Sequence record: MK250027.1
Length of the DNA: 64,000 nt
Reading direction: 5' to 3' (one strand)
The translations under genes and the position numbers were made by a program. This document shows positions 1 through 64,000 of the stretch, piece after piece (the first letter of the stretch is position 1; the number at the start of each line of letters is the position of its first letter). A model generated the notes under the pieces. That model saw only the letters and a list, made by a program, of their open reading frames with translations. It did no database searches and was not told the DNA's origin.

Positions 1-11
1 TTACTCATAAC

Positions 12-380
12 TTATCTTACCCATTCATTAATATAACCATATTCATTACGTGCATTCTCTGGATAGCGGTTATCAACATCATGTTTCCAACTAAGAAATT
101 CTTCTTCTGTAAAATAACTGTTAGTATACCAGAAATTACAATCACTACCATCACTTGTCTGATGATGATACCTTATCAAATTTGTTCTAGTATTCCATGA
201 TAATGTATCATTATAATTGTATACAGTTTTACCTGTTTTTATATATGATAAAAGTTCTTCCCATGATTTAAAACCATGCTCTTTATAATGTTGTAGTTCT
301 TTCATCTTTTTTTCTTTAAGACGAAAGTTTTCCTCTTCATCAAACTTATTTTTTAACTCACTTAAAACATGATTATCCAT
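12..380 (-). CDS. hypothetical protein (122 aa)
   Basis: ORF track, ATG to TAA; no motif recognised. Confidence 0.7.
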   Translation of the reverse strand: MDNHVLSELKNKFDEEENFRLKEKKMKELQHYKEHGFKSWEELLSYIKTGKTVYNYNDTLSWNTRTNLIRYHHQTSDGSDCNFWYTNSYFTEEEFLSWKHDVDNRYPENARNEYGYINEWVR

Positions 381-382
381 AA

Positions 383-565
383 TTACTCAATTGTTTTAGA
401 TTCAACAACAAGACCATTGCCTATACTAGTTGCAACACGAGATGCATATTCAATATTATTGTAAACTCCATAATACCAATAACCATCTGGACATTCTCTT
501 ACAACAGTATAAGGATATTCAGTTTTATACTCGTTAAACTTATTTGGTAAATTATTTACAACCAT
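383..565 (-). CDS. hypothetical protein (60 aa)
   Basis: ORF track; abuts the next gene and lies downstream of the promoter at 613-621. Confidence 0.65.
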   Translation of the reverse strand: MVVNNLPNKFNEYKTEYPYTVVRECPDGYWYYGVYNNIEYASRVATSIGNGLVVESKTIE

Positions 566-612
566 AATTTTTATATTTTAAATTATTATTTTTAATTGTT
601 ATTTTTATAATA

Positions 613-621
613 CAAAGATAC
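613..621 (-). promoter_or_regulatory. Bacteroidetes-type -7 promoter element GTATCTTTG (host-RNAP, early type)
   Basis: Matches TAnnTTTG; intergenic and pointing at the downstream gene; one of nine GTATCTTTG copies. Confidence 0.7.
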
Positions 622-643
622 ACATTTTGTTTTAAATAAAAAA

Positions 644-1585
644 TTAATCTGGTAAAACTTCAATATTTTTTAGCATTTTAAAGTCATTAATTTTATATTT
701 TAATGTAAACTTTATATTATTACCATTTCTAATAGAACCATTTCTATACATCCATAAGTAATTATAGCTTTTACAATAAATGCCTGCTCCATTATTATAT
801 TTTTCACAACACATCAAACGTGTATGTTCTCTCAATGCTGTATCAGACCAAATAAATTCTACTTTATTACCTAAATTATCTTTTAATATAAAACTATAAA
901 ACCCAAATACATTAAGTTTATTAACAATACCTTGATAATTATTTACTTGATACCTTACATATTCATCAGACATATCATATTTTTTATAAATATCTCTTAA
1001 TGAATTATTGTATATATTATTAAAGGTTTTCTGTTGTTCTATGTTAACTGTACATTTAATACAAATATTAAGATATACAAAATTTCCTTCGACTTTTGGT
1101 TCACCTACAGTTAATGAATAATTATACATTTTACATGCAGTTTCAGTAAGTTTTTCTAAGAAATGATTAAATGATATATCAGTATTTCCTCTATTCGTTG
1201 CTTTAATTTCTCTATTAGCAATTAATCTAGAACCATCAATAGAAACTGATGAACCATGATTTTCTACATAATTATTAAGTTTATCAAGTGATACGACAAC
1301 ACTTAACTTAATAGTATGAGAAGATTCATTATATGATATTTCTTTATATGATTTGATATTACCATTTGTAATCATAACAGTTTCATCCGAAAACAAATCA
1401 TTTGTATCAATAGATGAACGAGATGATATATATGTACCATATGCTTCTGTTAATGCAAATCTTAATGCGGACATTGTTGCTTCTGATTTATTCTTACCAG
1501 TTCCCTCTGATACAATAGTAACATCATTTCCAAAACAACTAATTGTTATAATAGAAAGAAATAAAAATATAATAAATCTTCTCAT
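644..1585 (-). CDS. secreted protein, LPP20-like domain (313 aa)
   Basis: N-terminal signal peptide; SEGTGKNKSEATMSALRFALTEAYGTYISS resembles LPP20-like lipoprotein motif. Confidence 0.6.
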   Translation of the reverse strand: MRRFIIFLFLSIITISCFGNDVTIVSEGTGKNKSEATMSALRFALTEAYGTYISSRSSIDTNDLFSDETVMITNGNIKSYKEISYNESSHTIKLSVVVSLDKLNNYVENHGSSVSIDGSRLIANREIKATNRGNTDISFNHFLEKLTETACKMYNYSLTVGEPKVEGNFVYLNICIKCTVNIEQQKTFNNIYNNSLRDIYKKYDMSDEYVRYQVNNYQGIVNKLNVFGFYSFILKDNLGNKVEFIWSDTALREHTRLMCCEKYNNGAGIYCKSYNYLWMYRNGSIRNGNNIKFTLKYKINDFKMLKNIEVLPD

Positions 1586-1592
1586 AATGAAT

Positions 1593-2138
1593 TTACTTTT
1601 TTAACTTAATATAATAAATGTAAACATTTGTATTTCGTTCAGTTATCTTCTTTAACATAGAAAGATTCCTAACTTCACCAATAGATGATTGAACTATTTC
1701 ATCTGTAAACGTATAACTATCTGAATTATGCGAATTTTCATTCATATTCGTTGATGTTGATGCACTTATATCAGAATTACCCAAATCATTATTTCCATCA
1801 GAATTTTCTGTATAGAGATTTGATTCTGAATCTTCTACATTATATACAGAATAAGAACGGTTCCTGGCACCTTTTAGAAATTCAACGACTGAACGAGTTG
1901 CCTTCATATTAGCAATTCTATCAATGTATTCAGGATTCCTATTATTTGCAATTTTAATAATGGAAACAAGAACATTACCGTTTGATGTCTTATAAACATT
2001 ACATCCTGTTACACCATTTTCTATATATTCTGATACGACCTTATTACGAAGTTTTACTTTATTCTTTTCACTAATTGCTTGTGAAAAACTATTTGTATAC
2101 ATAAAGATACAAATAAGGAAAGATAGAATATATTTCAT
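1593..2138 (-). CDS. secreted protein, possibly LPP20-like (181 aa)
   Basis: Signal peptide; RIANMKATRSVVEFLKG segment; operon context. Confidence 0.55.
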   Translation of the reverse strand: MKYILSFLICIFMYTNSFSQAISEKNKVKLRNKVVSEYIENGVTGCNVYKTSNGNVLVSIIKIANNRNPEYIDRIANMKATRSVVEFLKGARNRSYSVYNVEDSESNLYTENSDGNNDLGNSDISASTSTNMNENSHNSDSYTFTDEIVQSSIGEVRNLSMLKKITERNTNVYIYYIKLKK

Positions 2139-2197
2139 AACCTATAATATAATTAATGTTAAACTATATTTTACTTAATTTTATTTAATGTTATCAG

Positions 2198-2872
2198 TTA
2201 ATCTTCTGATGAGACAGATTCATTATCATCAGATGCTTTTCTCTTTTTATCAGCTTGATAACTATCAAGTTCATCCCATGCTTCCATCATATCACGTTCA
2301 AATTCTTTTTCTTTCTTAAGAATCGTACGATCTTGCTTCTTCATTGTATCAATAATATTCTCCTTATCATACTTTACACAAACTTCAAATCGATACATAT
2401 TCTTATAACGATTATAATATTTTGCTACTTTAACAACAGAAATACCTTCAGTGATTCCCTTACATGCAGTTACGATTTGCTCACGAGATTTATTACTGAT
2501 AGTTGATCCTTCATCTGTTTCCAATTCATCATTATATTGATCAATGCCATAGCGAATATAAAGTTCCATCTTTTGACGAATACTTGCAGATGCCGCAGCC
2601 TTTGCCTTGTTAAGTGCAAACATTTGGTTCTTTGATTCACCAATACCATAAGCACGGATTTCGTCTGTACCAGTTTCCAATGCATATTCCATTACTGGTG
2701 ATATATCATCAAATGAATATCCATCATTTTTTGGACCATATTCATTAATATACTGTTGCAACTTTTGATTCTCTACACGGAGATTATGAATCTCTGTAGT
2801 ATCCTTTTTACTTGCATAACTTGTAACCGTAATCGCAAACATTGCGATAATCATAAAAATAAATTTCTTCAT
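2198..2872 (-). CDS. secreted protein, LPP20-like (224 aa)
   Basis: Signal peptide; AYGIGESKNQMFALNKAKAAASASI motif. Confidence 0.6.
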   Translation of the reverse strand: MKKFIFMIIAMFAITVTSYASKKDTTEIHNLRVENQKLQQYINEYGPKNDGYSFDDISPVMEYALETGTDEIRAYGIGESKNQMFALNKAKAAASASIRQKMELYIRYGIDQYNDELETDEGSTISNKSREQIVTACKGITEGISVVKVAKYYNRYKNMYRFEVCVKYDKENIIDTMKKQDRTILKKEKEFERDMMEAWDELDSYQADKKRKASDDNESVSSED

Positions 2873-2925
2873 AACGTATAAGTTTTTTAAAAAATTAATA
2901 ATACTTTATTTAATTTAAACTAATA

Positions 2926-2934
2926 CAAAGATAC
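2926..2934 (-). promoter_or_regulatory. GTATCTTTG promoter element
   Basis: TAnnTTTG match upstream of the 2872 start. Confidence 0.7.
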
Positions 2935-3005
2935 ATAAAATAATTATAATAAAAAAATATAAACTACAAATATAAGTTAATAAATAAGAAAATATTTTAA
3001 TTAAT

Positions 3006-3291
3006 ATGGAAAGATTATATAAAGAATTAATTAAAGATATATCAATAAGTGTAAAGTAGGCAATAGAAGAATCAATAGGTACATTACAAACTGATAATGA
3101 TATAGATATAATATATATATATACGTAATAATATTAATAATTTAGATTTAAGTGAGTTTAATTATGATATATTAAATTATCTGATACCTGATAAAGAAAC
3201 ATTAATTAATACAGTATTATGTAAAATGTCGGTATCTGACGAAACAATTAATAATATAATGTTATAGATAAAAAATAAGTGTAAAAAATAA
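3006..3291 (+). pseudogene. small TAG-recoded gene frameshifted in an (AT)6 run
   Basis: MERLYKELIKDISISVK(TAG)AIEE... reaches TAA at 3126; another frame continues to TAA 3289-3291; adding one AT unit at 3111-3122 would fuse them into 95 aa. Confidence 0.5.
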
Positions 3292-3346
3292 CTTTTTAAC
3301 ATTTTTAGATATATAATAAAAAGATTTTTTCGATTAAATAAGATTT

Positions 3347-5251
3347 ATGGTAAGCAAGAAGAGTTTAGAAAGTAAGTATCAAAGTATGTCGGAATTAGAT
3401 CATATCTTGAATAGATCAGGTATGTATATAGGTTCCGTAAAGAATGAGAATAAGCAAATGTTTTTATATTCATCAGATGATGCAAAGATGAAATTAGTTG
3501 ATGTTGAATATACACCAGCATTGTTAAAGATGTTGGATGAGATTATATCAAATTCATGTGATGAGTATAGAAGAATAGATAATATGGGATTGACAGAAAT
3601 GTCTGTTACCATTGATAAGCATGGACGAGTAATCGTAAGAGATAATGGTGGTATTCCTGTTGTTAAACATAAGGAAGCAGGAATTTATATTCCTGAATTT
3701 ATATTCTCACAACTAAGGACAAGTAGTAATTTTGATGATTCAGAAGATAGAGATGTAATAGGTACAAACGGTCTTGGTAGTAAAATTTGTAATATATTCT
3801 CTACGTTTTTTTCTATATATACAGCAGATAAGAAACATTCATATTATAGATCATGGAAGAATAACATGCGAGAAATGAATGATGATTTACAAGTTAAGAC
3901 CACGAAAGATCATTTTACAGAAAGTACATTTGACGTTGATTTTTCCAGATTTGAATGTGGTAATGAGTTCTCGGAAGATTTTATTAATATTATAGAAAAA
4001 CGTTGTATTGATGCAGCTGCCGCTAATATAGGTTTAACTGTTCATTTTAAATATACAAATGGTAATGATGTTGTTAGAGAATCTGAATGGCATTTTCGTG
4101 CATTTGATGAGTATATTGATTTATTTTCTGATTATGTAGATACAGAACAAATGTTGAAGTTTTCTGATTCTATCATGCAAGTTTGGGTATTTCCTGATAA
4201 TGGTATTAATGTTGGATTTGTGAATGGTGCTGAATGCTCAAGAGGAACACATATCAAAGCGGTTAGAAATGAAATTAATTCTGCTGTATCTGCATATCTT
4301 TTATCAAAAGAAAAAATTGATATTACGCCAAAGAATGTAGATGGAAAATATTCAATGTTCTGTACATTCCATGTTAATAATCCGTCTTATGATTCACAGA
4401 CAAAGGAATGTTTGACAACAGTAGTTGAAAGATTTTCAAATGATAATAAGTATACATTTAAGGTACCAGATTCATTTATTAAGTCTGTTTTGAAATCAGA
4501 GATTGTAGATATTGTAATAGATTGGTATAAACAAAAATGTGAAGTAGAGGATCAAAAAACATTAAGAAAACTTAATAGACAAGCTAAAGCGAAAATTCGT
4601 AATAATGATAAATTCATTGATGCAAATTCTAAAAGATCAGCTGATAGAGAGCTTTGGATATTCGAGGGTGATTCTGCACGCGCAGGATTTAGAGCAGCAA
4701 GAGACCCACAAACACAAGCAGCATATATGTTACGAGGAGTAATTCTTAATGTAATGGGACTTGCTCCAACAAAGATTATGGCAAATAAAGAGTTGTCTGA
4801 TTTATTTAATATCATCGGTTTACAATGGGGTGAACCTGTAGATGTGAAGAAATTGAATTTCAGTAAATTGGTTATAGCAACAGATGCTGATTTTGATGGT
4901 AGTAAAATCGCAGGTCTTCTTTTAACATTCTTTAATTTATGGCCAGAACTTTATGATGCAGGTTTAATTTGTAGATGTATTACACCTATTATTAAAGCTG
5001 TTAAAGGAAACGATGTTCAGAAATTTTATACGATGGATGAATTTAGGAAGAAAGAAAATTCATTGAAAGGATACAAGATAACATATTTAAAAGGTCTTGG
5101 CTCAAGTACGAATGAAGATTATAAGGATATGATGAGAAATTCTGTTCTTCATTTCTTTAAGAAAGATGAACTTTCTGATATGACTATTAAAACATGGTTT
5201 GGAAAGGGTATTGCAAAAGAGAGAAAATCATTACTTAAGAATGAAGTTTAA
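3347..5251 (+). CDS. DNA topoisomerase II large subunit (T4 gp39+gp60-like; GHKL ATPase + TOPRIM)
   Basis: LDEIISNSCDE, DNGGIP, GTNGLGSK ATPase motifs; EGDSA, DADFDG, YLKGLGS TOPRIM motifs. Confidence 0.95.
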   Translation: MVSKKSLESKYQSMSELDHILNRSGMYIGSVKNENKQMFLYSSDDAKMKLVDVEYTPALLKMLDEIISNSCDEYRRIDNMGLTEMSVTIDKHGRVIVRDNGGIPVVKHKEAGIYIPEFIFSQLRTSSNFDDSEDRDVIGTNGLGSKICNIFSTFFSIYTADKKHSYYRSWKNNMREMNDDLQVKTTKDHFTESTFDVDFSRFECGNEFSEDFINIIEKRCIDAAAANIGLTVHFKYTNGNDVVRESEWHFRAFDEYIDLFSDYVDTEQMLKFSDSIMQVWVFPDNGINVGFVNGAECSRGTHIKAVRNEINSAVSAYLLSKEKIDITPKNVDGKYSMFCTFHVNNPSYDSQTKECLTTVVERFSNDNKYTFKVPDSFIKSVLKSEIVDIVIDWYKQKCEVEDQKTLRKLNRQAKAKIRNNDKFIDANSKRSADRELWIFEGDSARAGFRAARDPQTQAAYMLRGVILNVMGLAPTKIMANKELSDLFNIIGLQWGEPVDVKKLNFSKLVIATDADFDGSKIAGLLLTFFNLWPELYDAGLICRCITPIIKAVKGNDVQKFYTMDEFRKKENSLKGYKITYLKGLGSSTNEDYKDMMRNSVLHFFKKDELSDMTIKTWFGKGIAKERKSLLKNEV

Positions 5252-5257
5252 TTATAT

Positions 5258-5298
5258 AATTCCATATGTTAATAAATTTTAAACATATGGAATTTTTT
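5258..5298 (+). terminator. intrinsic terminator
   Basis: AATTCCATATGTT / AACATATGGAATT 13-bp stem followed by a T run. Confidence 0.75.
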
Positions 5299-5315
5299 AT
5301 TATATAATAATGTGT

Positions 5316-5324
5316 GTATCTTTG
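5316..5324 (+). promoter_or_regulatory. GTATCTTTG promoter element
   Basis: TAnnTTTG match upstream of the 5358 start. Confidence 0.7.
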
Positions 5325-5357
5325 TGATAATATATAAAATTAAATAAAAAATAAATT

Positions 5358-6302
5358 ATGAATAAAGAATTATTAAAAGAAAATATATCGGAATCCGTTA
5401 AAGATATATTAAAGAAATATAATATTAGTGATATTAATGAATCAAATATATTAATATCTATAAATAATTGTATAGATAATATATTTGAAGGAATAGATAT
5501 AGATCAAAGAAAACGACTTGTATCATTTAATCCAAATCATCAGAATTATGTAGATACAAATGATCCATGGAATCCAAAACCTATATATAATGAAGTAGAA
5601 GGTTATAAGGTAATTTCAATATTTAAACGTAAAGAAACTGAAGATAAACATGATGGAAATCCTGTTATATATGCACTTAAAGATATAAGAGGATGGAAAT
5701 TTAAAAATCCATCATATGACATATTTGCATTATTACGTAGATTTGTTTCAGTAACAAAAGAGCTTAAAGAAAATTTTGATGTTATTATTACCACACCATC
5801 TTCTAATAAATTAAATACCGAAGTTTTATATAGAATAAGGAGACTTATAAATCATGAAACATCATATGAGGATTTCTTTTATAAATATGGTGCTAATGAT
5901 GTGTATGAAAATTTTCTTGATACTAATTATCTAGAAACACATTATAATGAAGATGAGCAGGAACATATACATGATTTATTATATGAAGCAATTTCTAATA
6001 TGATGAAACCTAAAGAAAACAAAGGTAATGATGGTATTTTTTCTTATAAATTTATACCCCAACAAGAATTACGAAAATGTATTATAAAATCATTAGGCAT
6101 TAATAAATTGTATAAAGATGAAATAACATATGGTAAGTATTTAAATGGTAAGAAAATACTGGTTATAGATGATACAGTCACATCGGGTAAAACCATATCT
6201 GATTCGGCGACAGCAATAAAAGATATGTATGATCCAGAATCTATAACATTTTTAACTTTATTTTCACCATTAGAACGAAATAAAAATAATTTAGAAAAAT
6301 GA
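5358..6302 (+). CDS. phosphoribosyltransferase-fold protein, paralog A (314 aa)
   Basis: [19 protein letters not shown]-binding loop; ITTPSS motif. Confidence 0.8.
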
Positions 6303-7177
6303 ATATTATAGATGGGAAATTAATATCAACTCAAATTAAAGAAGAAATAAAAAATGAAGTTGATAATATTATAAATAAAGGAGGACGACAACCACATCTT
6401 GTAGCAATAATAGTAGGTCATGATGGAGGATCTGAAACATATGTACGAAATAAAGTTAAAGCTTGTGAAGCATGTGGATTTAAAAGTACAGTATACCAAT
6501 ATGAAGATAATATATCAGAAGAAGATTTAATTAATAAAATTATATTATTAAATAATAATCCGAATGTAGATGGTTTTATAGTTCAACTTCCATTACCTAA
6601 ACATATTAATGAACAAAAAATAATTGAAACAATTGATTATAAAAAGGATGTAGATGGTTTTCATCCAATTAATGTAGGACGATTAAATATAGGTTTACCT
6701 TGTTATATATCAGCTACGCCAAAAGGTATTTTTGAATTATTGAAAAGATATAATATTGAAACAAAAGGAAAACATTGTGTTATTATTGGACGTAGTAATA
6801 TTGTTGGTAAACCTATGTCTACATTGATGGTTCAAAAACAATATGGAGATTCAACAGTAACAGTATGCCATTCACATACTGAGAATTTAAAGGAAATAAC
6901 AAAACATGCAGATATATTAATTGTAGCTCTTGGTAAACCTGAATTTGTAACTGCAGATATGATAAAAGAAAATGCAGTTGTTATTGATGTTGGTACAACA
7001 CGAATTCCTGATAATACAAAAAAGTCAGGATTTAGATTATGTGGAGATGTAAAATATAATGAAGTTGCACCGTTATGTAGTTATATTACACCTGTACCTG
7101 GAGGAGTCGGACCTATGACGATTGCAATGCTTATGCAAAATACATTATCTGCGTATAAACATGAAATATATGATTAA
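6299..7177 (+). CDS. folD: bifunctional methylenetetrahydrofolate dehydrogenase/cyclohydrolase
   Basis: [44 protein letters not shown] motifs. Confidence 0.97.
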
Positions 7178-7196
7178 TTATTAAAATGAATAAATT

Positions 7197-7751
7197 ATGA
7201 CTATTATATTTTCAAATATGTTAGATCCAGATTGTCAAGTTATTAGAAATGCATGGCAAGGATTAGATAATATACATCTTATAGAAATAACACCAGATAT
7301 AGATGGTTATGAAGATATAGTTAATAATGCAATTATATCAGAAGATGATACTATATTATTTTTGGGACATGGTACAGCAAAAGGTTTATTATTTCCAAAT
7401 TTTAATAAAGAAAAATATTTATTACATGAATTTAATATAAATTTAGTTCATGCAAAAAATATAATATGTTGTTGGTGTTATGCATCAGATTTTGTAATTA
7501 ATAATAACTTACATAATACATTCTCAACATCTATGTTTATTTCTAATACAAATGAAGCAAATGATAATGGTATAGATAATTATACACAAAAACAAATTAA
7601 TATAAATGGTGAGAGATTTTATAGTAATATAAATCAATTATTGAAATATAATATACCATTGAATGAATGGGTAATGCAATTGGGTGCAAAGATGGATATT
7701 GAAAATGAAATAGATACATTTAATAGACAAGGATTATTTTATAAAGAATAA
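7197..7751 (+). CDS. hypothetical protein (184 aa)
   Basis: ORF track; FLGHG and CCWCYA motifs, family not recognised. Confidence 0.75.
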   Translation: MTIIFSNMLDPDCQVIRNAWQGLDNIHLIEITPDIDGYEDIVNNAIISEDDTILFLGHGTAKGLLFPNFNKEKYLLHEFNINLVHAKNIICCWCYASDFVINNNLHNTFSTSMFISNTNEANDNGIDNYTQKQININGERFYSNINQLLKYNIPLNEWVMQLGAKMDIENEIDTFNRQGLFYKE

Positions 7752-7786
7752 AAAAGGAAGATACAATAATAAGTATCTTCCTTTTT
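7751..7786. terminator. bidirectional terminator
   Basis: AAAAAGGAAGATAC / GTATCTTCCTTTTT between convergent genes. Confidence 0.8.
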
Positions 7787-7791
7787 ATATA

Positions 7792-9252
7792 TTAAATTAA
7801 TTTACCTTTTATAATATCTTCTTTGATAATATTAAACAATTTTTCTCCAAAAGCATTTAAATCTTTAACAACACATGTATAAACTGCATCATCTGAATCT
7901 CTATAAGCATATGCATTATCAGATATATATTTGTTCCTATATGTATCAGATGGTGAAAGTTTTGTTAAATTAATTAATACATCAGATTTATTCATATCTG
8001 AACTTCCAGACTGTAAATAACATTGTATAATAAATTTACGCACATCGGTATTATAATATAATGATTTAATAGCTCCACTCCAATCATTATAATTAACATT
8101 AATTAATTTATCAGGATTATTCTTTAATATTTGCTTAATATTTTCTTTTACCCATTCAAAATAATTAGAAGGATTACTATCCATATTATATTTAATTAAA
8201 GTTTCTTCACTATGTTCTGCATTTCCTGATTCATCTCCCGTTTGTTTATATTTAATATAAGGTTTAACGATATATAAAAATACTCCTTTTGAAAATAATT
8301 TTATTATATTAGGCTTATTTTCAAAATATCTACATGCAGTGAAATTATATTTAAATAAATTATTTCCATCAAATTTTTCATTGAAATCACGTCGTCTTGC
8401 ATCTGGTGCGAATGACGCAGCTTCATTATGAATAAAACAATCATATGAATTTTCCTTTATATCAATAGTTAAATATTGATAAAATGTATCCCAACCTCTT
8501 TTTCTAGTGCCTACATTTTCATAAATTTCAAATAATACATCATTTGTACTTTTAAATAATTTATTAAAATTAACAATATCATTTTGAAGTAAACTGATAA
8601 GTTTATCAAAGTTCTATCCAGATTTTCTAACTAAACTATTTACATATTTTTCAATATCTACTTCACATTTATCAAATGCTTTGTTATAACTACCAACAAA
8701 ACTGGTTTTTAAATCATTGCTATCATATAATGATACAGGTATATGTTGTATAAGTGAATCTAGTATTGTAATATATTTTTTATTAATAGGTGAACGTTTA
8801 GCACGTGGTTTTGAAACATTAGGAGTTGAAATTACAGGTTCAGTTACACGTGTTTTTCTAGAAACCGGTTGTTTTTGTACAGGTTCAGATGAAATACCCA
8901 TATTAATATTATATAGCTATTGAATTTCTTCTATAGTTCCACCCAAATCTAATATTCTGTGTCCAAATAATTTGAATACTTTAATTTTATCTATATCTCT
9001 TTCACTTTTTGGACATGGTTTTTTCATAATAATTAAAGCTGCAACATATCTGTTAAGTAAATCATCCTTAGTAAGTTTCTTCATAGGTTTTACCAACTCA
9101 CATTCAGTAGCTTTATTTCTTGAACAAACTGACGCAACACTTAACCATAATTTCCTATCTAATGTTCTATGGTCAATACGTTTTGCCATTTCATTTAATG
9201 ATTTCTTTAAACTATATGATATACCATTCATTAATTCTTTATATAATGACAT
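7792..9252 (-). CDS. TAG-recoded hypothetical protein (486 aa, 2 TAG)
   Basis: Three in-frame track ORFs (8917-9252, 8614-8901, 7792-8184) join across TAGs at 8917 and 8614; N-terminal domain paralogous to the 39832 gene. Confidence 0.8.
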
Positions 9253-9330
9253 TGTGTTTAATATTAAAACTTTTTATATTTATTTGTTTTAATAGTAAAG
9301 ACTTTATGTTTCCTAATTAATAAAATAAAT

Positions 9331-9339
9331 GTATCTTTG
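9331..9339 (+). promoter_or_regulatory. GTATCTTTG promoter element
   Basis: TAnnTTTG match upstream of the 9367 start. Confidence 0.7.
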
Positions 9340-9366
9340 TATATAAATTAAAAATAATAGTTAGTT

Positions 9367-10293
9367 ATGACTAAAGATGAATTGAAAAATATTGTTTCCT
9401 CTGTTATGAGTGAAACTTTAAAAAAATATAATATTAATGAAATTGAAACAAATAATATGTTATTTTCATTAAATGAATATATGGATAATCATATGTTTGA
9501 AGGAATAGATGTAGATGATGAAAATCATATTGTTTCATTTAATCCTAATCATCAAGAATATGTAGATACAAATGATCATTGGAATCCAAAACCTATATAT
9601 AATGAAATAAATGGTTATAAGGTAATATCTATATTCAAACGAAAGGATACAGAAAATAATTTAGACGGTAATCCTTTAATTTATGCATTAAAAGGTCATA
9701 AATGGAAGTTTAAGAATCCATCATATGATATATTCGCGTTATTACGTAGATTCGTTGCAGTAACAAAAGAACTTAAAGAAACATATGATGTAATTATAAC
9801 AACACCATCATCTAATAAATTAAATACTGAAGTATTATATAAAGTTAGAAGGTTGATAAAACATGAAACTTCATATGAAGATTTCTTTATGAAGAATGAT
9901 GCTATTTATGTATATGAAGAATTATTGGATAATAATTGGATTGAAAAACATTATAATGAAAAAGATGCAAAACGAATAGATACTGAAATATATAGGGCTA
10001 TTTGTCGCATACAAAAATCAAAAGATAACGGAGGTAATGATGGTGTTTTTTCATATAAGTTTATACGAAATAAAGATGTAAGAAATGCAATAATTCAATC
10101 CATGAGTATAAATGATATGTATAAAGATGAAATAACATATGGTAAGTATTTAAATGGAAAGAAAATATTGGTTATAGATGATACAGTTACATCTGGTAAG
10201 ACTATATCTGATTCTGCTGAAGCAATTATTGAAACATATGCACCAGAATCTATAACATTCCTAACTTTATTTTCACCTTTAATGTCTGAATAA
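9367..10293 (+). CDS. phosphoribosyltransferase-fold protein, paralog B (308 aa)
   Basis: [15 protein letters not shown]; colinear with and highly similar to 5358-6302. Confidence 0.8.
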   Translation: MTKDELKNIVSSVMSETLKKYNINEIETNNMLFSLNEYMDNHMFEGIDVDDENHIVSFNPNHQEYVDTNDHWNPKPIYNEINGYKVISIFKRKDTENNLDGNPLIYALKGHKWKFKNPSYDIFALLRRFVAVTKELKETYDVIITTPSSNKLNTEVLYKVRRLIKHETSYEDFFMKNDAIYVYEELLDNNWIEKHYNEKDAKRIDTEIYRAICRIQKSKDNGGNDGVFSYKFIRNKDVRNAIIQSMSINDMYKDEITYGKYLNGKKILVIDDTVTSGKTISDSAEAIIETYAPESITFLTLFSPLMSE

Positions 10294-10295
10294 TT

Positions 10296-11168
10296 ATGAA
10301 GAAATTATTTAATTTAAATAATAATATTTGTGACCAAATATTAAATGAAGCACAAATACATTTTACAAAGAATTGTTCAAATAAATGTCCATTTTGTATA
10401 GATGCATTTAATAACGGTGTTGGAAATTCAAAACCTGATATTGATAAGATATTTTTATCAGTTTTAAATATAAAAGATAAAATTGATGAAATTGCAGTGT
10501 CTGGGGGCGAACCTATGCTTTATATAGAAGACTTACTTAAGTTGGTAAAGAATATAAAAAGATTTGCTAAATTACCGGTTACTGTAATTACATCAATGCC
10601 TATACCATGCTGGACAGAAAAGGAAACATTCTTTGAAATTATAAAAGTGATAGATCATTTAATCATATCACCACAACATTACGATCAAGAAGTTGGTGAC
10701 AAAATAAGACATAGTGTTTCACTTTATAATAGAGATAGATTATTTGAAGAAATTCCATATAAGAATAAAGTTTCATTAACACTAAATGCTATTAAAGGAT
10801 ATTTAGATTCAAAAGAAGATTTTATTGATAATATTAAACATTTTGAAAAATTAGGGTATTCTCATTTTAAGTTAGCAGAAATGTTTGAACATGATGAACT
10901 TTATGTTTCATTAGAGGATATATTTGGATTTAAATTACCTAAACCATTCGCTTATGGTTGTAGTAATAAACATTTTGATTTATCACCATATTTAGGATAT
11001 AAATCAAATTCAGATTTTACAATAAAAAGATGTTGTTTTTATAAAACACATAAACAACATGCATCAATAAATGATTTATTGAAAATACTAATAAGACCAT
11101 TATTTTCAAAGAAATATTTCTTTTGTATAATATATGAAAATGGTGAAATTGTTCAGAGATGGTCATAA
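10296..11168 (+). CDS. radical SAM protein (290 aa)
   Basis: CSNKCPFC (CxxxCxxC) and SGGEP motifs. Confidence 0.85.
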   Translation: MKKLFNLNNNICDQILNEAQIHFTKNCSNKCPFCIDAFNNGVGNSKPDIDKIFLSVLNIKDKIDEIAVSGGEPMLYIEDLLKLVKNIKRFAKLPVTVITSMPIPCWTEKETFFEIIKVIDHLIISPQHYDQEVGDKIRHSVSLYNRDRLFEEIPYKNKVSLTLNAIKGYLDSKEDFIDNIKHFEKLGYSHFKLAEMFEHDELYVSLEDIFGFKLPKPFAYGCSNKHFDLSPYLGYKSNSDFTIKRCCFYKTHKQHASINDLLKILIRPLFSKKYFFCIIYENGEIVQRWS

Positions 11169-11186
11169 AATTAAATAAAAATAAAA

Positions 11187-11687
11187 ATGGATTATAAAAA
11201 TATTATAGATACAATAACAAAATATGTAGGTGATTATATAGCATCCCATGCAAATAGAAATGAATTACTTACAAGTTATGATTCTGTTAATAAGATAGAT
11301 GAAGCTATAAAGAATATAGATAATACTCTTAATTCTATAGATGATTCTGAATTATCAGAAAAACTTAAAGATTATAAACAAAAGAAGGAGGAAGAAAAAC
11401 GAACTATAATGAATGACCTCATGTATAAAATATTACCAAAACAACCGGTAATTGATATGGATGATTATGTTAGAATACAAGATAATAAAGGAGAACATTT
11501 AATTCTTAAAAATGTTGATGATTCTTTTATAGATCCTTTATTTCCTTCAAAAATAACGGCAGTTAAACAAAAGGAAAAGAAGAAAACTGTTACAAAAACA
11601 GCAAGAGAATATTATGATGATTATTCATCAGGAGGATGTGGTAATACATATGGTTCTCCATATCATCATTGGAGTGGTGGATGTTAA
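11187..11687 (+). CDS. hypothetical protein (166 aa)
   Basis: ORF track; coiled-coil-like with a SSGGCG...WSGGC tail. Confidence 0.7.
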   Translation: MDYKNIIDTITKYVGDYIASHANRNELLTSYDSVNKIDEAIKNIDNTLNSIDDSELSEKLKDYKQKKEEEKRTIMNDLMYKILPKQPVIDMDDYVRIQDNKGEHLILKNVDDSFIDPLFPSKITAVKQKEKKKTVTKTAREYYDDYSSGGCGNTYGSPYHHWSGGC

Positions 11688-11719
11688 AAAATATAAAGTT
11701 TTAATATATAAAGATTATT

Positions 11720-12661
11720 ATGTCAAAAGAAGAAATAATTAATAGTTTTCCAGAACCATTATATGGTTATAATTTATCTAAAGATAAAGTTATAGAACTA
11801 ATAGAGTTATGTATGAATTCTAAATCAGCTAATATATTAAATAATATTTTAACTGATTTTATTAATAAAAATGTTTCACATATTGATTTTATAATTAGGG
11901 AAGATGATATAGATACCGGTATTTTAAGTAAAAAAGATATTGATAGTAATTTAAAATTCGATCAATTTATGGCATGGTATTATGGATTCTCTGATTATAA
12001 TAAAAATATGTATGATACGTATTCAGATTATTTAAAAGATAAACATGTTATTGCACCTAAATATTGTGTAAAAGATTGGTTTAATGATGTAATAAAGTAT
12101 TATAAAGAGCAACATCAACCAATTCATACGTTATATGATGCATGTAAAATTGCTGCTGATATGCTTTATAAAGATGTATTCAATGAAGAATATCAAAGTA
12201 TGAGGACGTCATATCATAATGATCAAACATTGATGTGTCAAGCATTAGGATCATATCTTAAACAGAAATATATGTATAAAGTAAGTGTTTCTCAAAAGAA
12301 ATTGTTCTATAAGGAAACAATGAGATGCCTTATGTTTCCACGATATTTTGGTTATAATAATGATTATCTTTCATATATATTTAAAAAAGGAAAGTATCCT
12401 CGTAAAACAAAGAAATTTCTTAATAATCCAAATAGTCATAATATTTCTGGCAAAAATAGATTTAATAAAATTAGAAGAAATAAAACACATATGAATATTA
12501 GGAAATTATATTCTGATTATGGTCCTCAAATGGATTTATATCATATATTTAAAAATTCAGGTATTCCTGAAGAAATAACAAATAAGATTTGTCCTTGGAA
12601 AGAATATGTATCTATAAACATTGATGATATGTCAGTTAATGTAAACGGAACATTTTATTAA
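11720..12661 (+). CDS. hypothetical protein (313 aa)
   Basis: ORF track. Confidence 0.75.
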   Translation: MSKEEIINSFPEPLYGYNLSKDKVIELIELCMNSKSANILNNILTDFINKNVSHIDFIIREDDIDTGILSKKDIDSNLKFDQFMAWYYGFSDYNKNMYDTYSDYLKDKHVIAPKYCVKDWFNDVIKYYKEQHQPIHTLYDACKIAADMLYKDVFNEEYQSMRTSYHNDQTLMCQALGSYLKQKYMYKVSVSQKKLFYKETMRCLMFPRYFGYNNDYLSYIFKKGKYPRKTKKFLNNPNSHNISGKNRFNKIRRNKTHMNIRKLYSDYGPQMDLYHIFKNSGIPEEITNKICPWKEYVSINIDDMSVNVNGTFY

Positions 12662-12670
12662 ATTAAAATT

Positions 12671-13843
12671 ATGGAAGAAAAACAATAGATAAATGATGAA
12701 TATATAATTTCTTTATTTTTCACATCAACTACAATGCCACATAGAATAAGATCATCATCCAATAAAATAATTGAAAATAATAATGATATAAAAAAATATT
12801 TGTTACATAGATTTAACGATTCTAATAATTGTAGTTATAAAGAAATACTTCATAGAATAAAATATAATATAGAAGAAAAACCTAAATGCCCAATTTGTGG
12901 AAAATATGTAAAATATTATGGTCTTTCAAATATGTTATATGGGAAAACATGTTCACGTAAATGTCAATACGAATATATGAAAACCGATGAATTTCAAAAT
13001 AAAATAGATCATTCATATATGAAAGATCCTAATATTATAAAAAGAATATAGGATAAACGAAAATTAAAAATGAATGAAATTAGAGAAAAGACAAAATAGA
13101 CTCTTTTTGTCAGATATGGTGATTCACATTATAATAATAGAAATAAATGTAAACAAACATTATTAGAAAAATATGGTGTTGATAATATAATGTAGTTAGA
13201 TTTTGTAAAAGATAAAATAAAGAAAACAAATTTGATTCGTTATGGTGTTGAATGGTCAGCACAAAATAAGCAAATAAATCAAAAAACAATAGATACACAA
13301 ATAAAAAAATATGGTGGTGTATTTAATCCAGAAAAAGTAAGAAAAACAAATATTGAAAAATATGGAGTGGAAAAACCATTTATGTCTGAAGAAATTCAAA
13401 ATAAAGTTGAAAATAAACGAGATATTATTCAAAAGAAAACTAATATAACAAAACGTTTAAGAGGTACATTTAATACATCAAAACCTGAAAATGAATCTAA
13501 AACTTTATTAGAAAATAAATTTGGCATTAATAATGTATTAACTCAATATAAAACCGAATTATATCCATTTTATTGTGACTTTTATGTCAAATCATTAAAT
13601 TTATATATAGAATGTAATTATCATTGGACACATGGTGGTCATGTATTTAATGAAAATGATTTAAATGATATAGAAAAACTTAATAAATGGAAAAATAAAA
13701 ATACAAAATTTTATAATACAGCAATAGATGTTTGGACTGTAAGAGATCCATTAAAAATAAAAACCGCATATGATAATAATTTAAATTATAAAACTTTTTA
13801 TTCTTTAGATGAATTAAAACAATATTTAGAAAATACATTATAA
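12671..13843 (+). CDS. TAG-recoded homing-endonuclease-like protein (390 aa, 4 TAG): Zn module, KYGV repeats, PD-(D/E)XK/DUF559-like nuclease
   Basis: ATG 12671 is in frame with track ORFs at 12734 and 13232; CPICGK...CSRKC; repeated T...KYGV; FYCDFYVKSLNLYIECNYHWTHG. Confidence 0.75.
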
Positions 13844-13868
13844 ATATAAGAAACTATAATTTTAATAA

Positions 13869-15293
13869 ATGAAAGTAACAACAAAGAAAGTTAAAGGTTT
13901 AGACGCACATATTATTGAAGATAGTAATAAGAAAGTAGTAAGAACTATAACAGATTTTTTAAATACAGATTATAAGGATTATACAAAATATGTAATTGCA
14001 ACAAGAGCATTGCCAAGTCTTCTTGATGGATTCAAAGTTGGTGCTAGAAAGATTATGCATGCTGCTTTCCATGGAGGTATGAAAAATGGGTCTGAGATCA
14101 AGAATTTGAATTTGGTTGGCGATGTTTATAATTTAACATTATATCAACATGGTGACGCGAGTTTGGTAAATACAATGTTTACAATGTCTGCAGAGTTCCG
14201 TGATAACCTGCATCCTATTACCATAACTGGTCAACATGGTTCGTTACGTGATGAAAAAGCTGTTTCAGCTCCACGTTATCTTTATTGTAAGTTATCACCA
14301 TATGCAAAACTTTATAAAGTAGATGAAGATCTTCTTGAATATGTTTTTGATGAAGGTACTTATCTTGAACCAGTAAATTATTGGCCTATTATTCCTACAG
14401 TTATTACTGCACGTGCAGAAGGTATGGCACCAGGTTATAAATTCAGTTCATTTTCTTATAACCCTATTGATATTATCGACGCATGTACAGAAGTATTGAA
14501 TACTGGAGATATTAAAGAAACTATTATTAGACCTTATGTTAGAGGTATTGAAGAAGATAGATTTACATTTGATAAAGATGCTGGTAAATGGTTGAATTCA
14601 GGTGTATATAAGGTAGATATTAAGAATGATATATTTCAGGTAACAGATCTTCCATATGATATGGGATTTGATAAGTTTGAAAAGAAACTTAATGATATGG
14701 TAGAAAAAGGTTATCTTAAGGATTGGAAGAATTATTCTCAGGATGATAAGTTGAATTATTGGCTAATATTTCCAAAGAAACAACTTGAACGTGAAATGAA
14801 ACCAGATCGTAAAGATAAACTTTTTAAGAAGATTGGACTATATACATATGTACCAGATGATTTACTTTATGTTTTGGATGAACACAAGAAGGTAAAACAT
14901 TTTATCAATAAGGAAGAACTTATTAAATATTTTGTTAATATTCGTCTTAACAAATATAATGATAGAAAAGACAGATTAGTTTCTGTTATGGAAAAGCGTT
15001 ATGAAGAAAATAATAATATTTGTAAGTTTATAGAATTAGTTAATAGTGGTGAATTAGTTATTTCTAATAGGAAGAGAAAAGATGTAAAAGAAGATTTGAA
15101 GAAATATAATTTACCTGAAACTGTATTACAAATTCAGATTTCTAAGTTAACTGATGAAGAGAAGAAAGAATTGATTAAGAAGAATAAGGAGATTGAAAAA
15201 GAACTTAAGTATATTAAGAAAACAACTATTAAGGACATGTATCTTAATGATTTAAGTGAATTGAGAAAATCTCTTGAAAATGATTTTAAATAA
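13869..15293 (+). CDS. DNA topoisomerase II medium subunit (T4 gp52-like)
   Basis: RALPSLLDGFKVGARK, YQHGDASL, APRY catalytic Tyr, EGMAPGY. Confidence 0.93.
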   Translation: MKVTTKKVKGLDAHIIEDSNKKVVRTITDFLNTDYKDYTKYVIATRALPSLLDGFKVGARKIMHAAFHGGMKNGSEIKNLNLVGDVYNLTLYQHGDASLVNTMFTMSAEFRDNLHPITITGQHGSLRDEKAVSAPRYLYCKLSPYAKLYKVDEDLLEYVFDEGTYLEPVNYWPIIPTVITARAEGMAPGYKFSSFSYNPIDIIDACTEVLNTGDIKETIIRPYVRGIEEDRFTFDKDAGKWLNSGVYKVDIKNDIFQVTDLPYDMGFDKFEKKLNDMVEKGYLKDWKNYSQDDKLNYWLIFPKKQLEREMKPDRKDKLFKKIGLYTYVPDDLLYVLDEHKKVKHFINKEELIKYFVNIRLNKYNDRKDRLVSVMEKRYEENNNICKFIELVNSGELVISNRKRKDVKEDLKKYNLPETVLQIQISKLTDEEKKELIKKNKEIEKELKYIKKTTIKDMYLNDLSELRKSLENDFK

Positions 15294-16057
15294 TGATAGA
15301 TAATCTTTTTGATGATGATATTTTAATTGGTGATGATTCATCTTCTGTATTTAATGATACAGGAGTTGAATCATTAACTAATTTAATAGGTAATAATATT
15401 ACGGAACTTAAGAAAAATTCATATCTTAATATGAGAGGAACTAATTATGATGTATGGAGAGTATATCTTAATGAGACAAAAGGAAGATACCATGATGGAT
15501 ATTGGAATAGTTTTTCATATAATGTAAATGATCCTTATAATGTTACATTAAAAATTAAATCATTAAATGGATTTAAATTTCATAATAGACAAACAAATTA
15601 TAGATTAGGTATTTTAGACATTAATTTATTTAGATGCATTCCATATATACAGAAGATAGAATTAGAGCCTATATATGAAGATAGAACAATATTTAATGAT
15701 ATTATCTTTATGAATATGTTAAATAACAATAAACATAAAGATAATAATATGATAGATAAATCATTTGTTGATAATTTACAATGGTTAGAAGAAATACGAA
15801 ATGAATATCAAATAAAGAATAATATATCACAGTATATAGTATTTCAAGGATGTGTATTTGATGTTGATGCAATTCAATATTTAAATGATAATATTCCAGA
15901 TAATTTTGATATTATCATAACTTCAGACTGTGATATATTTATGAATGATGAATATATAAATGTTTTTAGATTACCATTGATGTTTAATACTAATTTTGAT
16001 TGGAATACATGTAATAAAATATCATTATATAGAGAACCTATATTTAAAATTCATTAA
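15293..16057 (+). CDS. hypothetical protein with N-terminal LFDDD acidic patch (254 aa)
   Basis: ORF track. Confidence 0.7.
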   Translation: MIDNLFDDDILIGDDSSSVFNDTGVESLTNLIGNNITELKKNSYLNMRGTNYDVWRVYLNETKGRYHDGYWNSFSYNVNDPYNVTLKIKSLNGFKFHNRQTNYRLGILDINLFRCIPYIQKIELEPIYEDRTIFNDIIFMNMLNNNKHKDNNMIDKSFVDNLQWLEEIRNEYQIKNNISQYIVFQGCVFDVDAIQYLNDNIPDNFDIIITSDCDIFMNDEYINVFRLPLMFNTNFDWNTCNKISLYREPIFKIH

Positions 16058-16359
16058 AAAAGACCATTGCTTATAGAATTATTATCATTTGTTAACTCAT
16101 AAGCATATTCAATTAATTCTGATGATGATTTACATTTAATAAGAATAACTTTAGACCTCATACTATCTAAATAACCTTTATTTATATTTTCATATACAGG
16201 ATATTTGTTATGCTCAAAGTCTTTATGAATAATAAGATATGGACAAAAACTAAAGTCGGATAAGTATGTTTCTGGATAACCTAATTTATGAAGTTTATCT
16301 AATAATTTTTTAATATCTTCTACAAGATGTAAATCAATATAATATATTTTATAAAACAT
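16054..16359 (-). CDS. hypothetical protein (101 aa)
   Basis: ORF track. Confidence 0.6.
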   Translation of the reverse strand: MFYKIYYIDLHLVEDIKKLLDKLHKLGYPETYLSDFSFCPYLIIHKDFEHNKYPVYENINKGYLDSMRSKVILIKCKSSSELIEYAYELTNDNNSISNGLF

Positions 16360-16409
16360 TTTAATAATTTTAATTTATAAATTATATAACAGAAATTAGT
16401 AAAAGATTT

Positions 16410-16718
16410 ATGGAAACTAAGAAAAGAATAGAATTATATAATAGATATTATAAAGGTGTTTATCTTGAGCAAATATCTGAACATGAATATCAGTTACATG
16501 GACCAGATGAAATATTTCATTATATGAGAGTCGGATTTAATAATGATATTAATTGTAAACCAGATTATACAGATATTAATTTTATAGATCCAGATGGAGG
16601 ACCATTTTTGAGCGTAGGAAATAAAATAGATGAAGATAAAATTATCACATCTATTATTAGTATGAAAATTGAAAATAAATGTGTATATATTCTAGAAATT
16701 AAAAAGGAAGATCAATGA
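16410..16718 (+). CDS. hypothetical protein (102 aa)
   Basis: ORF track. Confidence 0.7.
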   Translation: METKKRIELYNRYYKGVYLEQISEHEYQLHGPDEIFHYMRVGFNNDINCKPDYTDINFIDPDGGPFLSVGNKIDEDKIITSIISMKIENKCVYILEIKKEDQ

Positions 16719-16731
16719 TGATCTTCCTTTT
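16701..16731. terminator. bidirectional terminator
   Basis: AAAAAGGAAGATCA / TGATCTTCCTTTT; stem nearly the same as at 7751. Confidence 0.75.
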
Positions 16732-16742
16732 ATATATTGTTA

Positions 16743-17867
16743 TTAATCGAAAATATCATGATATTGTTCTAAAGCATAATCTGATAGTTTAACAGTTATA
16801 CATGAATTAGGTGTTGTATTTCTTAATATTATAGGATCTTTTGCAGTATTTTCATTATTTGCAAATCTTGTATCTATCATAGCATAAAAATCAAATGTTA
16901 TACCTTTTGATGTTAATTCATATTCAGCAGAATCATCTTCTTTTTCTAATTCATTTAATGGATATATATCTTTCTATAATAACCATAATAAGAATACAGG
17001 TATTTTATATTGCTTTGATACCTTTGATGCATTAATAGATTTATTCCAGTTAAAATACATAACTCCATAAGGCTCATTATTTTTATCTAAATCAAAATAT
17101 TTAATAAATTGCGTTATTCCTGTACCTACTGTTTTTTTATACCTATTTTTTAAAAATGATAATCGTTTTTCTCTATCTTTAGTATTCTTAATAATATTTT
17201 TCTAATCATCAGAATCCTTCTCATCATATATAACTTTACCTGTTAATTTAATGGTTGCAATATCTTTAAATGAATATCTACCTTCATTTGTATATCGATG
17301 TTCCATAAAAATTATGCCTTCATCTTCAGATAATAATATTTTATGACAATACATATCTTTTTTAAATATATCTTGAATAATTGACGGCATTTTAGGAAAT
17401 GTATGACATACCCAAATTGTATACTTTTCAATATCAGCATTATATGCATTAAACATTGGTTGCCCTGGCGAAGGAAAATTATAATTTGGACGAAGTAATT
17501 TCTGAGCTTTCATATAATCTATGCCATGTGTAAATGCATATGGACAATTTGATGCTGTATATTCAGTAAATCCTTTTGCTTTAAGTTGGTTCATTACTTT
17601 TTCTCCATATGCATCTATACCATATGATATTTTACTTTCATGTGTTAATATTTGATTTCCATCCTTATCTCTATCATATTTCCATGCACGAGGTTTATCA
17701 ACACCTAATAAATCTATGATAACTGGTTTTAAATCATTCGATGCTATTTTTGATGATATTTCCTAATCTATTAAGCCTGTATTTTCTTCATCTCCTAAAA
17801 TATCATCATCAAAAAGATCTGAAGATGATTCATATAATTTTAATAACTTATATATATTCTTTTTCAT
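16743..17867 (-). CDS. TAG-recoded hypothetical protein (374 aa, 3 TAG)
   Basis: Manual read from ATG 17867 (MKKNIYKLLKLYESSSEDLFDDD) through track ORF 17202-17594 to TAA 16743. Confidence 0.78.
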
Positions 17868-17909
17868 ATATTAATATTCTTCTATTATGTATAATATTTA
17901 TTAAATAAA

Positions 17910-17947
17910 AAAGAACTGTAAATCTTTTTGATAATTTACAGTTCTTT
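17910..17947 (-). terminator. intrinsic terminator
   Basis: AAAGAACTGTAAAT / ATTTACAGTTCTTT 14-bp stem. Confidence 0.75.
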
Positions 17948-17965
17948 AATTTATGTATTATTATA

Positions 17966-20900
17966 TTAACTTGCTAATATAAGAAGTATTGGTGTAAGTG
18001 TTGCAGACTTCCATATAGCATAGAATGTTTTATTTGATGTAATTGCAGATGAATTACCTGATGTGCTTCCGGAAGTTGCAGAATTTGATTCTGCCCAACC
18101 TTGGAATGTATATCCAGATTTAGTAGGTGTATAAGTACTGAATGATACTGTACTACCGGATTCAACAGATTGAGTAGGATTAGTGGTTGAACTATTATAT
18201 GTACCACCATTAAGATTCCATGTAACTGTAAATACTTGTTTCCATGCAGCGTAATATTTTGTATCACCACTATTAATAGTAGCAGTTGATGTTGAACCTG
18301 ATGTTGCAGAACTTGTTTCTGCCCATCCTTTAAAGCTATATCCACTTCTCGTTGGAGTATAACTGCCTAAATTGATTGATTTTACATATGTAACATATGG
18401 AGTAGTTGTATATGTTGTACTACTTACTACTAATGAACCACCATTTGGATAAAGACTAACTTTATATGATGCAATAGTTAACTATGCGTATACAGTCGTT
18501 GCAGATGTTATTGCTGTTTCTGTTTTTGAAATTAAAGTACCACCAGATGATGCAGTATACCATGCTGCTGTATATCTTATTGTATCTGCGTCATTCTTAA
18601 TAGGACTTGCAAAAGATGCAGGTACAGATAATTCATTATATTTTGTATTTTTATTAACTGACGATTTTTTGTTTGCTTTTGTGCCATCTTCCCATATTGC
18701 AATAGATGTATTTGTATTTTGCCAGGTAATTGTAACAGAATCTTTAGACCATGTTGCATAATATGTTTTTGCTTCTGAAACTTTCTATGAACCTGTTAAT
18801 GTTCCAGATGTGTCAGTATCTCTTATATTCCATCCTGCAAATGTATAATCAGTTTTAACAGGTTTATAATCATCATATTTAAATGATGTTACGTAAATTT
18901 CCCATTTTGTTGATTTATCTGAACTAGATACTTGTCCGCCATTACAATCTAATATAACTCTATAATTTGTACTGAAATGTAAATAGAATGTAGTATCACC
19001 TGTTACTGTAGTGTCATTATCTTTAATAACTATATTACCAGTTTCAGTAGTATACCAACTTCCATTTGACTTATATTGCTCTGTTTTGTCTGAATTATAT
19101 AAAGTAACCTTAACACCTGTAGGAATAGATATATCTTTGTATTTTGTACCATAGTTTTCTGTTGTCGTTGTTGATGATTCATATGTTTGGTCATCTTTAG
19201 AATAGAAATTATATATAGGGTAACTCTTCCATTCTATTGTATAACTTCTTGTTGAATTTGAATATATAGCATATAATGTTATTGAACCTGATGGATTTGT
19301 CAAACTATAAGGGAATGTTATAGTATTTATAGAACTTGATGTTTCACCCCAGCCTTTAAACGTATATGTTTCAGAAGTTGTATTAGTTTTTGTAGGATTT
19401 GAACCATATGCATTTATTGTTTTCCCATATGTTCCTTTAGATGTTTGAGATAATTTTCCGTCATCCCATGTACCACCATTACCATTCCATGTAATTGTTA
19501 TATTTGTTACAGCCCAAGTTGCATAAAAATCCCAGACTATTCCTTGTTTATTATTTACACTAAGTGGAAATGTGTTTGAATAACATAATAAACCTGCATT
19601 AGTACACCATGTTTTAAATGTATAATTTGTTTTTGTTGGATAGTTATTATATCCTAAATCAGAAGGTTGACATTTAAATGTTTTTCCATGATAATCATAT
19701 ATAGTAGATGTTGTTGTACTAGTTTTATCAGTTTTTGTAAATGTACCTCCTTTTGGGTCCCAATATACTTTAATATATGCGTCAGGTTGCGTCCATCGAG
19801 CATATAATGTAATGTCACTTTGTAATGTAGATGAACTAGATACAGCGTTACCGTCTGTTTTAGTGGAATAATTATTAGCAAATGTATATTTATAATTACT
19901 TCCATCTATCCATGTTGGTGTTTCATCCGGAGTTAAATCTGTATATTTAGTACCTTCACTAAATTTTTTTGTTACAGTTGTATCTGTTATTGCGGAACCA
20001 TTTCTATACCATTTTGCATATGAATTATTGATGCTAAATGTTACTGTATATGTTGTTGTATTACCTGTTTGTGATAATGTCGCCGTTCCAGTAAGGCCAT
20101 TATAACTACCAGTAAATGTATATTTTCTACTGTCTTTACTTGTACCTAAATTTGGGATAGTGACACTTGAATCTGATACAGTAATACTATTATCAGTAGT
20201 ACTCGAACCAATTTTATATGAGCCGGTAAAAGTAGTGACGTTAGTAACAGTTGTATCCGTATCTTTTGTACTTGTAGCTCCAGATGTCCATGATACATTA
20301 TATGTTTTCGTCAGTACTGCTTTTAATGTTGCCGAACCACCTTTATAATCATAAGTAGTAGGGTCTACAGATACCTTTAGTTTAGATGATGATTCTATAG
20401 ATGCCTGTGTTCCAGAATTACCCTATCGTGTAAGTGTTGCAGTAGATGTAGCTGTTAATATTGTACCTGAATTATTTTTAACATCATATTGTTTCCCATC
20501 ATATGTATGTTTAAGGCTTTTAACTGTTACAGAAATTGTAGCGTAACTATTATTAGCTGATGCTGTAGTTGTACCTAAAGATTCAGCTGTTTTAGATGTT
20601 GGTGTAAATGTATACATTGAATTAGTTAAGTCACTTAATGACCAATTTACAGTTTCCTATGAAGTCTTACCTTCCATAGAAGTATAATGCCATATATATG
20701 TACCCTTCAATGTACAATCAGTTGCTGTTATAGTCCCTCCTGATGCTGGAAAATGATAACCAGATGAACCTTTTGCATAACTAAATGTTGTAATATTCAA
20801 ATCAGTATAATAGAAAGCTTTAGATGTATCAGGACCATCTAATTTCTGAGTTACTGTAGCTTCATTAGATTTTATATTATCATATGTTGTTTGAAATTTT

Positions 20901-21970
20901 ATAGTTCTTGCAGATGATGTTGCAGGTATTGTATATGATCCTCCTCTTATATTAGTTGTTCCAGATATACCAGATACCGTATAATTACTATTAGCACTTA
21001 ATGTTTCTGGACCTTGATTTGCATCAGTTCCACCACCGGATGTTGAACCAGAAGAATATTGATATACAGTTTTATGTAATGTATATTTTCTACTTAAACT
21101 AAATGTTACAGTTCCACCGGAGCTATATACTACAGTTGGACTTACAGAAAGAATAACGCTTTCTGTTGTTTTAGTTTCCCCTGTTTTAACTGATTTTACA
21201 TTAGCGTCTTGTTTAACAGTAAATTCAGGGTGTGTTAGTGTAACACTATCTATTGTTGTTGATTTTTGGATAGTTCCGCCTGCGGCAATTGTTTTAACAT
21301 TTGTTACACCTGATTCTGTTGTACCTTTTGTTGTTGCCGAAACGGTTGTAAACGTAACAGTTTCAGAAGCATCTTCTGTTTCACCGGAATTGAATGTTTT
21401 TCTGTATGTTAATTTACCAGAACTTACAGTTCCACCAGATGCAGGAATATTATCAACTGTGATAACGGCATTATCTAATTTAGTTACATACTTATCACGT
21501 TTTGTTTGAGTAATTGTTATATTTGCTTGTTCATGTATATCGCCACGTAACCCAACTGCATATATTATAATAGTTCTATCTGATGAAGCATTATCTCTTT
21601 GTTCAAATGTAACACTAAAAGGATTATTATATGTATTTTGACCATACTAAGTTGGTGTATTATTTATTTTACAACCTGATGTCTCACCACTTTTAAAAGA
21701 GGCATTAGGATAGTTATATACTCTTTCTTCTGTTCTTGTAGAAAAGCCTTCGCGTATTAAATATGTCTCTTTACGATATAAATTAAATGTTTGTGTTGTA
21801 CCACCTTCCCATGATATATTAGGTACAGTATTTGGGTCAGAACCGTATTCTGTTTTAATTAAAGTTTCTGTTTTCTTTACATAGAATCTTTTACTGCTTT
21901 TCTAACCTTCCCATGATACGTGACTATTTTTCTAAACATCTATTGCCTAATTACTATTTTTTATAATCAT
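17966..21970 (-). CDS. TAG-recoded Thr/Ser-rich Ig-like protein with C-terminal Listeria-Bacteroides (Flg_new/InlB-B-like) repeats (1334 aa, 8 TAG)
   Basis: One continuous frame from ATG 21970 to TAA 17966 when TAG is read through; repeats V.W..NGG...PT(K/R).GY.F.GW...(T/K).YA.W. Confidence 0.8.
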
Positions 21971-21988
21971 GATTAAATAATATTATTT

Positions 21989-23059
21989 TTAAAACTAATC
22001 CTTATATGCATTATATGTAGCAATTACATCTTTAAGATGAATATCAGGGAATAATTGTAATTTTTTCAATACCTATATATAATCCTATCTATTATAATAT
22101 ATATTTCTAGATATTCTATAAGGATTCTTTCCAGTTATAACAGATATTAGAATATCGTCATTAAATGAAAGTTGCATATCTTTATAATCTCTATTCTTCG
22201 CACATATAAATAAAGCAGCAAGTCTCGCAACCATTTTATCAGGATTTGTTATCTTATCAAAACCACTATACTTACCGGTCATTAAGCATTTATCCATACG
22301 ATCAATGTCTTTCTATGTAACTTTATATACTTTACCTGTACATGTTAATTCATCAGCAAGTCTCTTTGTGCTAAATATAGTTTCAACTTGTCCTTTTAAT
22401 GCAATACTAATTTCATTAATTTTCTTATTTACATTTGAAAACTATTCTTGATTAATCTTATCAATAACTTTATTAATAGGCGCATTTTTATCTTTATCAC
22501 CTGGTCGGCGTAAAGGCGTTGATGGATATTTAATTAATTTCCATATAACTTTATAATCTGTTCCAAAATTATTAAATACAACAGCCCATGATTTTAATAC
22601 TTTTTCTTTATTTCTATATGTAATAGTATAAGGTTCCTATTTAATTGTAAATTCAATTTTTTTACTCTATTCCGAACCTATATAACATATAAAATAATAT
22701 ACTTCCTGAAATTTTCCTGTTTCTGGATCAATAACTGAATTACGGTTAATTATAACCATTTTATTTTTATCAGATAATTTATCTTTATCCATCTTTGATG
22801 CCCAAAAGAAACCATTATCCGTACATCTATCTATTTCATTCATAACAGCTACTACTGTATTGATTACCTAATTATTTAAATCGTATTTATTAATAAAATA
22901 TTCATTTACCTCTTCTTGATTATCACACTATCCTAACGATGTTATCTTTGTAGCATTTGAAATTAATTCAGATGTTTTATTTGATGCATCATCATTATAT
23001 AAATCATCAAATTCATCATCAAATAAACTTTCCAATAAAAGTTTGATATTCTTGTTCAT
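21989..23059 (-). CDS. TAG-recoded hypothetical protein (356 aa, 9 TAG)
   Basis: ATG 23059 MNKNIKLLLESLFDDEF..., in frame with track ORF 22085-22297, ends TAA 21989. Confidence 0.78.
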
Positions 23060-23136
23060 AAAACGTTAAAAAATACTTTTATTATTTATTTTTGATATAT
23101 TTTCATTAATGTGTTTTCTTATTTCAAATAAATGTT

Positions 23137-23145
23137 GTATCTTTG
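23137..23145 (+). promoter_or_regulatory. GTATCTTTG promoter element
   Basis: TAnnTTTG match upstream of the 23173-26044 operon. Confidence 0.7.
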
Positions 23146-23172
23146 TATTGAATTAAATTAAACAATTAAGTT

Positions 23173-23550
23173 ATGATATTAAATATTGATAATTATGAAA
23201 TATTAAACTTTTATGGATATACGTCTGTTATTAAACAGGATGAACGTATCTATGAAGTTTCATCATTAGATAATTCACCCAATGAACATATGCGATATGA
23301 GAAGTTAAATATTTTTTATAATAAAATAATAGATAAAATAAGAAATAAAATAGATAAGACAAATATTTTATATTATATATTAGACGATAATAAATGTGTA
23401 TTTAAACTAAAACATGTTAAATCTGGAAACATTATCTATATCGGTAAATATGATTTTGAAATTTCCATAGGATTGGATTGTCATCAAAGATTTGGACATT
23501 CATATGATTTTATAACAAATAAGGAAACATATAAAACAGAAGAATTATGA
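23173..23550 (+). CDS. hypothetical protein (125 aa)
   Basis: ORF track. Confidence 0.7.
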   Translation: MILNIDNYEILNFYGYTSVIKQDERIYEVSSLDNSPNEHMRYEKLNIFYNKIIDKIRNKIDKTNILYYILDDNKCVFKLKHVKSGNIIYIGKYDFEISIGLDCHQRFGHSYDFITNKETYKTEEL

Positions 23551-23864
23551 TTATACATAATGCAAAGAATTGTAGAATTAAGGAAGAAGATAAACAAGTG
23601 TTAAAGAATGGAGGTATGTTCATTCTTATAACAATACTTATGATTGTTACTTATGCTTGTATTGTTATGCCTATTAGTATTATGCGAGAAAAGAAGTTTG
23701 TTGGTACTGATAATAAAACTGAAGCACAATTTAAAATTATATTGAGAGACAAATATATTGATGAAGATTTTGTTCAGCAAATTAGCACGAGCGGATGGAA
23801 TTCATATGAAGTATATGATTCCAATATGAAGAAACATAGAATTATATGGAAAGAAGTGGAATAA
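23547..23864 (+). CDS. hypothetical single-TM membrane protein (105 aa)
   Basis: Hydrophobic stretch MFILITILMIVTYACIVMPISIM. Confidence 0.7.
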   Translation: MIIHNAKNCRIKEEDKQVLKNGGMFILITILMIVTYACIVMPISIMREKKFVGTDNKTEAQFKIILRDKYIDEDFVQQISTSGWNSYEVYDSNMKKHRIIWKEVE

Positions 23865-23950
23865 TGAATAGAAAAGAAACTTTATATACAACTATATCAT
23901 TTATGTTAGGTATAATTATGATATTAGTAGTAATTTATTTATTTTCTTGA
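23864..23950 (+). CDS. small hydrophobic peptide (28 aa)
   Basis: Overlapping TAATG start; MNRKETLYTTISFMLGIIMILVVIYLFS. Confidence 0.5.
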   Translation: MNRKETLYTTISFMLGIIMILVVIYLFS

Positions 23951-23989
23951 TAATATAAAATAAGTTTAATTTTTAAATAAAATATCTAA

Positions 23990-26044
23990 ATGAATAAGAT
24001 TATTTTTTCTATGCTCATTATGGTAATGAGTATTGCTAACATGTATGCAGAAAATGTTTCTGATACAGTGAAGTTGAAAGAGGTAACTGTTACTTCTCTT
24101 TTCCGTAATAATGTGCAGACAGGTAGTATGATTAATACATCTACACTTAAGTCTTTGAATCATGGTCAGGGAACAGATTATGTATTGCAAAGACTTCCTA
24201 ATATTTATGCGTATAATGATAATGGAACACAAATGGGATACTGTTATTTCCGTATGCGTGGCATGGGTCAGGAACGTATGAATGTTACATTGGATGGAAT
24301 GCCTTGGAACGAAGCAGAAGATTTTGGATGTTATTTTAGTAATTCTCCAGATCTTATGTCTTCTATGCATACTATTAAGGTAGAGAAAGGTGCATCTGTA
24401 ACTAATAATGGAACAGCTGCTTATGCAGGAAATGTTTCTCTTGAATCTGTAGATTTGAAGAAAGATACCGATTCTTATTTTGACCTTGGATATGGTTCAT
24501 TTAATTCATCTCGAATTACAGGTGTTTATAATATGGGACAGAAAGGACATTGGGGATTACATGTTCGTGGCACTGCACAGCAAACTGATGGTTATAAGGA
24601 GAATACTTACAATAATTCGAAGGCAATTACTATTAAGACAGGATATTTCTTTAATGAACGACATTCATTGGATTTCTTGACAATGACTGGTTATCATAGG
24701 AATGGACAGGGATTTCAGGGAATTACTGAAGATTTAATTCCGAAGCATCCGACACCATTTAAGCAGATGATTTCAGGTAATCGTCAACAGGAAACAGATG
24801 ATTTCTTAACAACTTATAATAGGTTTCAATATAAGGGAGTTCTTTCAGACAAAGTATTTCTAACATCATCTGTGTATTGGCAACATCAGACAGGTAATTA
24901 CCGTATTGGTTGGGATGATGAGACACGACCAACAGGAAGTGTATTGAATAACTATCATCTTAATTATAATTTGACCGGATTTAACACTATTGTAAAGTAT
25001 TATCCTATTGATAATCTTTCTCTTACATCTGGTGTAAATGCTTATGTATATCATCGTAGACATCAGGGATATGATATTGCAAATTCTGATAGTATTATCA
25101 CGGCATGGAAAAATCCAGGACTTACACCATATTATGATAACTCAGGAACAAAACCAGATGTGAATGTATTTGCAAATGTAAAGTATGCACCAGTAAATAA
25201 GTTCACTATTGATGCTGCTGTTCAATATCGTTATACGTCATTGCATTATCGTGTAAATACACCAATGGATGAATATGATACAAAGTTTAATCATGATTGG
25301 AATTTTGTAAATTACAGTATTGGACTTAATTATGATATTGATAAGTATTCAAAGGTATATGCACGTTATGCTGTAACAAACCGTGAACCATCCAGAACTG
25401 ATTTATTCTGTGCAGAGTATCGTTCAAATGAATCGGAGATGAATACAAAGAATGAGAGAGTTCATGATATTGAAGCAGGTTATGAGATCCGTAACAATAA
25501 GGTTAATTTCAATATTAATGGTTTTTATATGAATTTCAGTAATGAACTTGTTGCAACCGGTGAACTTTCAAAGATGAATGGTCTTCCATTGCATAAGCAA
25601 CATGATGCATACCGTCTTGGATTGGAACTTGCCCTTGATTATAATCCTATTAATACATTGCATTTCATTGCAAATGCGGCATGGTCAGAGAATAAATTAA
25701 AGAATATTGAGGGTAAGGAAATGAATCATACATTCTCACCTTCATCTACATTGTTTGCTGAAGCTAATTATACGGTTAATAAAATTAAGTTTGGTTTGAA
25801 TACAAATTTCCGTTCATCAATGTATATGGATATTTATAATAAGAATAAACTTAAGGAGAATCTTATTTTGAATGCTTATGTAAATGTACGAGTATCAAAG
25901 ATTGTAGAGTTGAACCTTGTATTGAATAACATTACAAATAAACTTAACTTCTCTAATGGCTCTGTAGATATTCCAACCAATACGGCATATTATTTGGTTG
26001 ATGCACCATTTAATATGTTTGCATCTGCAAAGTTTCATTTTTAA
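23990..26044 (+). CDS. TonB-dependent outer-membrane receptor (684 aa), resembling the Bacteroidetes thiamine-type TBDR family
   Basis: Signal peptide; LKEVTVT box; plug motif RMRGMGQERMNVTLDGMPWNEAE; alternating beta strands; C-terminal Phe. Confidence 0.9.
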   Translation: MNKIIFSMLIMVMSIANMYAENVSDTVKLKEVTVTSLFRNNVQTGSMINTSTLKSLNHGQGTDYVLQRLPNIYAYNDNGTQMGYCYFRMRGMGQERMNVTLDGMPWNEAEDFGCYFSNSPDLMSSMHTIKVEKGASVTNNGTAAYAGNVSLESVDLKKDTDSYFDLGYGSFNSSRITGVYNMGQKGHWGLHVRGTAQQTDGYKENTYNNSKAITIKTGYFFNERHSLDFLTMTGYHRNGQGFQGITEDLIPKHPTPFKQMISGNRQQETDDFLTTYNRFQYKGVLSDKVFLTSSVYWQHQTGNYRIGWDDETRPTGSVLNNYHLNYNLTGFNTIVKYYPIDNLSLTSGVNAYVYHRRHQGYDIANSDSIITAWKNPGLTPYYDNSGTKPDVNVFANVKYAPVNKFTIDAAVQYRYTSLHYRVNTPMDEYDTKFNHDWNFVNYSIGLNYDIDKYSKVYARYAVTNREPSRTDLFCAEYRSNESEMNTKNERVHDIEAGYEIRNNKVNFNINGFYMNFSNELVATGELSKMNGLPLHKQHDAYRLGLELALDYNPINTLHFIANAAWSENKLKNIEGKEMNHTFSPSSTLFAEANYTVNKIKFGLNTNFRSSMYMDIYNKNKLKENLILNAYVNVRVSKIVELNLVLNNITNKLNFSNGSVDIPTNTAYYLVDAPFNMFASAKFHF

Positions 26045-26087
26045 TAAATAAGGTGTCTTTTATACATATTTTTTTAATTAATTTAAT

Positions 26088-26120
26088 AAGGAGAATTAAC
26101 ACGGTAGTTAATTCTCCTTT
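26088..26120. terminator. bidirectional terminator
   Basis: AAGGAGAATTAAC / GTTAATTCTCCTT. Confidence 0.8.
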
Positions 26121-26125
26121 ATTTT

Positions 26126-26491
26126 TTATTCATATGTAATATAATAATCTTTATTAGTTCTAACTTTTAATTTCTTTGCATTAGAAGATGAAATAAAAAT
26201 AGTAATATCTTCATCTTTTAATTCATTAAAATCCTTATTAGAATTGATTGTAAGTTTACCATCATTCACATTATATGTAATGTTAGTAAATTTTGATTTA
26301 GTTCTAACAGAAACACAATCAGTAATATCATTGTAAATTCTAACTTTTGCGGGAACATTTACATAAACGATATTAATAGAGTCTGTTAATAATGTTGGAT
26401 TAACTAATGAATTCTCATTAATGTTAATTTTACCAAAGCATACAGTGATGCTGAATATTCCTATAAGGAATAAAATAAATAATTTTTTCAT
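26126..26491 (-). CDS. secreted beta-rich protein (121 aa)
   Basis: Signal peptide MKKLFILFLIGIFSITVCFG. Confidence 0.7.
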   Translation of the reverse strand: MKKLFILFLIGIFSITVCFGKININENSLVNPTLLTDSINIVYVNVPAKVRIYNDITDCVSVRTKSKFTNITYNVNDGKLTINSNKDFNELKDEDITIFISSSNAKKLKVRTNKDYYITYE

Positions 26492-26590
26492 AACGTAATT
26501 TATTTAATTTTAAAATTTATTTTTAACTTTCTTTAACTATCATTTTATTTATCTGAATAATTCATATTTTTAATGTAAGAAAAAGTTTAT

Positions 26591-26598
26591 TATAAATA
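26591..26598 (+). promoter_or_regulatory. T4-like late promoter TATAAATA (candidate)
   Basis: Exact T4 late consensus upstream of a TAG-rich gene; also at 37377, 48320, 51395 (+) and 42777, 43315, 51328, 57024 (-). Confidence 0.5.
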
Positions 26599-26630
26599 AT
26601 GAAATGAAAAATTGAAAATTAATTTGTTAA

Positions 26631-27890
26631 ATGAGTAAATTAAATGAATAGAATATAAATGAGTTTTTATGGACATGTGCAGGAGTTAATAAAGATGTAT
26701 TAAGATTATACCCGAGTGAATATGCTAAATATGCTGGTAGTGGCGGAACTATTTTATTCACTGCATTAATGGCTATGATTTCTGGTGGATATGCGATGTT
26801 TTTTGTATTCAGTAATGTTATTGTTGCTTTTATATTTGCTATATTTTGGGGATTGCTTATATTTAACCTTGATAGATTTATTGTTAATTCCATGTATACA
26901 GATGGTAAAGATTCAATAAGTTGGAGAAAATTAAAAGCAGCACTTCCTAGAATTATAATGGCAATATTTTTAGGTATAGTTATATCGACGCCTCTTGAGA
27001 TGAAGATATTTAATGATAGAATAGAATCATAGTTATTGAAAGATAATATAGAGAGAATAAATTCAGCAAAGAATGAATCATCTGATTATAAAACAATTTC
27101 ATTATTACAAACTGAATAGAGTTAGTTATCAAAAGAAAGAAAACAACTGGTAGACGATTTACAAAAAGCATAGAAAGATTTAAAGGAAGAAGCAGAGGGA
27201 AATGCATTATCTGGTATGGTTGGGCATGGATCTATATATAGAGACAAAGAGATTTATGTTAACCAATGTAAATAGTCATTATCTGAATGGGATAAACTTC
27301 ATAAAGAAAGATTAACAACTATATAGAAAAGAATAGATGACGTTAATCAACATATCAATAAGTTTGAAGATAAAGTTGATAATTTAAAAGAAGATGGATT
27401 TAGCGCACGTTATGAAGCGTTTTCAAATTTAAGAAAATAGAATTCATCATTGGAAATTGTTTCATTAATGATAACAATGTTGTTTATAATAATAGAGATA
27501 ACCCCAACATTTTTTAAACTTATTATGATAGCAGGACCTTATGATGAACATATGAGAATTGAACAATATAAGATTTCTGCATATGTATAGAAAGAAAAGA
27601 ATAATGTAGATACAGATTTAAAAATAGATGAATATAATAATAAACAAAAATTAAAATCTATTATAAAAGAAGATATTGATATAATTGAATTGAAAGATGA
27701 ACAAAAACCTATTACATATTCATCTATTAAACCATTAACAATAGATGAAGAACCTGAAATTGTACCTTATTAGGTAAAGTCAAATACAAAAATAGAAACT
27801 AAAACTATTACACCGAATAAAGAACTTGAATTTAAGAGGAATTCAAAGGGATAGTTATTACTAGATTTTTCATCAAGACATAAAAGTTAA
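26631..27890 (+). CDS. TAG-recoded DUF4407-like membrane/coiled-coil protein (419 aa, 11 TAG)
   Basis: FLWTCAG...KYAGSGGTILFTALMA, FNLDRFIV, PRIIMAIFLGIVISTPLEM, EITPTFFKL...GPYD; continuous only with TAG readthrough. Confidence 0.85.
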
Positions 27891-27898
27891 AAATATTT

Positions 27899-27940
27899 AA
27901 AATGAACATTAGGTGATATAAAACTTAATGTTCATTTTTT
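27899..27940 (+). terminator. intrinsic terminator
   Basis: AAAATGAACATTA / TAATGTTCATTTT plus T run. Confidence 0.7.
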
Positions 27941-27957
27941 TATATAAAGAAATATGT

Positions 27958-27966
27958 GTATCTTTG
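27958..27966 (+). promoter_or_regulatory. GTATCTTTG promoter element
   Basis: TAnnTTTG match; implies the real start of the next gene is ATG 27995. Confidence 0.7.
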
Positions 27967-27994
27967 TAATATAATAATTAAAACATTAAATAAT

Positions 27995-29002
27995 ATGGAA
28001 GAGAAACTTATTTTGAAAATGTGTAAGCCTGCAACAAAGCTTAATAAATATGTCATTACAGTTAAAGGTAAGTATAATGATATGTTACCTTATGAAACAA
28101 AAATGGTAACAGTAGATGCTGATATGATGAATGATTTTGTATTGTTGTTCTTATCATATATGGGTAATAGAAATTGGAAGCATACATGGAAGGATTGTAA
28201 GTTTGGAGAAGATTTCAAACATGGTCCATTGCAGACATATCTTGGAGCATTTACAGATGATTGTCATTATCCTTGTATTGATATTAATTGGAATGATGTT
28301 ATTTCTGTAAAACTTTCATATATTGATGAAAATTCCACTTATTATGAGTGTACACTTCCTGATGTGGAAGAGTTGTATGAAACCGAGGAATATTTCTTGA
28401 AAGAACTTAAAGAAAAGTTTAATGTATTCAATAAGAATGATAAGAGAGACGATTTGGATGATGGTACAGAACTAGTAGATTCATATGAGTTGGAACTTGT
28501 TCGTAACATTCTTCGTTCGACTGGTAAGTGGGATGATAGAGATATTGATAATTTGTTCTTTATCAATAACGATATTGGGTTTACTTCAATATGTGCAAGA
28601 GATTCTTATTATGATGATTTATTGAAGGTCATTAAACAGGAATATGCAAAGAGTGCAACCGGTGTTGAATATGGTGGATTTAAACCAGAAACTTTTGAAA
28701 AAGTTCATAATGCTATTATGAAGTCTGATCTTCCAGATGAAACAAAATCTTTTGCTATCGACATTTGTGGTAAGTACAATAAGAATAATATTTTATCTGA
28801 AAATCAGAAGAAAGAATTAAAAAAGATTATTGAGTCTTTTAATATTCTTAATGGTACTTATGATTGTGTTGGACCTAATGGTTGGAGTGGTATTTACATT
28901 CAGCATGTTATTGATCCAGAACAGATTGATTTTGATGATTTTGATGAGAATGAAGTCATTAAATATGAAGGTGAAACTTATATTATTCATGAAGGAGATT
29001 AA
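27995..29002 (+). CDS. hypothetical protein (335 aa)
   Basis: Track ORF 27956 trimmed to MEEKLIL downstream of the promoter. Confidence 0.8.
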   Translation: MEEKLILKMCKPATKLNKYVITVKGKYNDMLPYETKMVTVDADMMNDFVLLFLSYMGNRNWKHTWKDCKFGEDFKHGPLQTYLGAFTDDCHYPCIDINWNDVISVKLSYIDENSTYYECTLPDVEELYETEEYFLKELKEKFNVFNKNDKRDDLDDGTELVDSYELELVRNILRSTGKWDDRDIDNLFFINNDIGFTSICARDSYYDDLLKVIKQEYAKSATGVEYGGFKPETFEKVHNAIMKSDLPDETKSFAIDICGKYNKNNILSENQKKELKKIIESFNILNGTYDCVGPNGWSGIYIQHVIDPEQIDFDDFDENEVIKYEGETYIIHEGD

Positions 29003-29005
29003 TAT

Positions 29006-29416
29006 ATGATTTTAACAGAAATAATATCAATAATAGTCTTATTCTATGGAATTCTTATAGGATTCTTTAGCGGAGTTCTTGGTGAAAAAGGAGATAGTGA
29101 AGAATATACATATAAGTTAGGACCTATAGATGATTTATCACCATTATTTAAATGGGGAAATCGTTTTATAATTCCATGTGTATTATTTGCTTCACCAATA
29201 GGTTTTCTTGGAATTCCTTTATTGTATTTAGGCTTATGTATAATTTTCGCATGTTTTGGAATTGATATTTATATATTAAGTGATAATACATTGAATATTA
29301 TAGGACCTTATATATTACTATATTTTATATCATTGATGATAGGATATAGTATAGGATGTTTTGTGACTAAAAAAGTAATATCTAATTTAATAAAGAAATA
29401 TAATCATGAAAAATAA
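29006..29416 (+). CDS. hypothetical multi-TM membrane protein (136 aa)
   Basis: Several hydrophobic segments. Confidence 0.7.
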   Translation: MILTEIISIIVLFYGILIGFFSGVLGEKGDSEEYTYKLGPIDDLSPLFKWGNRFIIPCVLFASPIGFLGIPLLYLGLCIIFACFGIDIYILSDNTLNIIGPYILLYFISLMIGYSIGCFVTKKVISNLIKKYNHEK

Positions 29417-29918
29417 TAAGTTTTATATTATTTTAGGATATAATGCACTTGATGAATCATATTGTGGTTATGTAGAGAATTCATTCTCTATGGGATGTGA
29501 TGATGAGAGAGTACAGTTGTATTCTGTAAGTAAAGGAGATTTTCCGTGGAAGAATCGAGATTTTCCGGAGAGAAAGAAAATAGCAAAGAAATATCTAAAA
29601 GAAAATGGTGGTAGAAAAGCTTCTTTTGCACATGATTATATTCCTGATGCTTATATGAATCCAAATTCTCCAAACCAATGGATTTGGTTTTATTTGCGTG
29701 ATATTGCAGACAATTTGAATAAGAAACATTATAATAATTGTTATTGGCAAGTATTTCGTGTTAACAGTAAACATTGTCCTGTTAATATAGATATGAAAGA
29801 ATATTATAAGATTCTTCATAATAAGAAATATAGAATGACATTAACTAAATATGAAATAAGAAATATTAAATTTACAGTACAAGATCCTTTATTATTAGAC
29901 TTTATACGTAATATTTAA
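29406..29918 (+). CDS. hypothetical protein (170 aa)
   Basis: ORF track. Confidence 0.75.
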   Translation: MKNNKFYIILGYNALDESYCGYVENSFSMGCDDERVQLYSVSKGDFPWKNRDFPERKKIAKKYLKENGGRKASFAHDYIPDAYMNPNSPNQWIWFYLRDIADNLNKKHYNNCYWQVFRVNSKHCPVNIDMKEYYKILHNKKYRMTLTKYEIRNIKFTVQDPLLLDFIRNI

Positions 29919-29930
29919 TATAAAAAATAT

Positions 29931-30209
29931 ACAGTATATAATTTTGTTATCTAAGTACATGATAATAAAATAGTGCATATCTAGTAAGACTATATGTATT
30001 TCAGTAATGGTACTGAAAGTGTTAATCGTTACTCACGAAACAATATAAGAGTTATATGTTATATAGTAAAGACTAATATTGCAAAAGGTTAATACGCATA
30101 TATAACATATATACCATTTGAGATTATGGTGAATAATTGCAATTAGAATGTAACCATAATAATATGGCGGACCAATATAACATTCTGGGTTCGATCCCCT
30201 ATATACTGT
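29931..30209 (+). ncRNA. ~280-nt structured element ending in a tRNA T-arm-like motif
   Basis: ACAGTATATA (29931) / TATATACTGT (30200) terminal stem; GGGTTCGATCCC at 30187-30198; several internal hairpins. Confidence 0.45.
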
Positions 30210-30262
30210 CTAAATAAAAATTAAAAAGATTCATAATTATTTTTTTAATTAAAAAAGAATGT

Positions 30263-30271
30263 GTATCTTTG
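30263..30271 (+). promoter_or_regulatory. GTATCTTTG promoter upstream of a non-coding structured region
   Basis: TAnnTTTG match with no ORF downstream. Confidence 0.65.
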
Positions 30272-30285
30272 TATTGTAAGAAATA

Positions 30286-30411
30286 AAAATAGTGATACAA
30301 CCTATAAGCCATAGGTAACATGAGTTCGGTAACCTCATGGTTCGTAAGTCGTGATAACGAATAGTCTCGGTAATAGTTGAAAAACCTTCATCGGTTATGT
30401 ATCATTATTTA
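30286..30411 (+). ncRNA. multibranch structured ncRNA candidate
   Basis: AAAATAGTGATACA / TGTATCATTATTTT closing stem; hairpins ACCTAT/ATAGGT, CATGAG/CTCATG, TTCGT/ACGAA. Confidence 0.55.
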
Positions 30412-30615
30412 ACATTCATATGAGAATTAACGAAATGTCTCATATGAGCATGAGGAGTATTCCAACGGAACCGGTGTGTTTGGATTTTTAGTTGTGCATT
30501 TTTTTAATCTGACTATATTGTTGAGAAACAATGAAAAAGAAGATACGTCGTCAGTACAAGTCCATATAATAATTTCGAAATAAAAATGGAAACTGTTAAA
30601 AATCGTATCTATTTT

Positions 30616-30713
30616 GGTTATGTTACATAATGGTTAATGAGGTATCTAATTGATATTTTAATATCAATGGAAGAAAGGTATTGCGGTGACGGGTTCGAGT
30701 CCCTCCATAACCA
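30616..30713 (+). tRNA. tRNA-like gene with a hairpin insertion in the anticodon loop (anticodon not assignable)
   Basis: GGTTATG/CATAACC acceptor stem; CAT-AATGGTTA-ATG D arm; GGG-TTCGAGT-CCC T arm; 30-nt loop containing TTGATATT/AATATCAA. Confidence 0.55.
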
Positions 30714-30934
30714 CTCCTTATAATAATGAAAAGGATGCAATTATCTAACATAGATATTATTATAGTATAAGAAATTATGATAATTCTTAAAATGATAATC
30801 AAGAGATTGAAGTAACTAATTAATGTATAGTTACTAAGGCGAAAGTATAACTGCAATTATATTAGTAGTTGGCGTTTAAAAGATTGAAGAAAATTATTTG
30901 CAGATAATTTTTGGATTGATATTAAATGTAAAAA

Positions 30935-31026
30935 TTATAATAGTGTAGCGGGAATGCACGTTCGATGATAAATCGGAAAGGGATTAACGGTATGACGTTA
31001 TTAAGGGTTCGACTCCCTCTTATAAA
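30935..31026 (+). tRNA. atypical class II tRNA-like element (long variable arm, non-canonical anticodon loop)
   Basis: TTATAA/TTATAA acceptor; GTGT/GCAC D stem; TTCGA-TGATAAA-TCGGA; TAACG/CGTTA variable hairpin; AGGG-TTCGACT-CCCT T arm. Confidence 0.5.
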
Positions 31027-31033
31027 CAAATTT

Positions 31034-31188
31034 AAATACATATATTCTCACGAAGAGCGAGTAAGAGAAGGTGAGCAAATTATGTCTAATGTTATAAGTG
31101 ATCATAATAACAGCTAAAACATAACAGAATTATCTTAACGTAGGAGCTGTAAAAGGATGAACGTATGGTAACATCATTATATGTATTT
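31034..31188 (+). ncRNA. structured ncRNA candidate
   Basis: Perfect 11-bp closing stem AAATACATATA/TATATGTATTT; internal TTCTC/GAGAA and other hairpins. Confidence 0.45.
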
Positions 31189-31210
31189 TTATTGAATTTT
31201 TAATTGTTTG

Positions 31211-31292
31211 AAAATAACTTAATATATGTACTACATCAAACTAATGACATATAAAATCAAACCAAGATGATAAGACAGAATTAAGTTATTTT
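31211..31292 (+). ncRNA. small stem-closed RNA candidate
   Basis: Perfect 13-bp stem AAAATAACTTAAT/ATTAAGTTATTTT; internal ATATGT/ACATAT. Confidence 0.35.
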
Positions 31293-31365
31293 TAATTTGT
31301 TTTGTTTATTTTCTAAAAGTCTATAATGGTTTTCATTATAGACTTTTTTATTTAAAATAAAATGT

Positions 31366-31374
31366 GTATCTTTG
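31366..31374 (+). promoter_or_regulatory. GTATCTTTG promoter element
   Basis: TAnnTTTG match upstream of the nadR-pnuC operon. Confidence 0.7.
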
Positions 31375-31414
31375 AAATATAAATTATAAGTAAAATAAAG
31401 TTGAATTATTAATT

Positions 31415-31828
31415 ATGTATTATATAAATCATGAATTAGTTAATGTAGTAGAGATTAATCCTTTTGAAATTGAATCTGGAAACTTTCCAGATGAGATGAT
31501 AACTATAGATGAATTAATAGATAGAATAAAGAATAAGAAACCTATTAAACAAGGTATTAAAATTCATTTTAATATGTATGACATCATTTATGATGTAAAT
31601 TCACATATATTTATGCATGACACATTCATTCATATTCCTACTAATACAAAGATATTTGTAGAATATGATGAGAATTGGGGATGGGAACGTACATTTCTTC
31701 TTATTCCTAATTATTCAGAAAAAATATGGATAGGAGATAATAATGAAGATTGTTGGTGGGATGCTACTCACAATGAAGGTTCTTATTCTTTTGAGATGAA
31801 ATCTTTTATTGAAATAGAAATAGATTAA
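31415..31828 (+). CDS. hypothetical protein (137 aa)
   Basis: ORF track. Confidence 0.75.
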   Translation: MYYINHELVNVVEINPFEIESGNFPDEMITIDELIDRIKNKKPIKQGIKIHFNMYDIIYDVNSHIFMHDTFIHIPTNTKIFVEYDENWGWERTFLLIPNYSEKIWIGDNNEDCWWDATHNEGSYSFEMKSFIEIEID

Positions 31829-31848
31829 TATATTTAAATTTAATAAAA

Positions 31849-33006
31849 ATGAGTAAGAATATAGGAATTTGTTTTGGCGGATATTGTCCAATGCATCAAG
31901 GTCATCTTGATGTTATTATGCGAGCAAAGAAAGAATCAGATATTGTTTATGTTGTTGTATGTGGATATACAGATGAACCACGTGCGAATGAAATAGGTTT
32001 GAATATAAAGCAACGAGAACGACTTATTAGAGAATATTTTAAAGGCGATGAGATTATAAAAGTTGTTACTGTTAATGATACAGAATTAGGTATTGATGAA
32101 AGTATGTCTGAACATAATTGGAAAGTATGGACTGATTATGTGAAGAAACTTATTGTTAACAAAGTTTTAGACCATAAAGATAATTGGCCTTTTACAGTAG
32201 ACGATACTATTAACGCATTTGAGTTGAAACTTACTTTTTATGTTGGCGAGAAGTTTTATGTTAAATCATTAGAGAAATTAAATTATAATGTTGTATTGGT
32301 AGGATATGACAGCAATTCACCTTCTAACAGAAGTAATGATATTTCTGCAACTCTTATACGTCAGAGACCACAACTTTACTGGAATAAGATTGTATCTACA
32401 TTCAAACCAAAACTAACAAAGAAGATTCTTGTATTAGGAACAGCATCAGAAGGCAAATCAACTCTTGTAAAAGATATTGGTAATTATTTTCAGGTTCCAT
32501 ATACTACTGAATTTGGTAGGGATTATATGGCGAAACATTGTATGTTAGATCCAGATATTACAGTAAACGATTTTGTTGAATTCCTTATAGGACAAAGACA
32601 ATATTATTTTGATGCACTTAACAGTGATAAGAATAAAGGTGTTATTATTTCTGATACTGATAATCTCGTTACTCTTATGTATGCGAAGGCATATACAATG
32701 GATAAGAACATGCAGATTACTGAAAAAGAATATAATGATATATTGTTACCACTTGCAAAATCATTGCAGACTAATGTAGATTGGGATGTAATTTATCTTA
32801 TCAAACCACATAATACATTTGTCGATGATGGAACACGTTATATGGAGCAAAGTTCTATTGAAGAACGTATAAAAAATTATCATATTCTTGTTAAATTATT
32901 GGAGGACTTTGATTTACTTCATAAGGTTATAGAACTAGATGGTACATATCTTGAGCATTTTGATTATGTAAAGAATTATATAAATACACTCTATGAAAAG
33001 TATTAA
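31849..33006 (+). CDS. nadR: NadR-like NMN adenylyltransferase / ribosylnicotinamide kinase (no HTH domain)
   Basis: GGYCPMHQGH (HxGH), ISATLIR, P-loop GTASEGKST, EFGR, DTDNLVT, FVDDGTR. Confidence 0.9.
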   Translation: MSKNIGICFGGYCPMHQGHLDVIMRAKKESDIVYVVVCGYTDEPRANEIGLNIKQRERLIREYFKGDEIIKVVTVNDTELGIDESMSEHNWKVWTDYVKKLIVNKVLDHKDNWPFTVDDTINAFELKLTFYVGEKFYVKSLEKLNYNVVLVGYDSNSPSNRSNDISATLIRQRPQLYWNKIVSTFKPKLTKKILVLGTASEGKSTLVKDIGNYFQVPYTTEFGRDYMAKHCMLDPDITVNDFVEFLIGQRQYYFDALNSDKNKGVIISDTDNLVTLMYAKAYTMDKNMQITEKEYNDILLPLAKSLQTNVDWDVIYLIKPHNTFVDDGTRYMEQSSIEERIKNYHILVKLLEDFDLLHKVIELDGTYLEHFDYVKNYINTLYEKY

Positions 33007-33655
33007 TAATATTTTATATACAGAGTTTATAAAAGGAAGAAACATATTTGAACATATGTTTCTTCTTGTAGGTATAATATTACAATTTATTGTATATTAT
33101 ATTACAAACGATACAATGATTTCATTAATATCTGGAGTAACAGGTATTATATCTGTTGTATTATGTTCACAGAGAAAAATTTCATTTTATTTCTTTGGAT
33201 TTATACAATTATTTACTTATATGTATTTAGCATGGCAGCAGAAATTTTATGGTGAATTAGTAGAAAATATATTCTATATAATTACCATGATTATAGGTAT
33301 TGTTACATGGTTAACGAATTATAATAAGGATGAACAAATAGTAGAATCTAAAAGACTTTCTAATATACAGTTAAGTATAATAAGTAGTATAATGATTTTA
33401 TTGTGTATTTTATTTGGGTATTATATGAGTAATTATACAGATAATACACAACCATATATGGATGCTTTTTCTACAATACCGGCATTTATAGCACAAACAT
33501 TATTGATGATGAGATATAGGGAACAATGGATATTTTGGATTATAATTGATATTGTATCTATATTCATGTGGGGAATTGTAGGGAATTGGATAATGGTTAT
33601 ACAATTCATATTTTGGACGTTAAATTGTTTATACGGTTATATAAAATGGAAATAA
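32993..33655 (+). CDS. pnuC: PnuC-family nicotinamide riboside/vitamin transporter
   Basis: Multi-TM; PYMDAFST, AQTLLMMRYREQWIFWIIIDI; overlaps nadR. Confidence 0.9.
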   Translation: MKSINNILYTEFIKGRNIFEHMFLLVGIILQFIVYYITNDTMISLISGVTGIISVVLCSQRKISFYFFGFIQLFTYMYLAWQQKFYGELVENIFYIITMIIGIVTWLTNYNKDEQIVESKRLSNIQLSIISSIMILLCILFGYYMSNYTDNTQPYMDAFSTIPAFIAQTLLMMRYREQWIFWIIIDIVSIFMWGIVGNWIMVIQFIFWTLNCLYGYIKWK

Positions 33656-33662
33656 TGTAAAC

Positions 33663-33884
33663 ATGGCAGGATTTGTTATTATTGTAATTGTTATTTGCAT
33701 AACTGTTTATGCGATATATGATTCTAAGCATACATCAGAAGTAGAGCAAACATTCTGGGGTAAAGATAAAAGTGATTCATCCAGATTAAAAAAAGTTAAT
33801 GAAAGAATTACATCATTAATAAGTAGAGTGGAATTACTTGAAAATAAAGTAAAGAGATTAGAAAATAATAATATAATAGAATAA
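33663..33884 (+). CDS. single-TM coiled-coil protein (73 aa)
   Basis: ORF track. Confidence 0.65.
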   Translation: MAGFVIIVIVICITVYAIYDSKHTSEVEQTFWGKDKSDSSRLKKVNERITSLISRVELLENKVKRLENNNIIE

Positions 33885-33885
33885 A

Positions 33886-34338
33886 ATGGAGCGGACAAAT
33901 TTTGAAGTATATGATTGGTTGAAAGAACATCAAAAAGAAAATAATTATTCAGACCAATTTATTGAAGCATATAAAGAATGTTATTTTTTAAATAGGTTAT
34001 CTGGTAAATTTTTTCTTGGAACATACGCGGGTTATTCAGTAAAGCCTGATAATAGTGATAAATCTTATTTCGTAGAAGACGGAATTAGAGGACAAGTAAA
34101 AGGATATTTTACAGTTTTAAATGGGAAACTTATTCAACTTGATCCTTTATCTGATATTCAAAATTATGATAAGTATACCAAATTAAAGGATAATCTACAT
34201 AAATATATGTATACTAGACTTGAAAATATTGAGATGCTGAGAAAAATTTATTCAGATAGAACTGATGAAATAAAAACCCAAATAGATGATCATATTAATT
34301 CATTGAATACAATAATTTATCTATTATCTAAATATTAA
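33886..34338 (+). CDS. hypothetical protein (150 aa)
   Basis: ORF track. Confidence 0.7.
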   Translation: MERTNFEVYDWLKEHQKENNYSDQFIEAYKECYFLNRLSGKFFLGTYAGYSVKPDNSDKSYFVEDGIRGQVKGYFTVLNGKLIQLDPLSDIQNYDKYTKLKDNLHKYMYTRLENIEMLRKIYSDRTDEIKTQIDDHINSLNTIIYLLSKY

Positions 34339-34351
34339 TAATTAACAAAAT

Positions 34352-34522
34352 ATGATTATGAATTTTATAAGTTGGATCTGTATTATATATACAGCATTTA
34401 CATTGGTTTGTTTTGTATGGCTAACATATGCTATTAAGAAAGCTCCATTAGTAGATCCTCAAGAACCATTTTTAAAAGGTGATATAAAATCAGAAGATCT
34501 AGAAGAAGATAAGGAGGAATAA
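34352..34522 (+). CDS. small membrane protein (56 aa)
   Basis: MIMNFISWICIIYTAFTLVCFVWLTYAIKKAP..., read manually. Confidence 0.6.
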   Translation: MIMNFISWICIIYTAFTLVCFVWLTYAIKKAPLVDPQEPFLKGDIKSEDLEEDKEE

Positions 34523-34525
34523 GTT

Positions 34526-35287
34526 ATGGCTTACATAGATAAAACATATATATCTGATTATCAGCAGTTTATACAAGTTAGAGATTGGTGTAAAGATAAA
34601 AAAGTAGAATTAAAAAATGGATTAGTGTATAATGCTATTGATTTCCTTATGTATCCTGATATAACAGAAGAAGAATTCAATAGTTGGAAAAATGAAATTA
34701 TTCAACGACATATAAAAACATATAATGAATCAAAGGAAGACGCAGAAAAACATTTTGAAATTCCTCTTTGGAATACACCAACATATTTCGATATTTGGCT
34801 TATAAGAAATTGCCCTATTGATTTTATTCAAAATAGGTTAAAAGAACAATATGGTGAAGAATATAATCAAATAAAGAATTATAGATCTGAACATGATACA
34901 TATCAGAGAAATGGATTAGGGAAGAATTTTCATTATAAGGTAATTGAAAAACCTAACTGGAAACCAAGATATAATTTTATTTATACTGATAGACATAGTA
35001 ATAAGAAAGTATATAAAGAAAGTAGGAAATCTTGGTGGTTTGTTGAACTTCGAGATTTATCAGGTAATGATATAATGTGGGAAGCAAATCAGGAGTATAA
35101 TTATTGGACTAATTGGATTGAAGCATTACCATTTACATCTAATATGATGGATATTAGGAAAAAGAAAAATCTTAATATTCACTCTATTATTAGAATGATA
35201 AAACATTGGGATTTACCTGCTAATACACAAGTTAAAGTTGTAAATAGATACTTTAATTATGGGTGGATAATTAACATTAAGAAATAA
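34526..35287 (+). CDS. hypothetical protein (253 aa)
   Basis: ORF track. Confidence 0.8.
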   Translation: MAYIDKTYISDYQQFIQVRDWCKDKKVELKNGLVYNAIDFLMYPDITEEEFNSWKNEIIQRHIKTYNESKEDAEKHFEIPLWNTPTYFDIWLIRNCPIDFIQNRLKEQYGEEYNQIKNYRSEHDTYQRNGLGKNFHYKVIEKPNWKPRYNFIYTDRHSNKKVYKESRKSWWFVELRDLSGNDIMWEANQEYNYWTNWIEALPFTSNMMDIRKKKNLNIHSIIRMIKHWDLPANTQVKVVNRYFNYGWIINIKK

Positions 35288-35291
35288 TATT

Positions 35292-35325
35292 AATAGGATG
35301 ATATAAACTAATATATCATCCTATT
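35292..35325 (+). terminator. intrinsic terminator
   Basis: AATAGGATGATATA / TATATCATCCTATT. Confidence 0.75.
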
Positions 35326-35360
35326 ATTTTAATAAATATTTAAATGTTAATTTTTATTAA

Positions 35361-36425
35361 ATGAATAAATTAATTAAGAAATTAATGGAGGGATTATTTG
35401 ATGATTTTGATGATGAAATTTTATCAAATTCAGATAATTCAAATAATGTATCTCAATAGATAATTGAAACGGAAGATAAACCTAAAATTAAAGAATGGTT
35501 GTTAGATAATATTATTTGTAAATATGGAACACCATTTAAATGTGATGAAGGTAATGATATTGAATATACATTTGAATCAGATGGATTACATTGTAATTTA
35601 AAATTTAATGTACAAGATGCAAAATTTATGAATTCTATTCCAGATTATGTTAAAATTAATAAAATAACTTGTAATACTGTAGAATTTGCAGACTTTATTA
35701 ATTTACCTAAAGAAATAGATGGGACATTAAATATAAAAGGATGTAAGGAAAAAGATTTAAATGTACAATTACCAGAGAAATTAGGTGTATTATCGCTTAT
35801 TAATTGTAAAATACGTTCATTGAAAGGATTAAGTAATACATGTAAATCAATAGAGCATCTTTGTATAGAAAATTGTAATATGTTTACTTCATTTAATGGG
35901 ATTCCAGATAATGTTGGATTTATATAGTTAATTAAATGTAAGAAAATAGTAGATTTAGAAGGAATTCCAGATACAGTAGAGAGAATTGTATTAGTTTCAT
36001 TACCTTCATTTGAAAGTTTAAAAGGATGTCCAAATAAATTAAGTAATGGATTGTATATATAGGAGTGTCCATATTTAACCACATTAGCTTATTGTCCATC
36101 ATTAATAATGGACCAATGTGAAATACATGATTGTATGTTATATCAGTTAGATATGAAAAATACAAGAATTTGTGGTACATTTAAATTAAGTAATAATAAT
36201 TTATCAGATTTAGAAAATGGACCAAAACAGATAGACGGATCATATATAGTTTCGGAACCGTATTTAGCAAAATTTAAAGCTAATGAAACTATTATGACAA
36301 ATGCGTATAATAATGCGGAATTTATATATCAAGTTAGGAAAAAATATTTTAAAGGAAATAAAAATGACATGCCATAGATGAACAATGGTGTAAAAATTGT
36401 ATGTCAATATTTAGAAGATCTCTAA
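35361..36425 (+). CDS. TAG-recoded leucine-rich-repeat-like protein (354 aa, 4 TAG)
   Basis: Joins track ORFs 35499 and 36108; repeats SLKGL, SFNGIP, DLEGIP, SLKGCP, DLENGP. Confidence 0.8.
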
Positions 36426-36434
36426 TTAAAAATA

Positions 36435-36472
36435 AAAAGAGAATAACTAACACAATATAGTTATTCTCTTTT
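36435..36472. terminator. bidirectional terminator
   Basis: AAAGAGAATAACTA / TAGTTATTCTCTTT. Confidence 0.75.
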
Positions 36473-36493
36473 ACTTTTATTATATATTATTAA

Positions 36494-37294
36494 TTACTTA
36501 CCGTAATGGATATAATCAATAAGAGCATTTGTATCAAGATTTGACTCAACTGTTTCTTGATCATTAACTTCCTTAAGAGCAGCGATTACAGCCTTAAGCA
36601 ACTTACTACGACGAGCAAGCAAATCAGCACGTTGCTTTTGTGACCACTCACCAGTAAACTTCTGCAATGTATAATCACCGATTTCAACTGTCTTCTTACG
36701 TTGAACAACCGCCGCACGATAATTAGCTGGAATATTAGCAGGATCAATATTAGGATCCTTCAAAATCTCTTCTGTTGTCTCTGTAGTACGGGAAACACCC
36801 TTTACAAGTTCATTCTCAAGAATCTCTCGACCATTATATTCTGTATTATGTGTTGGTGTCCAAATCTCTGAATCTGAATAAACAGGGATTCTCTCATACA
36901 TTGTTACCAACTCTTTAGAAGTAAGAATACTCTTAAGACGCATAAGGTCCAATGCAGTTAGTTCACCGAATGAATGACCATCAACTACAAGCTCTACCTT
37001 CTTTGCACCGAGAGAATTCGTAGCTTCAACTGAAAATACCTCATTAAGATAATTAGTAGCAATATCCTTAAACCAATTCAACTGTTCTGAAACTGTAGTC
37101 TGTACTGCTGTTACACCCTTCTTTGTAGGATCCTCTGGATAACCCTCACGAGGAACATAAGTCTTCTTCTCACCACGGAATGCGCCTTGTGAATTCTTAA
37201 AATAAGATGCATACTCATTAATTTCCTTTGCATACACTGATGCAGAATGGTCGACCTTCGCAAGTACGACATTCATCTTTTCTACTTTTGCCAT
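36494..37294 (-). CDS. hypothetical protein with higher-GC codon usage (266 aa)
   Basis: ORF track; visibly higher GC than flanks, suggesting high expression. Confidence 0.85.
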   Translation of the reverse strand: MAKVEKMNVVLAKVDHSASVYAKEINEYASYFKNSQGAFRGEKKTYVPREGYPEDPTKKGVTAVQTTVSEQLNWFKDIATNYLNEVFSVEATNSLGAKKVELVVDGHSFGELTALDLMRLKSILTSKELVTMYERIPVYSDSEIWTPTHNTEYNGREILENELVKGVSRTTETTEEILKDPNIDPANIPANYRAAVVQRKKTVEIGDYTLQKFTGEWSQKQRADLLARRSKLLKAVIAALKEVNDQETVESNLDTNALIDYIHYGK

Positions 37295-37437
37295 AATTTA
37301 TTAAAATTAAATGTTAATGTTAAATCTAAATTTTTTAATTACTTAATGTATATGATAAGTATAAGAAAAAGTCTATTATAAATAGAATAAAATATAAAAT
37401 ATTAAAGTAAATAATGATTAATAACAAATAGAATTTA

Positions 37438-38571
37438 ATGGATGATATATTAGATGCAATATCAAAAGGATTAAAAGAAAGTTTAAATATAGAAGAGCAA
37501 ATCCATCCATATAATGGTGTTTTAACGGATATAAGAGATTACGAATCTGTATTTCATTCTCCAAATTTTGAATTATATAAATTAAATGAAAAATATCATG
37601 AAGTATGTATATCTCAATAGATATTAAATAATATTATAAAAATAATTAAAGATAATAAAAATAATTTAGGAAAAGACATATATACAAATTATTGCTTTAA
37701 AATATATAAAGTTAATAATCATAAAACATATAAAATATATAAATCAATTAATATTAATAAAGATCACCCTATATATGTAAATTTATATTCTAATAAAAGT
37801 AATGTATATGGTAAAACAGAAAATAGACTTATATCTAATGATATAAATTTAGATAATGATCATATAAGAATATATATAAATGTTTATTATATTAATATGG
37901 AAAAATTTATATATTCTGTATTAAAACATGAATTAACACATGTTGTTGAAATGTATTCTGCTAAAAAGTTTAATAATATTAATAATTTAAAAAATACTAT
38001 AGGAATTGATAAGGATAATGATATAATGTTAGATATAAATCCATTAGCAAAAAATATGTTAAATAGGATGGTTTACTTATTTTCTAATACTGAACATAAT
38101 GCACACATAAATGGTTTAGCTGAATTTATCAATAAATTATCACCAACAGAAATAAAAAAATATACAAAATATATACAACATGAAGATGATGATGAAAATA
38201 TTAAAGTAATTAATAATATAAATAATCCTATATATAATTTTATGAGAAATTATGATGATTTAGATATATTAACAAATTATCAGGAATTTGAAGATTATAT
38301 GTTTGATTTAAAAAGTTATTTAGAAAACAATGATTTATTACCAATTTTTTATTTAGGTTATTTATTATAGAAACATCATTTAATATATAACAAAACTTAG
38401 ATAAATTGGGATTTTATTAAAAATTATATGGATAAAAAATATAAAAATTATAGTAAATATCATAATATTGCTGTATAGATAGTAAGTTTCTATGATTATA
38501 AAATAAAACAATATAGAGAAGACATATATAAAATAATATATAAGAAATTTAAAGAAAAGAAAATTATTTAA
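37438..38571 (+). CDS. TAG-recoded zincin-like metallopeptidase (377 aa, 4 TAG)
   Basis: Joins track ORFs 37438 and 37897; HELTH (HExxH) with downstream EHNAH. Confidence 0.7.
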
Positions 38572-38573
38572 TC

Positions 38574-39098
38574 ATGATAACAGTAAATAAATCAATAGAT
38601 ATAAATAAGGAATCATATCCTAAATGTCCATATACAAATGGCTTTTGTGAACCGAATATATTATACAATGATTACTCTATTATTAAAAAAGATAAATGTT
38701 TAACATGTGAACATTGGAGAACTAATTACGATTATATTCTTAATAAATCTTTAGAGTCTGCAAAGAAAAATAAGAAATCAAATTATAATCTTATTGTTAA
38801 TGAGGTAAACAGAGACGGTGGAAAATATATAAAGTTTGATAGCGATGACATAGGGTTTCTTATATGTGCGACGTCTACAATAGAAGATTATTATTATGTT
38901 TACATGGATAAAGATAAAAATATAAAGATGTCTTCATGCGTAGGTGGATATGAAGTTATAAAGTCTTCAGAAATACCACAGAATCTCTCTGTATTGAGTT
39001 ATATTCGTCAACATGATAAATTATATATAAAAGAAATTATAACGCGATACATAAAGAATTTGAAGTATGATAAGGTAATTACGAAAATATTTTACTAA
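38574..39098 (+). CDS. hypothetical protein (174 aa)
   Basis: ORF track. Confidence 0.7.
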   Translation: MITVNKSIDINKESYPKCPYTNGFCEPNILYNDYSIIKKDKCLTCEHWRTNYDYILNKSLESAKKNKKSNYNLIVNEVNRDGGKYIKFDSDDIGFLICATSTIEDYYYVYMDKDKNIKMSSCVGGYEVIKSSEIPQNLSVLSYIRQHDKLYIKEIITRYIKNLKYDKVITKIFY

Positions 39099-39148
39099 AA
39101 ACAAATTAACCATTATTTTATATAACATATAAACATTTAATATAGTTT

Positions 39149-39496
39149 ATGTCTAATATAGAAAAAGGAAGAAAAGAAATTATAGATAGATATTCTCCAG
39201 ATATTACAAACAGTATGACTCATGTTTTGGAAAATATCTATAATGCTGGATGGCATGCAGGCAGGAAAGCAGAACGAGAGAAATGGAGTAAATGCGAATA
39301 TCTCATGATTGCTCCTGAAAAAATGGAGAAGATTAAACAAATATGTGAAAATCCACCATGTAAAAATTGTAAATGTAAAACAATGGATAGACTAACAGGA
39401 TGTTTAGCAAATCCTCAAACATGTGAAGAATATCAAGAATATTCTTTAGTTTGTGAATTAATTAAATATTTTAAAACATGTGCATATAAATCATAA
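39149..39496 (+). CDS. Cys-rich hypothetical protein (115 aa)
   Basis: ORF track. Confidence 0.7.
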   Translation: MSNIEKGRKEIIDRYSPDITNSMTHVLENIYNAGWHAGRKAEREKWSKCEYLMIAPEKMEKIKQICENPPCKNCKCKTMDRLTGCLANPQTCEEYQEYSLVCELIKYFKTCAYKS

Positions 39497-39564
39497 GACT
39501 TTATTTTGGAATTTCATTATAATATGTAAAATAATAAACTAATAAATTTTACATAATAATTAAT

Positions 39565-39732
39565 ATGAAACAGATTAAAACTAATCAATTCAATTCCGAT
39601 AAAGTACAGGTAAAGATGCCTTGGACTGTTTATGATAACTATAATATAAAGAAAGATCCAAAGGTAACAATAGGTGTTCCTATTAATGAAAATTTGAAAC
39701 TAATAGATACTGATAAAACAATTTGGTATTAA
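39565..39732 (+). CDS. small hypothetical protein (55 aa)
   Basis: MKQIKTNQFNSDKVQVKMPW..., read manually. Confidence 0.55.
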   Translation: MKQIKTNQFNSDKVQVKMPWTVYDNYNIKKDPKVTIGVPINENLKLIDTDKTIWY

Positions 39733-39740
39733 TAGATATA

Positions 39741-39780
39741 AAAAAGTCTGAATTATATATGATTATAATTCAGACTTTTT
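39741..39780 (+). terminator. intrinsic terminator
   Basis: AAAAAGTCTGAATTATA / TATAATTCAGACTTTTT. Confidence 0.8.
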
Positions 39781-39831
39781 ATTTTATTTATATATGTAAA
39801 ATAAATAATATAATAATTTATTATATTAAAA

Positions 39832-41457
39832 ATGAATCAAAAATTATATAGAAGTTTAATTGAAAGTATAGGTATTGCTATTAAGAAATCAATAAATGAA
39901 ATGGCAAGACTTTCTGTATAGAGAACCATAGATAAGAAACTTTGGTTAAGCGTAGCATCTACATGTTCTAGAAATAAATCAACAGAAGCAGAGAATATTA
40001 AACCAGGTAAAGGAGATAAAGATAATCTTCTCAATAGATATGTTGCAGCTCTTATTATAATGAGAAAACCATGTCCATAGTCTGAAGATGATATTGATGA
40101 TATTAAAACATTTAAATTGGTAGGACATAAGTATTTAGAATTAGGTGGTACTATTGAAGAAATTCAAGCTTTATATAATAAAAATACAGGAAAACCTTCT
40201 ACTAATAATACATCTACAAAAAAGCAAGTTGAAGCAAAAGATAATACGGAAAACAATAAAGGTTTTGATAATGCAGTAGAATAGAAAACATCTGGAGGCG
40301 GATTATTCGACGATGATGATATATTTGGAGACGATGAAGTTAATAGAGCATTAACATCTGACTTACAAAAAAAGATTTTAGATCTACCAAAAGAAACATC
40401 ATTAGAAAATGTATTAATGTAGAGTATAGGTATTACAAAACCACGTGGATGGAAATATATCAAACATACAAATGAAGAATATGATAAATTTGTATTTAAT
40501 ATGAGTGGTACAAGCATAACACCAGAATACACATGGAATTATCCTAAATATTTGAAAGATTTCATAAACCTTATAAACAGTAAAGGATGGAAATTATATA
40601 AGGTTGAAGCACCGTCTTTATTCGGTTATTATAGATTTGAAAATATGACACCTGCATAGGTAAAACAATAGATACAATACGCATGTGAATCAAGATATAA
40701 ACTTGGTAGAGACTTAACAGAAACTATAGATAACCGCTTTAAAGAATATGAAGATTTTATAAATAAACGTAGAAAGGACATATAGACATTCGATAATGAT
40801 TTTGTAAAACAAATGTTTGAATCTGATGAGAATGTATATAGAGTGTTTTTATCGCCTGATGAAGGACTTATGCTGACATGTACAAGACCTATACCAGTAA
40901 ATGTATCATATGGTAATTCAAATATTTCAAAAAATTATTATACTAATTATACAGAATGGATATGGACTGTAACATTTACAGGAAATGTAAATGATTATGA
41001 TGAAAAAGATAAAACAGATATAAAAAAATTAAAGGAAGATAATAAGAAATATAATAAGCGCAAAAAAATATTTAGAACATTATTAGATAAACGATGTGGC
41101 TTGTCAGGATTTAAGTGGACAGTGTTTAATGATGGTAATGGTTATCCTATAATGGTTAAGATATGTAGTAAAGGATCATGTAAGATTACATATGATAACT
41201 TTACAAAAAAATATTATAATCCTTATACAAGTAAATCTAGTTATTATTATATACCTACAGATGATAAGACATTTCCTAATTCATTTAAGGAGGCTGTTTA
41301 GAATAAAGAACATTGGGGTGTATCATTGGTGAAATTAGTATGTTGTAATAATGACGGGAAATATGGTCATTCCCTATATGGTGGAAGTGATGATGAAGCA
41401 TATATGATTATAATGCCTACATATTATGGTAAAGCCATGATTGATTCTCTATTATAA
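39832..41457 (+). CDS. TAG-recoded modular hypothetical protein (541 aa, 8 TAG)
   Basis: ATG 39832 in frame with track ORF 40813; N-terminus paralogous to the 9252 gene, central KPRGWKY similar to the 17867 gene. Confidence 0.8.
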
Positions 41458-41506
41458 TGAATACAAATAAATATATATGAATTAAAATATAATTTTTAAT
41501 AATAAA

Positions 41507-41923
41507 ATGAAAGTTAGTGAAAAGAAGAAATTATATGAGTCTATCATGATGAATGTATCAAAGATAGTTAAGAAAAAATTAAATGAATATGGCGATGGTA
41601 TCGAGCAGGATGTTGATCCAGATGATGATATTACTGTATATGTTCCTTTGATTGGTTGTGAATGCACTGTTATTCCTTGTTATGATGAGGAAACAGGTGG
41701 AACATTCTACGAGGTTCATGATGATAATGATGAATATGTATGTGAGATTCATGATGATGTGGATACATCAGATGAAGACGCATTGGTAGATGCTATTGAG
41801 GACAATTACCAATGGGAATCAAAATCAGGTGATTATGAAAATGTTGATCCATTAGGTCCTGATGATTCTGATGTAGATGATGAGTTCGATACTTATGAAG
41901 AAGACGAAGATTATGATGTTTAA
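41507..41923 (+). CDS. acidic protein with LYES...KKLNE leader (138 aa)
   Basis: ORF track. Confidence 0.8.
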   Translation: MKVSEKKKLYESIMMNVSKIVKKKLNEYGDGIEQDVDPDDDITVYVPLIGCECTVIPCYDEETGGTFYEVHDDNDEYVCEIHDDVDTSDEDALVDAIEDNYQWESKSGDYENVDPLGPDDSDVDDEFDTYEEDEDYDV

Positions 41924-41926
41924 TAA

Positions 41927-42280
41927 ATGAAAAGAATTATTAATATAAGACCATTATCAGAAAATACAATAAGGAAATCTTTTGGTACTTCATTAGAAGA
42001 TAAACTGAGAGAATTAAGAGATGAAGTAAAGGATAGTAGATTACTTGAAGATACTTTAGTATTTCAGATAGGTAGGGAAGTATATACAGATAATGGTACA
42101 AGATATAAATTATTGGGAGGTCATCTATCATACCAGGAAATGGGATTAACATAGATGGACCAACAGTTATATAGTAATATTGTTTCAGGTAAAACTGATG
42201 TTGATACAGTGCTATATAACTGGAAGAATAAAAAGGTTAAAAAATTGAACTTTTCTTCAAGAAAAACATAGAAAAAGTAA
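41927..42280 (+). CDS. TAG-recoded hypothetical protein (117 aa, 2 TAG)
   Basis: Track ORF 41927-42154 extended through TAG to TAA 42278. Confidence 0.7.
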
Positions 42281-42283
42281 AAT

Positions 42284-42326
42284 AAAATGGTGAATATTTA
42301 ATTTTATGTTAAATATTCACCATTTT
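42284..42326. terminator. bidirectional terminator
   Basis: AAAATGGTGAATATTTAA / TTAAATATTCACCATTTT. Confidence 0.8.
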
Positions 42327-42328
42327 TA

Positions 42329-42770
42329 TTAATATGTAGATAATTCTTGTGTAAATGTACTTAATGCATCATCTATAGATGAAAACTCTCCAAATGATAC
42401 TTCTGTATCAGGATCAGAAAATACTTCAAATTCGAAATCTATTTTATCAACAGGGCCAACGGCTAATGTATATGTTCCATTATTATTCTATTGAATAGTT
42501 AAATGACTATTTTCTCCTCCACAAAAATCATCGAATTTCTATTGTAAATTATAATTATTTGCAAATATTCTCAATAATGATTCTGGTTCTCTATGTGTAC
42601 CTTTTGAACCTCTCATAATTCTAACTTCAGATGAATTAAAATATGATAAAATTATTTTCTTTAAATTATTTAATAGGTATATTAGAGTTTTCATTAAGCG
42701 TTCTTTTTACAGTTTTTGAAACAGATTTCATTATAGATTCATAAAGTGATTTCTTTTGATTTTTATTCAT
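42329..42770 (-). pseudogene. leader-bearing gene split by a frame change (34-aa leader ORF + 121-aa TAG-recoded ORF)
   Basis: MNKNQKKSLYESIMKSVSKTVKRTLNE... stops at 42666; overlapping frame from ATG 42694 runs to TAA 42329 with 2 TAG. Confidence 0.5.
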
Positions 42771-42853
42771 AGTAATTATTTATATTTTAATTTTCATTTA
42801 TATATTTATACTGAAAATATAATTATAAAAATCCTATGTCTTTATTTACATAA

Positions 42854-43291
42854 TCAAAATAGTGCTTCACATTTATTCTCTTTTATCGGGCACCAATTCT
42901 CAAAATCCCATTTGAAAAAATCAGTACATATAATATTATGATTTATAATATCTGTTATTTTATCTGTAATTTCAAAATTATATTTTTTTATTAGTTTTAT
43001 TAATCTTTCTTTTAATTCTTCTGTATTATCATCCATTAATTCTGTTGCATAACATGTATTTATTGCATTTTCTACATCTGAAATATTATTACAATTTTTT
43101 AATCTTTGTTCAACGACATATAAAAATATATTACCTATACCTGCGCAAGGGTCTAAAAAAGTTTTAGAGAAATCTGTAAATACTTCTGGTGTTTCTTCAC
43201 ATAATTTTTCAACTATATGTATTGGCGTAAAATCTTCTTGTGTTATATGATGTCGTTCTTTTCGTTTTTGATTTATATCTTGCTATAACAT
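42854..43291 (-). CDS. N6-adenine methyltransferase SAM-binding subunit (145 aa, TAG at codon 3)
   Basis: EDFTPIHIV and FLDPCAGIGN (motif I); extends track ORF 42854-43036. Confidence 0.8.
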
Positions 43292-43338
43292 TATAAATAT
43301 TATTAATTTCTAATTATTTATATTAGAGAATATTCATA

Positions 43339-43842
43339 TTGTTTATTTGTAAGGGTTATGGTGATATGATGAAGGATCATATTTATAGAGAAGGAATTAC
43401 AAAAACAAATAATAATACTCACTACTGTTTTTTTGCAGATATATGTGCAATAACAGGTCATGGCAATGAAAAAGCAATGTTATCTAATACTGCATATAAA
43501 GTATGTAAATATGGCGAATATTTAAATAGATATACTGAAACACTTTGTCGATTAAGTAATACAGATACTTATAAAGTATATGGTACTAAAGATGAATTAG
43601 AAAATTGGAAATATTTTGTTTTTAATAATAAATTACCATTATTTCTTAATATCGTGTTGACAATAAATCAGCATAATAATTCAAAAGACTATGTACCATG
43701 GTTTACTAATAAAAAATACACAGATAGTGAAATATATAAAATATTAAATATTAATAATATTGAGCAATTATTAATTAACAAAATAATAATTAAGTTTGAA
43801 AGAAATAATACATGGTTTAAAAGATATATAATAGGTATGTGA
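43339..43842 (+). other. silent inverted alternative C-terminus (TRD cassette) of the adjacent methyltransferase
   Basis: Begins at CKGYGDMMKDH, the same sequence as residue 258 of 43858-45204; no N-terminal domains. Confidence 0.8.
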
Positions 43843-44433
43843 TCTATTATATATCTTTTATTTTCCGCATATATATCGTTTAAACCAATTTGAATTTCTT
43901 TCGAATTTTTTAATTATATTATCCATAAATAAGATTTCATCATTATTAATATTTAATATTTTATATATTTCACTATCTGTGTATTGTTTATTTACAATCC
44001 ATGGCATATATTGTTTAACAACATTATTTTGATTAATAATTAAACATATATTAAGAAATAATGGTAATTTATTATTAAAAACAAAATATTTCCAATTTTC
44101 TAATTCATCTTTAGTACCATATAAACAATCAGCTATTTTATTAGTTTGATGTTTACCTTTATCATATTTAAAGGGTTTAATGTTATTTATATTATTCATA
44201 TAATAATGAAAACAAGGTGATGTATATGAAGTAATAAATGAACCATATTTATGATTACAAAAATTTGATTCAGCTTCAAATTTTCCACCAACTTGTGAAG
44301 ATTCAATACCACATAAGCTTCCACCTGTTCCTCCAAGTATTTCTGGATATTTACAGTAATAAGTATTATTATTTGTTTTTGTAATTCCTTCTCTATAAAT
44401 ATGATCCTTCATCATATCACCATAACCCTTACA
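43348..44433. repeat. three nested perfect inverted repeats: 72 bp (43348-43419/44362-44433), 76 bp (43577-43652/44048-44123), 44 bp (43715-43758/43942-43985)
   Basis: Base-by-base manual comparison. Confidence 0.92.
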
Positions 44434-45204
44434 CTTATTTAAAATACTTTGTATAATATCATAATTACCGATAAGATTACAATCATTTATATTATCAACA
44501 ATTTGTTTATCACCACAATTAATAAATTCAATATTATTAAATTCTTGTGAATTATCTATAAAAGTTATTGAACATGGAACATATTGTGAAATATTAAATG
44601 ATTTATTATAATTTTCAATTATAATTTTTTTAACATGGTTTTTAATACGATTTTTTAAGGGAATATACCATTTTTTATTATTTGGTATATCTTTTCTTAA
44701 ATTAATAAGCCATGTAGATGGCTCAATAATTGTCATTTTCCCATTATTATTTAATATATCTAATCCCTTATTAAAAAATTCTAAATGTAAATTTGTATTT
44801 CTATTTGGTCCAACATAAGGTGGATTCTGAATAATATAATCAAATTTAGGCATATTTTTTATATTTAATTTTATATAATTAAATATATTTTCTGCATCAT
44901 ATATATTTGTATATTTTAAATAATATATATTTTTACATATTTTACTATATTCTTTATATGTTTTTAGCACAAATATATTAAACATTTTATTAATTAAATT
45001 ATCAATATAATTATAATCAATATCATTAAATGTTAAAAATACAATTTTACCATTATTATCATATAAATATTTTTTTAATGTAATAGTTTGTTCAATAAAT
45101 TCAACAGAATCTATTGTTCCAAATAAATTATTAATTTTATGTAAAATACATAAACATGTTTTTACATTATTAAAATTTGATAATTCAGAAAATATTTTAA
45201 TCAT
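43858..45204 (-). CDS. Eco57I-like adenine methyltransferase catalytic/TRD subunit (448 aa)
   Basis: FDYIIQNPPY (motif IV), LEFF, GKMTIIEPSTW; no FxGxG motif I seen. Confidence 0.85.
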   Translation of the reverse strand: MIKIFSELSNFNNVKTCLCILHKINNLFGTIDSVEFIEQTITLKKYLYDNNGKIVFLTFNDIDYNYIDNLINKMFNIFVLKTYKEYSKICKNIYYLKYTNIYDAENIFNYIKLNIKNMPKFDYIIQNPPYVGPNRNTNLHLEFFNKGLDILNNNGKMTIIEPSTWLINLRKDIPNNKKWYIPLKNRIKNHVKKIIIENYNKSFNISQYVPCSITFIDNSQEFNNIEFINCGDKQIVDNINDCNLIGNYDIIQSILNKCKGYGDMMKDHIYREGITKTNNNTYYCKYPEILGGTGGSLCGIESSQVGGKFEAESNFCNHKYGSFITSYTSPCFHYYMNNINNIKPFKYDKGKHQTNKIADCLYGTKDELENWKYFVFNNKLPLFLNICLIINQNNVVKQYMPWIVNKQYTDSEIYKILNINNDEILFMDNIIKKFERNSNWFKRYICGK

Positions 45205-45215
45205 AGTTATATTAT

Positions 45216-45950
45216 TTATACTTTATATTTTATAATATTATCTATTGTTTGTTTAAATTCTTCCCAGAAATCATAATCATTTATATAATCATTTATAGTA
45301 TTTCCATCGATAATTATGAGGTTTTCATATAAAGAATTATTTTCAAATGCTCTTTTATATTCATTATAATAAGCGGATGTAAATAATATTAATGTTTTGT
45401 CTTTTGTATTTTCTGGTGTAATAGGTTTAATAAATCCATTTTTTGTACCTTGTGCTAATAATTTATCCATTATATCTGCATGAATATCAAATTTTTTGGA
45501 TGTTCTAAATTTTACTTGTATTACTCCATTTTTATTTTCTCCTAAACCTCTTCTATTTAATAAACATACAGCATCTACTCCATAATCTTTATAACTTTCT
45601 GGTGGTAAACATATATATTTAAATATATATGTTTCTACAGTATCTTTATCTTTTACGTGAATACTTATACTTTTAAAATAATTTAAAAATATAATACAGA
45701 ATAATTCAAAAATATATCCTTTAAATTGTTCTTGCTCATCAATTATATTATTTTTTATTAATATATTATTTGTATATTCTGTAAAATCATCTATTGTATT
45801 AAATGATGTTATATCAGATAAATATTTTATATTTAATATTATATTTAATATTTTTCGAGGTATACTTGTACTTTTATTTCTATACGTACTTTTATCTCTC
45901 CATCTTTTCAAAAAATTATCAAATGCATATAATTCTTTAATATTAATCAT
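45216..45950 (-). CDS. Mrr-like PD-(D/E)XK endonuclease (244 aa)
   Basis: KGYIFELF...DYGVD...IQVKFR. Confidence 0.7.
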   Translation of the reverse strand: MINIKELYAFDNFLKRWRDKSTYRNKSTSIPRKILNIILNIKYLSDITSFNTIDDFTEYTNNILIKNNIIDEQEQFKGYIFELFCIIFLNYFKSISIHVKDKDTVETYIFKYICLPPESYKDYGVDAVCLLNRRGLGENKNGVIQVKFRTSKKFDIHADIMDKLLAQGTKNGFIKPITPENTKDKTLILFTSAYYNEYKRAFENNSLYENLIIIDGNTINDYINDYDFWEEFKQTIDNIIKYKV

Positions 45951-47608
45951 ATATCTATATTATTCTGTTTAAGAACTTCTTTAATTACATTAAGTCTATC
46001 TGTTTCATTAAATAAATTTAATGTATTTATATTTGTTGATAAAGTAGCAAAATTACACATTTTATATATACTATTTAAATTTATATATCCACCATTTATT
46101 TTTAATTCTTTAACAACAGGAATAATTCTATTTTTAAGTTCTTCTTGCAAATTTAGTTTTAATTCATCTATACGTTGTTTAATTTCTATGATTGGCGATT
46201 TTTCCTTATAATCTGTTGTATTATAATTATCATATCGTTTTAATGGATTTTTTGGATGTGAAATATTATCAGATATATTATCATATAAAATATTATCTAT
46301 ACCATAATATTCAACAATTGTACTTGATATATTTTTATTATATTCATCATTACCATTAGATACTATATATACATTAGCGAATTTTTTAATTCTATCATTA
46401 TATGATTTCCCTCTTTCTCCTGAGTTTGTTCTCAAGCAACGACCAATTATTTGTATAATTCTATTTTTTGAATCGCTATCACCATTTGTATTATTGACTA
46501 TAATGCAATCAGATATTGATTTAATATCAATCCCTTGAATAAGTTTTCGACAATGAAATATTATACAATTATCATTATATGAATCTACTTTATTACAAAA
46601 ATCATTAATTTCGTAATCATCATCAGATGTATTTTTAAAACATTTATAATATTTTGAACATTTATTGTATAATTCTGTTGCTTGCTGTCTACTAAAACAT
46701 GTAACTAATAATTTATTATTTTTTGTATTTTTTGATTTAATAGCATCATTCATACAGGCAATTATAATTTTATCAGTAATAATACCATTTGAAGTGATAT
46801 TAAATTTTACATATGGTTTTATTATAATATTATCTTTAATTGCATTATCTGCAGATATATTTACAATACGTTCATCTTCTGGAACGTTTATTTTACCTGA
46901 TAATTTATTTTTATTTATAATATTATTAAATAGTTTTACAAAAATACTTGGTGTTGCAGAAAAACCATATAATTTATAACTATTTTTTACTAATTTATCA
47001 AAATTTATATTATTTGAAAATAAATTTGTAGTATTATCTATTACAGTATGACATTCATCAATATATGTAATTAAATCTACTTTCTTTTTATTAATTTTTA
47101 CATTATCAATAAATTTATATAATGATTTATTACATGATGAAACTAAAGCAATATCATAATCGCTATTTTCAAAATTATCTAATACAGTCTTAGACGATTT
47201 TGAATTATTATATAATTGATAAATTTCTATATTATTATTAATATTATCATTTACAGGTTTTTCATATATTCTTGTTTCATCTGATGAATTTAATATTAAT
47301 AATAATTTATAATTATTTAATACATTATTACATTTTCCTAATACATTTAAAAAATCAGTAAATGTTTGGACATTTAAATTTAATATGTGTGAACATATAC
47401 AAATAATAAGTTTCTTGGATGCCTTTTTATTTTGTATATTGTATATACAATCATCAAATATATATCCAGATTTCCCATATCCAGTAGGCATAACAACTGT
47501 ACCAAAATTCCTACCAGTAGATGCAATAATATCAATTTTTCTTAATCCATTATTAAATGAATCTATATACCATTGCATTTTATTGTCTATATTATTTGTT
47601 GTATTCAT
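45947..47608 (-). CDS. superfamily 2 helicase/translocase, ResIII-like (553 aa)
   Basis: MPTGYGKS, IDECH, SATP, LIQGIDI, QIIGRCLR. Confidence 0.88.
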   Translation of the reverse strand: MNTTNNIDNKMQWYIDSFNNGLRKIDIIASTGRNFGTVVMPTGYGKSGYIFDDCIYNIQNKKASKKLIICICSHILNLNVQTFTDFLNVLGKCNNVLNNYKLLLILNSSDETRIYEKPVNDNINNNIEIYQLYNNSKSSKTVLDNFENSDYDIALVSSCNKSLYKFIDNVKINKKKVDLITYIDECHTVIDNTTNLFSNNINFDKLVKNSYKLYGFSATPSIFVKLFNNIINKNKLSGKINVPEDERIVNISADNAIKDNIIIKPYVKFNITSNGIITDKIIIACMNDAIKSKNTKNNKLLVTCFSRQQATELYNKCSKYYKCFKNTSDDDYEINDFCNKVDSYNDNCIIFHCRKLIQGIDIKSISDCIIVNNTNGDSDSKNRIIQIIGRCLRTNSGERGKSYNDRIKKFANVYIVSNGNDEYNKNISSTIVEYYGIDNILYDNISDNISHPKNPLKRYDNYNTTDYKEKSPIIEIKQRIDELKLNLQEELKNRIIPVVKELKINGGYINLNSIYKMCNFATLSTNINTLNLFNETDRLNVIKEVLKQNNIDI

Positions 47609-47651
47609 AATCCTTTATATTTAATTGTTTATTATTCATTTATTAATAATG

Positions 47652-47660
47652 CAAAGATAC
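47652..47660 (-). promoter_or_regulatory. GTATCTTTG promoter of the R-M-like operon
   Basis: TAnnTTTG match upstream of the helicase. Confidence 0.7.
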
Positions 47661-47680
47661 ATATTATTTTCTAAAATAAA

Positions 47681-47710
47681 AAATGATAGATTAGAAAATC
47701 TATCATTTTA
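47681..47710 (-). terminator. intrinsic terminator
   Basis: AAAATGATAGATT / AATCTATCATTTT. Confidence 0.7.
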
Positions 47711-47717
47711 ATATTAT

Positions 47718-48185
47718 TTAAGAAAGAAATACTTTATAAATATCTTTCGCTAATTTATTTCTATCTTCTTCATTATTAATAAAGTTAGTCATGATATAAT
47801 CTATCAATCCTTCATAACTATGAAAATTAACACTTCTAATTCTCATAATTTCTTTTACTTGCTCTTCATTCAGATATTCATCCATAATCCAATCAAACAA
47901 TGCTGGTATATCATCAGGTTTCATAAAATTAATAATGATATTAAAATAACTCGCATCTAACTCAATAGCTCGGTTACAAAATGAACTGTACTTACCGTAA
48001 TTTCCATTTTTGAAATCTTCTTCACTCAACGGGCCTTCTCCGGTAAGTCTTCTGGAAACTACATATCGCCTAATTGCCTTGTTCATATCCTTTATAGACT
48101 TATTCATTCTCAAACCATCATCATTCTTATCGATGAGTTTCTGAACTCTATCAAAATCTTTTTTCTCTACATTAGTGTAAATCAT
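47718..48185 (-). CDS. hypothetical protein (155 aa), distant relative of the 9252/39832 N-terminal domain
   Basis: KAIRRYVV...FCNRAIELDAS compared with LLNRYVAA...FGHRILDLGGT. Confidence 0.7.
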   Translation of the reverse strand: MIYTNVEKKDFDRVQKLIDKNDDGLRMNKSIKDMNKAIRRYVVSRRLTGEGPLSEEDFKNGNYGKYSSFCNRAIELDASYFNIIINFMKPDDIPALFDWIMDEYLNEEQVKEIMRIRSVNFHSYEGLIDYIMTNFINNEEDRNKLAKDIYKVFLS

Positions 48186-48351
48186 AAACTAATCAATATT
48201 TAATAAATTAAACAAAAAAGAATTAGCGTATAAACATTCCTATTATTTATTAATGAAAAAAACGTTATATCACTAATTATACATTATCTTATATTATGTA
48301 ATAATTAAAAAGTTCAATATATAAATAAAGAAAATATTATTATTTTTAATA

Positions 48352-49287
48352 ATGATAAAAAAGAAATATCCTAATTTACATGGTGCATGTATAGACAATT
48401 TTCATAAATTATATTCTGCTGATTTATATGAATAGTATGGTATATTAAATTATAATGATTAGTCATTTCGTTTAAAAATTGAAACAATAGCAACCGGAAT
48501 ATATGATATGATAAAGACTGAAAAACAACCGTATTATAAAGAATTTTATGTAAAAAACGTATTTAATTTTATATGGAAATTAAATATTGTAGTTGATTCC
48601 ACATTTAATTTTACATCGGTATTTACACCTGAAGTTGAATTTAAATATAATTATTAGAATCATATAGTTGAACACGCAGTGATATTTATAAATCCGTTAA
48701 AATTTACTAATATAGATTCTATTGTACCAGCAATATATCATGAGATAAAACATATATTTGATCACACAATTAAAATTACAAATGATATACAATAGAAAGA
48801 AGTATTATTTAGAGATTATTTAATACAAACATATGAATTATAGGATGAACCAGAAATAAGTTTTACAACATATAATAAAAATCTTATACAAAATAATGAA
48901 ACGCCAATTATGTATTATTTAAGTTCATTTATAGATTATGTTGCATATTCAGAATATACGGCATATTTAGAAAATATAGATGATAGTTATAAACATGATT
49001 TAAACAATATAAGAAGAATAAAATTTTTAAAAAGTAAGTATACATATACACAAATTAAAAAATTTATATATTTAAATATACAATCTGGTAATTTTTTATT
49101 AATATATTATAATATTGAAAAATATATTAATGATATATTAATGATGAATAATTTAAATATAATAAATCAGAAATATAAATAGAATTTTAATGATATATAC
49201 GGTGTTAATACTATACAACAAGTATTGAAGATTTATTTAAAAAGAATACAAAAAGTAAAAATACGTGCAAAAAAAACTATTTTATAA
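48352..49287 (+). CDS. TAG-recoded zincin-like metallopeptidase (311 aa, 6 TAG)
   Basis: HEIKH (HExxH), downstream SEYTAYLE; extends track ORF 48910. Confidence 0.7.
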
Positions 49288-49352
49288 TAGATATAATAAT
49301 TCAAAATTTGAGCGTATGATAAATGAAAAAGGTTGAATATTAAGAGTAATAT

Positions 49353-51296
49353 TCAACCTTTAATATTTTGTATAATCTTATCCCGTTCTTCTTTCGTTAT
49401 TATAACAACATATTCTTTATTGGAACCAAAATGAGATCTGTTTGTCAACGTTTCTTTTATATATGGCACATATTTTGTAATCAAATCATCTGTCACAAAC
49501 AAATATTTCTGACAATCATAATTCTTAAGACAAATATCTATCCATCTGTCACATCCTCTGTTAACAGACTCTACTCCAGGCCAATTTTCAATATTTCCAT
49601 ATGGCGAACATGTCAACAAACATTGGTATTTACCAGTATTCTTACAACAATCTGCAATTCCTAAATCACATGTAACATTAACTAATAAATCAGAATCAAT
49701 TATAGGTTTCAAAAACTTATATATCTCCTTACTTTCCTTAACACTTGATTCACATAAATCTCTACCTATATATGATTTATTACATGCCAATGTTCCTATC
49801 ATTCTTCCACTATATCCCGAGAACGGATCAAATATTGTATCAAATTCATTAAGATATTTCTTTATAAGATATTTTGCTAAATCCGGTTTGAAATATGTAA
49901 CAGTCTGAAACATCCTAGATGCATTCAATCCAATTCCATATATAAAATCAGGAACATAACATAAATCAATATATTTCCTATGTTCTTCTGATTTATACCA
50001 ATCAGCAAATTTCAATCTATTACATAATAACTTCCTGAATAATTCCTTATCATTTTTAATCATATTCCATCCATCAAAAGGTGAAACACTATTTTCAATA
50101 TGTGCATATATAATAGACTTATGAAACATCTTAATAATCTTGGATGGTGTCTTCAAATTCCTATCCTTTGATTTTATATATTCAAATTCCTTGATACAAT
50201 CTAATTCTGTAACAGGATGAACAGTAGAAGGTGGGAAATATATATTCTGAATTTTTTCAAACTCTCTATCTAAATACTTATCGACAATCTCATTAACATG
50301 TGCGGATGTAGCATTAGCGCTCTTACACATATTTTCTTCTGTCTCTTCTTCACCGTTAATCAATACAGGTTTGTATTTAGGCTTACTTAATAAATCAGAT
50401 ATAGGTGTATTCTTATCAACTATTTTTTCTTTTTTCTTTTCTGATTTAATATCTAAACTATTTGTCTCAGTCTTAATAGGAAATACATCATTGATACTTG
50501 ATGTTTTTTTCGTTTCCTTATCCTTATTATGAATTGATTTCTTTAATTTCTCCTGCTTTTCTTTTTCTATATCAATCTTATCTTGTTTCTCAATAATCTC
50601 ATTTATATTATCATCAACAGTATACTTAATCAATAGTGTCGGAATATATTTAAATCTTGGAGCCTTACTGGAACAACTTGTTGAACAATATTTAGTATAC
50701 AACTTTGTATTCTTACCAACCCAAATAACAGGTTTTCCACATACGGGACATGTAGGTTTTTCTTCTACGCCTTTCCTTATTCGTTGAACAGTTTCCAATA
50801 TAGATGCAGAATCTTTATATCTATTATTAAGATAATCCAATATGTACTTATTAGTAATCAATGGAACATATTTATCATATATGATATGATTCTTAATAAT
50901 ATAATCATTCATTTCATCTAATTCAGTAATTGAATTCTGCCAATCTACGAATTTTGAATCCCTGTGTTTAGCAATCTCAAAACTATCCTTGTATTTTTCA
51001 CGAGTCATAGAAGCATGCATCGCTTTACATATATAAGATCCACATGTAGTTTTGTATCCGTTTCCTATACGTCCACTCCATTCTGCTTTCTTACTGCAAT
51101 ACTTACATGTTACTATCTCATGCAAATCATGAATAACATAATAAAGTCTCTCTAATATATCTTCATCATTCTTTAAAAAATCTGTAAACTCATATACTTC
51201 TTTATTAATATCTTCATGATTTCTAACTATATATATTAATTGTCTTAAACTTATTTCATTATTATTATATTGCTTTATATAATCATTTAATTGCAT
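49353..51296 (-). CDS. Zn-module repeat protein fused to a C-terminal SAM-dependent DNA methyltransferase-like domain (647 aa)
   Basis: Two CxxC...C...C modules; IFDPFSGYSGRMIG (motif I-like), YIGRDL, LLTCSPY (SPPY-like). Confidence 0.7.
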   Translation of the reverse strand: MQLNDYIKQYNNNEISLRQLIYIVRNHEDINKEVYEFTDFLKNDEDILERLYYVIHDLHEIVTCKYCSKKAEWSGRIGNGYKTTCGSYICKAMHASMTREKYKDSFEIAKHRDSKFVDWQNSITELDEMNDYIIKNHIIYDKYVPLITNKYILDYLNNRYKDSASILETVQRIRKGVEEKPTCPVCGKPVIWVGKNTKLYTKYCSTSCSSKAPRFKYIPTLLIKYTVDDNINEIIEKQDKIDIEKEKQEKLKKSIHNKDKETKKTSSINDVFPIKTETNSLDIKSEKKKEKIVDKNTPISDLLSKPKYKPVLINGEEETEENMCKSANATSAHVNEIVDKYLDREFEKIQNIYFPPSTVHPVTELDCIKEFEYIKSKDRNLKTPSKIIKMFHKSIIYAHIENSVSPFDGWNMIKNDKELFRKLLCNRLKFADWYKSEEHRKYIDLCYVPDFIYGIGLNASRMFQTVTYFKPDLAKYLIKKYLNEFDTIFDPFSGYSGRMIGTLACNKSYIGRDLCESSVKESKEIYKFLKPIIDSDLLVNVTCDLGIADCCKNTGKYQCLLTCSPYGNIENWPGVESVNRGCDRWIDICLKNYDCQKYLFVTDDLITKYVPYIKETLTNRSHFGSNKEYVVIITKEERDKIIQNIKG

Positions 51297-51425
51297 AACT
51301 ATACTTGCTGTTTAATTTCTTACCTTATATTTATAGTTAAAAAATACCTATTTGTTTTTAAAAAATAAACATAAACTTCGAGTATTCTTTTATATATAAA
51401 TAATGTGAAATATACTTAAAAATTT

Positions 51426-53081
51426 ATGAACACTATTCAAGAAATATTTACCAATGATATAATAAAAGGATTAAAAGAAACTTATATAATAGATAATGAA
51501 ATAAAATCAAAATCATTAATTAAAAAATCTGTATTTAATAAATTTCCTGAATTTTATAATGTATATAAACAACATTTTTCTGAAGATGAATTCAGAGAAA
51601 TACTTTATTGTATATTAAAAGATATTCCTACTATACCTAAATGTAAAAATCCTAATTGTAACAATAACACGAAATTACGGAATTTCAAAATAGGATTTCA
51701 ACAATGTTGTTGTAAAGAATGTACAGCAGAATATCAACATTTGTCTAATGAGCATGCTGATAAATGTAAACAAGGTGCATTGAAACATTATGTCAATATA
51801 CATAAAGTAGATTCATATACAGAAAATATGAACTGTGATTATTCAAAACCAAATTATTATATATTCAATAATTATTGTATTCATGGTAATATACCGGTTT
51901 ATAAAACTACGGCAAATAAAATACATGAATATAATAACGGAACATTCTGTATTCAATGTAACAAAAACATAATAGATACATATATACCTACAGAAAAAGA
52001 AATAAATGAATTCCAAAAGATATTTCCTGAGTTTTATAAGAAATATTCACATAATATGAAATATAAATGGTGGTTAACTTATTTTCCTAAATATTATAAA
52101 ATTCTAATAACTTATTTTGAAAAATATGTAGAACCAGTTAATGATAATATAGTTATGAAAGAAGTATATTATCAATTTCTTCATGATTTAAAAGGAAGAC
52201 CACATTGTTGTATATGTGATACTAAAGTTTCATTTTCACCAACAGCAAATGAATATAGAAAATTCTGTGATAAACACTTATATGGATTTAATAAATCATC
52301 TCAAGAAATAGAATTAGGAAAATTTATTGATTCATTAAATTTAAATGTAATTAAAAATACACAAGATATTATTAAAGGTGAATTGGATTTTTATTTTCCT
52401 AATAATAATGTTGCTATAGAATATAATGGCTGTTGGTGGCATTCCGATAAATTTAAAACAAAAAATTACCATTATAATAAATGGAAACAATGTAAAGATA
52501 AAGGAATTCAATTAATATTCATATGGGAAGATGATCTCTTATATAAAAGAGATATAGTATATTCACTTATTAAATCAAAATTAGGAATATATAATATCAG
52601 AATATATGCAAGGAAAACAATAATTAAAGAAGTTCCTTATAATATAGCAAAAGAATTTATAAATAAAAATCACCTTCAAGGATATTCGATAGATAAAATA
52701 CGATTAGGACTTTATTATAATGATGAATTAATTTCAATAATGACATTTGGTAAATCCAGATTCAAATCTGATAATGATGATATAGAGATAATAAGATTTT
52801 GTAATAAACTTAATTATCAAATAATTGGAGGCGCCAGTAAATTATTTTCACATTTTAAAAAACATTATGATTATAAAAATATTATCAGTTATGCAGAATG
52901 TGATATATCAAACGGTAAACTTTATGAGAATCTTGGAATGACTTATATAAGCAGAAGTGATAATTGGAAATGGATGTATAAAGGAATAAGATATAATAGA
53001 TTAAATAAAATTAAAGATTCTGAACATAAACAAGATTTAGTTAAATGTTATAGTGCAGGAATTTTAAAATATAAATTATAA
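51426..53081 (+). CDS. homing-endonuclease-like protein (551 aa): Zn modules + DUF559/Vsr-like nuclease + Hef-like C-terminus
   Basis: ELDFYFPNNNVAIEYNGCWWHS, IFIWEDD, RIYARK, HLQG, RFCNKLN, GGASKL. Confidence 0.75.
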   Translation: MNTIQEIFTNDIIKGLKETYIIDNEIKSKSLIKKSVFNKFPEFYNVYKQHFSEDEFREILYCILKDIPTIPKCKNPNCNNNTKLRNFKIGFQQCCCKECTAEYQHLSNEHADKCKQGALKHYVNIHKVDSYTENMNCDYSKPNYYIFNNYCIHGNIPVYKTTANKIHEYNNGTFCIQCNKNIIDTYIPTEKEINEFQKIFPEFYKKYSHNMKYKWWLTYFPKYYKILITYFEKYVEPVNDNIVMKEVYYQFLHDLKGRPHCCICDTKVSFSPTANEYRKFCDKHLYGFNKSSQEIELGKFIDSLNLNVIKNTQDIIKGELDFYFPNNNVAIEYNGCWWHSDKFKTKNYHYNKWKQCKDKGIQLIFIWEDDLLYKRDIVYSLIKSKLGIYNIRIYARKTIIKEVPYNIAKEFINKNHLQGYSIDKIRLGLYYNDELISIMTFGKSRFKSDNDDIEIIRFCNKLNYQIIGGASKLFSHFKKHYDYKNIISYAECDISNGKLYENLGMTYISRSDNWKWMYKGIRYNRLNKIKDSEHKQDLVKCYSAGILKYKL

Positions 53082-53083
53082 TT

Positions 53084-54781
53084 ATGGAATTAAATTTAGA
53101 TGAATATAGAAAAGATTTCAATATAAAAAGATTTAATAATTTATTACGATACCATGAAGATTTATTAGATACATTAAAAAAGAAAACATCATTTTTAGAT
53201 GAACATAATCCGGAGAAATCTGAACGTGTATATTGTTGGTATAATAATATAACAGAAATTCAAAAATGTCCTCATTGTGGTAAATCTAGAAAATTCCATA
53301 AATTTCCTGTTGGTTATTTTCCTACATGTGGTACAAAGGAATGTAGAGCAAAATCAGTTGCATATGGAAATAAATATCACCATGACTTTAAAGAAATTCA
53401 GAAAAAGATGAGAGAAACATATGCGAAAAATCATAATGGAATTACACATAATATGCAAGATCCTGAATTTAAGAAAAAATTCTTTGAAGATTTTAAGAAG
53501 AAACATAATGGTGCATCATGTGGTGTTCAAACAGAATTAGCAAATAAGAATAGAGAAAAATCAACATTAGAAAAATATGGTGTTAAATGTGCATTAGAAT
53601 CAAAGGAAGTTCGTAATAAAATATATGAAAAATATGGGAATAATGCACATAAAGTAATTACTGATAAATCAGCAAAAGCTAGAAAAATAAATTCATTAAA
53701 TGATATTATTAAAAAAATATCAGAAATGAATTATACATATATTTCTAATAATAATGATACATTTCAAATTAAATGTAATAAATGTGGTCATATAAATGAA
53801 ATTAATAGACAAGCAATAAATTATTATTACAGAAATATAAAGCATATATATTGCAATAAATGTGAATATAAAGAATTAATGTTTAGGAGTAATTTTGAAA
53901 AAGATGTTGTAAATGAAATTGGTAAATTAATAAAAGATACAAAATATTCTATATTAACTAATAAACATATTTATAATGGTAAGGAACATTATGAAGTAGA
54001 TATATTAATTCCTGAATTAAATTTAGCAATAGATTGTAATGGTTTATATTGGCATTCTGAATTACAAAAATCAGATAATTATTATCATTATAAAAAGAAA
54101 GAATTTATAGAAAAATTAGGTTATTCTTTAATTTNNNNNNNNNNNNNNNNNNNNNATGATATTAATAAGAAAGAAATTATATTAAGTCGTTTATCTAGTA
54201 AATTAAAATTAAATAAACATGTATATGCAAGAAAATGTATAATTAAAGAATTAACTCCTAAATTATATAGAGATTTTTGTAATGAAAATCATTTACATGG
54301 ATCTGTTAATGCATCTATAAAAGTTGGATTATATTATAATAATGAATTAGTTGAAGTAATAGGATTAGGTAAATCTCGAAACTTAATAGGACATAATAAA
54401 GACACTGTTTCATATGAGCTATTACGTTTATGTACAAAAAAATATATTAATGTTATTGGTGGTTTTTCTAAATTAATGAAATATATTATTACTAATTTTA
54501 ATATATCATCTATATATAGTTATGCTGATTTATCATGGATTGATTTAAAAGGATCATCATATATTAATAGTGGATTTATTATAGATAAAATAATAGATAA
54601 TGAATATTGGTGGGTAGTTAATAATATAAGAGAAAATCGTTTGAATTATACTAAAAATAAATTAGTATCATTAGGATATGATAAGAATTTAACAGAAATA
54701 GAAATTATGCATTCATTAAAACATTATAGAGTATTCGGCCCTGGTAATTTAAAATTTATATATAAAAAGAAAAGTCTCTAA
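53084..54781 (+). CDS. homing-endonuclease-like protein (565 aa), paralog of 51426; spans a 21-N gap (54135-54155)
   Basis: EVDILIPELNLAIDCNGLYWHS, HVYARK, HLHG, LRLCTK, GGFSKL. Confidence 0.72.
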   Translation: MELNLDEYRKDFNIKRFNNLLRYHEDLLDTLKKKTSFLDEHNPEKSERVYCWYNNITEIQKCPHCGKSRKFHKFPVGYFPTCGTKECRAKSVAYGNKYHHDFKEIQKKMRETYAKNHNGITHNMQDPEFKKKFFEDFKKKHNGASCGVQTELANKNREKSTLEKYGVKCALESKEVRNKIYEKYGNNAHKVITDKSAKARKINSLNDIIKKISEMNYTYISNNNDTFQIKCNKCGHINEINRQAINYYYRNIKHIYCNKCEYKELMFRSNFEKDVVNEIGKLIKDTKYSILTNKHIYNGKEHYEVDILIPELNLAIDCNGLYWHSELQKSDNYYHYKKKEFIEKLGYSLIXXXXXXXXDINKKEIILSRLSSKLKLNKHVYARKCIIKELTPKLYRDFCNENHLHGSVNASIKVGLYYNNELVEVIGLGKSRNLIGHNKDTVSYELLRLCTKKYINVIGGFSKLMKYIITNFNISSIYSYADLSWIDLKGSSYINSGFIIDKIIDNEYWWVVNNIRENRLNYTKNKLVSLGYDKNLTEIEIMHSLKHYRVFGPGNLKFIYKKKSL

Positions 54782-54803
54782 GAAATTAATCTTAGAGACT
54801 TTA
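54772..54803. terminator. bidirectional terminator
   Basis: AAAGTCTCTAAGA / TCTTAGAGACTTT. Confidence 0.8.
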
Positions 54804-54827
54804 TTATATAATTGTTTGATAAAATTA

Positions 54828-56831
54828 TCAAAGACCTGCAACATCTACACAGAATGTAAGATATTGTGTTTCTGGATAGAAACCAGCGTCTACAAGAGCA
54901 TATCTTGATTTTATCATAAGCTTAGGACTCATTGTACCTTCTGCAATAATCTGAACTGATTCAGCCATTACATATGGACAGAAGTGAACACCTGGTTCAT
55001 CCTTGCCACCCTTACGACCAACAAGTACACGGTTATCAGAACCACCCATAAGAGGGTCAACATAGATTGTCAAACCGAACATACCACCGATTGGATAAAG
55101 TGAACCGCCATTCTGAGAAATAGTGTTAGCAACAGGTGAGAATGTATAGTTAGCGTTACTCTGAAGGAGTGTAGCGATTGTGATGTTAGTTACAGCGAAT
55201 GTAGCTGCACCATAACGACCTCTCTGAAGAATCCAGTTAGAAGCAGCCAAGAAGTTAACAGCAAGTCTCTTAAGAAGAGTATCACGGTTTTCGAAAGCTG
55301 CGCCAGAAGGAATATACATTGGCTTGTATGGAAGAGCAACATTTACATAGCTCTTATAAGCAACACCAGTTGCATCATTCATATCTGACTGAGGAATTGC
55401 AAGAGCAGGAGTCATACGAACACCAGAAGTTGCAGTATAAGAAGGATCGAAGCTAAGATTCAAGTTAGCTGCAGGACCTTCAACCTCAACAAGTTTGTAA
55501 TGGTTCTTCCAACCAAGAGCGAACAAACGAGATGTGATGTGACGGTTAATAGTTGCAGAAAGCTCGTTGATACCAGCATTCTCTACCATCTTGATAACAT
55601 CGATACCCCATTGTTTCTGAAGGTCTGTTACCTGTTCCTGTGTTACAGCGCAACCCACCATAATTGTACCAACCTGTACGTTCTTTGTGAACAACTGAAG
55701 TGAAAGTTGACGAGCCATTGTTTGCTCACCAGTACCACGACTCATTGGTTCATAAAGTGTTGTACCATCCTGATATGTACCATACCAAGCGTCACGATCA
55801 CGCTCACCAGCACCTGTGAAACCTTGAATTTGATCCTCAAGCATTGAGATAAGACGAGGAGCGTGAAGTGTAAGAACTACATTTACTTCCTCAGAAGAAC
55901 CAACTGGAGTATAAACTGCAGTAAAATCAAGTGAACCACCATTGAAATATGCACCAAGTGACTGTGTACCAGAAACCACCTTGAACATAGGATCACCATC
56001 GATACGAGACCAACCAATGAACTCAACTACAAGTTCGTTAGAAGCACCTACATGTGGATGAGAAGAATCGAAATCTACAAAATCAGATGCAGATACAAGT
56101 GTTGTACCAGCAGGCATTGCAGAAGCACCCTTCAACATACGCTTAATCTGTGCAGGAGACAACTTAACAGCAGTAGAAGAATCTGTTGTAGAACCATCAG
56201 CAACAGTAGCCTCACCAGGAGCAATAGAAGCCTTGAATGAATGAGGAAGACCATACATCTCGAAAGGAGCGTTAGTCTGAGAGTTAGCCTGAGGATTCTG
56301 TGTACGAGCTGAATAAGCAGGAGTAGCACCATAAGGTTGCTTTGAACCTGAATATACATAATCCATATAAGGAAGAACACCGGTAGGACCATCAAGTGGA
56401 GTTGTGTTTACAAGTTCGAAACCGATAGTCTTAGCAGCGACCTTAAGAGCAAGAGGTAACAAAGTAGGATACTTGTCACCAGAACCAAGGTTCTTGTTAT
56501 CAGCGTAGTCAGCGCCAGTCAAAGCAGGTTTGCCAGCAGGAACTGGATCACCAACACCGAGTGTATTATAAAGGTTGTTATATGGTTGATATGTACCACC
56601 GAACTGTGAATATGCGTTAGATGGCATTACGAATGCATCCTCATTCAACTTTGCTGTATTATGTGCAAGCTGAGACATCCAAGCAAGTTTATCAGCATCT
56701 TCAACACCTGTGATTTTCTTAATAGTAGGTGCCCATGATTCATAGATAGCTTTGTCGCTATTCTTAGCAGTTGCACGATTTACATATGATTCGTAAGCCT
56801 ATGCAACAGACTTATTACTTTTTACTTTCAT
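54828..56831 (-). CDS. major capsid protein, T4 gp23-like (667 aa with TAG at codon 11)
   Basis: PLDGPTGVLPYMDYVY, TIYVDP, FCPYV, EGTMSPKLMIKSRYAL; ATG 56831 MKVKSNKSVA(TAG)AYES is in frame with track ORF 56678. Confidence 0.9.
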
Positions 56832-57265
56832 ATTAAAATTTTGTTTATTAATTTTTTGTTAAATTTTATATTGAATTTCTTAAAATATTTATCTAAGTTA
56901 TTTTTATTAATATTTACGTTTTAATTTGATAATTTAATAACTTATAATATTTATTCAATATAATAATGGATATAAAATAAAAATATCCGTATTAAAGTTT
57001 AACTCAGATTACTTTTTACAAATTATTTATATAATTAAATCACTATATTAAAATTTTGATTTATATATAATTACACTTTTTGTTTTCTAAGTATACTTTA
57101 TTAAAATCTGTTCTTTAAATATAACCATTTTAATTTGGTATGGTTAATTCAGTAGAATTGATTATTATAATTAATTTATTAAGTATTCTGTTATTTAAAT
57201 TATTTATCTAATTATTTATCTATATTAAATTTAGTTAAAATTAAATTTAGTATATTTTAATTAGA

Positions 57266-57538
57266 TTATTTATTATTTTGTGTTTGCTGTTTTTCTTCTT
57301 GTTTCAACATATTATATGCTTTCATAAATTCTATAGTATCATTAGAAAGCTTTGTATTTAACTTTTGATGTATATCTTTTACTTCTACACGTATATCATC
57401 TATAGAATCACGCATAGCAGGTTTAGTTATACAAATATCCCAAATAATAGATCCCAATACAAATATAATAATTAGGATAGAACCTATACAACTAAATGAA
57501 TTATAACATTTTTGAGTTGTCTAATTAGCATTTATCAT
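57266..57538 (-). CDS. TAG-recoded single-TM protein (90 aa, TAG at codon 6)
   Basis: Extends track ORF 57266-57457; TM IGSILIIIFVLGSIIWDICI then coiled coil. Confidence 0.65.
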
Positions 57539-57596
57539 TTTTCATTAAAGTTATTATTTTTAATATATTTTCTCCCACTGTAATAACTTCTTTTAA

Positions 57597-58121
57597 TTAT
57601 TTATCTTCTATTTTTAAAGTATCTTCTATTGCTTTATATTTTGTTAACTTATTGCATTTATCTAATGCTTTTTTATATTTTTCAGTAAAGAACTTATATG
57701 TATAATCATTTCGTTCTTTCATTGAATATAAATCTTGAAGAATAGGATCATTTGGGTGATTCTATGAAATAAATCTATACATTAAATCAATTTCAAGCTA
57801 TGTTGTATTATAAGCATGATGTAATACTTCTTCTTCAATATTTATTACATCTAAAATATAATATATATCATCTGCATAATCATCTTTTGTTACTGCAGTA
57901 TTTACTATTTCATTTAAATCTTTAACTTCTGTATGTAATTCTTGGATTTCATTATTATATATTTTTGAATAACTAAAATATATAACACCCAATAAAATAA
58001 CAATACCCAATAAATTTCTTAATACTTTAGGAATTTTAAATAAGGAATCAATGAATTCTTTTATTGCTTCTTGATCCCCTACTTTCTTAAAAAAATAGGA
58101 TAAAATCTAAAATATATACAT
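57597..58121 (-). CDS. TAG-recoded single-TM protein (174 aa, 3 TAG)
   Basis: ATG 58121, TAG at codon 5, TM LLGIVILLGVIYFSY, ends TAA 57597. Confidence 0.7.
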
Positions 58122-58180
58122 TTGTATTTTTAAGTAATTAATATTATTTTAATATTTATTTCGATAGATATGTATAAAAA

Positions 58181-58223
58181 GAAAAGGGATATAAACGTTC
58201 AACTTCTACGTTTATATCCCTTA
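58181..58223 (-). terminator. intrinsic terminator after the TROVE-like gene
   Basis: AAGGGATATAAACGT / ACGTTTATATCCCTT. Confidence 0.8.
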
Positions 58224-58249
58224 ATATATATTAGCGCTTTTAAAATAGG

Positions 58250-59635
58250 TTATTTATTTATCGCAACTGAATACTCATCAATAAGAGCATCCAAAAACTT
58301 TTGTCCATTAAATCCAACCTTAAGAAACTTAAGTAACATTGGTGAATATCCAGACATATAAATATTTCCATAATTATCTGTTTCTGGTACTGTAGTATTT
58401 CTTGAATTAAAATTCCACCAAACAATATGAGTATTCATATTATTCTTTTTAAAAATATCCATCATCTCATCTTTTGTTTGATTACTACCACAATCCATTT
58501 CCATATCAGATAATACAATAATCCATTCTGGTGCATTCTCTTTATCAAGATTCTTCAATGCTTCACATACAGCAGCAAAATCTGTATTTGAACAATCACC
58601 TGTATACATAGATTGAATCTCTCTCATATATTGTGAAGTTTCCGTAATCTTCTGTGTTTTTGTAACAGAAGTTCTCCAATAATATTCTTGATATGTATTT
58701 TCAATACCAAGTTTCAATAACTGCGGATGACTTGAAAAACTCAATACAGTATCAGGTGCATAAGATGAACATTTAGCAAGATAATGACCTACTGCATAAG
58801 CCTTACCCATACTATCATTAGAATCATGCATAGATCCTGATGTATCTACTACTGGAATCCAACTTCCTGAAATCTTTTCAATTTTACTAAAGAAAAGATC
58901 TGGATCAATCTTCTCACGATTCTTGTAAATATCATATACATTAGTAGTAGAAATCTTCAATTCTGCTTTACCAGAGCGTACATCTTCCTGATATTTAGCA
59001 AATCTTTCCTTTGTATCGTCACCTGTTGCAAAACGGTTAAAATACTTAATCATCGCAAGTGAAGGCACTTGTTCAAACTTAATAGCTTCTGTATTATGTC
59101 TTGAAAGTTTCTGCTCTGTTGTATCAGATTTAATGAAATGTCCATATGTCTGTTTATTCATTCTAAACTGCTTTGCAATCTTACGAGCAAGCATAAGGTT
59201 CTTAGATGAATATCGTGGCATCCACTTCTTACAAAGTTCATTACCATTACGAATTTCCTTATACAAATATTCACACATATTTGCAAAGGCGTCATCTGGC
59301 ATAGTCTCCCAACCAATAAACAAGTCATCATATCGGCCAGCTTTAACAACCATATCTGGTGTTACATCAGTCATCAACATAAGTCTGCGTCCAAGTTCAC
59401 GTCTACCCAAACCAAATCTAGGATCTCGCATCATCATAGCAAACAGTTTCTCTCTATCTGATTTTCCAATCATAGGAATCTCATCAAGATGCTTACTATA
59501 ATACTCAGACATAAACAAAATATCCAACATAGGATTCATTGTTGTACTATATGCCTTGTCACCATTCTCTGTAGTCTTTAATGCAAAAATCTCTTCAAGT
59601 TTCATAAAATTATTCATTTTAATTTTGTTATTCAA
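58250..59635 (-). CDS. TROVE/Ro60-related vWA protein (DUF2828-like, 461 aa)
   Basis: TTENG, DPRFGLGRR, GRYDDL, KKWMPR, VPSLAM, VDTSGSM (MIDAS), VLSDMEMD, IVWWN, SGYS. Confidence 0.82.
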   Translation of the reverse strand: MNNKIKMNNFMKLEEIFALKTTENGDKAYSTTMNPMLDILFMSEYYSKHLDEIPMIGKSDREKLFAMMMRDPRFGLGRRELGRRLMLMTDVTPDMVVKAGRYDDLFIGWETMPDDAFANMCEYLYKEIRNGNELCKKWMPRYSSKNLMLARKIAKQFRMNKQTYGHFIKSDTTEQKLSRHNTEAIKFEQVPSLAMIKYFNRFATGDDTKERFAKYQEDVRSGKAELKISTTNVYDIYKNREKIDPDLFFSKIEKISGSWIPVVDTSGSMHDSNDSMGKAYAVGHYLAKCSSYAPDTVLSFSSHPQLLKLGIENTYQEYYWRTSVTKTQKITETSQYMREIQSMYTGDCSNTDFAAVCEALKNLDKENAPEWIIVLSDMEMDCGSNQTKDEMMDIFKKNNMNTHIVWWNFNSRNTTVPETDNYGNIYMSGYSPMLLKFLKVGFNGQKFLDALIDEYSVAINK

Positions 59636-59718
59636 AAGTCATTAATTTAATTAATTATCCAAAAATTATTAAAATAAAAAGTTGCGGTATTAACTTTCAT
59701 ATTAATAACAAAAAATTC

Positions 59719-59786
59719 AAGAGTCTTGTTGTTACCTATCAATCATAAAATATAGTCTAATAAAATAGTTTGCTGTATTGACTCTC
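59719..59786 (-). ncRNA. small stem-closed RNA/leader upstream of the TROVE-like gene
   Basis: GAGAGTC/GACTCTT stem, internal AATACAGCAAAC, followed by a T run on the minus strand. Confidence 0.35.
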
Positions 59787-59832
59787 ATTATTATGTATAT
59801 AATGATAAATTAAAAATGTCTATTATCTATCA

Positions 59833-60378
59833 TTATTTTTTCTTTATTAAATGTCCATGTGATATACACCACATCATTAAATCATATATGAGCGTTATAA
59901 GTTCATCTCCTTCTAGTACAGGATCTTTAAACTCATATTTCTTTAATTTTATATGTTTATATATACCTTTTGTCTCTAATGGTTTATACATTACTTTATA
60001 CATATAATCAATATCATTGTTTGTATCTTTTCTTTTAATTATATGTAATTTTAATGCATGATAATTTTTTGTTGTTTCTACATTAACAGCATTATATTCA
60101 TTATCACAATATATAGTAGATGGTAATAATTCTATTAGTTGGTCTAATGTAAAACTTTTATAAGACATCTTTGCACTTAACCTATAATTACCATTACTGA
60201 ATCTTAATTCATTATAAGAACTTGTATTTGCATTATCTAATATTATATCAAATTCATATGGTGAATTTGTTCCACATGTATATTGGTAATAAAGGTGAAC
60301 ATGCTTATATTTCGGCATATACCCACCATATATTTCATTTAATTTTACTTGTTCATCTGCTAATAACCAATTTCTCAT
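59833..60378 (-). CDS. hypothetical protein (181 aa)
   Basis: ORF track. Confidence 0.75.
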   Translation of the reverse strand: MRNWLLADEQVKLNEIYGGYMPKYKHVHLYYQYTCGTNSPYEFDIILDNANTSSYNELRFSNGNYRLSAKMSYKSFTLDQLIELLPSTIYCDNEYNAVNVETTKNYHALKLHIIKRKDTNNDIDYMYKVMYKPLETKGIYKHIKLKKYEFKDPVLEGDELITLIYDLMMWCISHGHLIKKK

Positions 60379-60477
60379 ATCTTAAAAATTATTAAAATAA
60401 AAAGAGTAGATAAATGATTTATTATCAAATACCTACTCTTTATATTATTTAGAATATAATTAAAAGTCTAGTTTAAA

Positions 60478-63400
60478 TTAAACTAAAATTCTTATTGCAT
60501 GCTTTGGTAACTATGTTAATTTACCACCTACTGTACAATCAACTAATCCTGTATCATCTGTTGTATCAACATATGATTTTGGATTAACTTTTATTTTACG
60601 TAATGGTTCATCATTTTCAGAAGCAATAACAGCATTTATCCAATCTTCAACAGGAATGTCTATATTGTCTTTATGCCATGTTTCTTCATTACCATCAACA
60701 TAAACTCTTACATCATCTACGCCTTCTAGAATATCTTTAAGATTTGCCTTGAATCTTTTACCATTTAATGTATTAGTTAAAACTTGTGAGTCTACAACTA
60801 TATTGCATTCAACAGTTTTACCATTCAAATCATTCATCTTTTCTGCTTTAGGATTTTCTGGTGTTTTATTCAAGTTATTCTTATCGAATTCAAATTGATC
60901 TGGCGTATTGTCAATGTCTTTGAATTGAGACGGATCTGGTTTAATCTCATTTGAAGTTACATCAATAGTTTTACCATTTTTTGTAATCTTCAACTTTTGT
61001 TTATCACCAGTTTCTTCTTCAACTGCATATACAGTCCATGGTTCATTCTTATAAAGAATCTTATCATTTACCTCATATTCAATAATTGCGCCTTCCTCTA
61101 AGAAAGGATTTTTCTTTTGTTTTTCAGTTACAAGATTAACATTAGGAAGTTTTGGTTTCACTGCTTCATTTTCATCCTGTTGTGGATCTAATGCTCCAAC
61201 TAAACCGTCTTTCTTTTGTTTATCTTCGATTTCCTATTTAAAATCGTTATCTTCTTGCGTACCATATTTAGCATCATTTGCAGCTTTTGAATTATCAAGA
61301 TCATTATCAGCGTCAACCTTTGTTGAACGTTTAATCTTACAATTCTCATTTATATACTTATTATTAGCGTCATATGATTTCCCTGTTAATGCGCTGAATA
61401 TAGAAGAAACAACAAACATACAATCATCAGTATCAGTTATATTATAAGATGTAAGTTGTTCACCCTTATCTGAATAATCAACTTTTAAAGACTCTATTGT
61501 TTGTCCAGGAACTTCATCTTTGAAATCTTCTAATATTTGATAAAATTCTTTTGCATCCCTGTAATAAATATCTGCACCAATTTGATATATTGCATATGAT
61601 TCAGAATCACCATCATACTCTTCTGATATTACGAAATACTTTACAGTATCTGAATCTTCACCATAAGAATCAATATCTGTAACAATTATATTATGTTCAT
61701 CATTAATTGCTTTTTCTGCAGACTTTATTGCTTTATCATGCATTTTACCTAATGTATCAAAATCTGTTTCTTCATTATAATCTTCTATTGGATCATTACC
61801 TTTAGAATCGGATGTAGAAATCTCGTTTGTGGTACTTCCATCAATTATCTCTTCTGTGAGAGGAGCACCTTTCTAATCCTTTGATTTAGAAGCCTTGATG
61901 GTAGCTTCATTTAAGAAAAAACTTTTACCTGCTTTATTTTTGAATACAGGTGTAATCTTGATAGATTTATGTTCTTTTAAAGGTTTCTTATCAGTTTTTA
62001 CTACTTTCTTTTCTGGTATCTCTGTACCATCAGCGGAAGGTGCTGGTAATTCAATCTCAGTATTACCTGATTTATATGTTGGAATAATTACATCTTCATC
62101 GTCTGAATCTTCATCGTCTGAATCTTCATCGTCTGAATCAGCATCATCTACTTCCTTCATATTAAAACCAAAAGTATCATCGTCATCAGAATCATCTTCA
62201 TTTGATTCTTCATCATCTTCCATTTTACTTAAAGGATAATCCCACTCCCAATCATCATCGTCATCATCAGAATCAAGTTTCTGTGAAAATACATCACGGT
62301 CTTCATCATTACCGTCTCTTAAATATGCATCTTCCCAATCTTCATCATTGTCATCATCTGAACCACGTAAAGCGGCAATTGTTGGACCAACTTCCTCATT
62401 TGCAGGTTCAGCAGTATCACAAATAGATGTATAATCAGGATGTCCCTTAATTGCGTCGATAACAGCGGCATAAAGTTCATTAGTCATAGGTTCGTTATCA
62501 AGAATAGGATTATTGTTATCATCAAGATAGAATTCTATAGTCTTGTTCTCTACATACTTCTTACCTGTGCCATCAATCATAGGAACGATTACGATAACAG
62601 AACCTGATTTTTCTTTCTTACCTTCCTTAACATTCTCATCAAACATTACATCTGCAATCTTATAAGAGAATTTAGGTTGGTATGCATCTTCTTTTTCTTC
62701 TTCCTCTGTTTTAGGTGTATTCTCTGGATTTTCTTCAACATCCGTATTTGTTCCAAGAGGATCTTCTGTATCGCCACCAAATACATCTGTAGCTTCGTCA
62801 CCTGGTTCAGCAACTTCATCATCAGACGTTTCATCATCTGTACCCATATCAACAGTTGTCATACCTGTATTTTCAGGTTCATCCTCATCAGAAGTGTCAC
62901 CAATAGTATCATCTTCAGAATTCATTTCATCATTATCTTCATCAGAAATTGTATCATCTTCTGTTTCTTCTGGTTCGAAAATATCGTCATCGTCCTCTGA
63001 ATCAATTGAAGAATTATTATCGTCATCGAAACTTACTTCCTTAAATGCTTCTTCATCATCTTGATCATTATCATCATCAGAAGTAAACATATCTTCATCT
63101 GAATCTTCATCATCTGAATCCTCAAAATCTGGTTCATCTTCTGTTTCATCATTATCAGCATCTATTGCATCTGCGGCAGCATCATCAAAACCAGTACCAT
63201 CTTCCTCTGAATCTTCATCATCAGAATCACTACCTAAGAACTTAGCGAATTCATCATCAGATACTCTATCATCAGATTCATCAGACTCCTCATCACTAAA
63301 GTTATCAGTTGCTTCAGAATCTCCATTTTCTCCACTTAACGGTTGTGAAAGTTCATCTTTATTCGCGTCAACTTCATCATCAGACATTGGTTCATTTGGT

Positions 63401-63999
63401 TTTTCCTTAGTTACAGAACCATCATTTGTATCATCATCTGTATCTTCTGTATCCGCTTCTGAATCAGTATCTTCATCATCTGAATGATCTTCGCCTGTTG
63501 CATCATCTGCTTGTTTTTGCCATTCTTTATATTCAGCTTTAATATCATCAAGTTTCTCTTCTGCGTCAGAAATAGCTTTCTCAAGTTTCTCTTTATTTTC
63601 ATCAGAAGCAGACTCAAGAGCCTTATTAAGTTTATCAATCATATCTTCATATTTCTCGATAGAATCTTCATATTGATTCTTTGTCTCATTAAGTTTAAGA
63701 ATGATCTTATCTTGAGATGGAAGCAAATCACTAAACAATGAAGATACATTAATACCCATATGTTCATTCAACTTATTCTTGCAGAAAATAGGATTTACAT
63801 TTCTATAGAATGTATGTTGTCCAATAGCATCGTTATGAGTTGCAATGAAAATATTTTGGTCAAGTCTAAACAAATCCGCATTAATATTATTATTCTCATT
63901 AAGAGTTACATGCTTTGCCCAATCAATCTTTGCGATATTATTAAAGTTCTCCAAAAGGCATGAACACATAATATAGAAGTTTGTATCGTAATCATCATA
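60478..63999 (-). CDS. giant acidic TAG-recoded protein, N-terminus outside the window (>1173 aa, 3 TAG); candidate head core/scaffold protein
   Basis: Track ORFs 61873-63969, 61234-61743 and 60511-61161 are in one frame joined by TAGs; long D/E-rich tract, coiled coil, several LxE motifs. Confidence 0.8.
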
Positions 64000-64000
64000 C

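What the first reader, a model, noticed from the sequence alone, without database searches (positions are those of the whole stretch)
3006..42770. Shared N-terminal leader LY.S/E.I...I...(V/L)KK.LNE on unrelated proteins
Seen at 42770 (SLYESIMKSVSKTVKRTLNE), 41507 (KLYESIMMNVSKIVKKKLNE), 39832 (KLYRSLIESIGIAIKKSINE), 9252 (SLYKELMNGISYSLKKSLNE) and 3006 (RLYKELIKDISISVKQAIEE); looser at 37438, 5358 and 9367. It is an amphipathic helix ending in (L/I)xE, matching the MCP LNE site and T4 gp21 specificity. Inference: a capsid-targeting sequence that loads diverse cargo into the head for injection, analogous to the T4 CTS.
Basis: partly seen in the sequence, partly recalled or inferred. Interest (0 to 1): 0.72.

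Follow-up and report, generated by a model that had tools for sequence, protein, structure and literature searches.

The report
Shared capsid-address leader in Lak megaphage
A giant gut phage (Lak) puts the same 20-27-residue helical tag, ending in a likely protease cut site, on the front of many unrelated late proteins, most likely to load them into the capsid and then trim the tag off, as phage T4 does with its injected proteins.

Summary
The window is the first 64 kb of Prevotella phage Lak-B8, which reads TAG as Gln. The leader (consensus M-x4-KK-x-LYESIMKSVSKTVKKxLNE) has 16 strong copies in the 552-kb genome, 13-14 in each of three other Lak genomes, and 366 protein clusters among 1.84 billion representatives. 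Nearly all copies sit at residue 1. Conservation stops exactly at the final Glu. Codons vary synonymously, so selection acts on the peptide.

Corrections:
- 3006 and 42770 are gene relics.
- 9252 and 39832 are paralogues.
- 5358 and 9367 are not members; 37414 is a diverged one.

Support for a T4-like capsid-targeting propeptide:
- Lak encodes a gp21-family prohead protease (PF03420) with conserved His and Ser motifs and clustered [LIV]NE sites, one aligned with a T4 ITE|S sequence.
- It has a gp23-family capsid protein with KLNE ending at residue 64; T4 is cut after residue 65.
- All 13 ATG-started leader genes carry the ATAAATA box typical of TAG-containing genes.
- Cargo includes the genome's only sigma-70 factor, a lysozyme-domain protein and many unrelated, mostly acidic small proteins.

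Cleavage and packaging are inferred, not shown. I rate this a new variant of a known kind.

The parts
39832..39900 (+). Leader (23 aa, ends INE) of the intact 541-aa gene 39832-41457, which has 8 in-frame TAG codons
   Evidence: 38.7 bits. An AF2 model of a 48%-identical relative gives a helix at residues 3-26, then a low-confidence stretch at residues 24-29 just after the E (residue 23).
39833..41457 (+). Cargo protein: conserved helical domain of about 100 aa after the leader, a disordered acidic linker carrying an LFDDDDIF motif, and a variable C-terminal domain
   Evidence: No family or fold match was found.
9190..9252 (-). Leader (21 aa, ends LNE) of the intact 486-aa gene 7792-9252, a paralogue of 39832-41457
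   Evidence: (36.7 bits).
41507..41587 (+). Leader (27 aa, ends LNE) of the 138-aa gene 41507-41923. The mature part is very acidic (39% D+E, pI 4.05).
   Evidence: (50.7 bits).
42690..42770 (-). Leader (27 aa, ends LNE) of a broken gene. The leader ORF 42666-42770 stops after 34 aa and the remainder continues in another frame as ORF 42329-42694.
   Evidence: 62.7 bits. One search shows a 5-nt deletion relative to loci L020 and L029, which are in frame there but carry TAA at codon 5.
3006..3128 (+). Relic of a leader gene: a 40-aa ORF whose leader ends IEE, with a TAG read as Q at codon 18
   Evidence: 38.7 bits. The orthologue is 318 aa in Lak-A1, C1 and G002; only residues 1-31 are left in Lak-B8.
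37414..37497 (+). Probable diverged leader (ends LNIEE) of the 385-aa gene 37414-38571, which has 5 TAG codons
   Evidence: In-register match of hydrophobic positions 0, 4, 5, 8, 12 and 16 plus S9, K10, K13 and N17 (read). ATAAATA lies 36 nt upstream. The HMM score is not significant.
54828..56831 (-). Major capsid protein of the T4 gp23 family, 667 aa. Residues 61-64 read KLNE (nt 56640-56651), the predicted maturation site.
   Evidence: phrog_138 at 1.9e-25; PF07068 on near-identical proteins; sequence; coordinates. T4 gp23 has LTE at residues 63-65 and loses 65 residues (PMC9958956).
39801..39807 (+). ATAAATA late-type promoter-like box 31 nt upstream of the ATG. Equivalent boxes lie at 2980-2986 (+), 9277-9283 (-), 41467-41473 (+), 42803-42809 (-) and 37378-37384 (+).
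   Evidence: Genome-wide, the box peaks 30-40 nt upstream of starts and favours TAG-containing genes.
5358..6302 (+). Looser site that is not a member. Its paralogue is 9367-10293. Both are TAG-free genes with a weak phosphoribosyltransferase-like C-terminus.
   Evidence: HMM scores of 2-4 bits. TATCTTTG early-type box instead of ATAAATA. phrog_8995 hits are weak.

Best explanation
The leader is a capsid (prohead-core) targeting propeptide of Lak megaphages.

Proposed mechanism:
1. A short basic preamble is followed by a 19-residue amphipathic, net-basic helix: LY-x2-[IL][MI]-x2-[VI][SA]K-x-[VI]K-x2-[LI]NE.
2. Late in infection the helix docks the tagged protein onto the assembling head core.
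3. Once the shell closes, the gp21-family prohead protease cuts after the invariant Glu of [LI]-N-E. The same motif is predicted to be cut in the capsid protein and in the protease itself.
4. The mature cargo stays in the head and is probably delivered with the DNA at the next infection.

Cargo comprises the phage's only sigma-70-type factor, a lysozyme-domain protein, a three-member family of about 500 aa, and many unrelated, mostly acidic small proteins.

Shown here: the module, its N-terminal position, its sharp boundary, peptide-level selection, the protease and capsid families, the shared motif, and the shared promoter box.

Inferred: docking, cleavage, retention in the virion, and injection.
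For: 1. Module. There are 16 copies in Lak-B8, 13-14 in each of Lak-A1, C1 and G002, and 366 clusters at 50% identity. All 150 listed representatives fit [LIVMF][YF]-x14-[LIMV]-x-E with no indel. Information content is 3-4 bits per position up to the E and below 0.75 bits from the next residue on.
2. Peptide-level selection. Codons differ synonymously, including AGT versus TCN for Ser and TTA versus CTT for Leu. Orthologues in other Lak clades change many leader residues but keep the pattern.
3. Modularity. By BLAST, the mature parts of the Lak-B8 carriers form only one 3-member family and one weak pair; the rest are unlinked. 101 representatives fall into 77 unlinked groups.
4. Protease. Lak-B8 498148-499893(-) matches phrog_207 at 9e-37 and 8e-30, and an identical database protein carries PF03420. 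The motifs LGELDHP and VSSR align with T4 gp21. The protein has LNE at residues 19-21. It has six [LIV]NE sites where 1.0 is expected, four of them within residues 176-230. One of these, LNE|S, aligns with ITE|S of T4 gp21.
5. Capsid protein. It belongs to the gp23 family and its KLNE ends at residue 64. T4 gp23 has LTE at 63-65 and loses 65 residues (PMC9958956).
6. Promoter. All 13 ATG-started leader genes have ATAAATA 26-40 nt upstream, against 21% of all genes. The box is enriched among TAG-containing genes, which Devoto et al. link to structural genes (PMC6784885).
7. Helix. The hydrophobic moment is 0.45 against 0.21 for shuffles, and net charge is +5. AF2 gives a helix at residues 3-26 and a low-confidence stretch at residues 24-29 just after the E (residue 23).
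8. Cargo types resemble known ejected proteins: a sigma factor and a T4-lysozyme-like domain. Relics and broken copies show fast turnover, as at the T4 internal-protein loci (PMC3012670).
Against: - There is no direct evidence of cleavage, virion location or injection. I had no proteome data for this uncultivated phage, and no RNA run was found.
- The protease-leader complex prediction scored 0.00, which counts as no answer.
- The leader shows no evident sequence similarity to the T4 CTS MKTYQEFIAE (compared by eye; no alignment statistic computed) and is about twice as long.
- Most cargo is acidic: median pI is 4.6 and 63% fall below pI 5. As I recall, T4 internal proteins are basic. Acidic proteins sit less easily in a DNA-filled head and may instead be degradable core parts.
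- Seven short leader genes have no TAG codon, unlike typical late genes.
- One conserved copy sits at a C-terminus and lacks NE. One lies inside a long TAG-read-through frame.
- The capsid protein's N-terminus is too conserved among available relatives to test the site by variation.
Confidence: 0.6

Rival explanations
1. The leader is a retained N-terminal docking or oligomerisation helix. It takes late proteins to some common partner other than the prohead core, such as a tail or baseplate part, the DNA, a replication compartment or a chaperone. It is not removed by the prohead protease.
For: The leader is an amphipathic basic helix. One conserved copy sits at a C-terminus and ends in LQLI, so it cannot be cut off at an E. 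A related class ends in LFDD instead of LNE. Nothing shows cleavage.
Against: E is invariant, N is present in 92% of the 150 listed representatives, and conservation ends exactly at that E. The same xNE motif occurs in the capsid protein and is clustered in the protease. AF2 places a flexible break just after the E. A plain docking helix needs none of these features.
Confidence: 0.17
2. The leader-bearing small acidic proteins are disposable components of the scaffolding core, like T4 gp67, gp68 and gp22. The leader brings them into the core, and the protease then degrades and expels them. On this reading they are not delivered to the host.
For: Cargo is mostly acidic. A coiled-coil protein next to the protease, at Lak-B8 503241-504494, has a weak leader-like N-terminus ending in LSE. 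T4 core proteins are cut into small peptides by gp21 (PMC9958956).
Against: There are 77 unrelated groups among 101 representatives, and copies turn over and break quickly. Both point to dispensable, fast-evolving functions rather than conserved assembly parts. A sigma factor and a lysozyme domain are not scaffold-like.
Confidence: 0.12
3. The shared N-terminus is only inheritance within one expanded gene family whose C-terminal parts diverged beyond recognition, or it is a nucleotide-level element (translation start region, recombination site). On this reading the peptide has no common function.
For: Some carriers are true paralogues. The leader genes also share an upstream box.
Against: Synonymous codon variation rules out a nucleotide-level constraint. 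Carriers include domains with independent histories: sigma-70 and T4-type lysozyme. The step-like drop in conservation at one residue in 150 of 150 sequences is not how paralogues decay.
Confidence: 0.05

Closest known systems
Capsid targeting sequence (CTS) of phage T4 internal proteins IPI-III and Alt, removed by the gp21 prohead protease
   Same: Both are short conserved N-terminal propeptides on otherwise diverse proteins. Both end in (L/I)-x-E. Both genomes encode a PF03420 protease and a gp23-family capsid protein that has the same kind of motif about 64-65 residues in. In both, the cargo sets are fast-evolving and dispensable (PMC3012670, PMC5694885, PMC9958956).
   Different: No evident sequence similarity to MKTYQEFIAE (by eye). 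The Lak leader is 20-27 residues long against about 10. P2 is almost always Asn. There are about 14 carriers per genome and hundreds of cargo clusters across the clade. Cargo is mostly acidic and includes a sigma factor. Nothing has been tested experimentally.
Propeptides of head and ejection proteins of phiKZ-like giant phages (phiKZ, 201phi2-1, SPN3US)
   Same: These are giant phages with a T4-related prohead protease that cuts after Glu. N-terminal propeptides are thought to target proteins into the prohead, and paralogues sometimes share N-termini (PMC5694885).
   Different: Their motif has a small residue at P3 (A/S/G-x-E), and the propeptides are often longer than 100 residues and not one shared module. 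In Lak, P3 is L/I/M/V in 150 of 150 sequences and the module is uniform.
Phage P1 Dar anti-restriction proteins packaged into the head
   Same: A set of anti-defence proteins is incorporated into the capsid during assembly and delivered with the DNA (PMC9024508 and PMC12810830, listed).
   Different: Incorporation is hierarchical and depends on DarA/Hdf partners rather than on one shared leader. I did not read these papers in depth.
Pro-sequences of Bacillus sporulation sigma factors (pro-sigma-E, pro-sigma-K)
   Same: A sigma-70-family factor is made with an N-terminal extension of about 20-27 residues that is removed by a dedicated protease (from my own knowledge, not tested here).
   Different: In Lak the same extension sits on dozens of unrelated proteins, so it is not a sigma-specific regulatory device.

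Membership tests
T4-type CTS / gp21-processed propeptide | Conserved short N-terminal peptide on otherwise unrelated proteins | tested here: met
   13 of the 16 Lak-B8 copies start at the first ATG. N-terminal enrichment is shown. Mature parts are mostly unlinked by BLAST.
T4-type CTS / gp21-processed propeptide | Ends in the protease consensus (L/I)-x-E, with similarity stopping at the cut site | tested here: met
   All 150 of 150 have [LIMV]-x-E at a fixed distance. Information content drops from 3.7 to below 0.75 bits after the E.
T4-type CTS / gp21-processed propeptide | Genome encodes a gp21-family prohead protease with conserved His and Ser motifs | tested here: met
   phrog_207 at 9e-37. 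PF03420. His and Ser motifs align with T4 gp21. That these are the catalytic residues is from memory.
T4-type CTS / gp21-processed propeptide | gp23-family capsid protein with an N-terminal propeptide ending in the same motif | tested here: met
   phrog_138 and PF07068. KLNE ends at residue 64, compared with T4 LTE at 63-65. This is sequence-level only.
T4-type CTS / gp21-processed propeptide | Sequence homology to the T4 CTS MKTYQEFIAE | tested here: not met
   The T4 CTS was confirmed on ipII and ipIII. Compared by eye only (no alignment statistic computed), the Lak leader shares at most a Y-polar-polar-hydrophobic-hydrophobic pattern. Length is 20-27 residues against 10.
T4-type CTS / gp21-processed propeptide | Propeptide is cleaved and the cargo is found in virions; the leader is sufficient to package a foreign protein | not testable with these tools
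   The phage is uncultivated, no RNA run was found, and no proteome data were available. The complex prediction gave no answer.
phiKZ-type propeptides | Cleavage motif with a small residue at P3 (S/A/G-x-E) | tested here: not met
   P3 is L 82%, I 16%, M 2%. The phiKZ-type motif is taken from PMC5694885.
Sec/Tat/lipoprotein signal peptides | Uninterrupted hydrophobic core after a short basic n-region | tested here: not met
   The leader has about 7 Lys/Arg spread along it, a mean hydrophobicity of -0.2 and a helical amphipathic pattern.

The most novel reading that the evidence does not exclude
Lak megaphages use one universal 27-residue address tag to fill their capsid with a large, fast-changing set of proteins. 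These include their only sigma-70-type factor, so a sigma factor and dozens of small acidic effectors enter the Prevotella cell together with the DNA. The tag alone would then let one read the injected proteome of an uncultivated half-megabase phage directly from sequence.
Probability: 0.35. Interest if true: 0.8.

Novelty: new variant of a known kind. Interest (0 to 1): 0.62.

Why it matters
Lak phages are among the largest known phages, are common in human and animal guts and have never been cultured, so most of their genes have no assigned role. If the tag is a capsid address, it labels by sequence alone which proteins are packaged and probably injected. That is about 14 per genome and hundreds of cargo clusters across the clade.

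This would give:
- a concrete list of candidate host-takeover and anti-defence proteins;
- a testable prediction that a sigma factor is delivered in the virion;
- a defined cleavage motif ([LI]-N-E) for the Lak prohead protease;
- a possible handle for packaging foreign proteins, as was done with the T4 CTS.

I found no mention of the leader in the Lak papers checked or anywhere in the searchable library.

Tried and rejected
- Complex prediction with the full protease protein (P0286) and leader residues 1-45 of the 41507 protein scored 0.00. This is no answer and counts neither for nor against binding.
- Foldseek of the AF2 model of the ~500-aa cargo family against the PDB found no match at E <= 0.001. 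The model has a mean pLDDT of only 59.
- PHROGs and NCBIfam on the 150 representatives gave five single-member PHROG hits and no NCBIfam hit.
I did not send that sequence to any other external tool afterwards. For P0004 the atlas gave only its own cluster.
- I tried to test the capsid protein's KLNE site by variation. All 120 listed homologues are about 95% identical and the N-terminus is nearly invariant, so this was uninformative.
- BLASTP of the Lak capsid protein against T4 gp23 aligns only from Lak residue 122 to T4 residue 93, so the cut sites cannot be aligned directly.
A degenerate DNA pattern worked instead; one of its 19 hits, L018 at GC 0.53, is a chance match.
- No RNA sequencing run holds the region.
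- No whole genome was held for the window. I fetched Lak-B8 from base 64001 onward from the phage collection instead.
- A half-leader on a phosphoheptose-isomerase-like protein (Lak-B8 237682-238179, 11 bits) was set aside as probable chance.
- A nucleotide-level explanation was rejected because of synonymous variation.

Full report
**What the window is**

The window has 26% G+C. Under the standard code many long frames are interrupted only by TAG. Bases 39000-46000 are 100% identical, at the same coordinates, to Prevotella phage Lak-B8 (MK250027.1) and also match Lak-B2. Lak phages read TAG as Gln (Devoto et al. 2019, PMC6784885), so I read all frames with TAG=Q. No whole genome was held for the window. 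I therefore fetched Lak-B8 from base 64001 to the end and joined it to the window for scans. I neither read nor filled the N run at 54135-54155, including in loci of other Lak genomes that happen to span the homologous place.

**Checking the observation**

All five strong sites are present. 3006, 39832 and 41507 are on the + strand; 9252 and 42770 are on the - strand. Each lies at the first ATG after a stop.

- An HMM built from them and iterated once finds 16 hits of 35-66 bits in the six-frame translation of the 551,627-bp genome. The next hit scores 15 bits and noise stays below 12.
- Thirteen copies start at the first ATG. In one (317836) the ATG has become ATA. One lies inside a 487-aa read-through frame but has its own promoter box about 40 nt upstream. 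One is a conserved C-terminal copy that ends LQLI rather than LNE.
- With a profile from 150 database sequences, 14 hits of >= 23 bits fall in the first 45 residues of genes, against 2 in the 4.5-fold larger remainder.

**Corrections to the list**

- The 3006 ORF is a 40-aa relic. Its orthologue in Lak-A1, C1 and an IMG/VR genome (G002) is 318 aa, and only residues 1-31 survive in Lak-B8.
- The 42770 gene is split by a 5-nt deletion relative to two IMG/VR relatives, which themselves have TAA at codon 5.
- 9252 and 39832 are paralogues, together with a third copy at 108627. They share about 100 aa after the leader and then differ.
- 37414 keeps the whole pattern in register but ends LNIEE, and it has the late-type box. 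It is probably a diverged member.
- 5358 and 9367 are paralogues of each other, score 2-4 bits, lack NE in register and carry an early-type box. I do not count them as members.

**How widespread the leader is**

Lak-A1, Lak-C1 and G002 hold 13-14 matches each. A profile made only from the five window copies (A1) finds 366 cluster representatives at E <= 1e-3 among 1.84 billion, almost all matching from residue 1.

All 150 listed fit LY-x14-[LIMV]-x-E without a single indel. Per-position information is 3-4 bits from L0 to E18 and drops below 0.75 bits at the very next residue. Of those 150, 101 have at least 50 aa after the E, and these fall into 77 BLAST-unlinked groups.

Almost none match PHROGs or NCBIfam. 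Sampled members are unnamed metagenome proteins on phage-like, partly TAG-recoded contigs. A DNA pattern for the core found 18 true copies, all on IMG/VR contigs with 23-29% G+C, nearly all of them 158-554 kb long (one was 20 kb), plus one chance hit on a 35-kb contig.

**The level at which selection acts**

The 13 Lak-B8 copies use different codons for the same residues: TTA, CTT or TTG for Leu, AGT or TCN for Ser, ATA, ATT or ATC for Ile. The peptide is therefore what is conserved, not the DNA or RNA. Orthologues in other clades change many leader residues. The sigma factor leader, for example, reads TLYESIMRNVSKTIRKKLNE in B8 and ALYNSLMEGISRSLRNTLNE in A1. The hydrophobic positions 0, 1, 4, 5, 8, 12 and 16 and the LNE are kept. 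The core has a helical hydrophobic moment of 0.45, against 0.21 for shuffles, and a net charge of +5. AF2 on a cargo relative gives a helix at residues 3-26 and a low-confidence stretch at residues 24-29 just after the E (residue 23), before the first folded domain.

**The maturation machinery**

T4 gp21 maps to phrog_207 and T4 gp23 to phrog_138.

- Lak-B8 has one phrog_207 match at 498148-499893(-), a 581-aa protein with four TAG codons. An identical database protein carries PF03420.
- Its motifs LGELDHP and VSSR align with those of T4 gp21.
- It has LNE at residues 19-21. T4 gp21 removes nine N-terminal residues from itself, ending LIE (PMC9958956; sequence).
- It has six [LIV]NE sites where 1.0 is expected (P = 6e-4). 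Four lie within residues 176-230, just after the protease domain (P about 3e-6, though the window was chosen post hoc).
- One of these, LNE|S, aligns with ITE|S of T4 gp21.
- The window's capsid protein (54828-56831, -) is of the gp23 family. Its KLNE ends at residue 64. T4 gp23 has LTE at residues 63-65 and loses 65 residues (PMC9958956).

So the final four residues of the leader recur in the capsid protein at a position matching T4's known cut, and repeatedly in the protease itself where self-processing would be expected.

**Regulation**

All 13 ATG-started leader genes have ATAAATA 26-40 nt upstream. Genome-wide the box peaks sharply 30-40 nt upstream of starts. Counted anywhere in the 100 nt upstream, it occurs at 100 of 218 TAG-containing genes against 51 of 356 TAG-free genes.

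A second box, TATCTTTG, resembles the Bacteroidetes -7 element TAnnTTTG (from my own knowledge). It lies 30-60 nt upstream of 45 of 356 TAG-free genes but only 2 of 218 TAG-containing genes. Structural genes lie in TAG-rich regions (PMC6784885). The leader genes therefore belong to the late-type class, while 5358 and 9367 belong to the early-type class. One caveat: seven short leader genes contain no TAG.

**Cargo**

- Lak-B8 199564-200577(-) is a sigma-70-family factor (phrog_351 at 2e-42; TIGR02997 at 3e-35). It is the only such match in the genome.
- 203133-204347(+) ends in a T4-lysozyme-like domain (phrog_7 at 2e-11; PDB T4 lysozyme at 4e-4).
- The ~500-aa three-member family has no family or fold match.
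- Most others are small and acidic. Median mature pI is 4.6, and 63% fall below pI 5 against 21% of the proteome.
- Relics, a frameshift and a lost start codon show rapid turnover.

**Interpretation**

The best fit is a T4-like capsid targeting propeptide. In T4, diverse internal proteins share only a CTS that brings them into the scaffolding core and is then removed by gp21 (PMC3012670, PMC5694885, PMC9958956). I confirmed MKTYQEFIAE on T4 ipII and ipIII.

The Lak module differs in sequence, is two to three times longer, has Asn at P2, and is carried by far more and mostly acidic proteins. I therefore file it as working like a CTS rather than as a homologue of it. The conserved LYE at the start of the helix is itself an L-x-E and might be a second cut site; that is speculation.

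Rivals are a retained docking helix for another destination, disposable core components rather than injected cargo, and mere paralogy. I weigh each in its own section of this report.

I found no published description. The Lak papers I checked mention neither a protease nor an N-terminal motif, and the string LYESIM occurs in no relevant paper.

**Limits**

Nothing here shows cleavage, packaging or injection. The one complex prediction gave no answer. No RNA run holds the region. Gene calls are my own simple longest-ORF calls under TAG=Q.

Noticed in passing
window 15293-16057 (+), 16743-17867 (-), 21989-23059 (-), 35361-36425 (+); internal in 39832-41457; Lak-B8 501288-502763 (-) next to the protease: There is a second N-terminal signature: M-x-K-x-I-x2-L-[LM]-E-S-LFDD[DE], followed by an acidic run. 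Ten of the 16 [LIMF]F[DE]3 sites in the proteome lie within the first 21 residues. They sit mostly on larger TAG-rich proteins, and several have the ATAAATA box. One protein (277297-278811) starts like the LYE leader and ends in LFDDE where LNE would be, so the two classes may be related.
   Followed up: partly
whole window and Lak-B8 genome; e.g. TATCTTTG upstream of 5358 and 9367, ATAAATA upstream of 39832: There are two positional promoter-like boxes. TATCTTTG lies 30-60 nt upstream of 45 of 356 TAG-free genes but only 2 of 218 TAG-containing genes. ATAAATA peaks 30-40 nt upstream of starts; within 100 nt upstream it occurs at 100 of 218 TAG-containing genes against 51 of 356 TAG-free genes. 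ATAAATA resembles the T4 late promoter TATAAATA (from memory).
   Followed up: partly
Lak-B8 83252 (-) gene 81045-83252; 493854 (-) gene 493165-493854: Two proteins begin with only the tail of the leader, MKRKLNE and MKKSLNE. The 735-aa one has the late-type box and could carry a minimal propeptide. The 229-aa one has the early-type box.
   Followed up: partly
Lak-B8 204373-205725 (+), C-terminus at about 205642-205722: A 450-aa protein ends with a leader-like helix (ALYESIMSKVAKTIKRKLQLI, then stop). The copy is conserved in Lak-A1, C1 and G002 but lacks the NE.
   Followed up: partly
window 30616-30714 and 30934-31027 (+): ARAGORN calls two unusually long tRNA genes: Ile-GAT at 99 nt and Tyr with anticodon ATA at 94 nt. 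They may contain introns or be miscalled. No CTA suppressor tRNA lies in this window.
   Followed up: no
window 12671-13843 (+): A 390-aa ORF with four TAG codons matches homing endonuclease families (phrog_3339 at 2e-21).
   Followed up: no
window 58250-59617 (-): A 455-aa protein matches phrog_850, annotated as an RNA-binding protein (3e-44). It lies just upstream of the capsid gene region.
   Followed up: no
window about 42922: Several Lak-B genomes (B1, B3-B6, B9) match the window only up to about base 42922, right next to the broken 42770 leader gene. Synteny breaks there among close relatives.
   Followed up: no
window 3347-5251, 6299-7177, 23990-26044, 31849-33655 (+): By eye only, the N-termini look like a type II topoisomerase subunit, FolD, a TonB-dependent-receptor-like protein with a signal peptide, and NadR/PnuC-like proteins. 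None of these was checked with a tool.
   Followed up: no
window 54135-54155: A run of 21 N lies inside ORF 53084-54781. I left it untouched and did not look it up.
   Followed up: no

What the first reader, a model, noticed from the sequence alone, without database searches (positions are those of the whole stretch)
29931..31292. 1.4-kb ORF-free island of consecutive structured RNAs
There is no credible ORF between 29918 and 31415. At least six units are each closed by a terminal stem: 6-7 bp acceptor-type stems for the two tRNA-like units (30616-30713, 30935-31026) and 10-14 bp for the others (29931-30209, 30286-30411, 31034-31188, 31211-31292). Further hairpins lie at about 30415-30600 and 30730-30900. 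A GTATCTTTG promoter sits just before 30286. This looks like a polycistronic ncRNA array, possibly tRNA/anti-defence decoys or unknown RNA classes (inference).
Basis: partly seen in the sequence, partly recalled or inferred. Interest (0 to 1): 0.72.

Follow-up and report, generated by a model that had tools for sequence, protein, structure and literature searches.

The report
Non-coding RNA operon in Lak megaphage
A 1.5-kb gene-free stretch of a giant gut phage (Lak) carries its own promoter and terminator and encodes a string of conserved folded RNAs, three of them imitating the top half of a tRNA; none matches a known RNA family and their function is untested.

Summary
The window is Prevotella phage Lak-B4/B7/B8, a 550-kb megaphage. 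Positions 29919-31414 have no credible ORF under code 11 or TAG=Q, and this is the largest such gap in the window.

A Lak promoter motif sits at 30262-30271 and is the only one of nine copies in the window not followed by an ORF. An intrinsic terminator at 31315-31347 closes a transcription unit of about 1.07 kb. The unit holds these modules:
- M1, 30286-30411
- M2a and M2b, 30416-30612
- M3, a tRNA-like element, 30616-30713
- M4, 30714-30933
- M5, a type-II tRNA-Tyr-like element, 30934-31027
- M6, 31034-31188
- M7, a hairpin found only in the B clade

A further RNA with a tRNA-like 3' end (M0, 29931-30209) lies upstream of the promoter.

Comparison with the A/C-clade Lak phages (about 70% identity) shows many compensatory base-pair changes. 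Folding energies lie well beyond column-shuffled controls for M2a, M4, M5 and M6. Rfam has no family for any module.

The three tRNA-like elements keep the acceptor and T-arm but lack a usable anticodon loop, so they are unlikely to decode. My best reading is a polycistronic ncRNA precursor cut at the tRNA-like elements by RNase P and RNase Z. That processing step and any function are inferred, not shown. The RNA evidence is contig-level only.

The parts
29931..30209 (+). M0: 279-nt structured RNA that ends in a tRNA-like T-arm plus an acceptor-like closing stem. It starts 12 nt after the stop of ORF 29406-29918 and lies upstream of the array promoter.
   Evidence: The closing inverted repeat is found and the T-loop at 30188-30198. 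The fold z-score is -3.95. In the A/C clade the homologue is a cloverleaf-like RNA with an insert of about 170 nt. Acceptor and T-arm pairs change in a compensatory way between clades (read by eye). The 5' half is not homologous between clades.
30241..30271 (+). Lak promoter motif: a T-run followed by TGTATCTTTG, which fits the Bacteroidota -7 box TAnnTTTG.
   Evidence: There are 9 copies in the window against 0.27 expected. Eight of the nine lie 27-53 nt upstream of an ATG that opens an ORF of at least 60 aa; this copy has none. It is conserved in all Lak clades. The same block is the only part of the region repeated elsewhere in the genome.
30286..30411 (+). M1: structured module. The conserved core is about 30298-30375 (hairpin 30306-30340 and a UUCGU...ACGAA hairpin). 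The 13-bp outer closing stem is found only in the B clade.
   Evidence: The fold z-score is -3.92. Four pairs show compensatory changes, and the hairpin exists in three versions (CAUGAG/CUCAUG, CAUAGG/CCUAUG, CAUAAG/CUUAUG). The column-shuffle z-score is only -1.9. The module is absent from the natural deletion variant L017.
30416..30500 (+). M2a: two adjacent conserved hairpins, a 10-bp one at 30416-30447 and a nested two-helix one at 30448-30497.
   Evidence: Of 22 pairs, 98.8% are canonical and 6 are compensatory, against 0 in the slid controls. The column-shuffle z-score is -3.0, and the compensatory count exceeds all 150 shuffles. M2 as a whole is 78% identical between clades, against 57-64% at third codon positions of the flanking genes.
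30541..30612 (+). M2b: a long hairpin closed by AGAUACG/CGUAUCU. It ends 3 nt before the tRNA-like M3.
   Evidence: There are 13 pairs, 1 of them compensatory (UCCAU/AUGGA against UCUAU/AUAGA), with z -2.6. Natural variants L014 and L017 delete only the apical part and keep the stems.
30616..30713 (+). M3: a tRNA-like RNA. It has a 7-bp acceptor, a D-loop with GG, a 6-bp 'anticodon' stem, a 7-nt variable loop, a T-arm and A73. The anticodon loop is replaced by a hairpin-containing 28-nt insert (about 105 nt in the A/C clade).
   Evidence: ARAGORN calls it; Rfam tRNA gives 22.5 bits, below 29. Four of 7 acceptor pairs and 3 of 5 T-stem pairs differ on both sides between clades and stay paired (read by eye). 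The insert differs in length and sequence between clades. The base at position -1 is U in both clades.
30714..30933 (+). M4: about 220 nt of consecutive hairpins (about five helices) that fill the space between the two tRNA-like elements.
   Evidence: Of 71 predicted pairs, 94.9% are canonical and 15 are compensatory, against 5 or fewer in the slid controls. The column-shuffle z-score is -6.1, with 15 compensatory pairs against a maximum of 11 in shuffles. Sequence identity is only 63%, about the neutral level.
30934..31027 (+). M5: a type-II (long variable arm) tRNA-Tyr-like RNA. The anticodon loop is UGAUAAA in the B clade and UGGUAAA in the A/C clade. It has G33, C73, an A/U-only acceptor with an A1-A72 mismatch, and a T-stem of 3-4 bp.
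   Evidence: ARAGORN calls it; Rfam tRNA gives 23.1 bits, below 29. The cloverleaf has 24 pairs, 98.8% canonical, 6 compensatory, including changes within clades. The column-shuffle z-score is -4.4. A canonical tRNA-Tyr(GTA) exists elsewhere in Lak genomes and is unrelated in sequence. M5 is not in the published Lak tRNA table.
31034..31188 (+). M6: a 155-nt unbranched rod-like RNA. It has a terminal stem of 9-11 bp, six inner helices, and strictly conserved internal loops (for example CACGAAGAGCGAG, GAAGGUGAGCAA, ACGUAGGAGCUG).
   Evidence: All 36 pairs are paired in all 10 sequences, and 9 pairs change on both sides; slid controls are 36-52% paired with at most 1 such pair. RNAalifold supports the fold. 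The column-shuffle z-score is -5.1. It is single-copy in a 553-kb Lak genome.
31211..31292 (+). M7: a hairpin with a 13-bp perfect stem, present only in the B clade.
   Evidence: The inverted repeat is found and the fold z-score is -3.93. There is no homologue in A/C-clade loci.
31315..31347 (+). Intrinsic terminator that closes the non-coding unit.
   Evidence: It has a 15-bp stem and a T-run, and it is the only terminator-like site in 29300-31900. The A/C clade has a different hairpin plus T-run at the same place.
31365..31374 (+). The next promoter motif, serving ORF 31415-31828. It marks the end of the island.

Best explanation
The island is a dedicated non-coding RNA operon of Lak megaphages. 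A standard Lak promoter at 30262-30271 drives a transcript of about 1.07 kb that ends at the terminator 31315-31347.

The transcript alternates two kinds of element. The first kind is structured RNA modules with no known family (M1, M2, M4, M6, and M7 in the B clade). The second kind is two tRNA-like elements (M3, M5). A third tRNA-like-ended RNA (M0) sits at the 3' end of the upstream mRNA.

The tRNA-like elements keep the acceptor/T-arm 'top half', which RNase P, RNase Z and the CCA-adding enzyme recognise. They have no usable anticodon loop, so they most likely do not decode.

Inferred mechanism: they act as punctuation. RNase P cuts at their 5' ends and RNase Z or exonucleases trim their 3' ends. 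This releases the flanking modules as discrete stable RNAs whose new ends lie within 3-6 nt of terminal stems: M2b ends at 30612, M3 spans 30616-30713, M5 spans 30934-31027, and M6 starts at 31034.

What is shown: the anatomy, the conservation, the compensatory pairing, the absence from Rfam, and presence in metatranscriptome assemblies. What is inferred: transcription as a single unit, RNase P/Z processing, and any function. A function as sponges or decoys for tRNA-directed host or phage proteins is possible but untested.
For: Identity and ORF status:
- The window is Lak-B4/B7/B8.
- The stretch is ORF-free under both codes.

Transcription signals:
- The promoter motif is enriched and precedes an ORF in 8 of 9 copies; this copy is the exception.
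- There is a single terminator.

Conservation:
- The whole block from promoter to M6 aligns between the B and A/C clades at about 70%.
- M2 and M5 are 76-78% identical, against 57-64% at third codon positions of neighbouring genes.

Structure:
- M6 has 36 of 36 pairs kept in 10 sequences, with 9 double changes.
- M4 has 15 compensatory pairs, M2a has 6, M5 has 6 and M1 has 4.
- Alifold energies against column-shuffled alignments give z -6.1 (M4), -5.1 (M6), -4.4 (M5) and -3.0 (M2a). Compensatory counts exceed all 150 shuffles for M1, M2a, M4, M5 and M6.
- G-U pairs and T-loops fit only the + strand.

tRNA-like, non-decoding nature:
- ARAGORN and Rfam tRNA matches are below threshold.
- M5 has G33 and its base 34 switches between G and A across clades.
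- M3's anticodon loop is replaced by inserts of 28 or about 105 nt.
- M0 has 1 nt between the acceptor and D stems, and its loop sequence varies.
- A canonical tRNA-Tyr is present elsewhere.

Modularity:
- A natural variant (L017) lacks M1 and M2a but keeps the rest. A matching deletion joint is seen in run X24.

Expression:
- In pig-gut and other gut metatranscriptome assemblies the A-type array lies on contigs with k-mer depth 28-54 (X19) and 52 (X13). The NadR gene next to it is at about 5-6. A DNA-like run is flat at 12-20.
- Devoto et al. 2019 report highly expressed intergenic regions in Lak-A1 (PMC6784885).
Against: - No reads were available, so there are no transcript ends, strand information or processing sites. 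Contig depth is a poor measure of expression, and in X19 the high-depth contig also covers upstream genes.
- Only two deep clades exist in the collections searched, so most compensatory changes trace to one branch and are not independent events.
- Structures predicted from the B4 sequence alone are not kept in A1 (33 of 91 changed pairs stay canonical, the chance level). The supported structures therefore come from the alignment itself.
- Several B-clade tRNA-like features look eroded. The M0 T-stem has 3 bp, M3 has a bulged T-stem, and one B variant carries a further mismatch.
- M1 is only weakly supported (z -1.9).
- No CCA is encoded after any tRNA-like element.
- More distant NadR-bearing jumbo phages have no detectable homologue.
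Confidence: 0.55

Rival explanations
1. M0, M3 and M5 are real decoding tRNA genes interrupted by the 'enigmatic introns' already reported for Lak tRNAs. The rest of the island is spacer or leader sequence of a tRNA operon.
For: Devoto et al. report tRNA introns in Lak genomes, inserted after position 37. With its intron option, ARAGORN draws cloverleaves for the A-clade M0 (170-nt intron) and M3 (99-nt intron). M5 carries a GTA anticodon in the A/C clade.
Against: - No consistent 7-nt anticodon loop with U33 can be formed from the exon flanks in both clades.
- The M5 loop has G33 in every sequence, and base 34 differs between clades.
- The local loop of M0 varies (UAUGACU, UAUAAUU, UAUGAUU), and only 1 nt separates the acceptor and D stems.
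- The inserts differ completely in length and sequence between clades, whereas the published introns are identical across cohorts.
- Rfam tRNA scores are below gathering.
- None of the three is in the published tRNAscan table.
- A canonical tRNA-Tyr(GTA) already exists.
- The 'spacers' M2a, M4 and M6 show the strongest covariation.
Confidence: 0.15
2. The island is a decaying remnant of a tRNA cluster or other non-functional DNA, and the hairpins are what AT-rich sequence gives by chance.
For: - T-stems are eroded in B-clade M0 and M3.
- M7 and the M1 closure are clade-specific.
- A natural variant lacks M1 and M2a.
- M4 and M3 are no more conserved in sequence than third codon positions.
- Single-sequence z-scores of M3, M5 and M6 are unremarkable.
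Against: - A promoter and a terminator are kept in both clades.
- Long stretches are invariant, for example the 17-nt stretch at the 5' end of M6, in genomes whose neutral sites are near saturation.
- Compensatory pair counts and alifold energies lie beyond all column shuffles for M2a, M4, M5 and M6.
- All 36 pairs are kept in M6.
- The stretch is present on high-depth contigs of RNA libraries.
Confidence: 0.1
3. The whole transcript of about 900 nt folds as one very large ornate RNA with embedded tRNA-like domains, in the manner of GOLLD or ROOL RNAs of phages. It is not an array of separately released RNAs.
For: The size is similar, the context is a phage, and tRNA-like elements are adjacent or embedded (my own knowledge of GOLLD/ROOL). 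Structure is dense throughout. Some long-range inverted repeats occur in B4, at 30657-30675/30908-30926 and 31022-31044/31287-31309.
Against: - There is no match to any Rfam family, GOLLD and ROOL included, at E up to 10.
- The long-range repeats of B4 fall in segments that are not homologous in the A/C clade.
- RNAalifold on the whole unit finds only local helices.
- Each module is closed locally.
- A circulating variant lacks M1 and M2a with the rest intact.
Confidence: 0.1

Closest known systems
Lak phage tRNAs with 'enigmatic introns' and highly expressed intergenic regions (Devoto et al. 2019, PMC6784885)
   Same: Same genomes. The published introns themselves contain a closing stem plus a GGTTCGAnTCC T-arm, that is, a nested tRNA-like element (Table S6). 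This is the same building block as M0 and M3. The paper notes strong expression of intergenic regions.
   Different: This locus is not in the published tRNA or intron tables. The elements here stand alone rather than sitting inside a decoding tRNA. They are interleaved with structured RNAs that are not tRNA-like. The paper did not analyse any intergenic RNA.
Phage T4 tRNA gene cluster with the small stable RNAs RNAC and RNAD
   Same: A phage transcription unit in which tRNA-shaped RNAs and other small stable RNAs of unknown function are made together and matured by host tRNA-processing enzymes. The placement of RNAC/RNAD in the tRNA cluster is my own knowledge. Their unknown function is stated in PMC9697503.
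   Different: The T4 tRNAs are functional decoders. Here the tRNA-shaped elements appear non-decoding, and the non-tRNA modules make up most of the unit. No sequence or Rfam relation was found.
tRNA-like processing signals: MALAT1/mascRNA, MHV68 tRNA-miRNA units, mitochondrial tRNA punctuation
   Same: A tRNA-like fold is used as an RNase P / RNase Z cleavage signal to define the ends of neighbouring RNAs (established knowledge; mitochondrial case reviewed in PMC3790967). M0 directly follows an mRNA, as mascRNA does. M3 and M5 separate structured RNAs.
   Different: Those systems are eukaryotic or mitochondrial. Cleavage is not shown here.
GOLLD and ROOL large ornate RNAs of phages
   Same: Large, densely structured non-coding RNA in a phage genome, associated with tRNA or tRNA-like elements.
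   Different: There is no Rfam match. The organisation is modular, a natural deletion variant exists, and no conserved long-range helices were found.
Canonical tRNA (Rfam RF00005) and tmRNA
   Same: Acceptor stem, T-arm with a UUCGAnU loop, a D-loop with GG, and a long variable arm in M5.
   Different: Scores are below gathering. U33 and a usable anticodon loop are missing. ARAGORN finds no tmRNA, there is no G3-U70 pair, and there is no tag reading frame.

Membership tests
Canonical decoding tRNA (RF00005) | Score at or above the Rfam gathering threshold (29 bits) | tested here: not met
   M3 scores 22.5 bits and M5 23.1 bits. M0 has no match. A-type M5 only gets tRNA-Sec at 18.6 bits, E 1.8.
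Canonical decoding tRNA (RF00005) | Acceptor stem of 7 bp stacked on a T-arm with a T54-Psi55-C56 type loop | tested here: met
   All three elements have UUCGAnU loops. The M3 acceptor and T-stem keep pairing through 7 double changes between clades. The M5 acceptor is 6 bp plus an A-A mismatch, and its T-stem is only 3-4 bp.
Canonical decoding tRNA (RF00005) | Seven-nucleotide anticodon loop with U33 and an anticodon held constant among relatives | tested here: not met
   M5 has G33 in all sequences, and base 34 is G in the A/C clade and A in the B clade. The M3 loop is replaced by inserts of 28 or about 105 nt. The M0 loop varies or is absent.
Lak 'intron-containing tRNAs' (Devoto et al. 2019) | A decoding tRNA that becomes canonical once an insert after position 37 is removed, with the insert identical across cohorts | tested here: not met
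   Removing the inserts does not give a canonical loop in both clades. The inserts differ between clades. The loci are absent from Tables S2B and S6.
tmRNA | tRNA-Ala-like domain (G3-U70) plus a tag-peptide reading frame, detectable by ARAGORN or Rfam | tested here: not met
   ARAGORN in -m mode finds none in the B and A loci. There is no Rfam tmRNA match. Acceptor position 3-70 is U-A or C-G in M3 and G-C in M0.
GOLLD / ROOL / other Rfam large RNAs, group I introns, 6S, RNase P, SRP RNA | Match to the family covariance model | tested here: not met
   No family reaches gathering in the whole window. Nothing relevant appears at E up to 10 on 29800-31500 or at E up to 5 on the A-type locus.
RNase P / RNase Z-punctuated polycistronic precursor | Endonucleolytic cleavage exactly at the 5' and 3' ends of the tRNA-like elements | not testable with these tools
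   Only contigs of the RNA runs could be laid, and these cannot show ends. Supporting anatomy only: U at position -1 of M3, and neighbouring modules that end or start 3-6 nt from the tRNA-like elements.
Conserved structured ncRNA (general) | Base pairs maintained by compensatory substitutions beyond chance | tested here: met
   M2a, M4, M5 and M6 are beyond all column shuffles. M1 has more compensatory pairs than any shuffle (4 against a maximum of 3), but its folding energy is only z -1.9. The caveat is that there are only two deep clades.

The most novel reading that the evidence does not exclude
The island encodes previously undescribed RNA classes. These would be (a) 'top-half' tRNA mimics without anticodons, which Lak megaphages deploy both free-standing and nested inside their tRNAs, and (b) at least three new structured RNAs (M2, M4, M6) released from the same precursor. 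Together they would act on the host, for example as sponges or decoys for tRNA-directed defence nucleases or tRNA-modifying toxins, or as scaffolds for phage proteins.
Probability: 0.2. Interest if true: 0.8.

Novelty: new variant of a known kind. Interest (0 to 1): 0.55.

Why it matters
Lak megaphages are the largest phages of the human and animal gut. About 10% of their DNA is non-coding, and the original description noted highly expressed intergenic regions without explaining them.

This locus gives one such region a concrete anatomy: a promoter-to-terminator unit made only of conserved folded RNAs, punctuated by tRNA mimics that cannot decode. If the processing model holds, it would be a bacterial-virus counterpart of tRNA-punctuated RNA maturation. 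It would also link the 'enigmatic introns' of Lak tRNAs to a wider family of tRNA-like elements.

The non-tRNA modules (M2, M4, M6) are candidates for new RNA families. A role in host takeover or counter-defence can be tested with small-RNA sequencing and RNase P assays.

Tried and rejected
- Rfam at gathering and at permissive E-values, on both clades: only sub-threshold tRNA matches and chance miRNA/sRNA hits.
- tmRNA search with ARAGORN: none.
- An SRP-RNA-like reading of the GGAAGG...AGCA stretch in M6: rejected. That stretch pairs elsewhere with 4 compensatory changes, and the hairpin is not kept in the B clade.
- 9/3 or 8/4 'allo-tRNA' geometry for M5 (lead from PMC5389517): checked by eye, and the extra acceptor pairs do not form.
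- Search for more distant homologues, which all found nothing beyond Lak:
  - nhmmer of the array against 32 metagenome loci found through the NadR-like neighbour gave only Lak A/B/C-type loci.
  - Relatives with NadR at about 50% identity have no T-loops or array upstream.
  - The M6 covariance model found one copy in a 553-kb Lak genome and nothing significant in five other jumbo-phage contigs.
  - Exact-motif scans found only Lak contigs in IMG/VR and two chance hits in GC-rich Rhodobacterales genomes.
- Paralogues inside the genome: only the promoter block is repeated.
- Testing B4 single-sequence MFE structures against A1: not conserved. MFE folds of single modules should not be taken as the real structures.
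- RNA runs for the B-type window: none on record.
- Neighbouring proteins: only the NadR-like NMN adenylyltransferase has a family, so they give no functional link to the RNAs.
- A paper look-up for the T4 genome review failed.
Full report
**Identity of the window.** The stretch 29900-31420 is 100% identical, at the same coordinates, to Prevotella phage Lak-B4, B7 and B8 (550-kb megaphages from baboon gut). It is 98.7-99.6% identical to the other B-clade genomes. It is about 74% identical over about half its length to Lak-A1, A2 and C1 from humans. Lak phages read TAG as glutamine (Devoto et al. 2019, PMC6784885), so I checked ORFs under both codes.

**The observation.** Between the stop of ORF 29406-29918 and the start of ORF 31415-31828 there is no ORF longer than 77 aa under table 11 or TAG=Q.
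- With ORFs of at least 100 aa masked, this 1496-nt gap is the largest in the window. The next two are 765 nt (56832-57596) and 474 nt.
- Single-sequence folding is clearly better than shuffles for 29931-30209 (z -3.95), 30286-30411 (z -3.92) and 31211-31292 (z -3.93). It is moderately better for the hairpins at 30416-30500, 30541-30612 and 30807-30933 (z -2.1 to -2.6). It is not better for the two tRNA-like units or the core of 31034-31188.
- ARAGORN calls 30616-30714 and 30934-31027. The Rfam tRNA model scores them 22.5 and 23.1 bits, below its threshold of 29, and nothing else in Rfam matches.
- A third T-loop sits at 30188-30198, directly before the 3' strand of the closing stem of the first unit.

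**Transcription signals.**
- TGTATCTTTG (30262-30271) fits the Bacteroidota -7 box. It occurs 9 times in the window against 0.27 expected.
- Eight copies lie 27-53 nt upstream of an ATG opening an ORF of at least 60 aa. The copy at 30262 is the only one with no ORF behind it.
- The only terminator-like site in 29300-31900 is a 15-bp hairpin plus T-run at 31315-31347 on the + strand. The next promoter copy (31365) follows it and serves ORF 31415.
- The main unit is therefore about 30280-31347. The first unit (29931-30209) lies upstream of the promoter, 12 nt after the preceding stop codon.

**Relatives.** I collected B-type loci (L004-L007, L040, L041) and A/C-type loci (L001-L003, L008, L009, L014, L016-L020, L045) from GenBank phages, IMG/VR and metagenome contigs.
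- The block from the promoter through 31190 aligns throughout at about 70% between clades and 95-99% within clades.
- Identity between B4 and an A-type genome is 78% for M2 (30413-30613), 76% for M5, 69% for M1, 68% for M6, 63% for M4 and 56% for M3.
- Third codon positions of the four neighbouring genes are 57-64% identical.
- M2 and M5 are thus clearly constrained in sequence. M4 is not, which makes its conserved pairing informative.

**Conserved structure.**
- *M6.* A rod of a terminal stem plus six inner helices has 36 pairs, all paired in all 10 distinct sequences. Nine pairs change on both sides. Sliding the partners by 1-3 columns gives 36-52% pairing and at most one such pair.
- *Other modules.* M4 has 71 pairs, 94.9% canonical, 15 compensatory. 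M2a has 22 pairs, 98.8% canonical, 6 compensatory. The M5 cloverleaf has 24 pairs, 98.8% canonical, 6 compensatory. M1 has 20 pairs, 4 compensatory.
- *Null model.* RNAalifold uses covariation when it predicts, so I built a null by shuffling alignment columns within conservation classes, 150 times per module. Observed energies lie at z -6.1 (M4), -5.1 (M6), -4.4 (M5), -3.0 (M2a), -2.6 (M2b) and -1.9 (M1). The number of compensatory pairs exceeds every shuffle for M1, M2a, M4, M5 and M6.
- *Independent events.* Some changes occurred within clades. The M5 anticodon stem exists in four forms: UUCGA/UCGGA, CUCGA/UCGAG, CCCGU/ACGGG and CCCGA/UCGGG. An M1 hairpin exists in three.
- *Caveats.* There are only two deep clades, so most changes come from a single branch. 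Structures predicted from B4 alone are not kept in A1 (33 of 91 changed pairs stay canonical, about chance).

**The tRNA-like elements.**
- *M3.* It has a 7-bp acceptor (GGUUAUG/CAUAACC in the B clade, GUCUGUA/UACAGAC in the A/C clade; four pairs changed on both sides). It has a conserved D-loop with GG, a 6-bp stem in the anticodon-stem position, an invariant 7-nt variable loop, A73, and a T-arm with three pairs changed on both sides. The B-clade T-stem has a bulged C. Where the anticodon loop should be, the B clade has a 28-nt insert whose core is a 7-bp hairpin with a tetraloop. The A/C clade has about 105 unrelated nucleotides.
- *M5.* It is a type-II cloverleaf with a covarying long variable arm. 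Its loop is UGGUAAA (A/C) or UGAUAAA (B), so position 33 is G everywhere and position 34 differs between clades. The discriminator is C. The acceptor is six A-U pairs plus an A-A mismatch, and the T-stem has 3-4 pairs. Lak genomes carry a canonical, GC-rich tRNA-Tyr(GTA) elsewhere that is unrelated in sequence.
- *M0.* In the A/C clade it has an acceptor, a D-arm separated from it by one nucleotide (U or G), a local hairpin whose loop varies between strains, about 165 further nucleotides, a perfect T-arm and an acceptor 3' strand. In the B clade the 5' 90 nt are unrelated and there is no D-arm, but the acceptor and T-arm remain, with two compensatory acceptor pairs.
- *Published tables.* None of the three is in the published tRNAscan table of Lak tRNAs. 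That table lists nothing near 30 kb in B4 or 29-30 kb in A1.
- *Common feature.* What all three share is the acceptor/T-arm half of a tRNA, the part recognised by RNase P, RNase Z and the CCA-adding enzyme (established knowledge). They lack what decoding needs.
- *Link to the published introns.* The published 'introns' of Lak tRNAs also contain a closing stem followed by a GGTTCGAnTCC arm (Table S6). The same building block seems to occur nested in real tRNAs.

**Modularity.**
- One strain (L017, a 60-kb contig) joins the promoter directly to a shortened M2b. It lacks M1 and M2a and keeps M3-M6.
- A matching joint, skipping 296 nt with replaced letters that match the L017 junction, is present in a contig of an independent RNA run (X24).
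- Another strain (L014) lacks only the apical loop of M2b.
- RNAalifold on the whole unit finds only local helices. The long-range inverted repeats in B4 fall in clade-specific sequence.
- This favours an array of separable modules over a single giant fold.

**Expression.**
- No RNA run holds the B-type sequence. For the A-type locus, several runs do.
- Only assembled contigs could be laid, so ends, strand and levels cannot be read.
- In the pig-gut metatranscriptome X19 the array lies on contigs with mean k-mer depth 28-54, against about 6 for the NadR-like gene next to it.
- In X13 (library type not on record) a 1297-nt contig covering the whole array has depth 52 against 2.5-6.6 for its immediate neighbours.
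- In a run that looks like DNA (X27) depth is flat at 12-20.
- This agrees with the remark of Devoto et al. that many Lak intergenic regions are highly expressed (Supplementary Fig. 9 legend). It is not proof for this locus.

**Distribution.**
- Jumbo-phage contigs that share the NadR-like gene at about 50% identity have no array next to it.
- The M6 covariance model finds nothing significant in five such contigs of 165-280 kb, and a single copy in a complete 553-kb A-like genome.
- Exact-motif scans of IMG/VR return only Lak contigs. A scan of bacterial genomes gave two chance hits in Rhodobacterales.
- Within the collections available, the modules are Lak-specific and single-copy.

**Interpretation.** The best-supported reading is a dedicated ncRNA operon. 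The most economical mechanism for its odd composition is punctuation. The tRNA-like elements would be cut out by RNase P and RNase Z, freeing the neighbouring modules. The ends of those modules lie 3-6 nt from the tRNA-like elements and are locked in terminal stems: M2b ends at 30612 and M3 starts at 30616; M5 ends at 31027 and M6 starts at 31034. U precedes M3 in both clades.
- M0, placed right after a stop codon, could define the 3' end of the upstream mRNA in the way mascRNA does for MALAT1.
- These steps are inferences from anatomy.
- Function is open. A redundant, non-decoding tRNA-Tyr look-alike and anticodon-less tRNA tops would suit decoys or sponges for tRNA-directed enzymes. I have no evidence for a target.

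**Comparison and novelty.**
- The nearest described things are the Lak tRNA introns and expressed intergenic regions (same genomes, this locus not analysed).
- Next are the T4 tRNA cluster with RNAC and RNAD of unknown function (PMC9697503; the cluster context is my own knowledge), tRNA-like processing signals in eukaryotes and mitochondria, and GOLLD/ROOL RNAs.
- The locus fails the membership tests for canonical tRNA, tmRNA and every Rfam family.
- I rate it a new variant of a known kind: a phage tRNA-type operon turned wholly non-coding and non-decoding, with candidate new RNA families. Interest is moderate to good. The main weaknesses are the two-clade phylogeny and the lack of end-resolved RNA data.

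Noticed in passing
window 56832-57596 and 2873-3346: These are the next largest stretches without an ORF of at least 100 aa (TAG=Q), at 765 and 474 nt. A promoter-motif copy lies at 2926-2935 on the minus strand. I did not examine them for structure or conservation.
   Followed up: no
L017:3140-3230 (UMGV01073250.1) and the run X24 joint at L009 4386/4683: A natural Lak variant joins the array promoter directly to a shortened M2b hairpin and lacks M1 and M2a. A matching junction turns up in an independent RNA-library assembly. In L017 the 72-aa ORF upstream also carries an early TAA stop.
   Followed up: partly
L009:4726-4944 (minus strand) compared with window 30210-30260; window 31415-31828: A/C-clade genomes have a 72-73-aa ORF with no family match between M0 and the array promoter, and the B clade lacks it. 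The B clade has a 137-aa ORF between the array and the NadR-like gene, and the A/C clade lacks it.
   Followed up: partly
G002 (IMGVR_UViG_3300045988_166570) 368296-371144, 375133-376836, 338011-339393, 168334-169391: A complete 553-kb A-like Lak genome has 26 gaps of at least 600 nt without an ORF of at least 100 aa. Several are larger than the one studied here and hold no ARAGORN tRNA. The gap at 168 kb holds an orphan T-loop motif. These are probably more of the 'expressed intergenic regions' of the original paper.
   Followed up: no
G002 positions 11692, 36723, 59546, 315069, 323661, 432697, 432827, 433780: Strict GGTTCGAnTCC T-loop motifs lie outside any ARAGORN tRNA call. This suggests further free-standing or nested tRNA-like elements in Lak genomes.
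   Followed up: no
window 613-622, 2926-2935, 5315-5324, 9330-9339, 23136-23145, 27957-27966, 31365-31374, 47652-47661: The motif TGTATCTTTG, preceded by a T-run about 20 nt upstream, sits 27-53 nt before ORF starts and behaves as the common Lak promoter. There are 55 exact copies in the 553-kb genome G002.
   Followed up: partly
PMC6784885 Supplementary Table S6: The published 'introns' of Lak tRNA-Tyr, Phe, Thr and Gly each contain a 7-bp closing stem followed by a T-arm, so each is itself tRNA-like. The authors noted this only for the Thr intron.
   Followed up: partly
window 30188-30198: B4 (with B7 and B8) has GGTTCGATCCC in the M0 T-loop, where the other B-type loci sampled (L004, L005, L040, L041) and the A/C-type loci have GGTTCGATTCC. 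One B variant (L004) also has a G-to-A change in the M3 T-stem. The tRNA-like elements may be under weaker constraint in the B clade.
   Followed up: partly

What the first reader, a model, noticed from the sequence alone, without database searches (positions are those of the whole stretch)
42854..47608. Four-part restriction-modification-like system with a split, separately gated methyltransferase
One host-type promoter precedes an SF2 helicase, an Mrr-like QxK nuclease and an MTase subunit carrying motif IV but apparently no motif I. Motif I (FLDPCAGIGN) is in a separate 145-aa gene with its own TATAAATA element (43315-43322) and a TAG at codon 3, while the other three genes have no in-frame TAG. 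The same activities are fused in Type ISP enzymes (established). Inference: complete methyltransferase forms only once TAG suppression is active, separating restriction and modification in time.
Basis: partly seen in the sequence, partly recalled or inferred. Interest (0 to 1): 0.72.

Follow-up and report, generated by a model that had tools for sequence, protein, structure and literature searches.

The report
Megaphage split methylase with invertible specificity
A giant gut phage (Prevotella phage Lak-B8) carries a helicase, nuclease and DNA-methylase gene set in which the methylase is split into two genes and its DNA-recognition end can be swapped by flipping a 1.1-kb DNA segment; the proposed stop-codon "timer" on the small gene is not supported.

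Summary
The window is bases 1-64000 of Prevotella megaphage Lak-B8, which reads TAG as Gln. The four genes are real: an SF2 helicase, an Mrr-like nuclease, a 448-aa methyltransferase with NPPY but no canonical motif I, and a 145-aa protein carrying motifs X, I, II and III with TAG at codon 3.

A + strand ORF (43339-43842) between the two methylase genes is an inverted, promoterless copy of the large subunit's C-terminal recognition module. It is bracketed by perfect inverted repeats of 72, 76 and 44 nt. In Lak-B7 the 1086-bp segment 43348-44433 lies flipped at 100% identity, giving an in-frame 421-aa enzyme with the other module. The same layout recurs in Lak-A2, B1 and related contigs, and silent cassettes evolve under purifying selection.

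The split is an old family trait. Unsplit homologues have the order IV...TRD...X-I-III, and standard-code Aeromonas phage Ah1 has the same gene pair.

TAG gating is not supported. Codon 3 is GAA in the closest relatives, 42 of 58 window genes lack TAG, Lak-A2/C1 fuse helicase and methylase in TAG-rich ORFs, and TATAAATA occurs at chance frequency.

Best reading: a phage-borne Type III/ISP-like module with an inversion-driven specificity switch.

The parts
47652..47659 (-). Bacteroidetes-type -7 promoter box TAnnTTTG (TATCTTTG), 51 nt upstream of the helicase ATG. It is the likely operon promoter, read by host RNA polymerase.
   Evidence: Sequence. In the window this motif lies 35-61 nt upstream of 7 genes, all TAG-free, and upstream of none of the 16 TAG-bearing genes. 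This is a motif match only.
45947..47608 (-). SF2 helicase/ATPase, 553 aa, no in-frame TAG. Its 3' end overlaps the next gene by 4 nt.
   Evidence: Pfam ResIII 1.5e-07, DEAD and Helicase_C. GYGKSG, DECH and QIIGRCLR motifs are visible. Atlas neighbours are viral ResIII/DEAD helicases.
45216..45950 (-). Mrr-like PD-(D/E)xK nuclease, 244 aa, no TAG.
   Evidence: E82, D126 and Q145-V-K147 are invariant. AF2 model pLDDT 85. Best of 48161 chains is the LlaBIII nuclease domain, Z 8.2, followed by AspBHI, AF1548 and MspJI. A homologue is named an Mrr-domain protein by UniRef.
43858..45204 (-). Large methyltransferase subunit, 448 aa. Residues 1-120 form a variable N-domain. Motif IV (NPPY 127-130) through motif VIII follows. 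Residues from about 250 to 448 form the C-terminal recognition module, which lies inside the invertible segment.
   Evidence: Pfam Eco57I. AF2 pLDDT 91, pTM 0.90. Structural matches: HsdM Z 13.1, and CamA, TaqI and BseCI over residues 1-419. 532 homologues, none of the best 120 with motif I.
43348..44433 (.). Invertible segment of 1086 bp. It holds the 3' end of the large-subunit gene plus the silent cassette.
   Evidence: In Lak-B7 this exact interval is reverse-complemented at 100% identity between collinear flanks. The result is an in-frame 421-aa enzyme and a 194-aa silent ORF.
44362..44433 (.). IR-A, right arm (72 nt, perfect). It encodes CKGYGDMMKDHIYREGITKTNNNT in the expressed gene.
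43348..43419 (.). IR-A, left arm (72 nt, perfect reverse complement of 44362-44433). This is the outer boundary of the inversion seen in Lak-B7.
43577..43652 (.). IR-B, left arm (76 nt, perfect). Its partner is 44048-44123. It encodes YGTKDELENWKYFVFNNKLPLFLNI.
   Evidence: Exchange here would reshuffle only part of the module; that is inferred and was not observed.
44048..44123 (.). IR-B, right arm.
43715..43758 (.). IR-C, left arm (44 nt, perfect). Its partner is 43942-43985.
43942..43985 (.). IR-C, right arm.
43339..43842 (+). Silent alternative recognition-module cassette, a 167-aa open frame with no catalytic domain. It is 55% identical to residues 258-447 of the large subunit, with conserved ends and a divergent, 27-aa shorter middle.
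   Evidence: BLASTP 6e-61. It is the expressed C-terminus in Lak-B7. Equivalent cassettes occur in L013, L015, L028, Lak-A2 (two cassettes) and Lak-B1. dN/dS is 0.10-0.24 for silent cassettes.
42854..43291 (-). Small methyltransferase subunit, 145 aa, with motifs X (FTP), I (FLDPCAGIGN), II and III. TAG is at codon 3 (43283-43285). The last ~52 codons are shared at 95-97% nucleotide identity with the otherwise divergent B4-type allele.
   Evidence: 63 stand-alone homologues. 3391 cluster representatives, 140 of the best 148 at most 260 aa. PHROG 21201 'DNA methyltransferase'. PDB profile hits to motifs X-I of BseCI and HsdM.
43315..43322 (-). It is present, but indistinguishable from background.
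   Evidence: 40 copies in the window against 41.7 +/- 6.1 expected. It lies in the 56-nt spacer between IR-A and the small gene.

Best explanation
This is a variable island of Prevotella megaphage Lak-B8. It encodes a Type III/Type ISP-like, ATP-dependent restriction-modification-like module made of five parts.

1. A promoter of host (Bacteroidetes) type drives an SF2 helicase, an Mrr-like nuclease and the large methyltransferase subunit. That subunit holds catalytic motifs IV-VIII and a C-terminal DNA-recognition module.
2. The SAM-binding half of the methyltransferase (motifs X, I, II, III) is a separate 145-aa protein encoded downstream. The enzyme is therefore a circularly permuted, HsdM/TaqI-lineage N6-adenine methyltransferase (order IV...TRD...X-I-III) cut into two chains after the recognition module.
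3. Because of that cut, the recognition module sits at the 3' end of a gene. A promoterless alternative module lies head-to-head with it in the gap between the two genes.
4. Recombination between perfect inverted repeats (72 nt; inner pairs of 76 and 44 nt) flips the 1.1-kb segment. This replaces the expressed module in frame and so switches the sequence the enzyme recognises.

Shown: the gene content, the repeats, the flipped state in Lak-B7, conservation of the layout, the fused and split homologues, and purifying selection on silent cassettes.

Inferred: that the two subunits assemble, that the variable module sets DNA specificity, that switching is frequent within populations, that it runs on homologous recombination (no invertase was found), and that the helicase-nuclease restricts unmethylated DNA of the host or of competing phages.

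The TAG at codon 3 is most simply a recent lineage-specific substitution in a TAG=Gln genome.
For: - Identity of the window: 100% match to Lak-B8 and Lak-B2.
- Inverted cassette.
- Flip in Lak-B7: 43348-44433 is inverted at 100% identity, flanks are collinear at 99.2-99.7%, and both products stay in frame.
- Same layout (large gene, inverted cassette or cassettes, small gene, bracketing repeats) in Lak-B1/3/6/9, Lak-A2/C1, L013, L015 and L028.
- The silent cassette of L013 is about 91% identical to the expressed C-terminus of P0009/L028, P0012 and P0022.
- dN/dS is 0.24 between two silent cassettes and 0.10 between a silent and an expressed copy.
- Split and permutation: phage 65 p65301 and P0252 are single chains with NPPY at the N-terminus and FTP plus GxG at the C-terminus. 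Phage Ah1 has a 545-aa plus 166-aa gene pair. 34 of 120 large-subunit homologues begin directly at motif IV.
- Functional linkage of helicase and methylase: they are fused in Lak-A2/C1/L015, and the Lak-B4 allele replaces all four genes together.
- Nuclease fold and motifs.
- Recognition-domain placement: the model superposes on CamA, TaqI and BseCI, including their C-terminal DNA-recognition domains.
- No dedicated invertase: the Lak-B7 genome has no tyrosine recombinase, and its only serine recombinase is an IS607-like TnpA next to a TnpB-like gene. Lak core genes include RecA/RadA (10.1101/2021.01.08.425732).
Against: - Only one genome (Lak-B7) shows the flipped state. At least 13 assemblies show the Lak-B8 state.
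- No reads could be examined, so coexistence of both orientations in one population is not shown.
- An assembly or curation choice in Lak-B7 cannot be fully excluded.
- Subunit assembly is untested. The complex prediction gave no verdict.
- The AF2 model of the large subunit places its own N-terminal 120 residues in the position where the small subunit's beta1-beta3 half should sit.
- No methylation or cleavage data exist.
- Lak-B1-type phages keep only the methylase parts, so restriction may not be the selected function.
- The Lak-A2/C1 fused ORF has no detectable Mrr-like domain.
Confidence: 0.65

Rival explanations
1. The small subunit is gated by its TAG codon and its own late promoter element. 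A complete methyltransferase therefore forms only after the phage switches the cell to TAG=Gln, which separates restriction (early) from modification (late).
For: - TAG at codon 3 with no alternative start.
- The three upstream genes are TAG-free and sit behind a host-type -7 box that in this window is found only before TAG-free genes.
- The divergent B4-type small gene also has a single early TAG, at codon 9 or 14, in Lak-B1/3/4/6/9, A2, C1 and L015.
- Recoding as a timing device is a published hypothesis for Lak and other phages (10.1101/2021.08.26.457843).
Against: - Codon 3 is GAA in the 97%-identical ERR2145019 relative. The small genes of L013 and L028 have no TAG at all.
- The split predates recoding and is independent of it: Ah1 uses the standard code.
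- Lak-A2/C1/L015 carry 19-29 TAGs in the helicase-methylase ORF.
- 72% of window genes lack TAG, and one TAG in 145 codons is the background density.
- TATAAATA is at chance frequency.
- No terminator-like site separates the genes.
- Restriction before modification would endanger the phage's own replicating DNA (inference).
Confidence: 0.1
2. The inverted copy is a decaying remnant of a second, convergent methylase gene. The Lak-B7 inversion is a one-off homologous-recombination accident or an assembly choice, not a specificity switch.
For: - No adjacent recombinase.
- Only one flipped genome among about 14 assemblies.
- Contig breaks at the repeats are explained by k-mer length or low coverage.
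Against: - The cassette is an uninterrupted frame across the whole homology in every lineage seen: 139-215 aa, and two cassettes in Lak-A2.
- dN/dS is 0.10-0.24.
- The repeats are perfect for 72, 76 and 44 nt, with no synonymous differences, inside arms that are only 79-88% alike. That points to ongoing exchange.
- The flip is exactly in frame.
- Modules are found silent in one genome and expressed in another.
Confidence: 0.1
3. The 448-aa protein is a self-sufficient methyltransferase. Its N-terminal 120 residues are a cryptic, divergent SAM-binding half. The 145-aa protein is then a regulator, a competitor or a relic rather than an obligatory subunit.
For: - In the AF2 model (pLDDT 91, pTM 0.90), residues 1-247 superpose on complete class I methyltransferase domains: HsdM with 204 residues, Z 13.1, and small O-methyltransferases over 1-220.
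- The Pfam Eco57I match starts at residue 59, upstream of motif IV.
- Relatives carry a glycine-rich GNxxGxFG after the first strand.
Against: - In Lak-B8 that loop reads HKINNLFG and lacks the glycines.
- The N-domain is poorly conserved and is absent from 34 of 120 homologues.
- The small protein keeps all SAM-binding motifs nearly invariant.
- The small gene accompanies large subunits with and without the N-domain.
- It is covalently fused to N-domain-less enzymes.
- A single-chain model may simply dock the N-domain on the vacant sheet edge (inference).
Confidence: 0.15
4. The selected function is protective or epigenetic methylation of phage DNA with switchable specificity (anti-restriction bet-hedging against variable Prevotella R-M systems), not restriction. 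The helicase and nuclease are an optional add-on.
For: - Lak-B1/3/6/9 have lost the helicase and nuclease but keep the large subunit, the inverted cassette with its repeats, and the small subunit.
- Lak-B5 lacks the whole island, so it is accessory.
- The Ah1 and phage 65 homologues have no helicase or nuclease neighbours in the annotation.
Against: - The nuclease catalytic residues are invariant.
- Helicase and methylase are fused in several lineages, and the helicase-methylase association recurs in an unrelated jumbo phage, L014.
Confidence: 0.3

Closest known systems
Type III restriction-modification (EcoP15I-like: Mod + Res)
   Same: An SF2 'ResIII' helicase is followed by a PD-(D/E)xK nuclease, in the same N-to-C order as Res. 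The methyltransferase motif order is IV...TRD...X-I, as in Mod, once the two ORFs are read together. The recognition region is hypervariable, as in phase-variable mod genes.
   Different: Res and Mod are each split into two genes. The gene order is res-like before mod-like. The catalytic motif is NPPY, and the nearest structures are gamma-type (HsdM, TaqI, CamA), not the classical DPPY beta class. Specificity varies by inversion, not by repeat-tract slippage or allelic exchange.
Type ISP enzymes (LlaGI, LlaBIII)
   Same: The four activities are the same. The nuclease model's best structural match is the LlaBIII Mrr-like domain. Helicase and methylase are fused in Lak-A2/C1. The recognition domain is C-terminal.
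   Different: There are four polypeptides here. The order is helicase, nuclease, methylase rather than nuclease, helicase, methylase. The SAM-binding motifs lie in a separate downstream protein. There is an invertible recognition cassette.
Programmed gene-altering inversions in bacterial R-M systems (Type I hsdS shufflons such as SpnD39III and B. fragilis; Type IIG, BREX and DISARM methylase inversions, PMC9881135)
   Same: A promoterless partial cassette in opposite orientation, inverted repeats inside the coding sequence, and an in-frame exchange of the specificity-determining part.
   Different: It is located in a lytic megaphage genome. The target is a split, permuted methylase. No neighbouring invertase is present. 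The repeats are long (44-76 nt) and perfect, which suggests homologous rather than site-specific recombination.
Phage invertible segments (Mu G/Gin, P1 C/Cin)
   Same: A phage-borne inversion swaps the C-terminal module of a protein that sets specificity.
   Different: Those switch tail-fibre host range and carry their own serine invertase. Here the switched protein is a DNA methyltransferase and no invertase is present.
Circularly permuted M.EcoKI-like adenine methylases of jumbo phages (noted in PMC7824862); Aeromonas phage 65 p65301; PHROG 21201 and 11371
   Same: The same family and motif order. The small subunit matches PHROG 21201 (stand-alone) and the C-terminus of PHROG 11371 (fused).
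   Different: Those reports do not, as far as I could find, describe the two-gene split as an obligate pair, the helicase-nuclease partners or the invertible cassette.

Membership tests
Type ISP R-M enzyme | All activities in one polypeptide | tested here: not met
   Four separate ORFs in the window. In Lak-A2/C1 the helicase and large methylase subunit are fused, but the small subunit stays separate.
Type ISP R-M enzyme | Mrr-like PD-(D/E)xK nuclease | tested here: met
   Invariant E82, D126 and QxK145-147. Best structural match is LlaBIII residues 12-170, Z 8.2. Z is modest, but all top hits are nucleases of this fold.
Type ISP R-M enzyme | SF2 helicase-like ATPase | tested here: met
   Pfam ResIII, DEAD and Helicase_C.
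Type ISP R-M enzyme | Gamma-class methyltransferase with motifs X-I-II-III before IV in the same chain | tested here: not met
   Canonical motifs X and I-III are only in the downstream 145-aa protein.
Type III R-M | Res: helicase domains followed by a C-terminal endonuclease in one protein | tested here: not met
   The order is the same, but as two genes overlapping by 4 nt.
Type III R-M | Mod: motif order IV-VIII, TRD, X, I-III | tested here: inconclusive
   The order is met only across two ORFs. Fused homologues show it in one chain. The lineage is HsdM/TaqI-like, not EcoP15I-like.
Type III R-M | ATP-dependent cleavage requiring two inversely oriented unmethylated sites | not testable with these tools
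   Needs biochemistry.
Programmed gene-altering inversion (shufflon / hsdS-type switch) | Inverted repeats within coding sequence flanking a promoterless alternative module in opposite orientation | tested here: met
Programmed gene-altering inversion (shufflon / hsdS-type switch) | Both orientations occur in nature and both are in frame | tested here: met
   Lak-B8/B2 against Lak-B7. This compares genomes only.
Programmed gene-altering inversion (shufflon / hsdS-type switch) | Both orientations coexist within one population | not testable with these tools
   No sequencing run was listed. Contig breaks at the repeats are uninformative.
Programmed gene-altering inversion (shufflon / hsdS-type switch) | Dedicated site-specific recombinase nearby | tested here: not met
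   There is no PF00589 hit in the whole Lak-B7 genome. The single PF00239 hit is an IS607-like TnpA about 78 kb away.
Programmed gene-altering inversion (shufflon / hsdS-type switch) | Silent cassettes maintained by selection | tested here: met
   Open frames in all lineages; dN/dS 0.10-0.24.
Recoding-gated (TAG-dependent) late gene | The product cannot be made without TAG read-through | tested here: met
   TAG at codon 3, no downstream in-frame start before motif I, and a conserved N-terminus.
Recoding-gated (TAG-dependent) late gene | The TAG is conserved among relatives | tested here: not met
   GAA in ERR2145019, L013 and L028. A different early TAG exists in the B4-type allele.
Recoding-gated (TAG-dependent) late gene | Delayed appearance of the protein during infection | not testable with these tools
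   No culture and no RNA or protein data.
Split, circularly permuted N6-adenine methyltransferase (PHROG 21201-type small subunit) | Large chain with IV-VIII and TRD but no motif I; adjacent small chain with X, I-III; unsplit homologues with the same order | tested here: met
Split, circularly permuted N6-adenine methyltransferase (PHROG 21201-type small subunit) | Physical assembly of the two chains into one Rossmann fold | tested here: inconclusive
   The complex prediction gave no verdict. The single-chain model fills the site with the N-domain.

The most novel reading that the evidence does not exclude
A lytic, alternatively coded megaphage carries its own phase-variable restriction-modification-like enzyme. 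The split of a circularly permuted methyltransferase places the recognition domain at a gene end, so that it can be exchanged by recombinase-independent inversion between perfect intragenic repeats. This would give a phage population a mix of methylation and restriction specificities: bet-hedging against the variable R-M systems of Prevotella hosts or against competing phages. The N-domain-bearing large subunit together with a free X-I-III half would also be a living intermediate of the duplication model for methyltransferase circular permutation.
Probability: 0.4. Interest if true: 0.75.

Novelty: new variant of a known kind. Interest (0 to 1): 0.6.

Why it matters
Inversion-driven switching of methyltransferase specificity is well known in bacteria as a defence and epigenetic bet-hedging device. 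Finding the same logic inside a virulent 550-kb phage would show that phages also diversify their own DNA-marking or DNA-cutting specificity within a population. That bears on how megaphages cope with hosts that themselves carry phase-variable R-M systems.

The locus also gives a natural rationale for a split enzyme: the cut makes an internal domain swappable by a single inversion. It points to a large family, thousands of sequence clusters, of stand-alone half-methyltransferases whose partner requirement has not been tested.

For annotation, the 566-nt 'gap' is not regulatory DNA, and the TAG in the small gene should not be read as a timing device without further evidence.

Tried and rejected
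- **Complex prediction.** Large plus small subunit gave no verdict: score 0.00, folded without alignments. It is no evidence either way.
- **Reads.** Two searches for public runs holding the locus listed none. Read laying was therefore not used and within-sample heterogeneity is untested.
- **IR-A core pattern.** No hit in viral contigs. Two metagenome contigs were found: one in the Lak-B8 orientation, and one ending exactly at the inner edge of IR-A at 2x coverage.
- **Contig breaks.** Contigs break at the repeats in Logan, MEGAHIT and SPAdes assemblies. I rejected this as evidence of heterogeneity, because repeats longer than k, or low coverage, explain it.
- **Invertase search.** The only serine recombinase is an IS607-type transposase, and no tyrosine recombinase was found.
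- **N-domain against small subunit.** Profile-profile comparison gave no similarity, probability 0.2%. The idea that the N-domain is a recognisable degenerate duplicate is therefore not supported by sequence.
- **Nuclease profile against fused ORFs.** No hit in the Lak-A2, C1 or L015 ORFs.
- **PDB by sequence.** Only weak motif-level hits for the large and small subunits, and none for the helicase.
- **PADLOC and NCBIfam.** No system-level assignment.
- **Lak-A2 against Lak-C1, and Lak-B1 against B3, B6 and B9.** No further clean inversion events.
- **Sigma-70 and terminator scans.** Uninformative in this AT-rich DNA. The full Bacteroidetes -33/-7 pattern is at chance frequency.
- **Literature.** No paper in the library describes this locus, an inverting methylase cassette in a phage, or methylases in Lak phages.

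Full report
**What the window is.** The 6-kb region matches Prevotella phage Lak-B8 (MK250027.1) at the same coordinates with 100% identity. Lak-B2 is identical. The window has about 25% G+C, dipping to 19-20% over 44-48 kb. Sixteen of its 58 ORFs of at least 100 aa are open only if TAG is read as an amino acid, for example a 1334-aa ORF with 8 TAGs. That agrees with the published use of code 15 for Lak-B8 (PMC7824862; 10.1101/2021.08.26.457843). Reading TAG as Gln is therefore justified by the genome itself.

**Checking the observation.**
- The 553-aa protein hits ResIII, DEAD and Helicase_C.
- The 244-aa protein has no Pfam hit. In an alignment with its few homologues, E82, D126 and Q145-V-K147 are invariant. 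Its AF2 model (pLDDT 85), compared with 48161 PDB representatives, matches best the Mrr-like nuclease domain of the Type ISP enzyme LlaBIII (Z 8.2, 135 residues, rmsd 3.5). AspBHI, AF1548 and MspJI follow. Z is only modest, but the hits are uniformly PD-(D/E)xK nucleases.
- The 448-aa protein has NPPY at 127-130 and an Eco57I hit, and no glycine-rich motif I.
- The 145-aa protein carries FTP (motif X), FLDPCAGIGN (motif I), and motifs II and III, and ends where motif IV would begin.
- TAG is codon 3. No ATG, GTG or TTG follows in frame before motif I, and relatives conserve the N-terminus, so the gene starts upstream of the TAG.
- A Bacteroidetes-type -7 box (TATCTTTG, 47652-47659) precedes the helicase gene.
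- TATAAATA exists at 43315-43322, but the window holds 40 copies against 41.7 +/- 6.1 expected.

The 566 nt between the two methylase genes hold a + strand open frame, 43339-43842. It is 55% identical (E 6e-61) to residues 258-447 of the 448-aa protein, with near-identical ends and a divergent middle that is 27 aa shorter.
- At the DNA level there are three perfect inverted-repeat pairs inside arms that are otherwise only 79-88% alike:
  - IR-A, 72 nt: 43348-43419 and 44362-44433.
  - IR-B, 76 nt: 43577-43652 and 44048-44123.
  - IR-C, 44 nt: 43715-43758 and 43942-43985.
- In Lak-B7 the interval 43348-44433 is present at 100% identity in reverse orientation, between collinear flanks of 99.2-99.7% identity.
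- There the methylase gene is an intact 421-aa frame ending in the module that is silent in Lak-B8. The Lak-B8 module sits in the silent position as a 194-aa frame.

**Conservation of the layout.**
- Lak-B1, B3, B6 and B9 carry a divergent allele with a 450-aa large subunit, an inverted 139-aa cassette, an 88-nt repeat pair of 95% identity, and a 158-aa small subunit. They have lost the helicase and nuclease.
- Lak-A2 has two inverted cassettes of 173 and 215 aa.
- Relatives L013, L015 and L028 have one cassette each.
- The silent cassette of L013 is about 91% identical to the expressed C-terminus of P0009 (L028), P0012 and P0022. The DNA matches in inverted orientation.
- Silent cassettes are uninterrupted frames everywhere. 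dN/dS is 0.24 for silent against silent and 0.10 for silent against expressed. Expressed against expressed gives 0.35.
- Lak-B4 has a third state: all four genes as a divergent allele, with no cassette.
- Lak-B5 lacks the island.
- The variable block runs from about 43010, inside the small gene, to about 47601.

**The split methyltransferase.**
- Aeromonas phage 65 p65301 (386 aa) and the metagenomic protein P0252 (448 aa) are single chains. They begin with FD..NPPY and end with FTP, the GxG motif I, and motifs II and III.
- Aeromonas phage Ah1, a standard-code phage, has a 545-aa protein followed by a 166-aa 'DNA methyltransferase' in the same arrangement.
- The large subunit has 532 homologues. 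None of the best 120 carries motif I, and 34 of them start directly at motif IV.
- A profile of the small subunit finds 3391 cluster representatives. Of the best 148, 140 are stand-alone proteins of at most 260 aa.
- PHROGs holds both the stand-alone family (21201) and the fused family (11371).
- The nearest solved structures of the large subunit are HsdM, CamA, TaqI and BseCI. The nearest sequences to the small subunit's motifs X-I are BseCI and HsdM.
- This is therefore a gamma-lineage enzyme in a permuted, beta-like order. That fits the remark that circularly permuted M.EcoKI-like methylases occur in jumbo phages (PMC7824862).
- The model superposes on CamA, TaqI and BseCI through their C-terminal DNA-recognition domains (model 1-419). 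This supports reading the invertible part as the recognition module.

**An unresolved point.**
- The AF2 model of the 448-aa protein (pLDDT 91, pTM 0.90) folds residues 1-120 as beta-alpha-beta-alpha-beta and places them where beta1-beta3 of a class I methyltransferase sit. Residues 1-247 superpose on complete domains.
- That N-domain is poorly conserved. In relatives it carries GNxxGxFG, but in Lak-B8 the loop reads HKINNLFG.
- It is absent from about 30% of the family and shows no profile similarity to the small subunit.
- The small gene accompanies large subunits with and without it.
- I cannot tell whether it is a placeholder, a docking artefact or a real cryptic cofactor site. The complex prediction gave no verdict.

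**Link between helicase, nuclease and methylase.**
- In Lak-A2, C1 and L015, a ResIII helicase domain and the large methylase subunit are one ORF of 1296-1438 aa.
- In Lak-B4, all four genes are replaced together by a divergent allele.
- An unrelated T4-like jumbo phage contig (L014) has a ResIII protein, a large subunit without N-domain and a small subunit in one row, interrupted by an HNH gene.
- The helicase-then-nuclease order and the IV...TRD...X-I order resemble Type III Res and Mod, each cut in two. The nuclease fold resembles Type ISP.

**The TAG-gating idea.**
- Against:
  - Codon 3 is GAA in a 97%-identical small gene from ERR2145019, and also in L013 and L028, whose small genes have no TAG.
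  - 42 of 58 window genes lack TAG. TAG-bearing genes have about 1 TAG per 100 codons, so one TAG in 145 codons is unremarkable.
  - The fused helicase-methylase ORFs of Lak-A2/C1 hold 19-29 TAGs.
  - The split exists without recoding.
- For:
  - The B4-type allele also has one early TAG, at codon 9 or 14.
  - The host-type -7 box occurs only before TAG-free genes: 7 genes, and none of the 16 TAG-bearing ones. The operon head is therefore plausibly early.
- I rate gating as possible but unsupported.

**Who inverts.**
- The complete Lak-B7 genome has no tyrosine recombinase hit.
- It has one serine recombinase, a 201-aa protein with an N-terminal HTH. It is followed by a TnpB-like gene and flanked by short repeats, which makes it an IS607-like element about 78 kb away.
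- Lak phages encode RecA/RadA.
- Long perfect repeats without synonymous differences fit homologous recombination or gene conversion. This is an inference.

**Limits.**
- No reads could be examined.
- Only Lak-B7 shows the flipped state, against at least 13 assemblies in the Lak-B8 state.
- Frequent switching within a population is therefore inferred from the architecture, the perfect repeats and the selection on silent cassettes. It has not been observed.

**Verdict.** The sequence facts are mostly right. The R-M-like and split-enzyme readings hold. The gating mechanism does not hold. The real point of interest is an inversion-driven recognition-module switch in a phage-borne, split, permuted methyltransferase coupled to a helicase and a nuclease. 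That is a new variant of a known kind.

Noticed in passing
window 2198-47659 (7 sites; e.g. upstream of 5358, 9367, 23173, 27995, 31415, 47608): The Bacteroidetes -7 box TAnnTTTG lies 35-61 nt upstream of 7 genes. All 7 are TAG-free, and none of the 16 TAG-bearing genes has it within 120 nt. This would fit host-polymerase (early) transcription of standard-code genes.
   Followed up: partly
window 30616-30714 and 30934-31027: Two unusually long tRNA calls of 99 and 94 nt: Ile-GAT, and a Tyr with the odd anticodon ATA. They may contain introns or be mis-typed. No CTA suppressor tRNA was called in the window.
   Followed up: no
L006 1327-3331 (Lak-B7 MK250026.1, about 515.5-517.5 kb): An IS607-like element: a 201-aa serine recombinase with an N-terminal HTH (5 TAGs) plus a 449-aa TnpB-like protein (11 TAGs), flanked by a 32-nt inverted repeat. 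It is a mobile element that has adopted the phage's TAG=Gln code.
   Followed up: partly
window about 43010 to about 47601; loci L002, L003, L007-L012: The module is a polymorphic island among Lak-B genomes. B8/B2/B7 carry one allele. B4 carries a 30-39% identical allele of all four genes without a cassette. B1/B3/B6/B9 carry methylase parts only. B5 has nothing. One recombination boundary lies inside the small-subunit gene, whose last ~52 codons are shared at 95-97% nucleotide identity.
   Followed up: yes
L010 107-3997 (Lak-A2), L011 119-4435 (Lak-C1), L015 1962-6251: Helicase and large methylase subunit are one TAG-rich ORF of 1296-1438 aa. About 650 residues lie between the two domains. 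That stretch shows no match to the Mrr-like nuclease profile, so its nature is unknown.
   Followed up: partly
L014 1150-7450 (ERZ28613020 scaffold_12, a T4-like jumbo phage contig): The same helicase, large-subunit and small-subunit row occurs in an unrelated phage. It is interrupted by an HNH/NUMOD4 homing-endonuclease gene and has no inverted cassette.
   Followed up: no
window 47718-48185 (- strand): A 155-aa gene with no family hit precedes the helicase gene. It is present in all helicase-bearing versions (B4, B7, B8, L013, L015, L017, L028) and absent from the methylase-only versions. An AT-rich hairpin plus T-run (about 47673-47705) follows it.
   Followed up: partly
window 44000-48000: G+C drops to 19-20%, against about 25% for the window, across the helicase, nuclease and methylase genes. 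This is consistent with an acquired or fast-turnover island.
   Followed up: no

Follow-up and report, generated by a model that had tools for sequence, protein, structure and literature searches.

Programmed inversions that alter the specificity of DNA methylation are known in bacteria. In the Type I hsdS invertons of S. pneumoniae (SpnD39III/ivr), Bacteroides fragilis and Mycoplasma pulmonis (hsd), one expressed specificity gene is accompanied by silent inverted partial copies, several repeat pairs give combinatorial specificities, and some inversion persists without the local recombinase. The phenomenon is no longer known only for hsdS, since gene-altering inversions have been published for bacterial Eco57I-like/Type IIG methylases, BREX PglX and DISARM DrmMI (Milman et al. 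2023, PMC9881135). In these loci a methylase with a fused recognition domain is altered by inversion against partial inverted copies, nested repeats allow an internal part to be swapped through two inversions, and a helicase is often next door. They are bacterial chromosomal defence systems, usually with an adjacent recombinase, and the authors name viruses as unexplored. Phage-borne invertible segments, such as the G segment of Mu (Gin) and the C segment of P1 (Cin), would also exchange the C-terminal part of an expressed protein with an oppositely oriented spare copy and thereby give two types of progeny, but their target appears to be a tail fibre, with one repeat pair, short crossover sites and an adjacent Hin-family serine invertase with its enhancer. 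In the R64 plasmid shufflon (Rci), multiple repeats allow several C-terminal variants of a pilus adhesin, probably through 19-bp sites and a dedicated tyrosine recombinase; PilV shufflons are listed in PMC9881135.

The locus described here lies in a 64-kb stretch of DNA (64,000 nucleotides, hereafter the window) which equals Prevotella phage Lak-B8 (MK250027.1, 551,627 bp) at identical coordinates. It resembles the Eco57I-like systems in that a methylase gene faces an inverted partial copy of its own 3' part, but it is carried by a megaphage genome of virulent type and no recombinase is adjacent to it. In contrast to the hsdS invertons, where the recognition domains lie on a separate HsdS subunit with two half-sites, a single recognition domain is here fused to the methylase. 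We found no report of invertible methylase specificity in a phage.

Anatomy of the locus and its two orientations

The features of the locus are collected in the table below. The earlier note, which had described three identical nested blocks in a methyltransferase gene and in an opposed silent copy, is correct in all its coordinates and numbers. The three block pairs are the only exact inverted repeats of 25 bp or more in the window, whereas the longest repeat in 20 first-order Markov simulations was 16-20 bp. The V1 stretches of the gene and of the cassette cannot be aligned with each other. All eight combinations of the three inversions give open frames, of 448 aa or 421 aa for the gene and of 158 aa or 185 aa for the cassette. 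The alternation of identical blocks with blocks that cannot be aligned and differ in length led us to reject a diversity-generating retroelement, in which template and variable repeats differ at adenines only.

Features of the methyltransferase locus in the Lak-B8 window
Feature	Position	Strand	Size	Description
Accessory island	42360-47600			Holds the whole system
SF2 helicase	45947-47608	-	553 aa	First gene of the presumed operon
Mrr-like PD-(D/E)xK nuclease (predicted from fold)	45216-45950	-	244 aa
Gamma-class N6-adenine DNA methyltransferase (predicted)	43858-45204	-	448 aa in this state	Expressed gene; C-terminal target-recognition domain
Motif IV, NPPY	44815-44826	-		Residues 127-130
Inverted cassette	43339-43842	+	167 aa	5'-truncated spare copy of the recognition-domain modules; in-frame Met-Met at 43366
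B1, copy in the gene	44362-44433	-	72 bp
B1, copy in the cassette	43348-43419	+	72 bp
Segment bounded by B1	43348-44433		1,086 bp	Invertible segment
B2, copy in the gene	44048-44123	-	76 bp
B2, copy in the cassette	43577-43652	+	76 bp
Segment bounded by B2	43577-44123
B3, copy in the gene	43942-43985	-	44 bp
B3, copy in the cassette	43715-43758	+	44 bp
Segment bounded by B3	43715-43985
V1, long form	44124-44361	-	238 bp	Currently expressed
V1, short form	43420-43576	+	157 bp	Currently in the cassette; expressed in Lak-B7
Inverted arms	43818-43860		17 bp	Across the two converging stop codons
Small ORF	42854-43291	-	145 aa	TAG at codon 3

The product that the earlier note had predicted for inversion at the outer repeat exists in nature. 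Inverting the B1-bounded segment in silico makes the window identical to the published sister genome Lak-B7 (MK250026.1), with 0 differences in 7,524 bp against 377 as is, and Lak-B7 encodes a 421-aa methylase together with a 185-aa cassette that is letter for letter residues 264-448 of the window gene. Lak-B2 and Lak-B8 are in the window's state. The exact window-state cassette protein lies on 12 contigs and the inverted-state cassette protein on 3 contigs, all of 0.2-1 Mb. Only two of the eight states were seen in the Lak-B2/B7/B8 lineage.

Relatives about 80% identical keep the same layout, which is found in the contigs numbered L006-L019, L026, L027 and L031, and their near-identical genomes provide evidence for exchanges at the other repeats. 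Inversion of L016 at B2 gives L014, with 2 differences in 1,893 bp against 133 as is, their upstream 2.5 kb being 100% identical. Inversion of L006 at B1 and then at B2 gives L018, with 18 differences in 1,948 bp against 246. The last module, V3, is exchanged reciprocally between L008-L012 and L013, but less cleanly: inversion at B3 explains the swap between L008 and L013 and leaves 38 differences, and the cluster of differences at the truncated contig end shows L013 carrying the same V2 type on both sides, which may be a chimera or a conversion, so that we use this case only as supporting evidence. The cassette is intact in every lineage, and its frame is open along its whole length in the window and in 13 distinct cassette ORFs in public data that start at the same Met-Met. 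The two copies of B1 are 97-100% identical within a genome but only 79-89% identical between lineages, which indicates concerted evolution.

The island itself is polymorphic. In the near-identical phage record G001, the flanks are 99-100% identical but the stretch is replaced by 1,458 bp holding one 508-aa helicase, a real presence/absence polymorphism. Among GenBank phages only Lak-B2, B7 and B8 carry the methylase, and Lak-B4 has a different three-gene module in the same place.

Predicted functions of the encoded proteins

The methylase matches the Pfam Eco57I profile PF07669 at 27.1 bits (cut-off 25.3) and phrog_3689, a DNA methyltransferase family, at E 3e-7, and its NPPY motif is invariant in 70 aligned homologues. 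Its structure model (pLDDT 91) aligns over both domains, a Rossmann catalytic domain followed by a C-terminal recognition domain, with M.TaqI (Z 12.6, model residues 1-406), CamA (Z 11.7, 1-419) and M.BseCI (Z 11.1, 1-424). Sequence identity with these monomeric enzymes is only 10-18%, and none of them seems to have exchangeable modules. The SAM-binding motif I is degenerate in the lineage of the window, which has lost most of the glycines of the Gly-rich loop present in the family consensus, and the activity of the enzyme is therefore unproven. The variable part lies in the C-terminal domain aligned with the DNA-recognition domains of the three enzymes: V1 covers a beta-rich part of this domain and is hypervariable across 116 family clusters, while the residues after it are conserved.

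The helicase scores 31.9 bits with Pfam ResIII, with weaker DEAD and Helicase_C hits, and belongs to a widespread viral helicase family in the ESM Atlas; it found no match among PDB sequences. It overlaps the next gene by 4 nt. The 244-aa protein was identified only by its fold, since Pfam, NCBIfam, PADLOC and PHROGs found nothing. The best match of its model (pLDDT 79) among 48,161 PDB representatives is the N-terminal nuclease domain of the Type ISP enzyme LlaBIII (residues 12-169; Z 8.4, which is borderline for this aligner, rmsd 3.5, 136 residues), followed by AspBHI and MspJI, and all top matches are PD-(D/E)xK nucleases. Structure matches in the Atlas to Mrr_cat_2 clusters have TM 0.57-0.67, and D126 and Q145-V146-K147 are invariant.

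A model of recombinational switching and its alternatives

The model we propose, which we consider likely, is a recombinational specificity switch of the shufflon type. The catalytic domain of the methylase is kept fixed, while its C-terminal target-recognition domain is built from three modules (V1, V2, V3) separated by three scaffold-coding blocks (B1, B2, B3), and a presumably promoter-less, 5'-truncated inverted copy holds alternative modules between identical copies of the same blocks. Recombination between a block and its inverted twin flips the DNA between them and exchanges everything downstream of that block, so that up to eight in-frame enzymes are possible. The exchange would be carried out by general homologous recombination, by the RecA-like protein of the phage or that of the host, acting on identical repeats of 44-86 bp that gene conversion would keep identical. 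The large V1 module would set the methylated motif; this change of motif is inferred, and without read data the switching is deduced from the comparison of assembled genomes only. The phage population would thereby hedge its bets against the differing restriction systems of Prevotella hosts, or re-target the neighbouring helicase and nuclease.

Phase-variable methylation specificity is regarded as a bacterial bet-hedging device, and here the same logic appears on the phage side of the restriction-modification conflict, in an uncultivated 550-kb phage of a major gut genus, the evidence having sat unremarked in published genomes. If the modules set the methylated motif, one phage lineage could produce progeny pre-adapted to hosts with different restriction systems, or could re-aim its own nuclease, which would bear on host range, on the persistence of megaphages across animals and on the use of methylation motifs in metagenomes to link phages to hosts. 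The locus also gives a natural set of exchangeable recognition modules on a fixed catalytic scaffold, and general recombination on repeats of 44-86 bp seems to be enough without an invertase.

A first alternative concerns the role only and is compatible with the inversion mechanism. The helicase, the Mrr-like nuclease and the methylase might act together as a split Type ISP-like or Type I-like restriction-modification system, inversion changing what is cut as well as what is methylated. The three genes are tightly packed or overlapping, and in the same order in every relative down to about 47% identity, including Wendovervirus sonii; the methylase also matches the methylase domain of LlaBIII, at Z 10.4; family members of 1,202-1,267 aa fuse a nuclease and/or a ResIII helicase to this methylase and recognition domain; and viral and bacterial clusters fuse ResIII helicases to Mrr-like domains. 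The parts are the same set as in LlaGI and LlaBIII, where they form one polypeptide in the order nuclease, motor, methylase, recognition domain, whereas the phage has three genes in the order helicase, nuclease, methylase and no evidence that they act together. A complex prediction for methylase plus nuclease gave no verdict (score 0.00) and is evidence neither for nor against binding. The helicase belongs to a very common viral SF2 family, and a 30%-identical helicase stands alone at the same site in G001, so it may be a core gene with an unrelated job. The fusion argument is weak, since the helicase part of the fused relative P0185 is not detectably similar to the helicase or the nuclease of the window. 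Single-chain fusions exist only in distant family members. Furthermore, a phage that switched the specificity of its own restriction enzyme would, by inference, enter the next cell unmethylated at the new sites. We regard this role as tentative. The further possibility that a recombinase-free shufflon keeps re-aiming such a weapon and its matching self-mark, against host DNA or co-infecting rival phages, is not excluded but remains doubtful.

It is less likely that the inversions are catalysed in trans by a site-specific recombinase. Most described gene-altering inversions use a recombinase, and invertases acting on distant sites are known in Bacteroidales (Mpi family, PMC9881135). The remark of the earlier note that no invertase is visible in the window also holds for the complete genome, with one exception: Lak-B8 and Lak-B7 each encode a single PF00239 serine recombinase (79.8-85.3 bits), located at 516.6 kb in Lak-B8, about 78 kb from the locus, which cannot be excluded as the catalyst. 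However, its domain order, an N-terminal HTH and a C-terminal resolvase domain, and its TnpB-like neighbour would be those of IS607 transposases and not of Hin/Gin invertases; its position varies among Lak genomes, and the full copy was not found in Lak-B2, which has the locus. No recombinase lies in the island, the complete Lak-B8 and Lak-B7 genomes have no PF00589 (tyrosine recombinase) match, and no serine or tyrosine recombinase was found in the 416-kb relative (76% complete) that has the cassette. B1, B2 and B3 share no word longer than 7-9 nt, hence no common core site. A RecA-family gene is present, and extensive recent homologous recombination among the nine baboon Lak-B phages is published (PMC6784885).

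It is also improbable that the cassette is translated from its own Met-Met as a free 158-aa or 185-aa recognition-domain fragment that modulates or competes with the methylase. All 12 such ORFs in public data begin exactly at the same Met-Met, and a 75-bp AT-rich spacer separates the cassette from the divergently oriented 145-aa gene, so a promoter region is nearby. The Met-Met, however, lies inside B1 and is present for that reason alone, the fragment lacks the catalytic domain, and no promoter or ribosome-binding evidence was found, in a scan that was uninformative in this AT-rich DNA (71 sites against 75.9 expected).

Still less likely is that the cassette is merely a partial inverted duplicate, the observed events being rare accidental recombinations with no adaptive role and no change of specificity. 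Any pair of long inverted repeats will recombine in a phage with very active homologous recombination, and only the two states are seen in this lineage, without functional data. But the layout is kept across lineages that differ by about 20% in DNA, with every cassette frame intact, the repeats evolve in concert, the variable modules are unrelated in sequence and length yet always in frame, independent reciprocal exchanges occurred at the different repeats in several lineages, and the same cassette V1 types recur as expressed modules elsewhere.

An assembly artefact is very unlikely: although several short contigs end inside the cassette (L012, L013, L015, L019, L020, L028-L030) and two carry the same V1 in both copies (L007, L011), which could be an assembler chimera, the window's state occurs in curated Lak-B2 and Lak-B8 and in independent ENA contigs of 367-412 kb, the inverted state occurs in curated Lak-B7 and two further large contigs, record names suggest assembly k-mers of 119-141 nt, long enough to span a repeat and both of its flanks, and a misassembly would not leave 0 differences and intact frames in both states.

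The inverted arms across the converging stop codons arise from the homologous 3' ends of the two copies and might act as a terminator, which is an inference only. The 145-aa ORF, translated with TAG=Q, resembles the N-terminal SAM-binding part of related full-length methylases, with a local blastp E of 1e-13 to the N-termini of the family members P0192 and P0234, while Pfam found nothing.

Two orientations of the methylase locus in public genomes

An open reading frame of the minus strand encodes a 448-aa protein with an NPPY motif at residues 127-130, and it is faced on the plus strand by an open frame of 167 aa, the cassette, that matches the C-terminal part of this protein. A search for exact matches revealed three inverted blocks, B1, B2 and B3, and between B1 and B2 the two copies differ in length and cannot be aligned. 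These three blocks are the only exact inverted repeats of 25 bp or more in the 64-kb window, whereas the longest repeats obtained in twenty first-order Markov simulations of the window were of 16-20 bp. Every number in the earlier note, which described this arrangement, is therefore correct. The coordinates of the locus and of the other features considered here are listed below.

Coordinates of the features in the window and in the compared sequences
Sequence	Coordinates	Strand	Feature	Size
Window	577-644; 30230-30291; 31344-31384		Copies of the AT-rich element at 78-80% identity	
Window	17966-21970	-	Long frame open only if TAG is read as an amino acid	
Window	30616-30714		tRNA-Ile(GAT)	99 nt
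Window	30934-31027		tRNA-Tyr, anticodon ATA	94 nt
Window	42262-42340		Near-perfect hairpin at the left edge of the island	
Window	42360-47600		Accessory island	
Window	42854-43291	-	ORF with TAG at codon 3	145 aa
Window	43339-43842	+	Cassette, open frame	167 aa
Window	43348-44433		Segment inverted at B1	
Window	43348-43419 / 44362-44433		Inverted block B1	72 bp
Window	43420-43576		V1 module in the cassette	157 bp
Window	43577-43652 / 44048-44123		Inverted block B2	76 bp
Window	43715-43758 / 43942-43985		Inverted block B3	44 bp
Window	43858-45204	-	Methylase gene	448 aa
Window	44124-44361		V1 module in the gene	238 bp
Window	47602-47696		AT-rich element at the right edge of the island	about 95 bp
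Window	49353-51296	-	ORF with weak matches to methyltransferase models	647 aa
Window	51426-53081; 53084-54781	+	Adjacent paralogous genes	551 and 565 aa
Window	54828-56831	-	Long frame open only if TAG is read as an amino acid	
Window	60478-63969	-	Long frame open only if TAG is read as an amino acid	
G001	81500-86000		Region of the island site (L025)	
Lak-B4	42300-47800		Region of the island site (L038)	
Lak-B8	515127-518528		Region of the IS607-like pair (L035)	
L035	1327-1932		HTH-plus-resolvase protein, TAG read as Q	201 aa
L035	1982-3331		TnpB-like ORF	449 aa
L007	6755-7073 and its inverted twin		Perfect inverted repeat	319 bp

The window is identical, at identical coordinates, to the genome of Prevotella phage Lak-B8 (MK250027.1), a circular molecule of 551,627 bp from baboon faeces in Kenya, and it is also identical to Lak-B2 with a 32-35-nt offset. 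A search with the cassette protein returned a 185-aa protein that is letter for letter residues 264-448 of the window's methylase, here occurring as a stand-alone ORF on three contigs of 0.2-1 Mb. One of these contigs is Lak-B7 (MK250026.1, 550,702 bp), in which the methylase gene is 421 aa long. Compared with Lak-B7, the window as it stands shows 377 differences in 7,611 aligned bp; inverted at B1 it shows 0 differences in 7,524 bp, against 262 when inverted at B2 and 310 when inverted at B3. So the same phage exists in both orientations in public data, and the flipped state encodes exactly the 421-aa protein that the earlier note had predicted. The state of the window is carried by 12 contigs, seven of them of 0.2-1 Mb. 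[quoted passage not shown] (PMC6784885), whose main text contains no word beginning with 'methyl', 'inver' or 'restriction' and whose supplements do not mention this methylase or an inversion.

A second group of megaphage contigs, about 80% identical in DNA and 58-65% in methylase protein, has the same layout: a helicase, a 243-257-aa protein, the methylase and a converging cassette of 161-180 aa. Its exact repeats are of 86 and 67-68 bp, plus a shorter third one. In this group, contig L016 inverted at B2 equals contig L014, with 2 differences in 1,893 bp against 133 as is, and their upstream 2.5 kb is 100% identical. Contig L006 inverted at B1 and then at B2 equals contig L018, with 18 differences in 1,948 bp against 246, and this nested pair of inversions swaps V1 alone. 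In contig L013 the last module is exchanged reciprocally with respect to contigs L008-L012, although a cluster of differences at its truncated end stays unexplained. Together with Lak-B8 and Lak-B7, exchanges at all three repeats are thus seen in nature, less cleanly at B3, and all eight combinations of the window's modules are in frame.

The cassette frame is intact in every locus and in 13 distinct cassette ORFs in public data, and for five of these the same V1 also occurs in expressed full-length genes. B1 is 97-100% identical within a genome but only 79-89% identical between lineages, which is the signature of repeats kept identical by gene conversion. Two contigs, L007 (541,941 bp) and L011, carry the same V1 module in both the gene and the cassette, which in L007 forms a perfect inverted repeat; the cause could be a gene conversion that erased one allele, or an assembler chimera from a sample holding both orientations. 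More distant relatives with the same three genes, Wendovervirus sonii (659,950 bp) and a 70.6-kb contig, have no cassette. The switch is therefore an innovation of one sub-clade.

The predicted methyltransferase and its neighbours in the island

Pfam places the 448-aa protein among the Eco57I-type methylases, with 27.1 bits against a cut-off of 25.3. An AlphaFold2 model built from 70 homologues has a mean pLDDT of 91 and aligns over both domains with M.TaqI (Z 12.6), CamA (Z 11.7) and M.BseCI (Z 11.1), and more weakly with MmeI, BrxX, DrdV and the methylase part of LlaBIII, all of which are gamma-class adenine methylases with a C-terminal recognition domain. The Gly-rich SAM-binding loop present in the family consensus is, however, degenerate in this lineage, so that the activity of the enzyme cannot be taken for granted. 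In the model, B1, B2 and B3 code for helices, and V1 (residues about 282-362) is a beta-rich insert. Across 116 family clusters the part that follows V1 is conserved while V1 is not, from which we infer that V1 would carry the sequence specificity. All the V1 variants, although otherwise unrelated, are rich in Cys and His around a Gly-rich stretch, which may be a metal-binding site in the recognition module.

The methylase is the last of three tightly packed genes. The first encodes an SF2 helicase (ResIII), and the second a 244-aa protein whose model (pLDDT 79) best matches the Mrr-like nuclease domain of the Type ISP enzyme LlaBIII (Z 8.4, a borderline value), followed by AspBHI and MspJI. 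Atlas structure matches point to Mrr_cat_2 families and to helicase-nuclease fusions, and a D...QxK motif is invariant. Some distant family members fuse a nuclease and/or a helicase to this methylase and recognition domain in one chain of about 1,200 aa. The parts list thus equals that of a Type ISP enzyme split into three genes, and inversion could then re-target a restriction system. We regard this reading as tentative and less likely than not, since the helicase family is very common in viruses, a 30%-identical helicase stands alone at this site in a near-identical phage, and a self-restricting phage would face an obvious problem after each switch.

The cassette lies head to head with a 145-aa ORF that carries motifs like those of the N-terminal SAM-binding part of gamma methylases. 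This ORF is about 29% identical (E 1e-13) to the N-termini of two full-length members of the same methylase family, ends where NPPY would follow, and is conserved in all the relatives that have the cassette.

The whole block is an accessory island, present, among GenBank phages, in Lak-B2, B7 and B8 only, and its site is a hypervariable slot among near-identical Lak-B phages. In the near-identical phage record G001 it is replaced by a lone 508-aa helicase in 1,458 bp, and in Lak-B4 by a different helicase-led three-gene module without inverted repeats, which encodes a 597-aa helicase plus 286-aa and 463-aa proteins of unknown family. The other Lak-B genomes are 2-5 kb shorter here. The hairpin at the left edge of the island is conserved in G001 and is possibly a terminator that marks the module boundary. 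The AT-rich element lies exactly at the right edge, just upstream of the helicase start, and besides its copies in the window it has copies at eight or more places in G001; it may be a repeated promoter or regulatory element, or a recombination site for exchanging modules.

Mechanism of inversion and known invertible methylases

Invertible specificity is well established for Type I hsdS and was extended by Milman et al. (PMC9881135) to bacterial Eco57I-like and Type IIG enzymes, BREX PglX and DISARM DrmMI. Their cases include nested repeats that need two inversions to swap an internal part, and they name viruses as the next thing to examine. Inversions carried by phages that swap the C-terminus of a protein appear to be classical for the Mu and P1 tail fibres. 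No report of an invertible methylase in a phage or in Lak phages was found in the full-text literature searched, which leaves out most subscription journals. The mechanism and the gene family are known from bacteria; what appears to be new is a megaphage as carrier and the absence of a dedicated invertase.

No recombinase is encoded in the island. The complete Lak-B8 and Lak-B7 genomes have no tyrosine recombinase and one serine recombinase, at 516.6 kb. The latter has an N-terminal helix-turn-helix and a C-terminal resolvase domain and is followed by an ORF with TnpB-like motifs; it lies at different places in Lak-A1, Lak-C1 and Lak-B9, and the full copy was not found in Lak-B2, which does have the locus. 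Such an organisation would be that of IS607 elements and not of Hin/Gin invertases. The frames of this pair contain 5 and 11 in-frame TAG codons, so the element seems adapted to the recoded genetic code of the phage. A RecA-family gene is present, the three repeat pairs share no common core, and extensive recent homologous recombination among Lak-B phages is published (PMC6784885). We therefore favour general homologous recombination on the 44-86-bp repeats, whose lengths would lie above the minimum for RecA-type recombination, and consider the action of a site-specific enzyme in trans to be unlikely, though not excluded.

Genetic code and other genes of the window

The window is 26% G+C and reads TAG as sense in a subset of genes. 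Many long frames, of which three are listed in the table, open only if TAG is read as an amino acid, with 1-11 in-frame TAG each, while the helicase, nuclease and methylase have none; this fits the gene-class-specific stop-codon recoding described for Lak phages. The two listed tRNA genes are both over-long, which fits the intron-bearing tRNAs reported for these phages. The 647-aa ORF, a few kb from the island, has weak matches (E 0.002-0.006) of residues 467-519 to PADLOC Type II methyltransferase models and may be a second methylase-like gene. Finally, the two adjacent paralogous genes next to the major head protein gene both match the PHROG families annotated as homing or HNH endonuclease (E 1e-83 to 1e-88).
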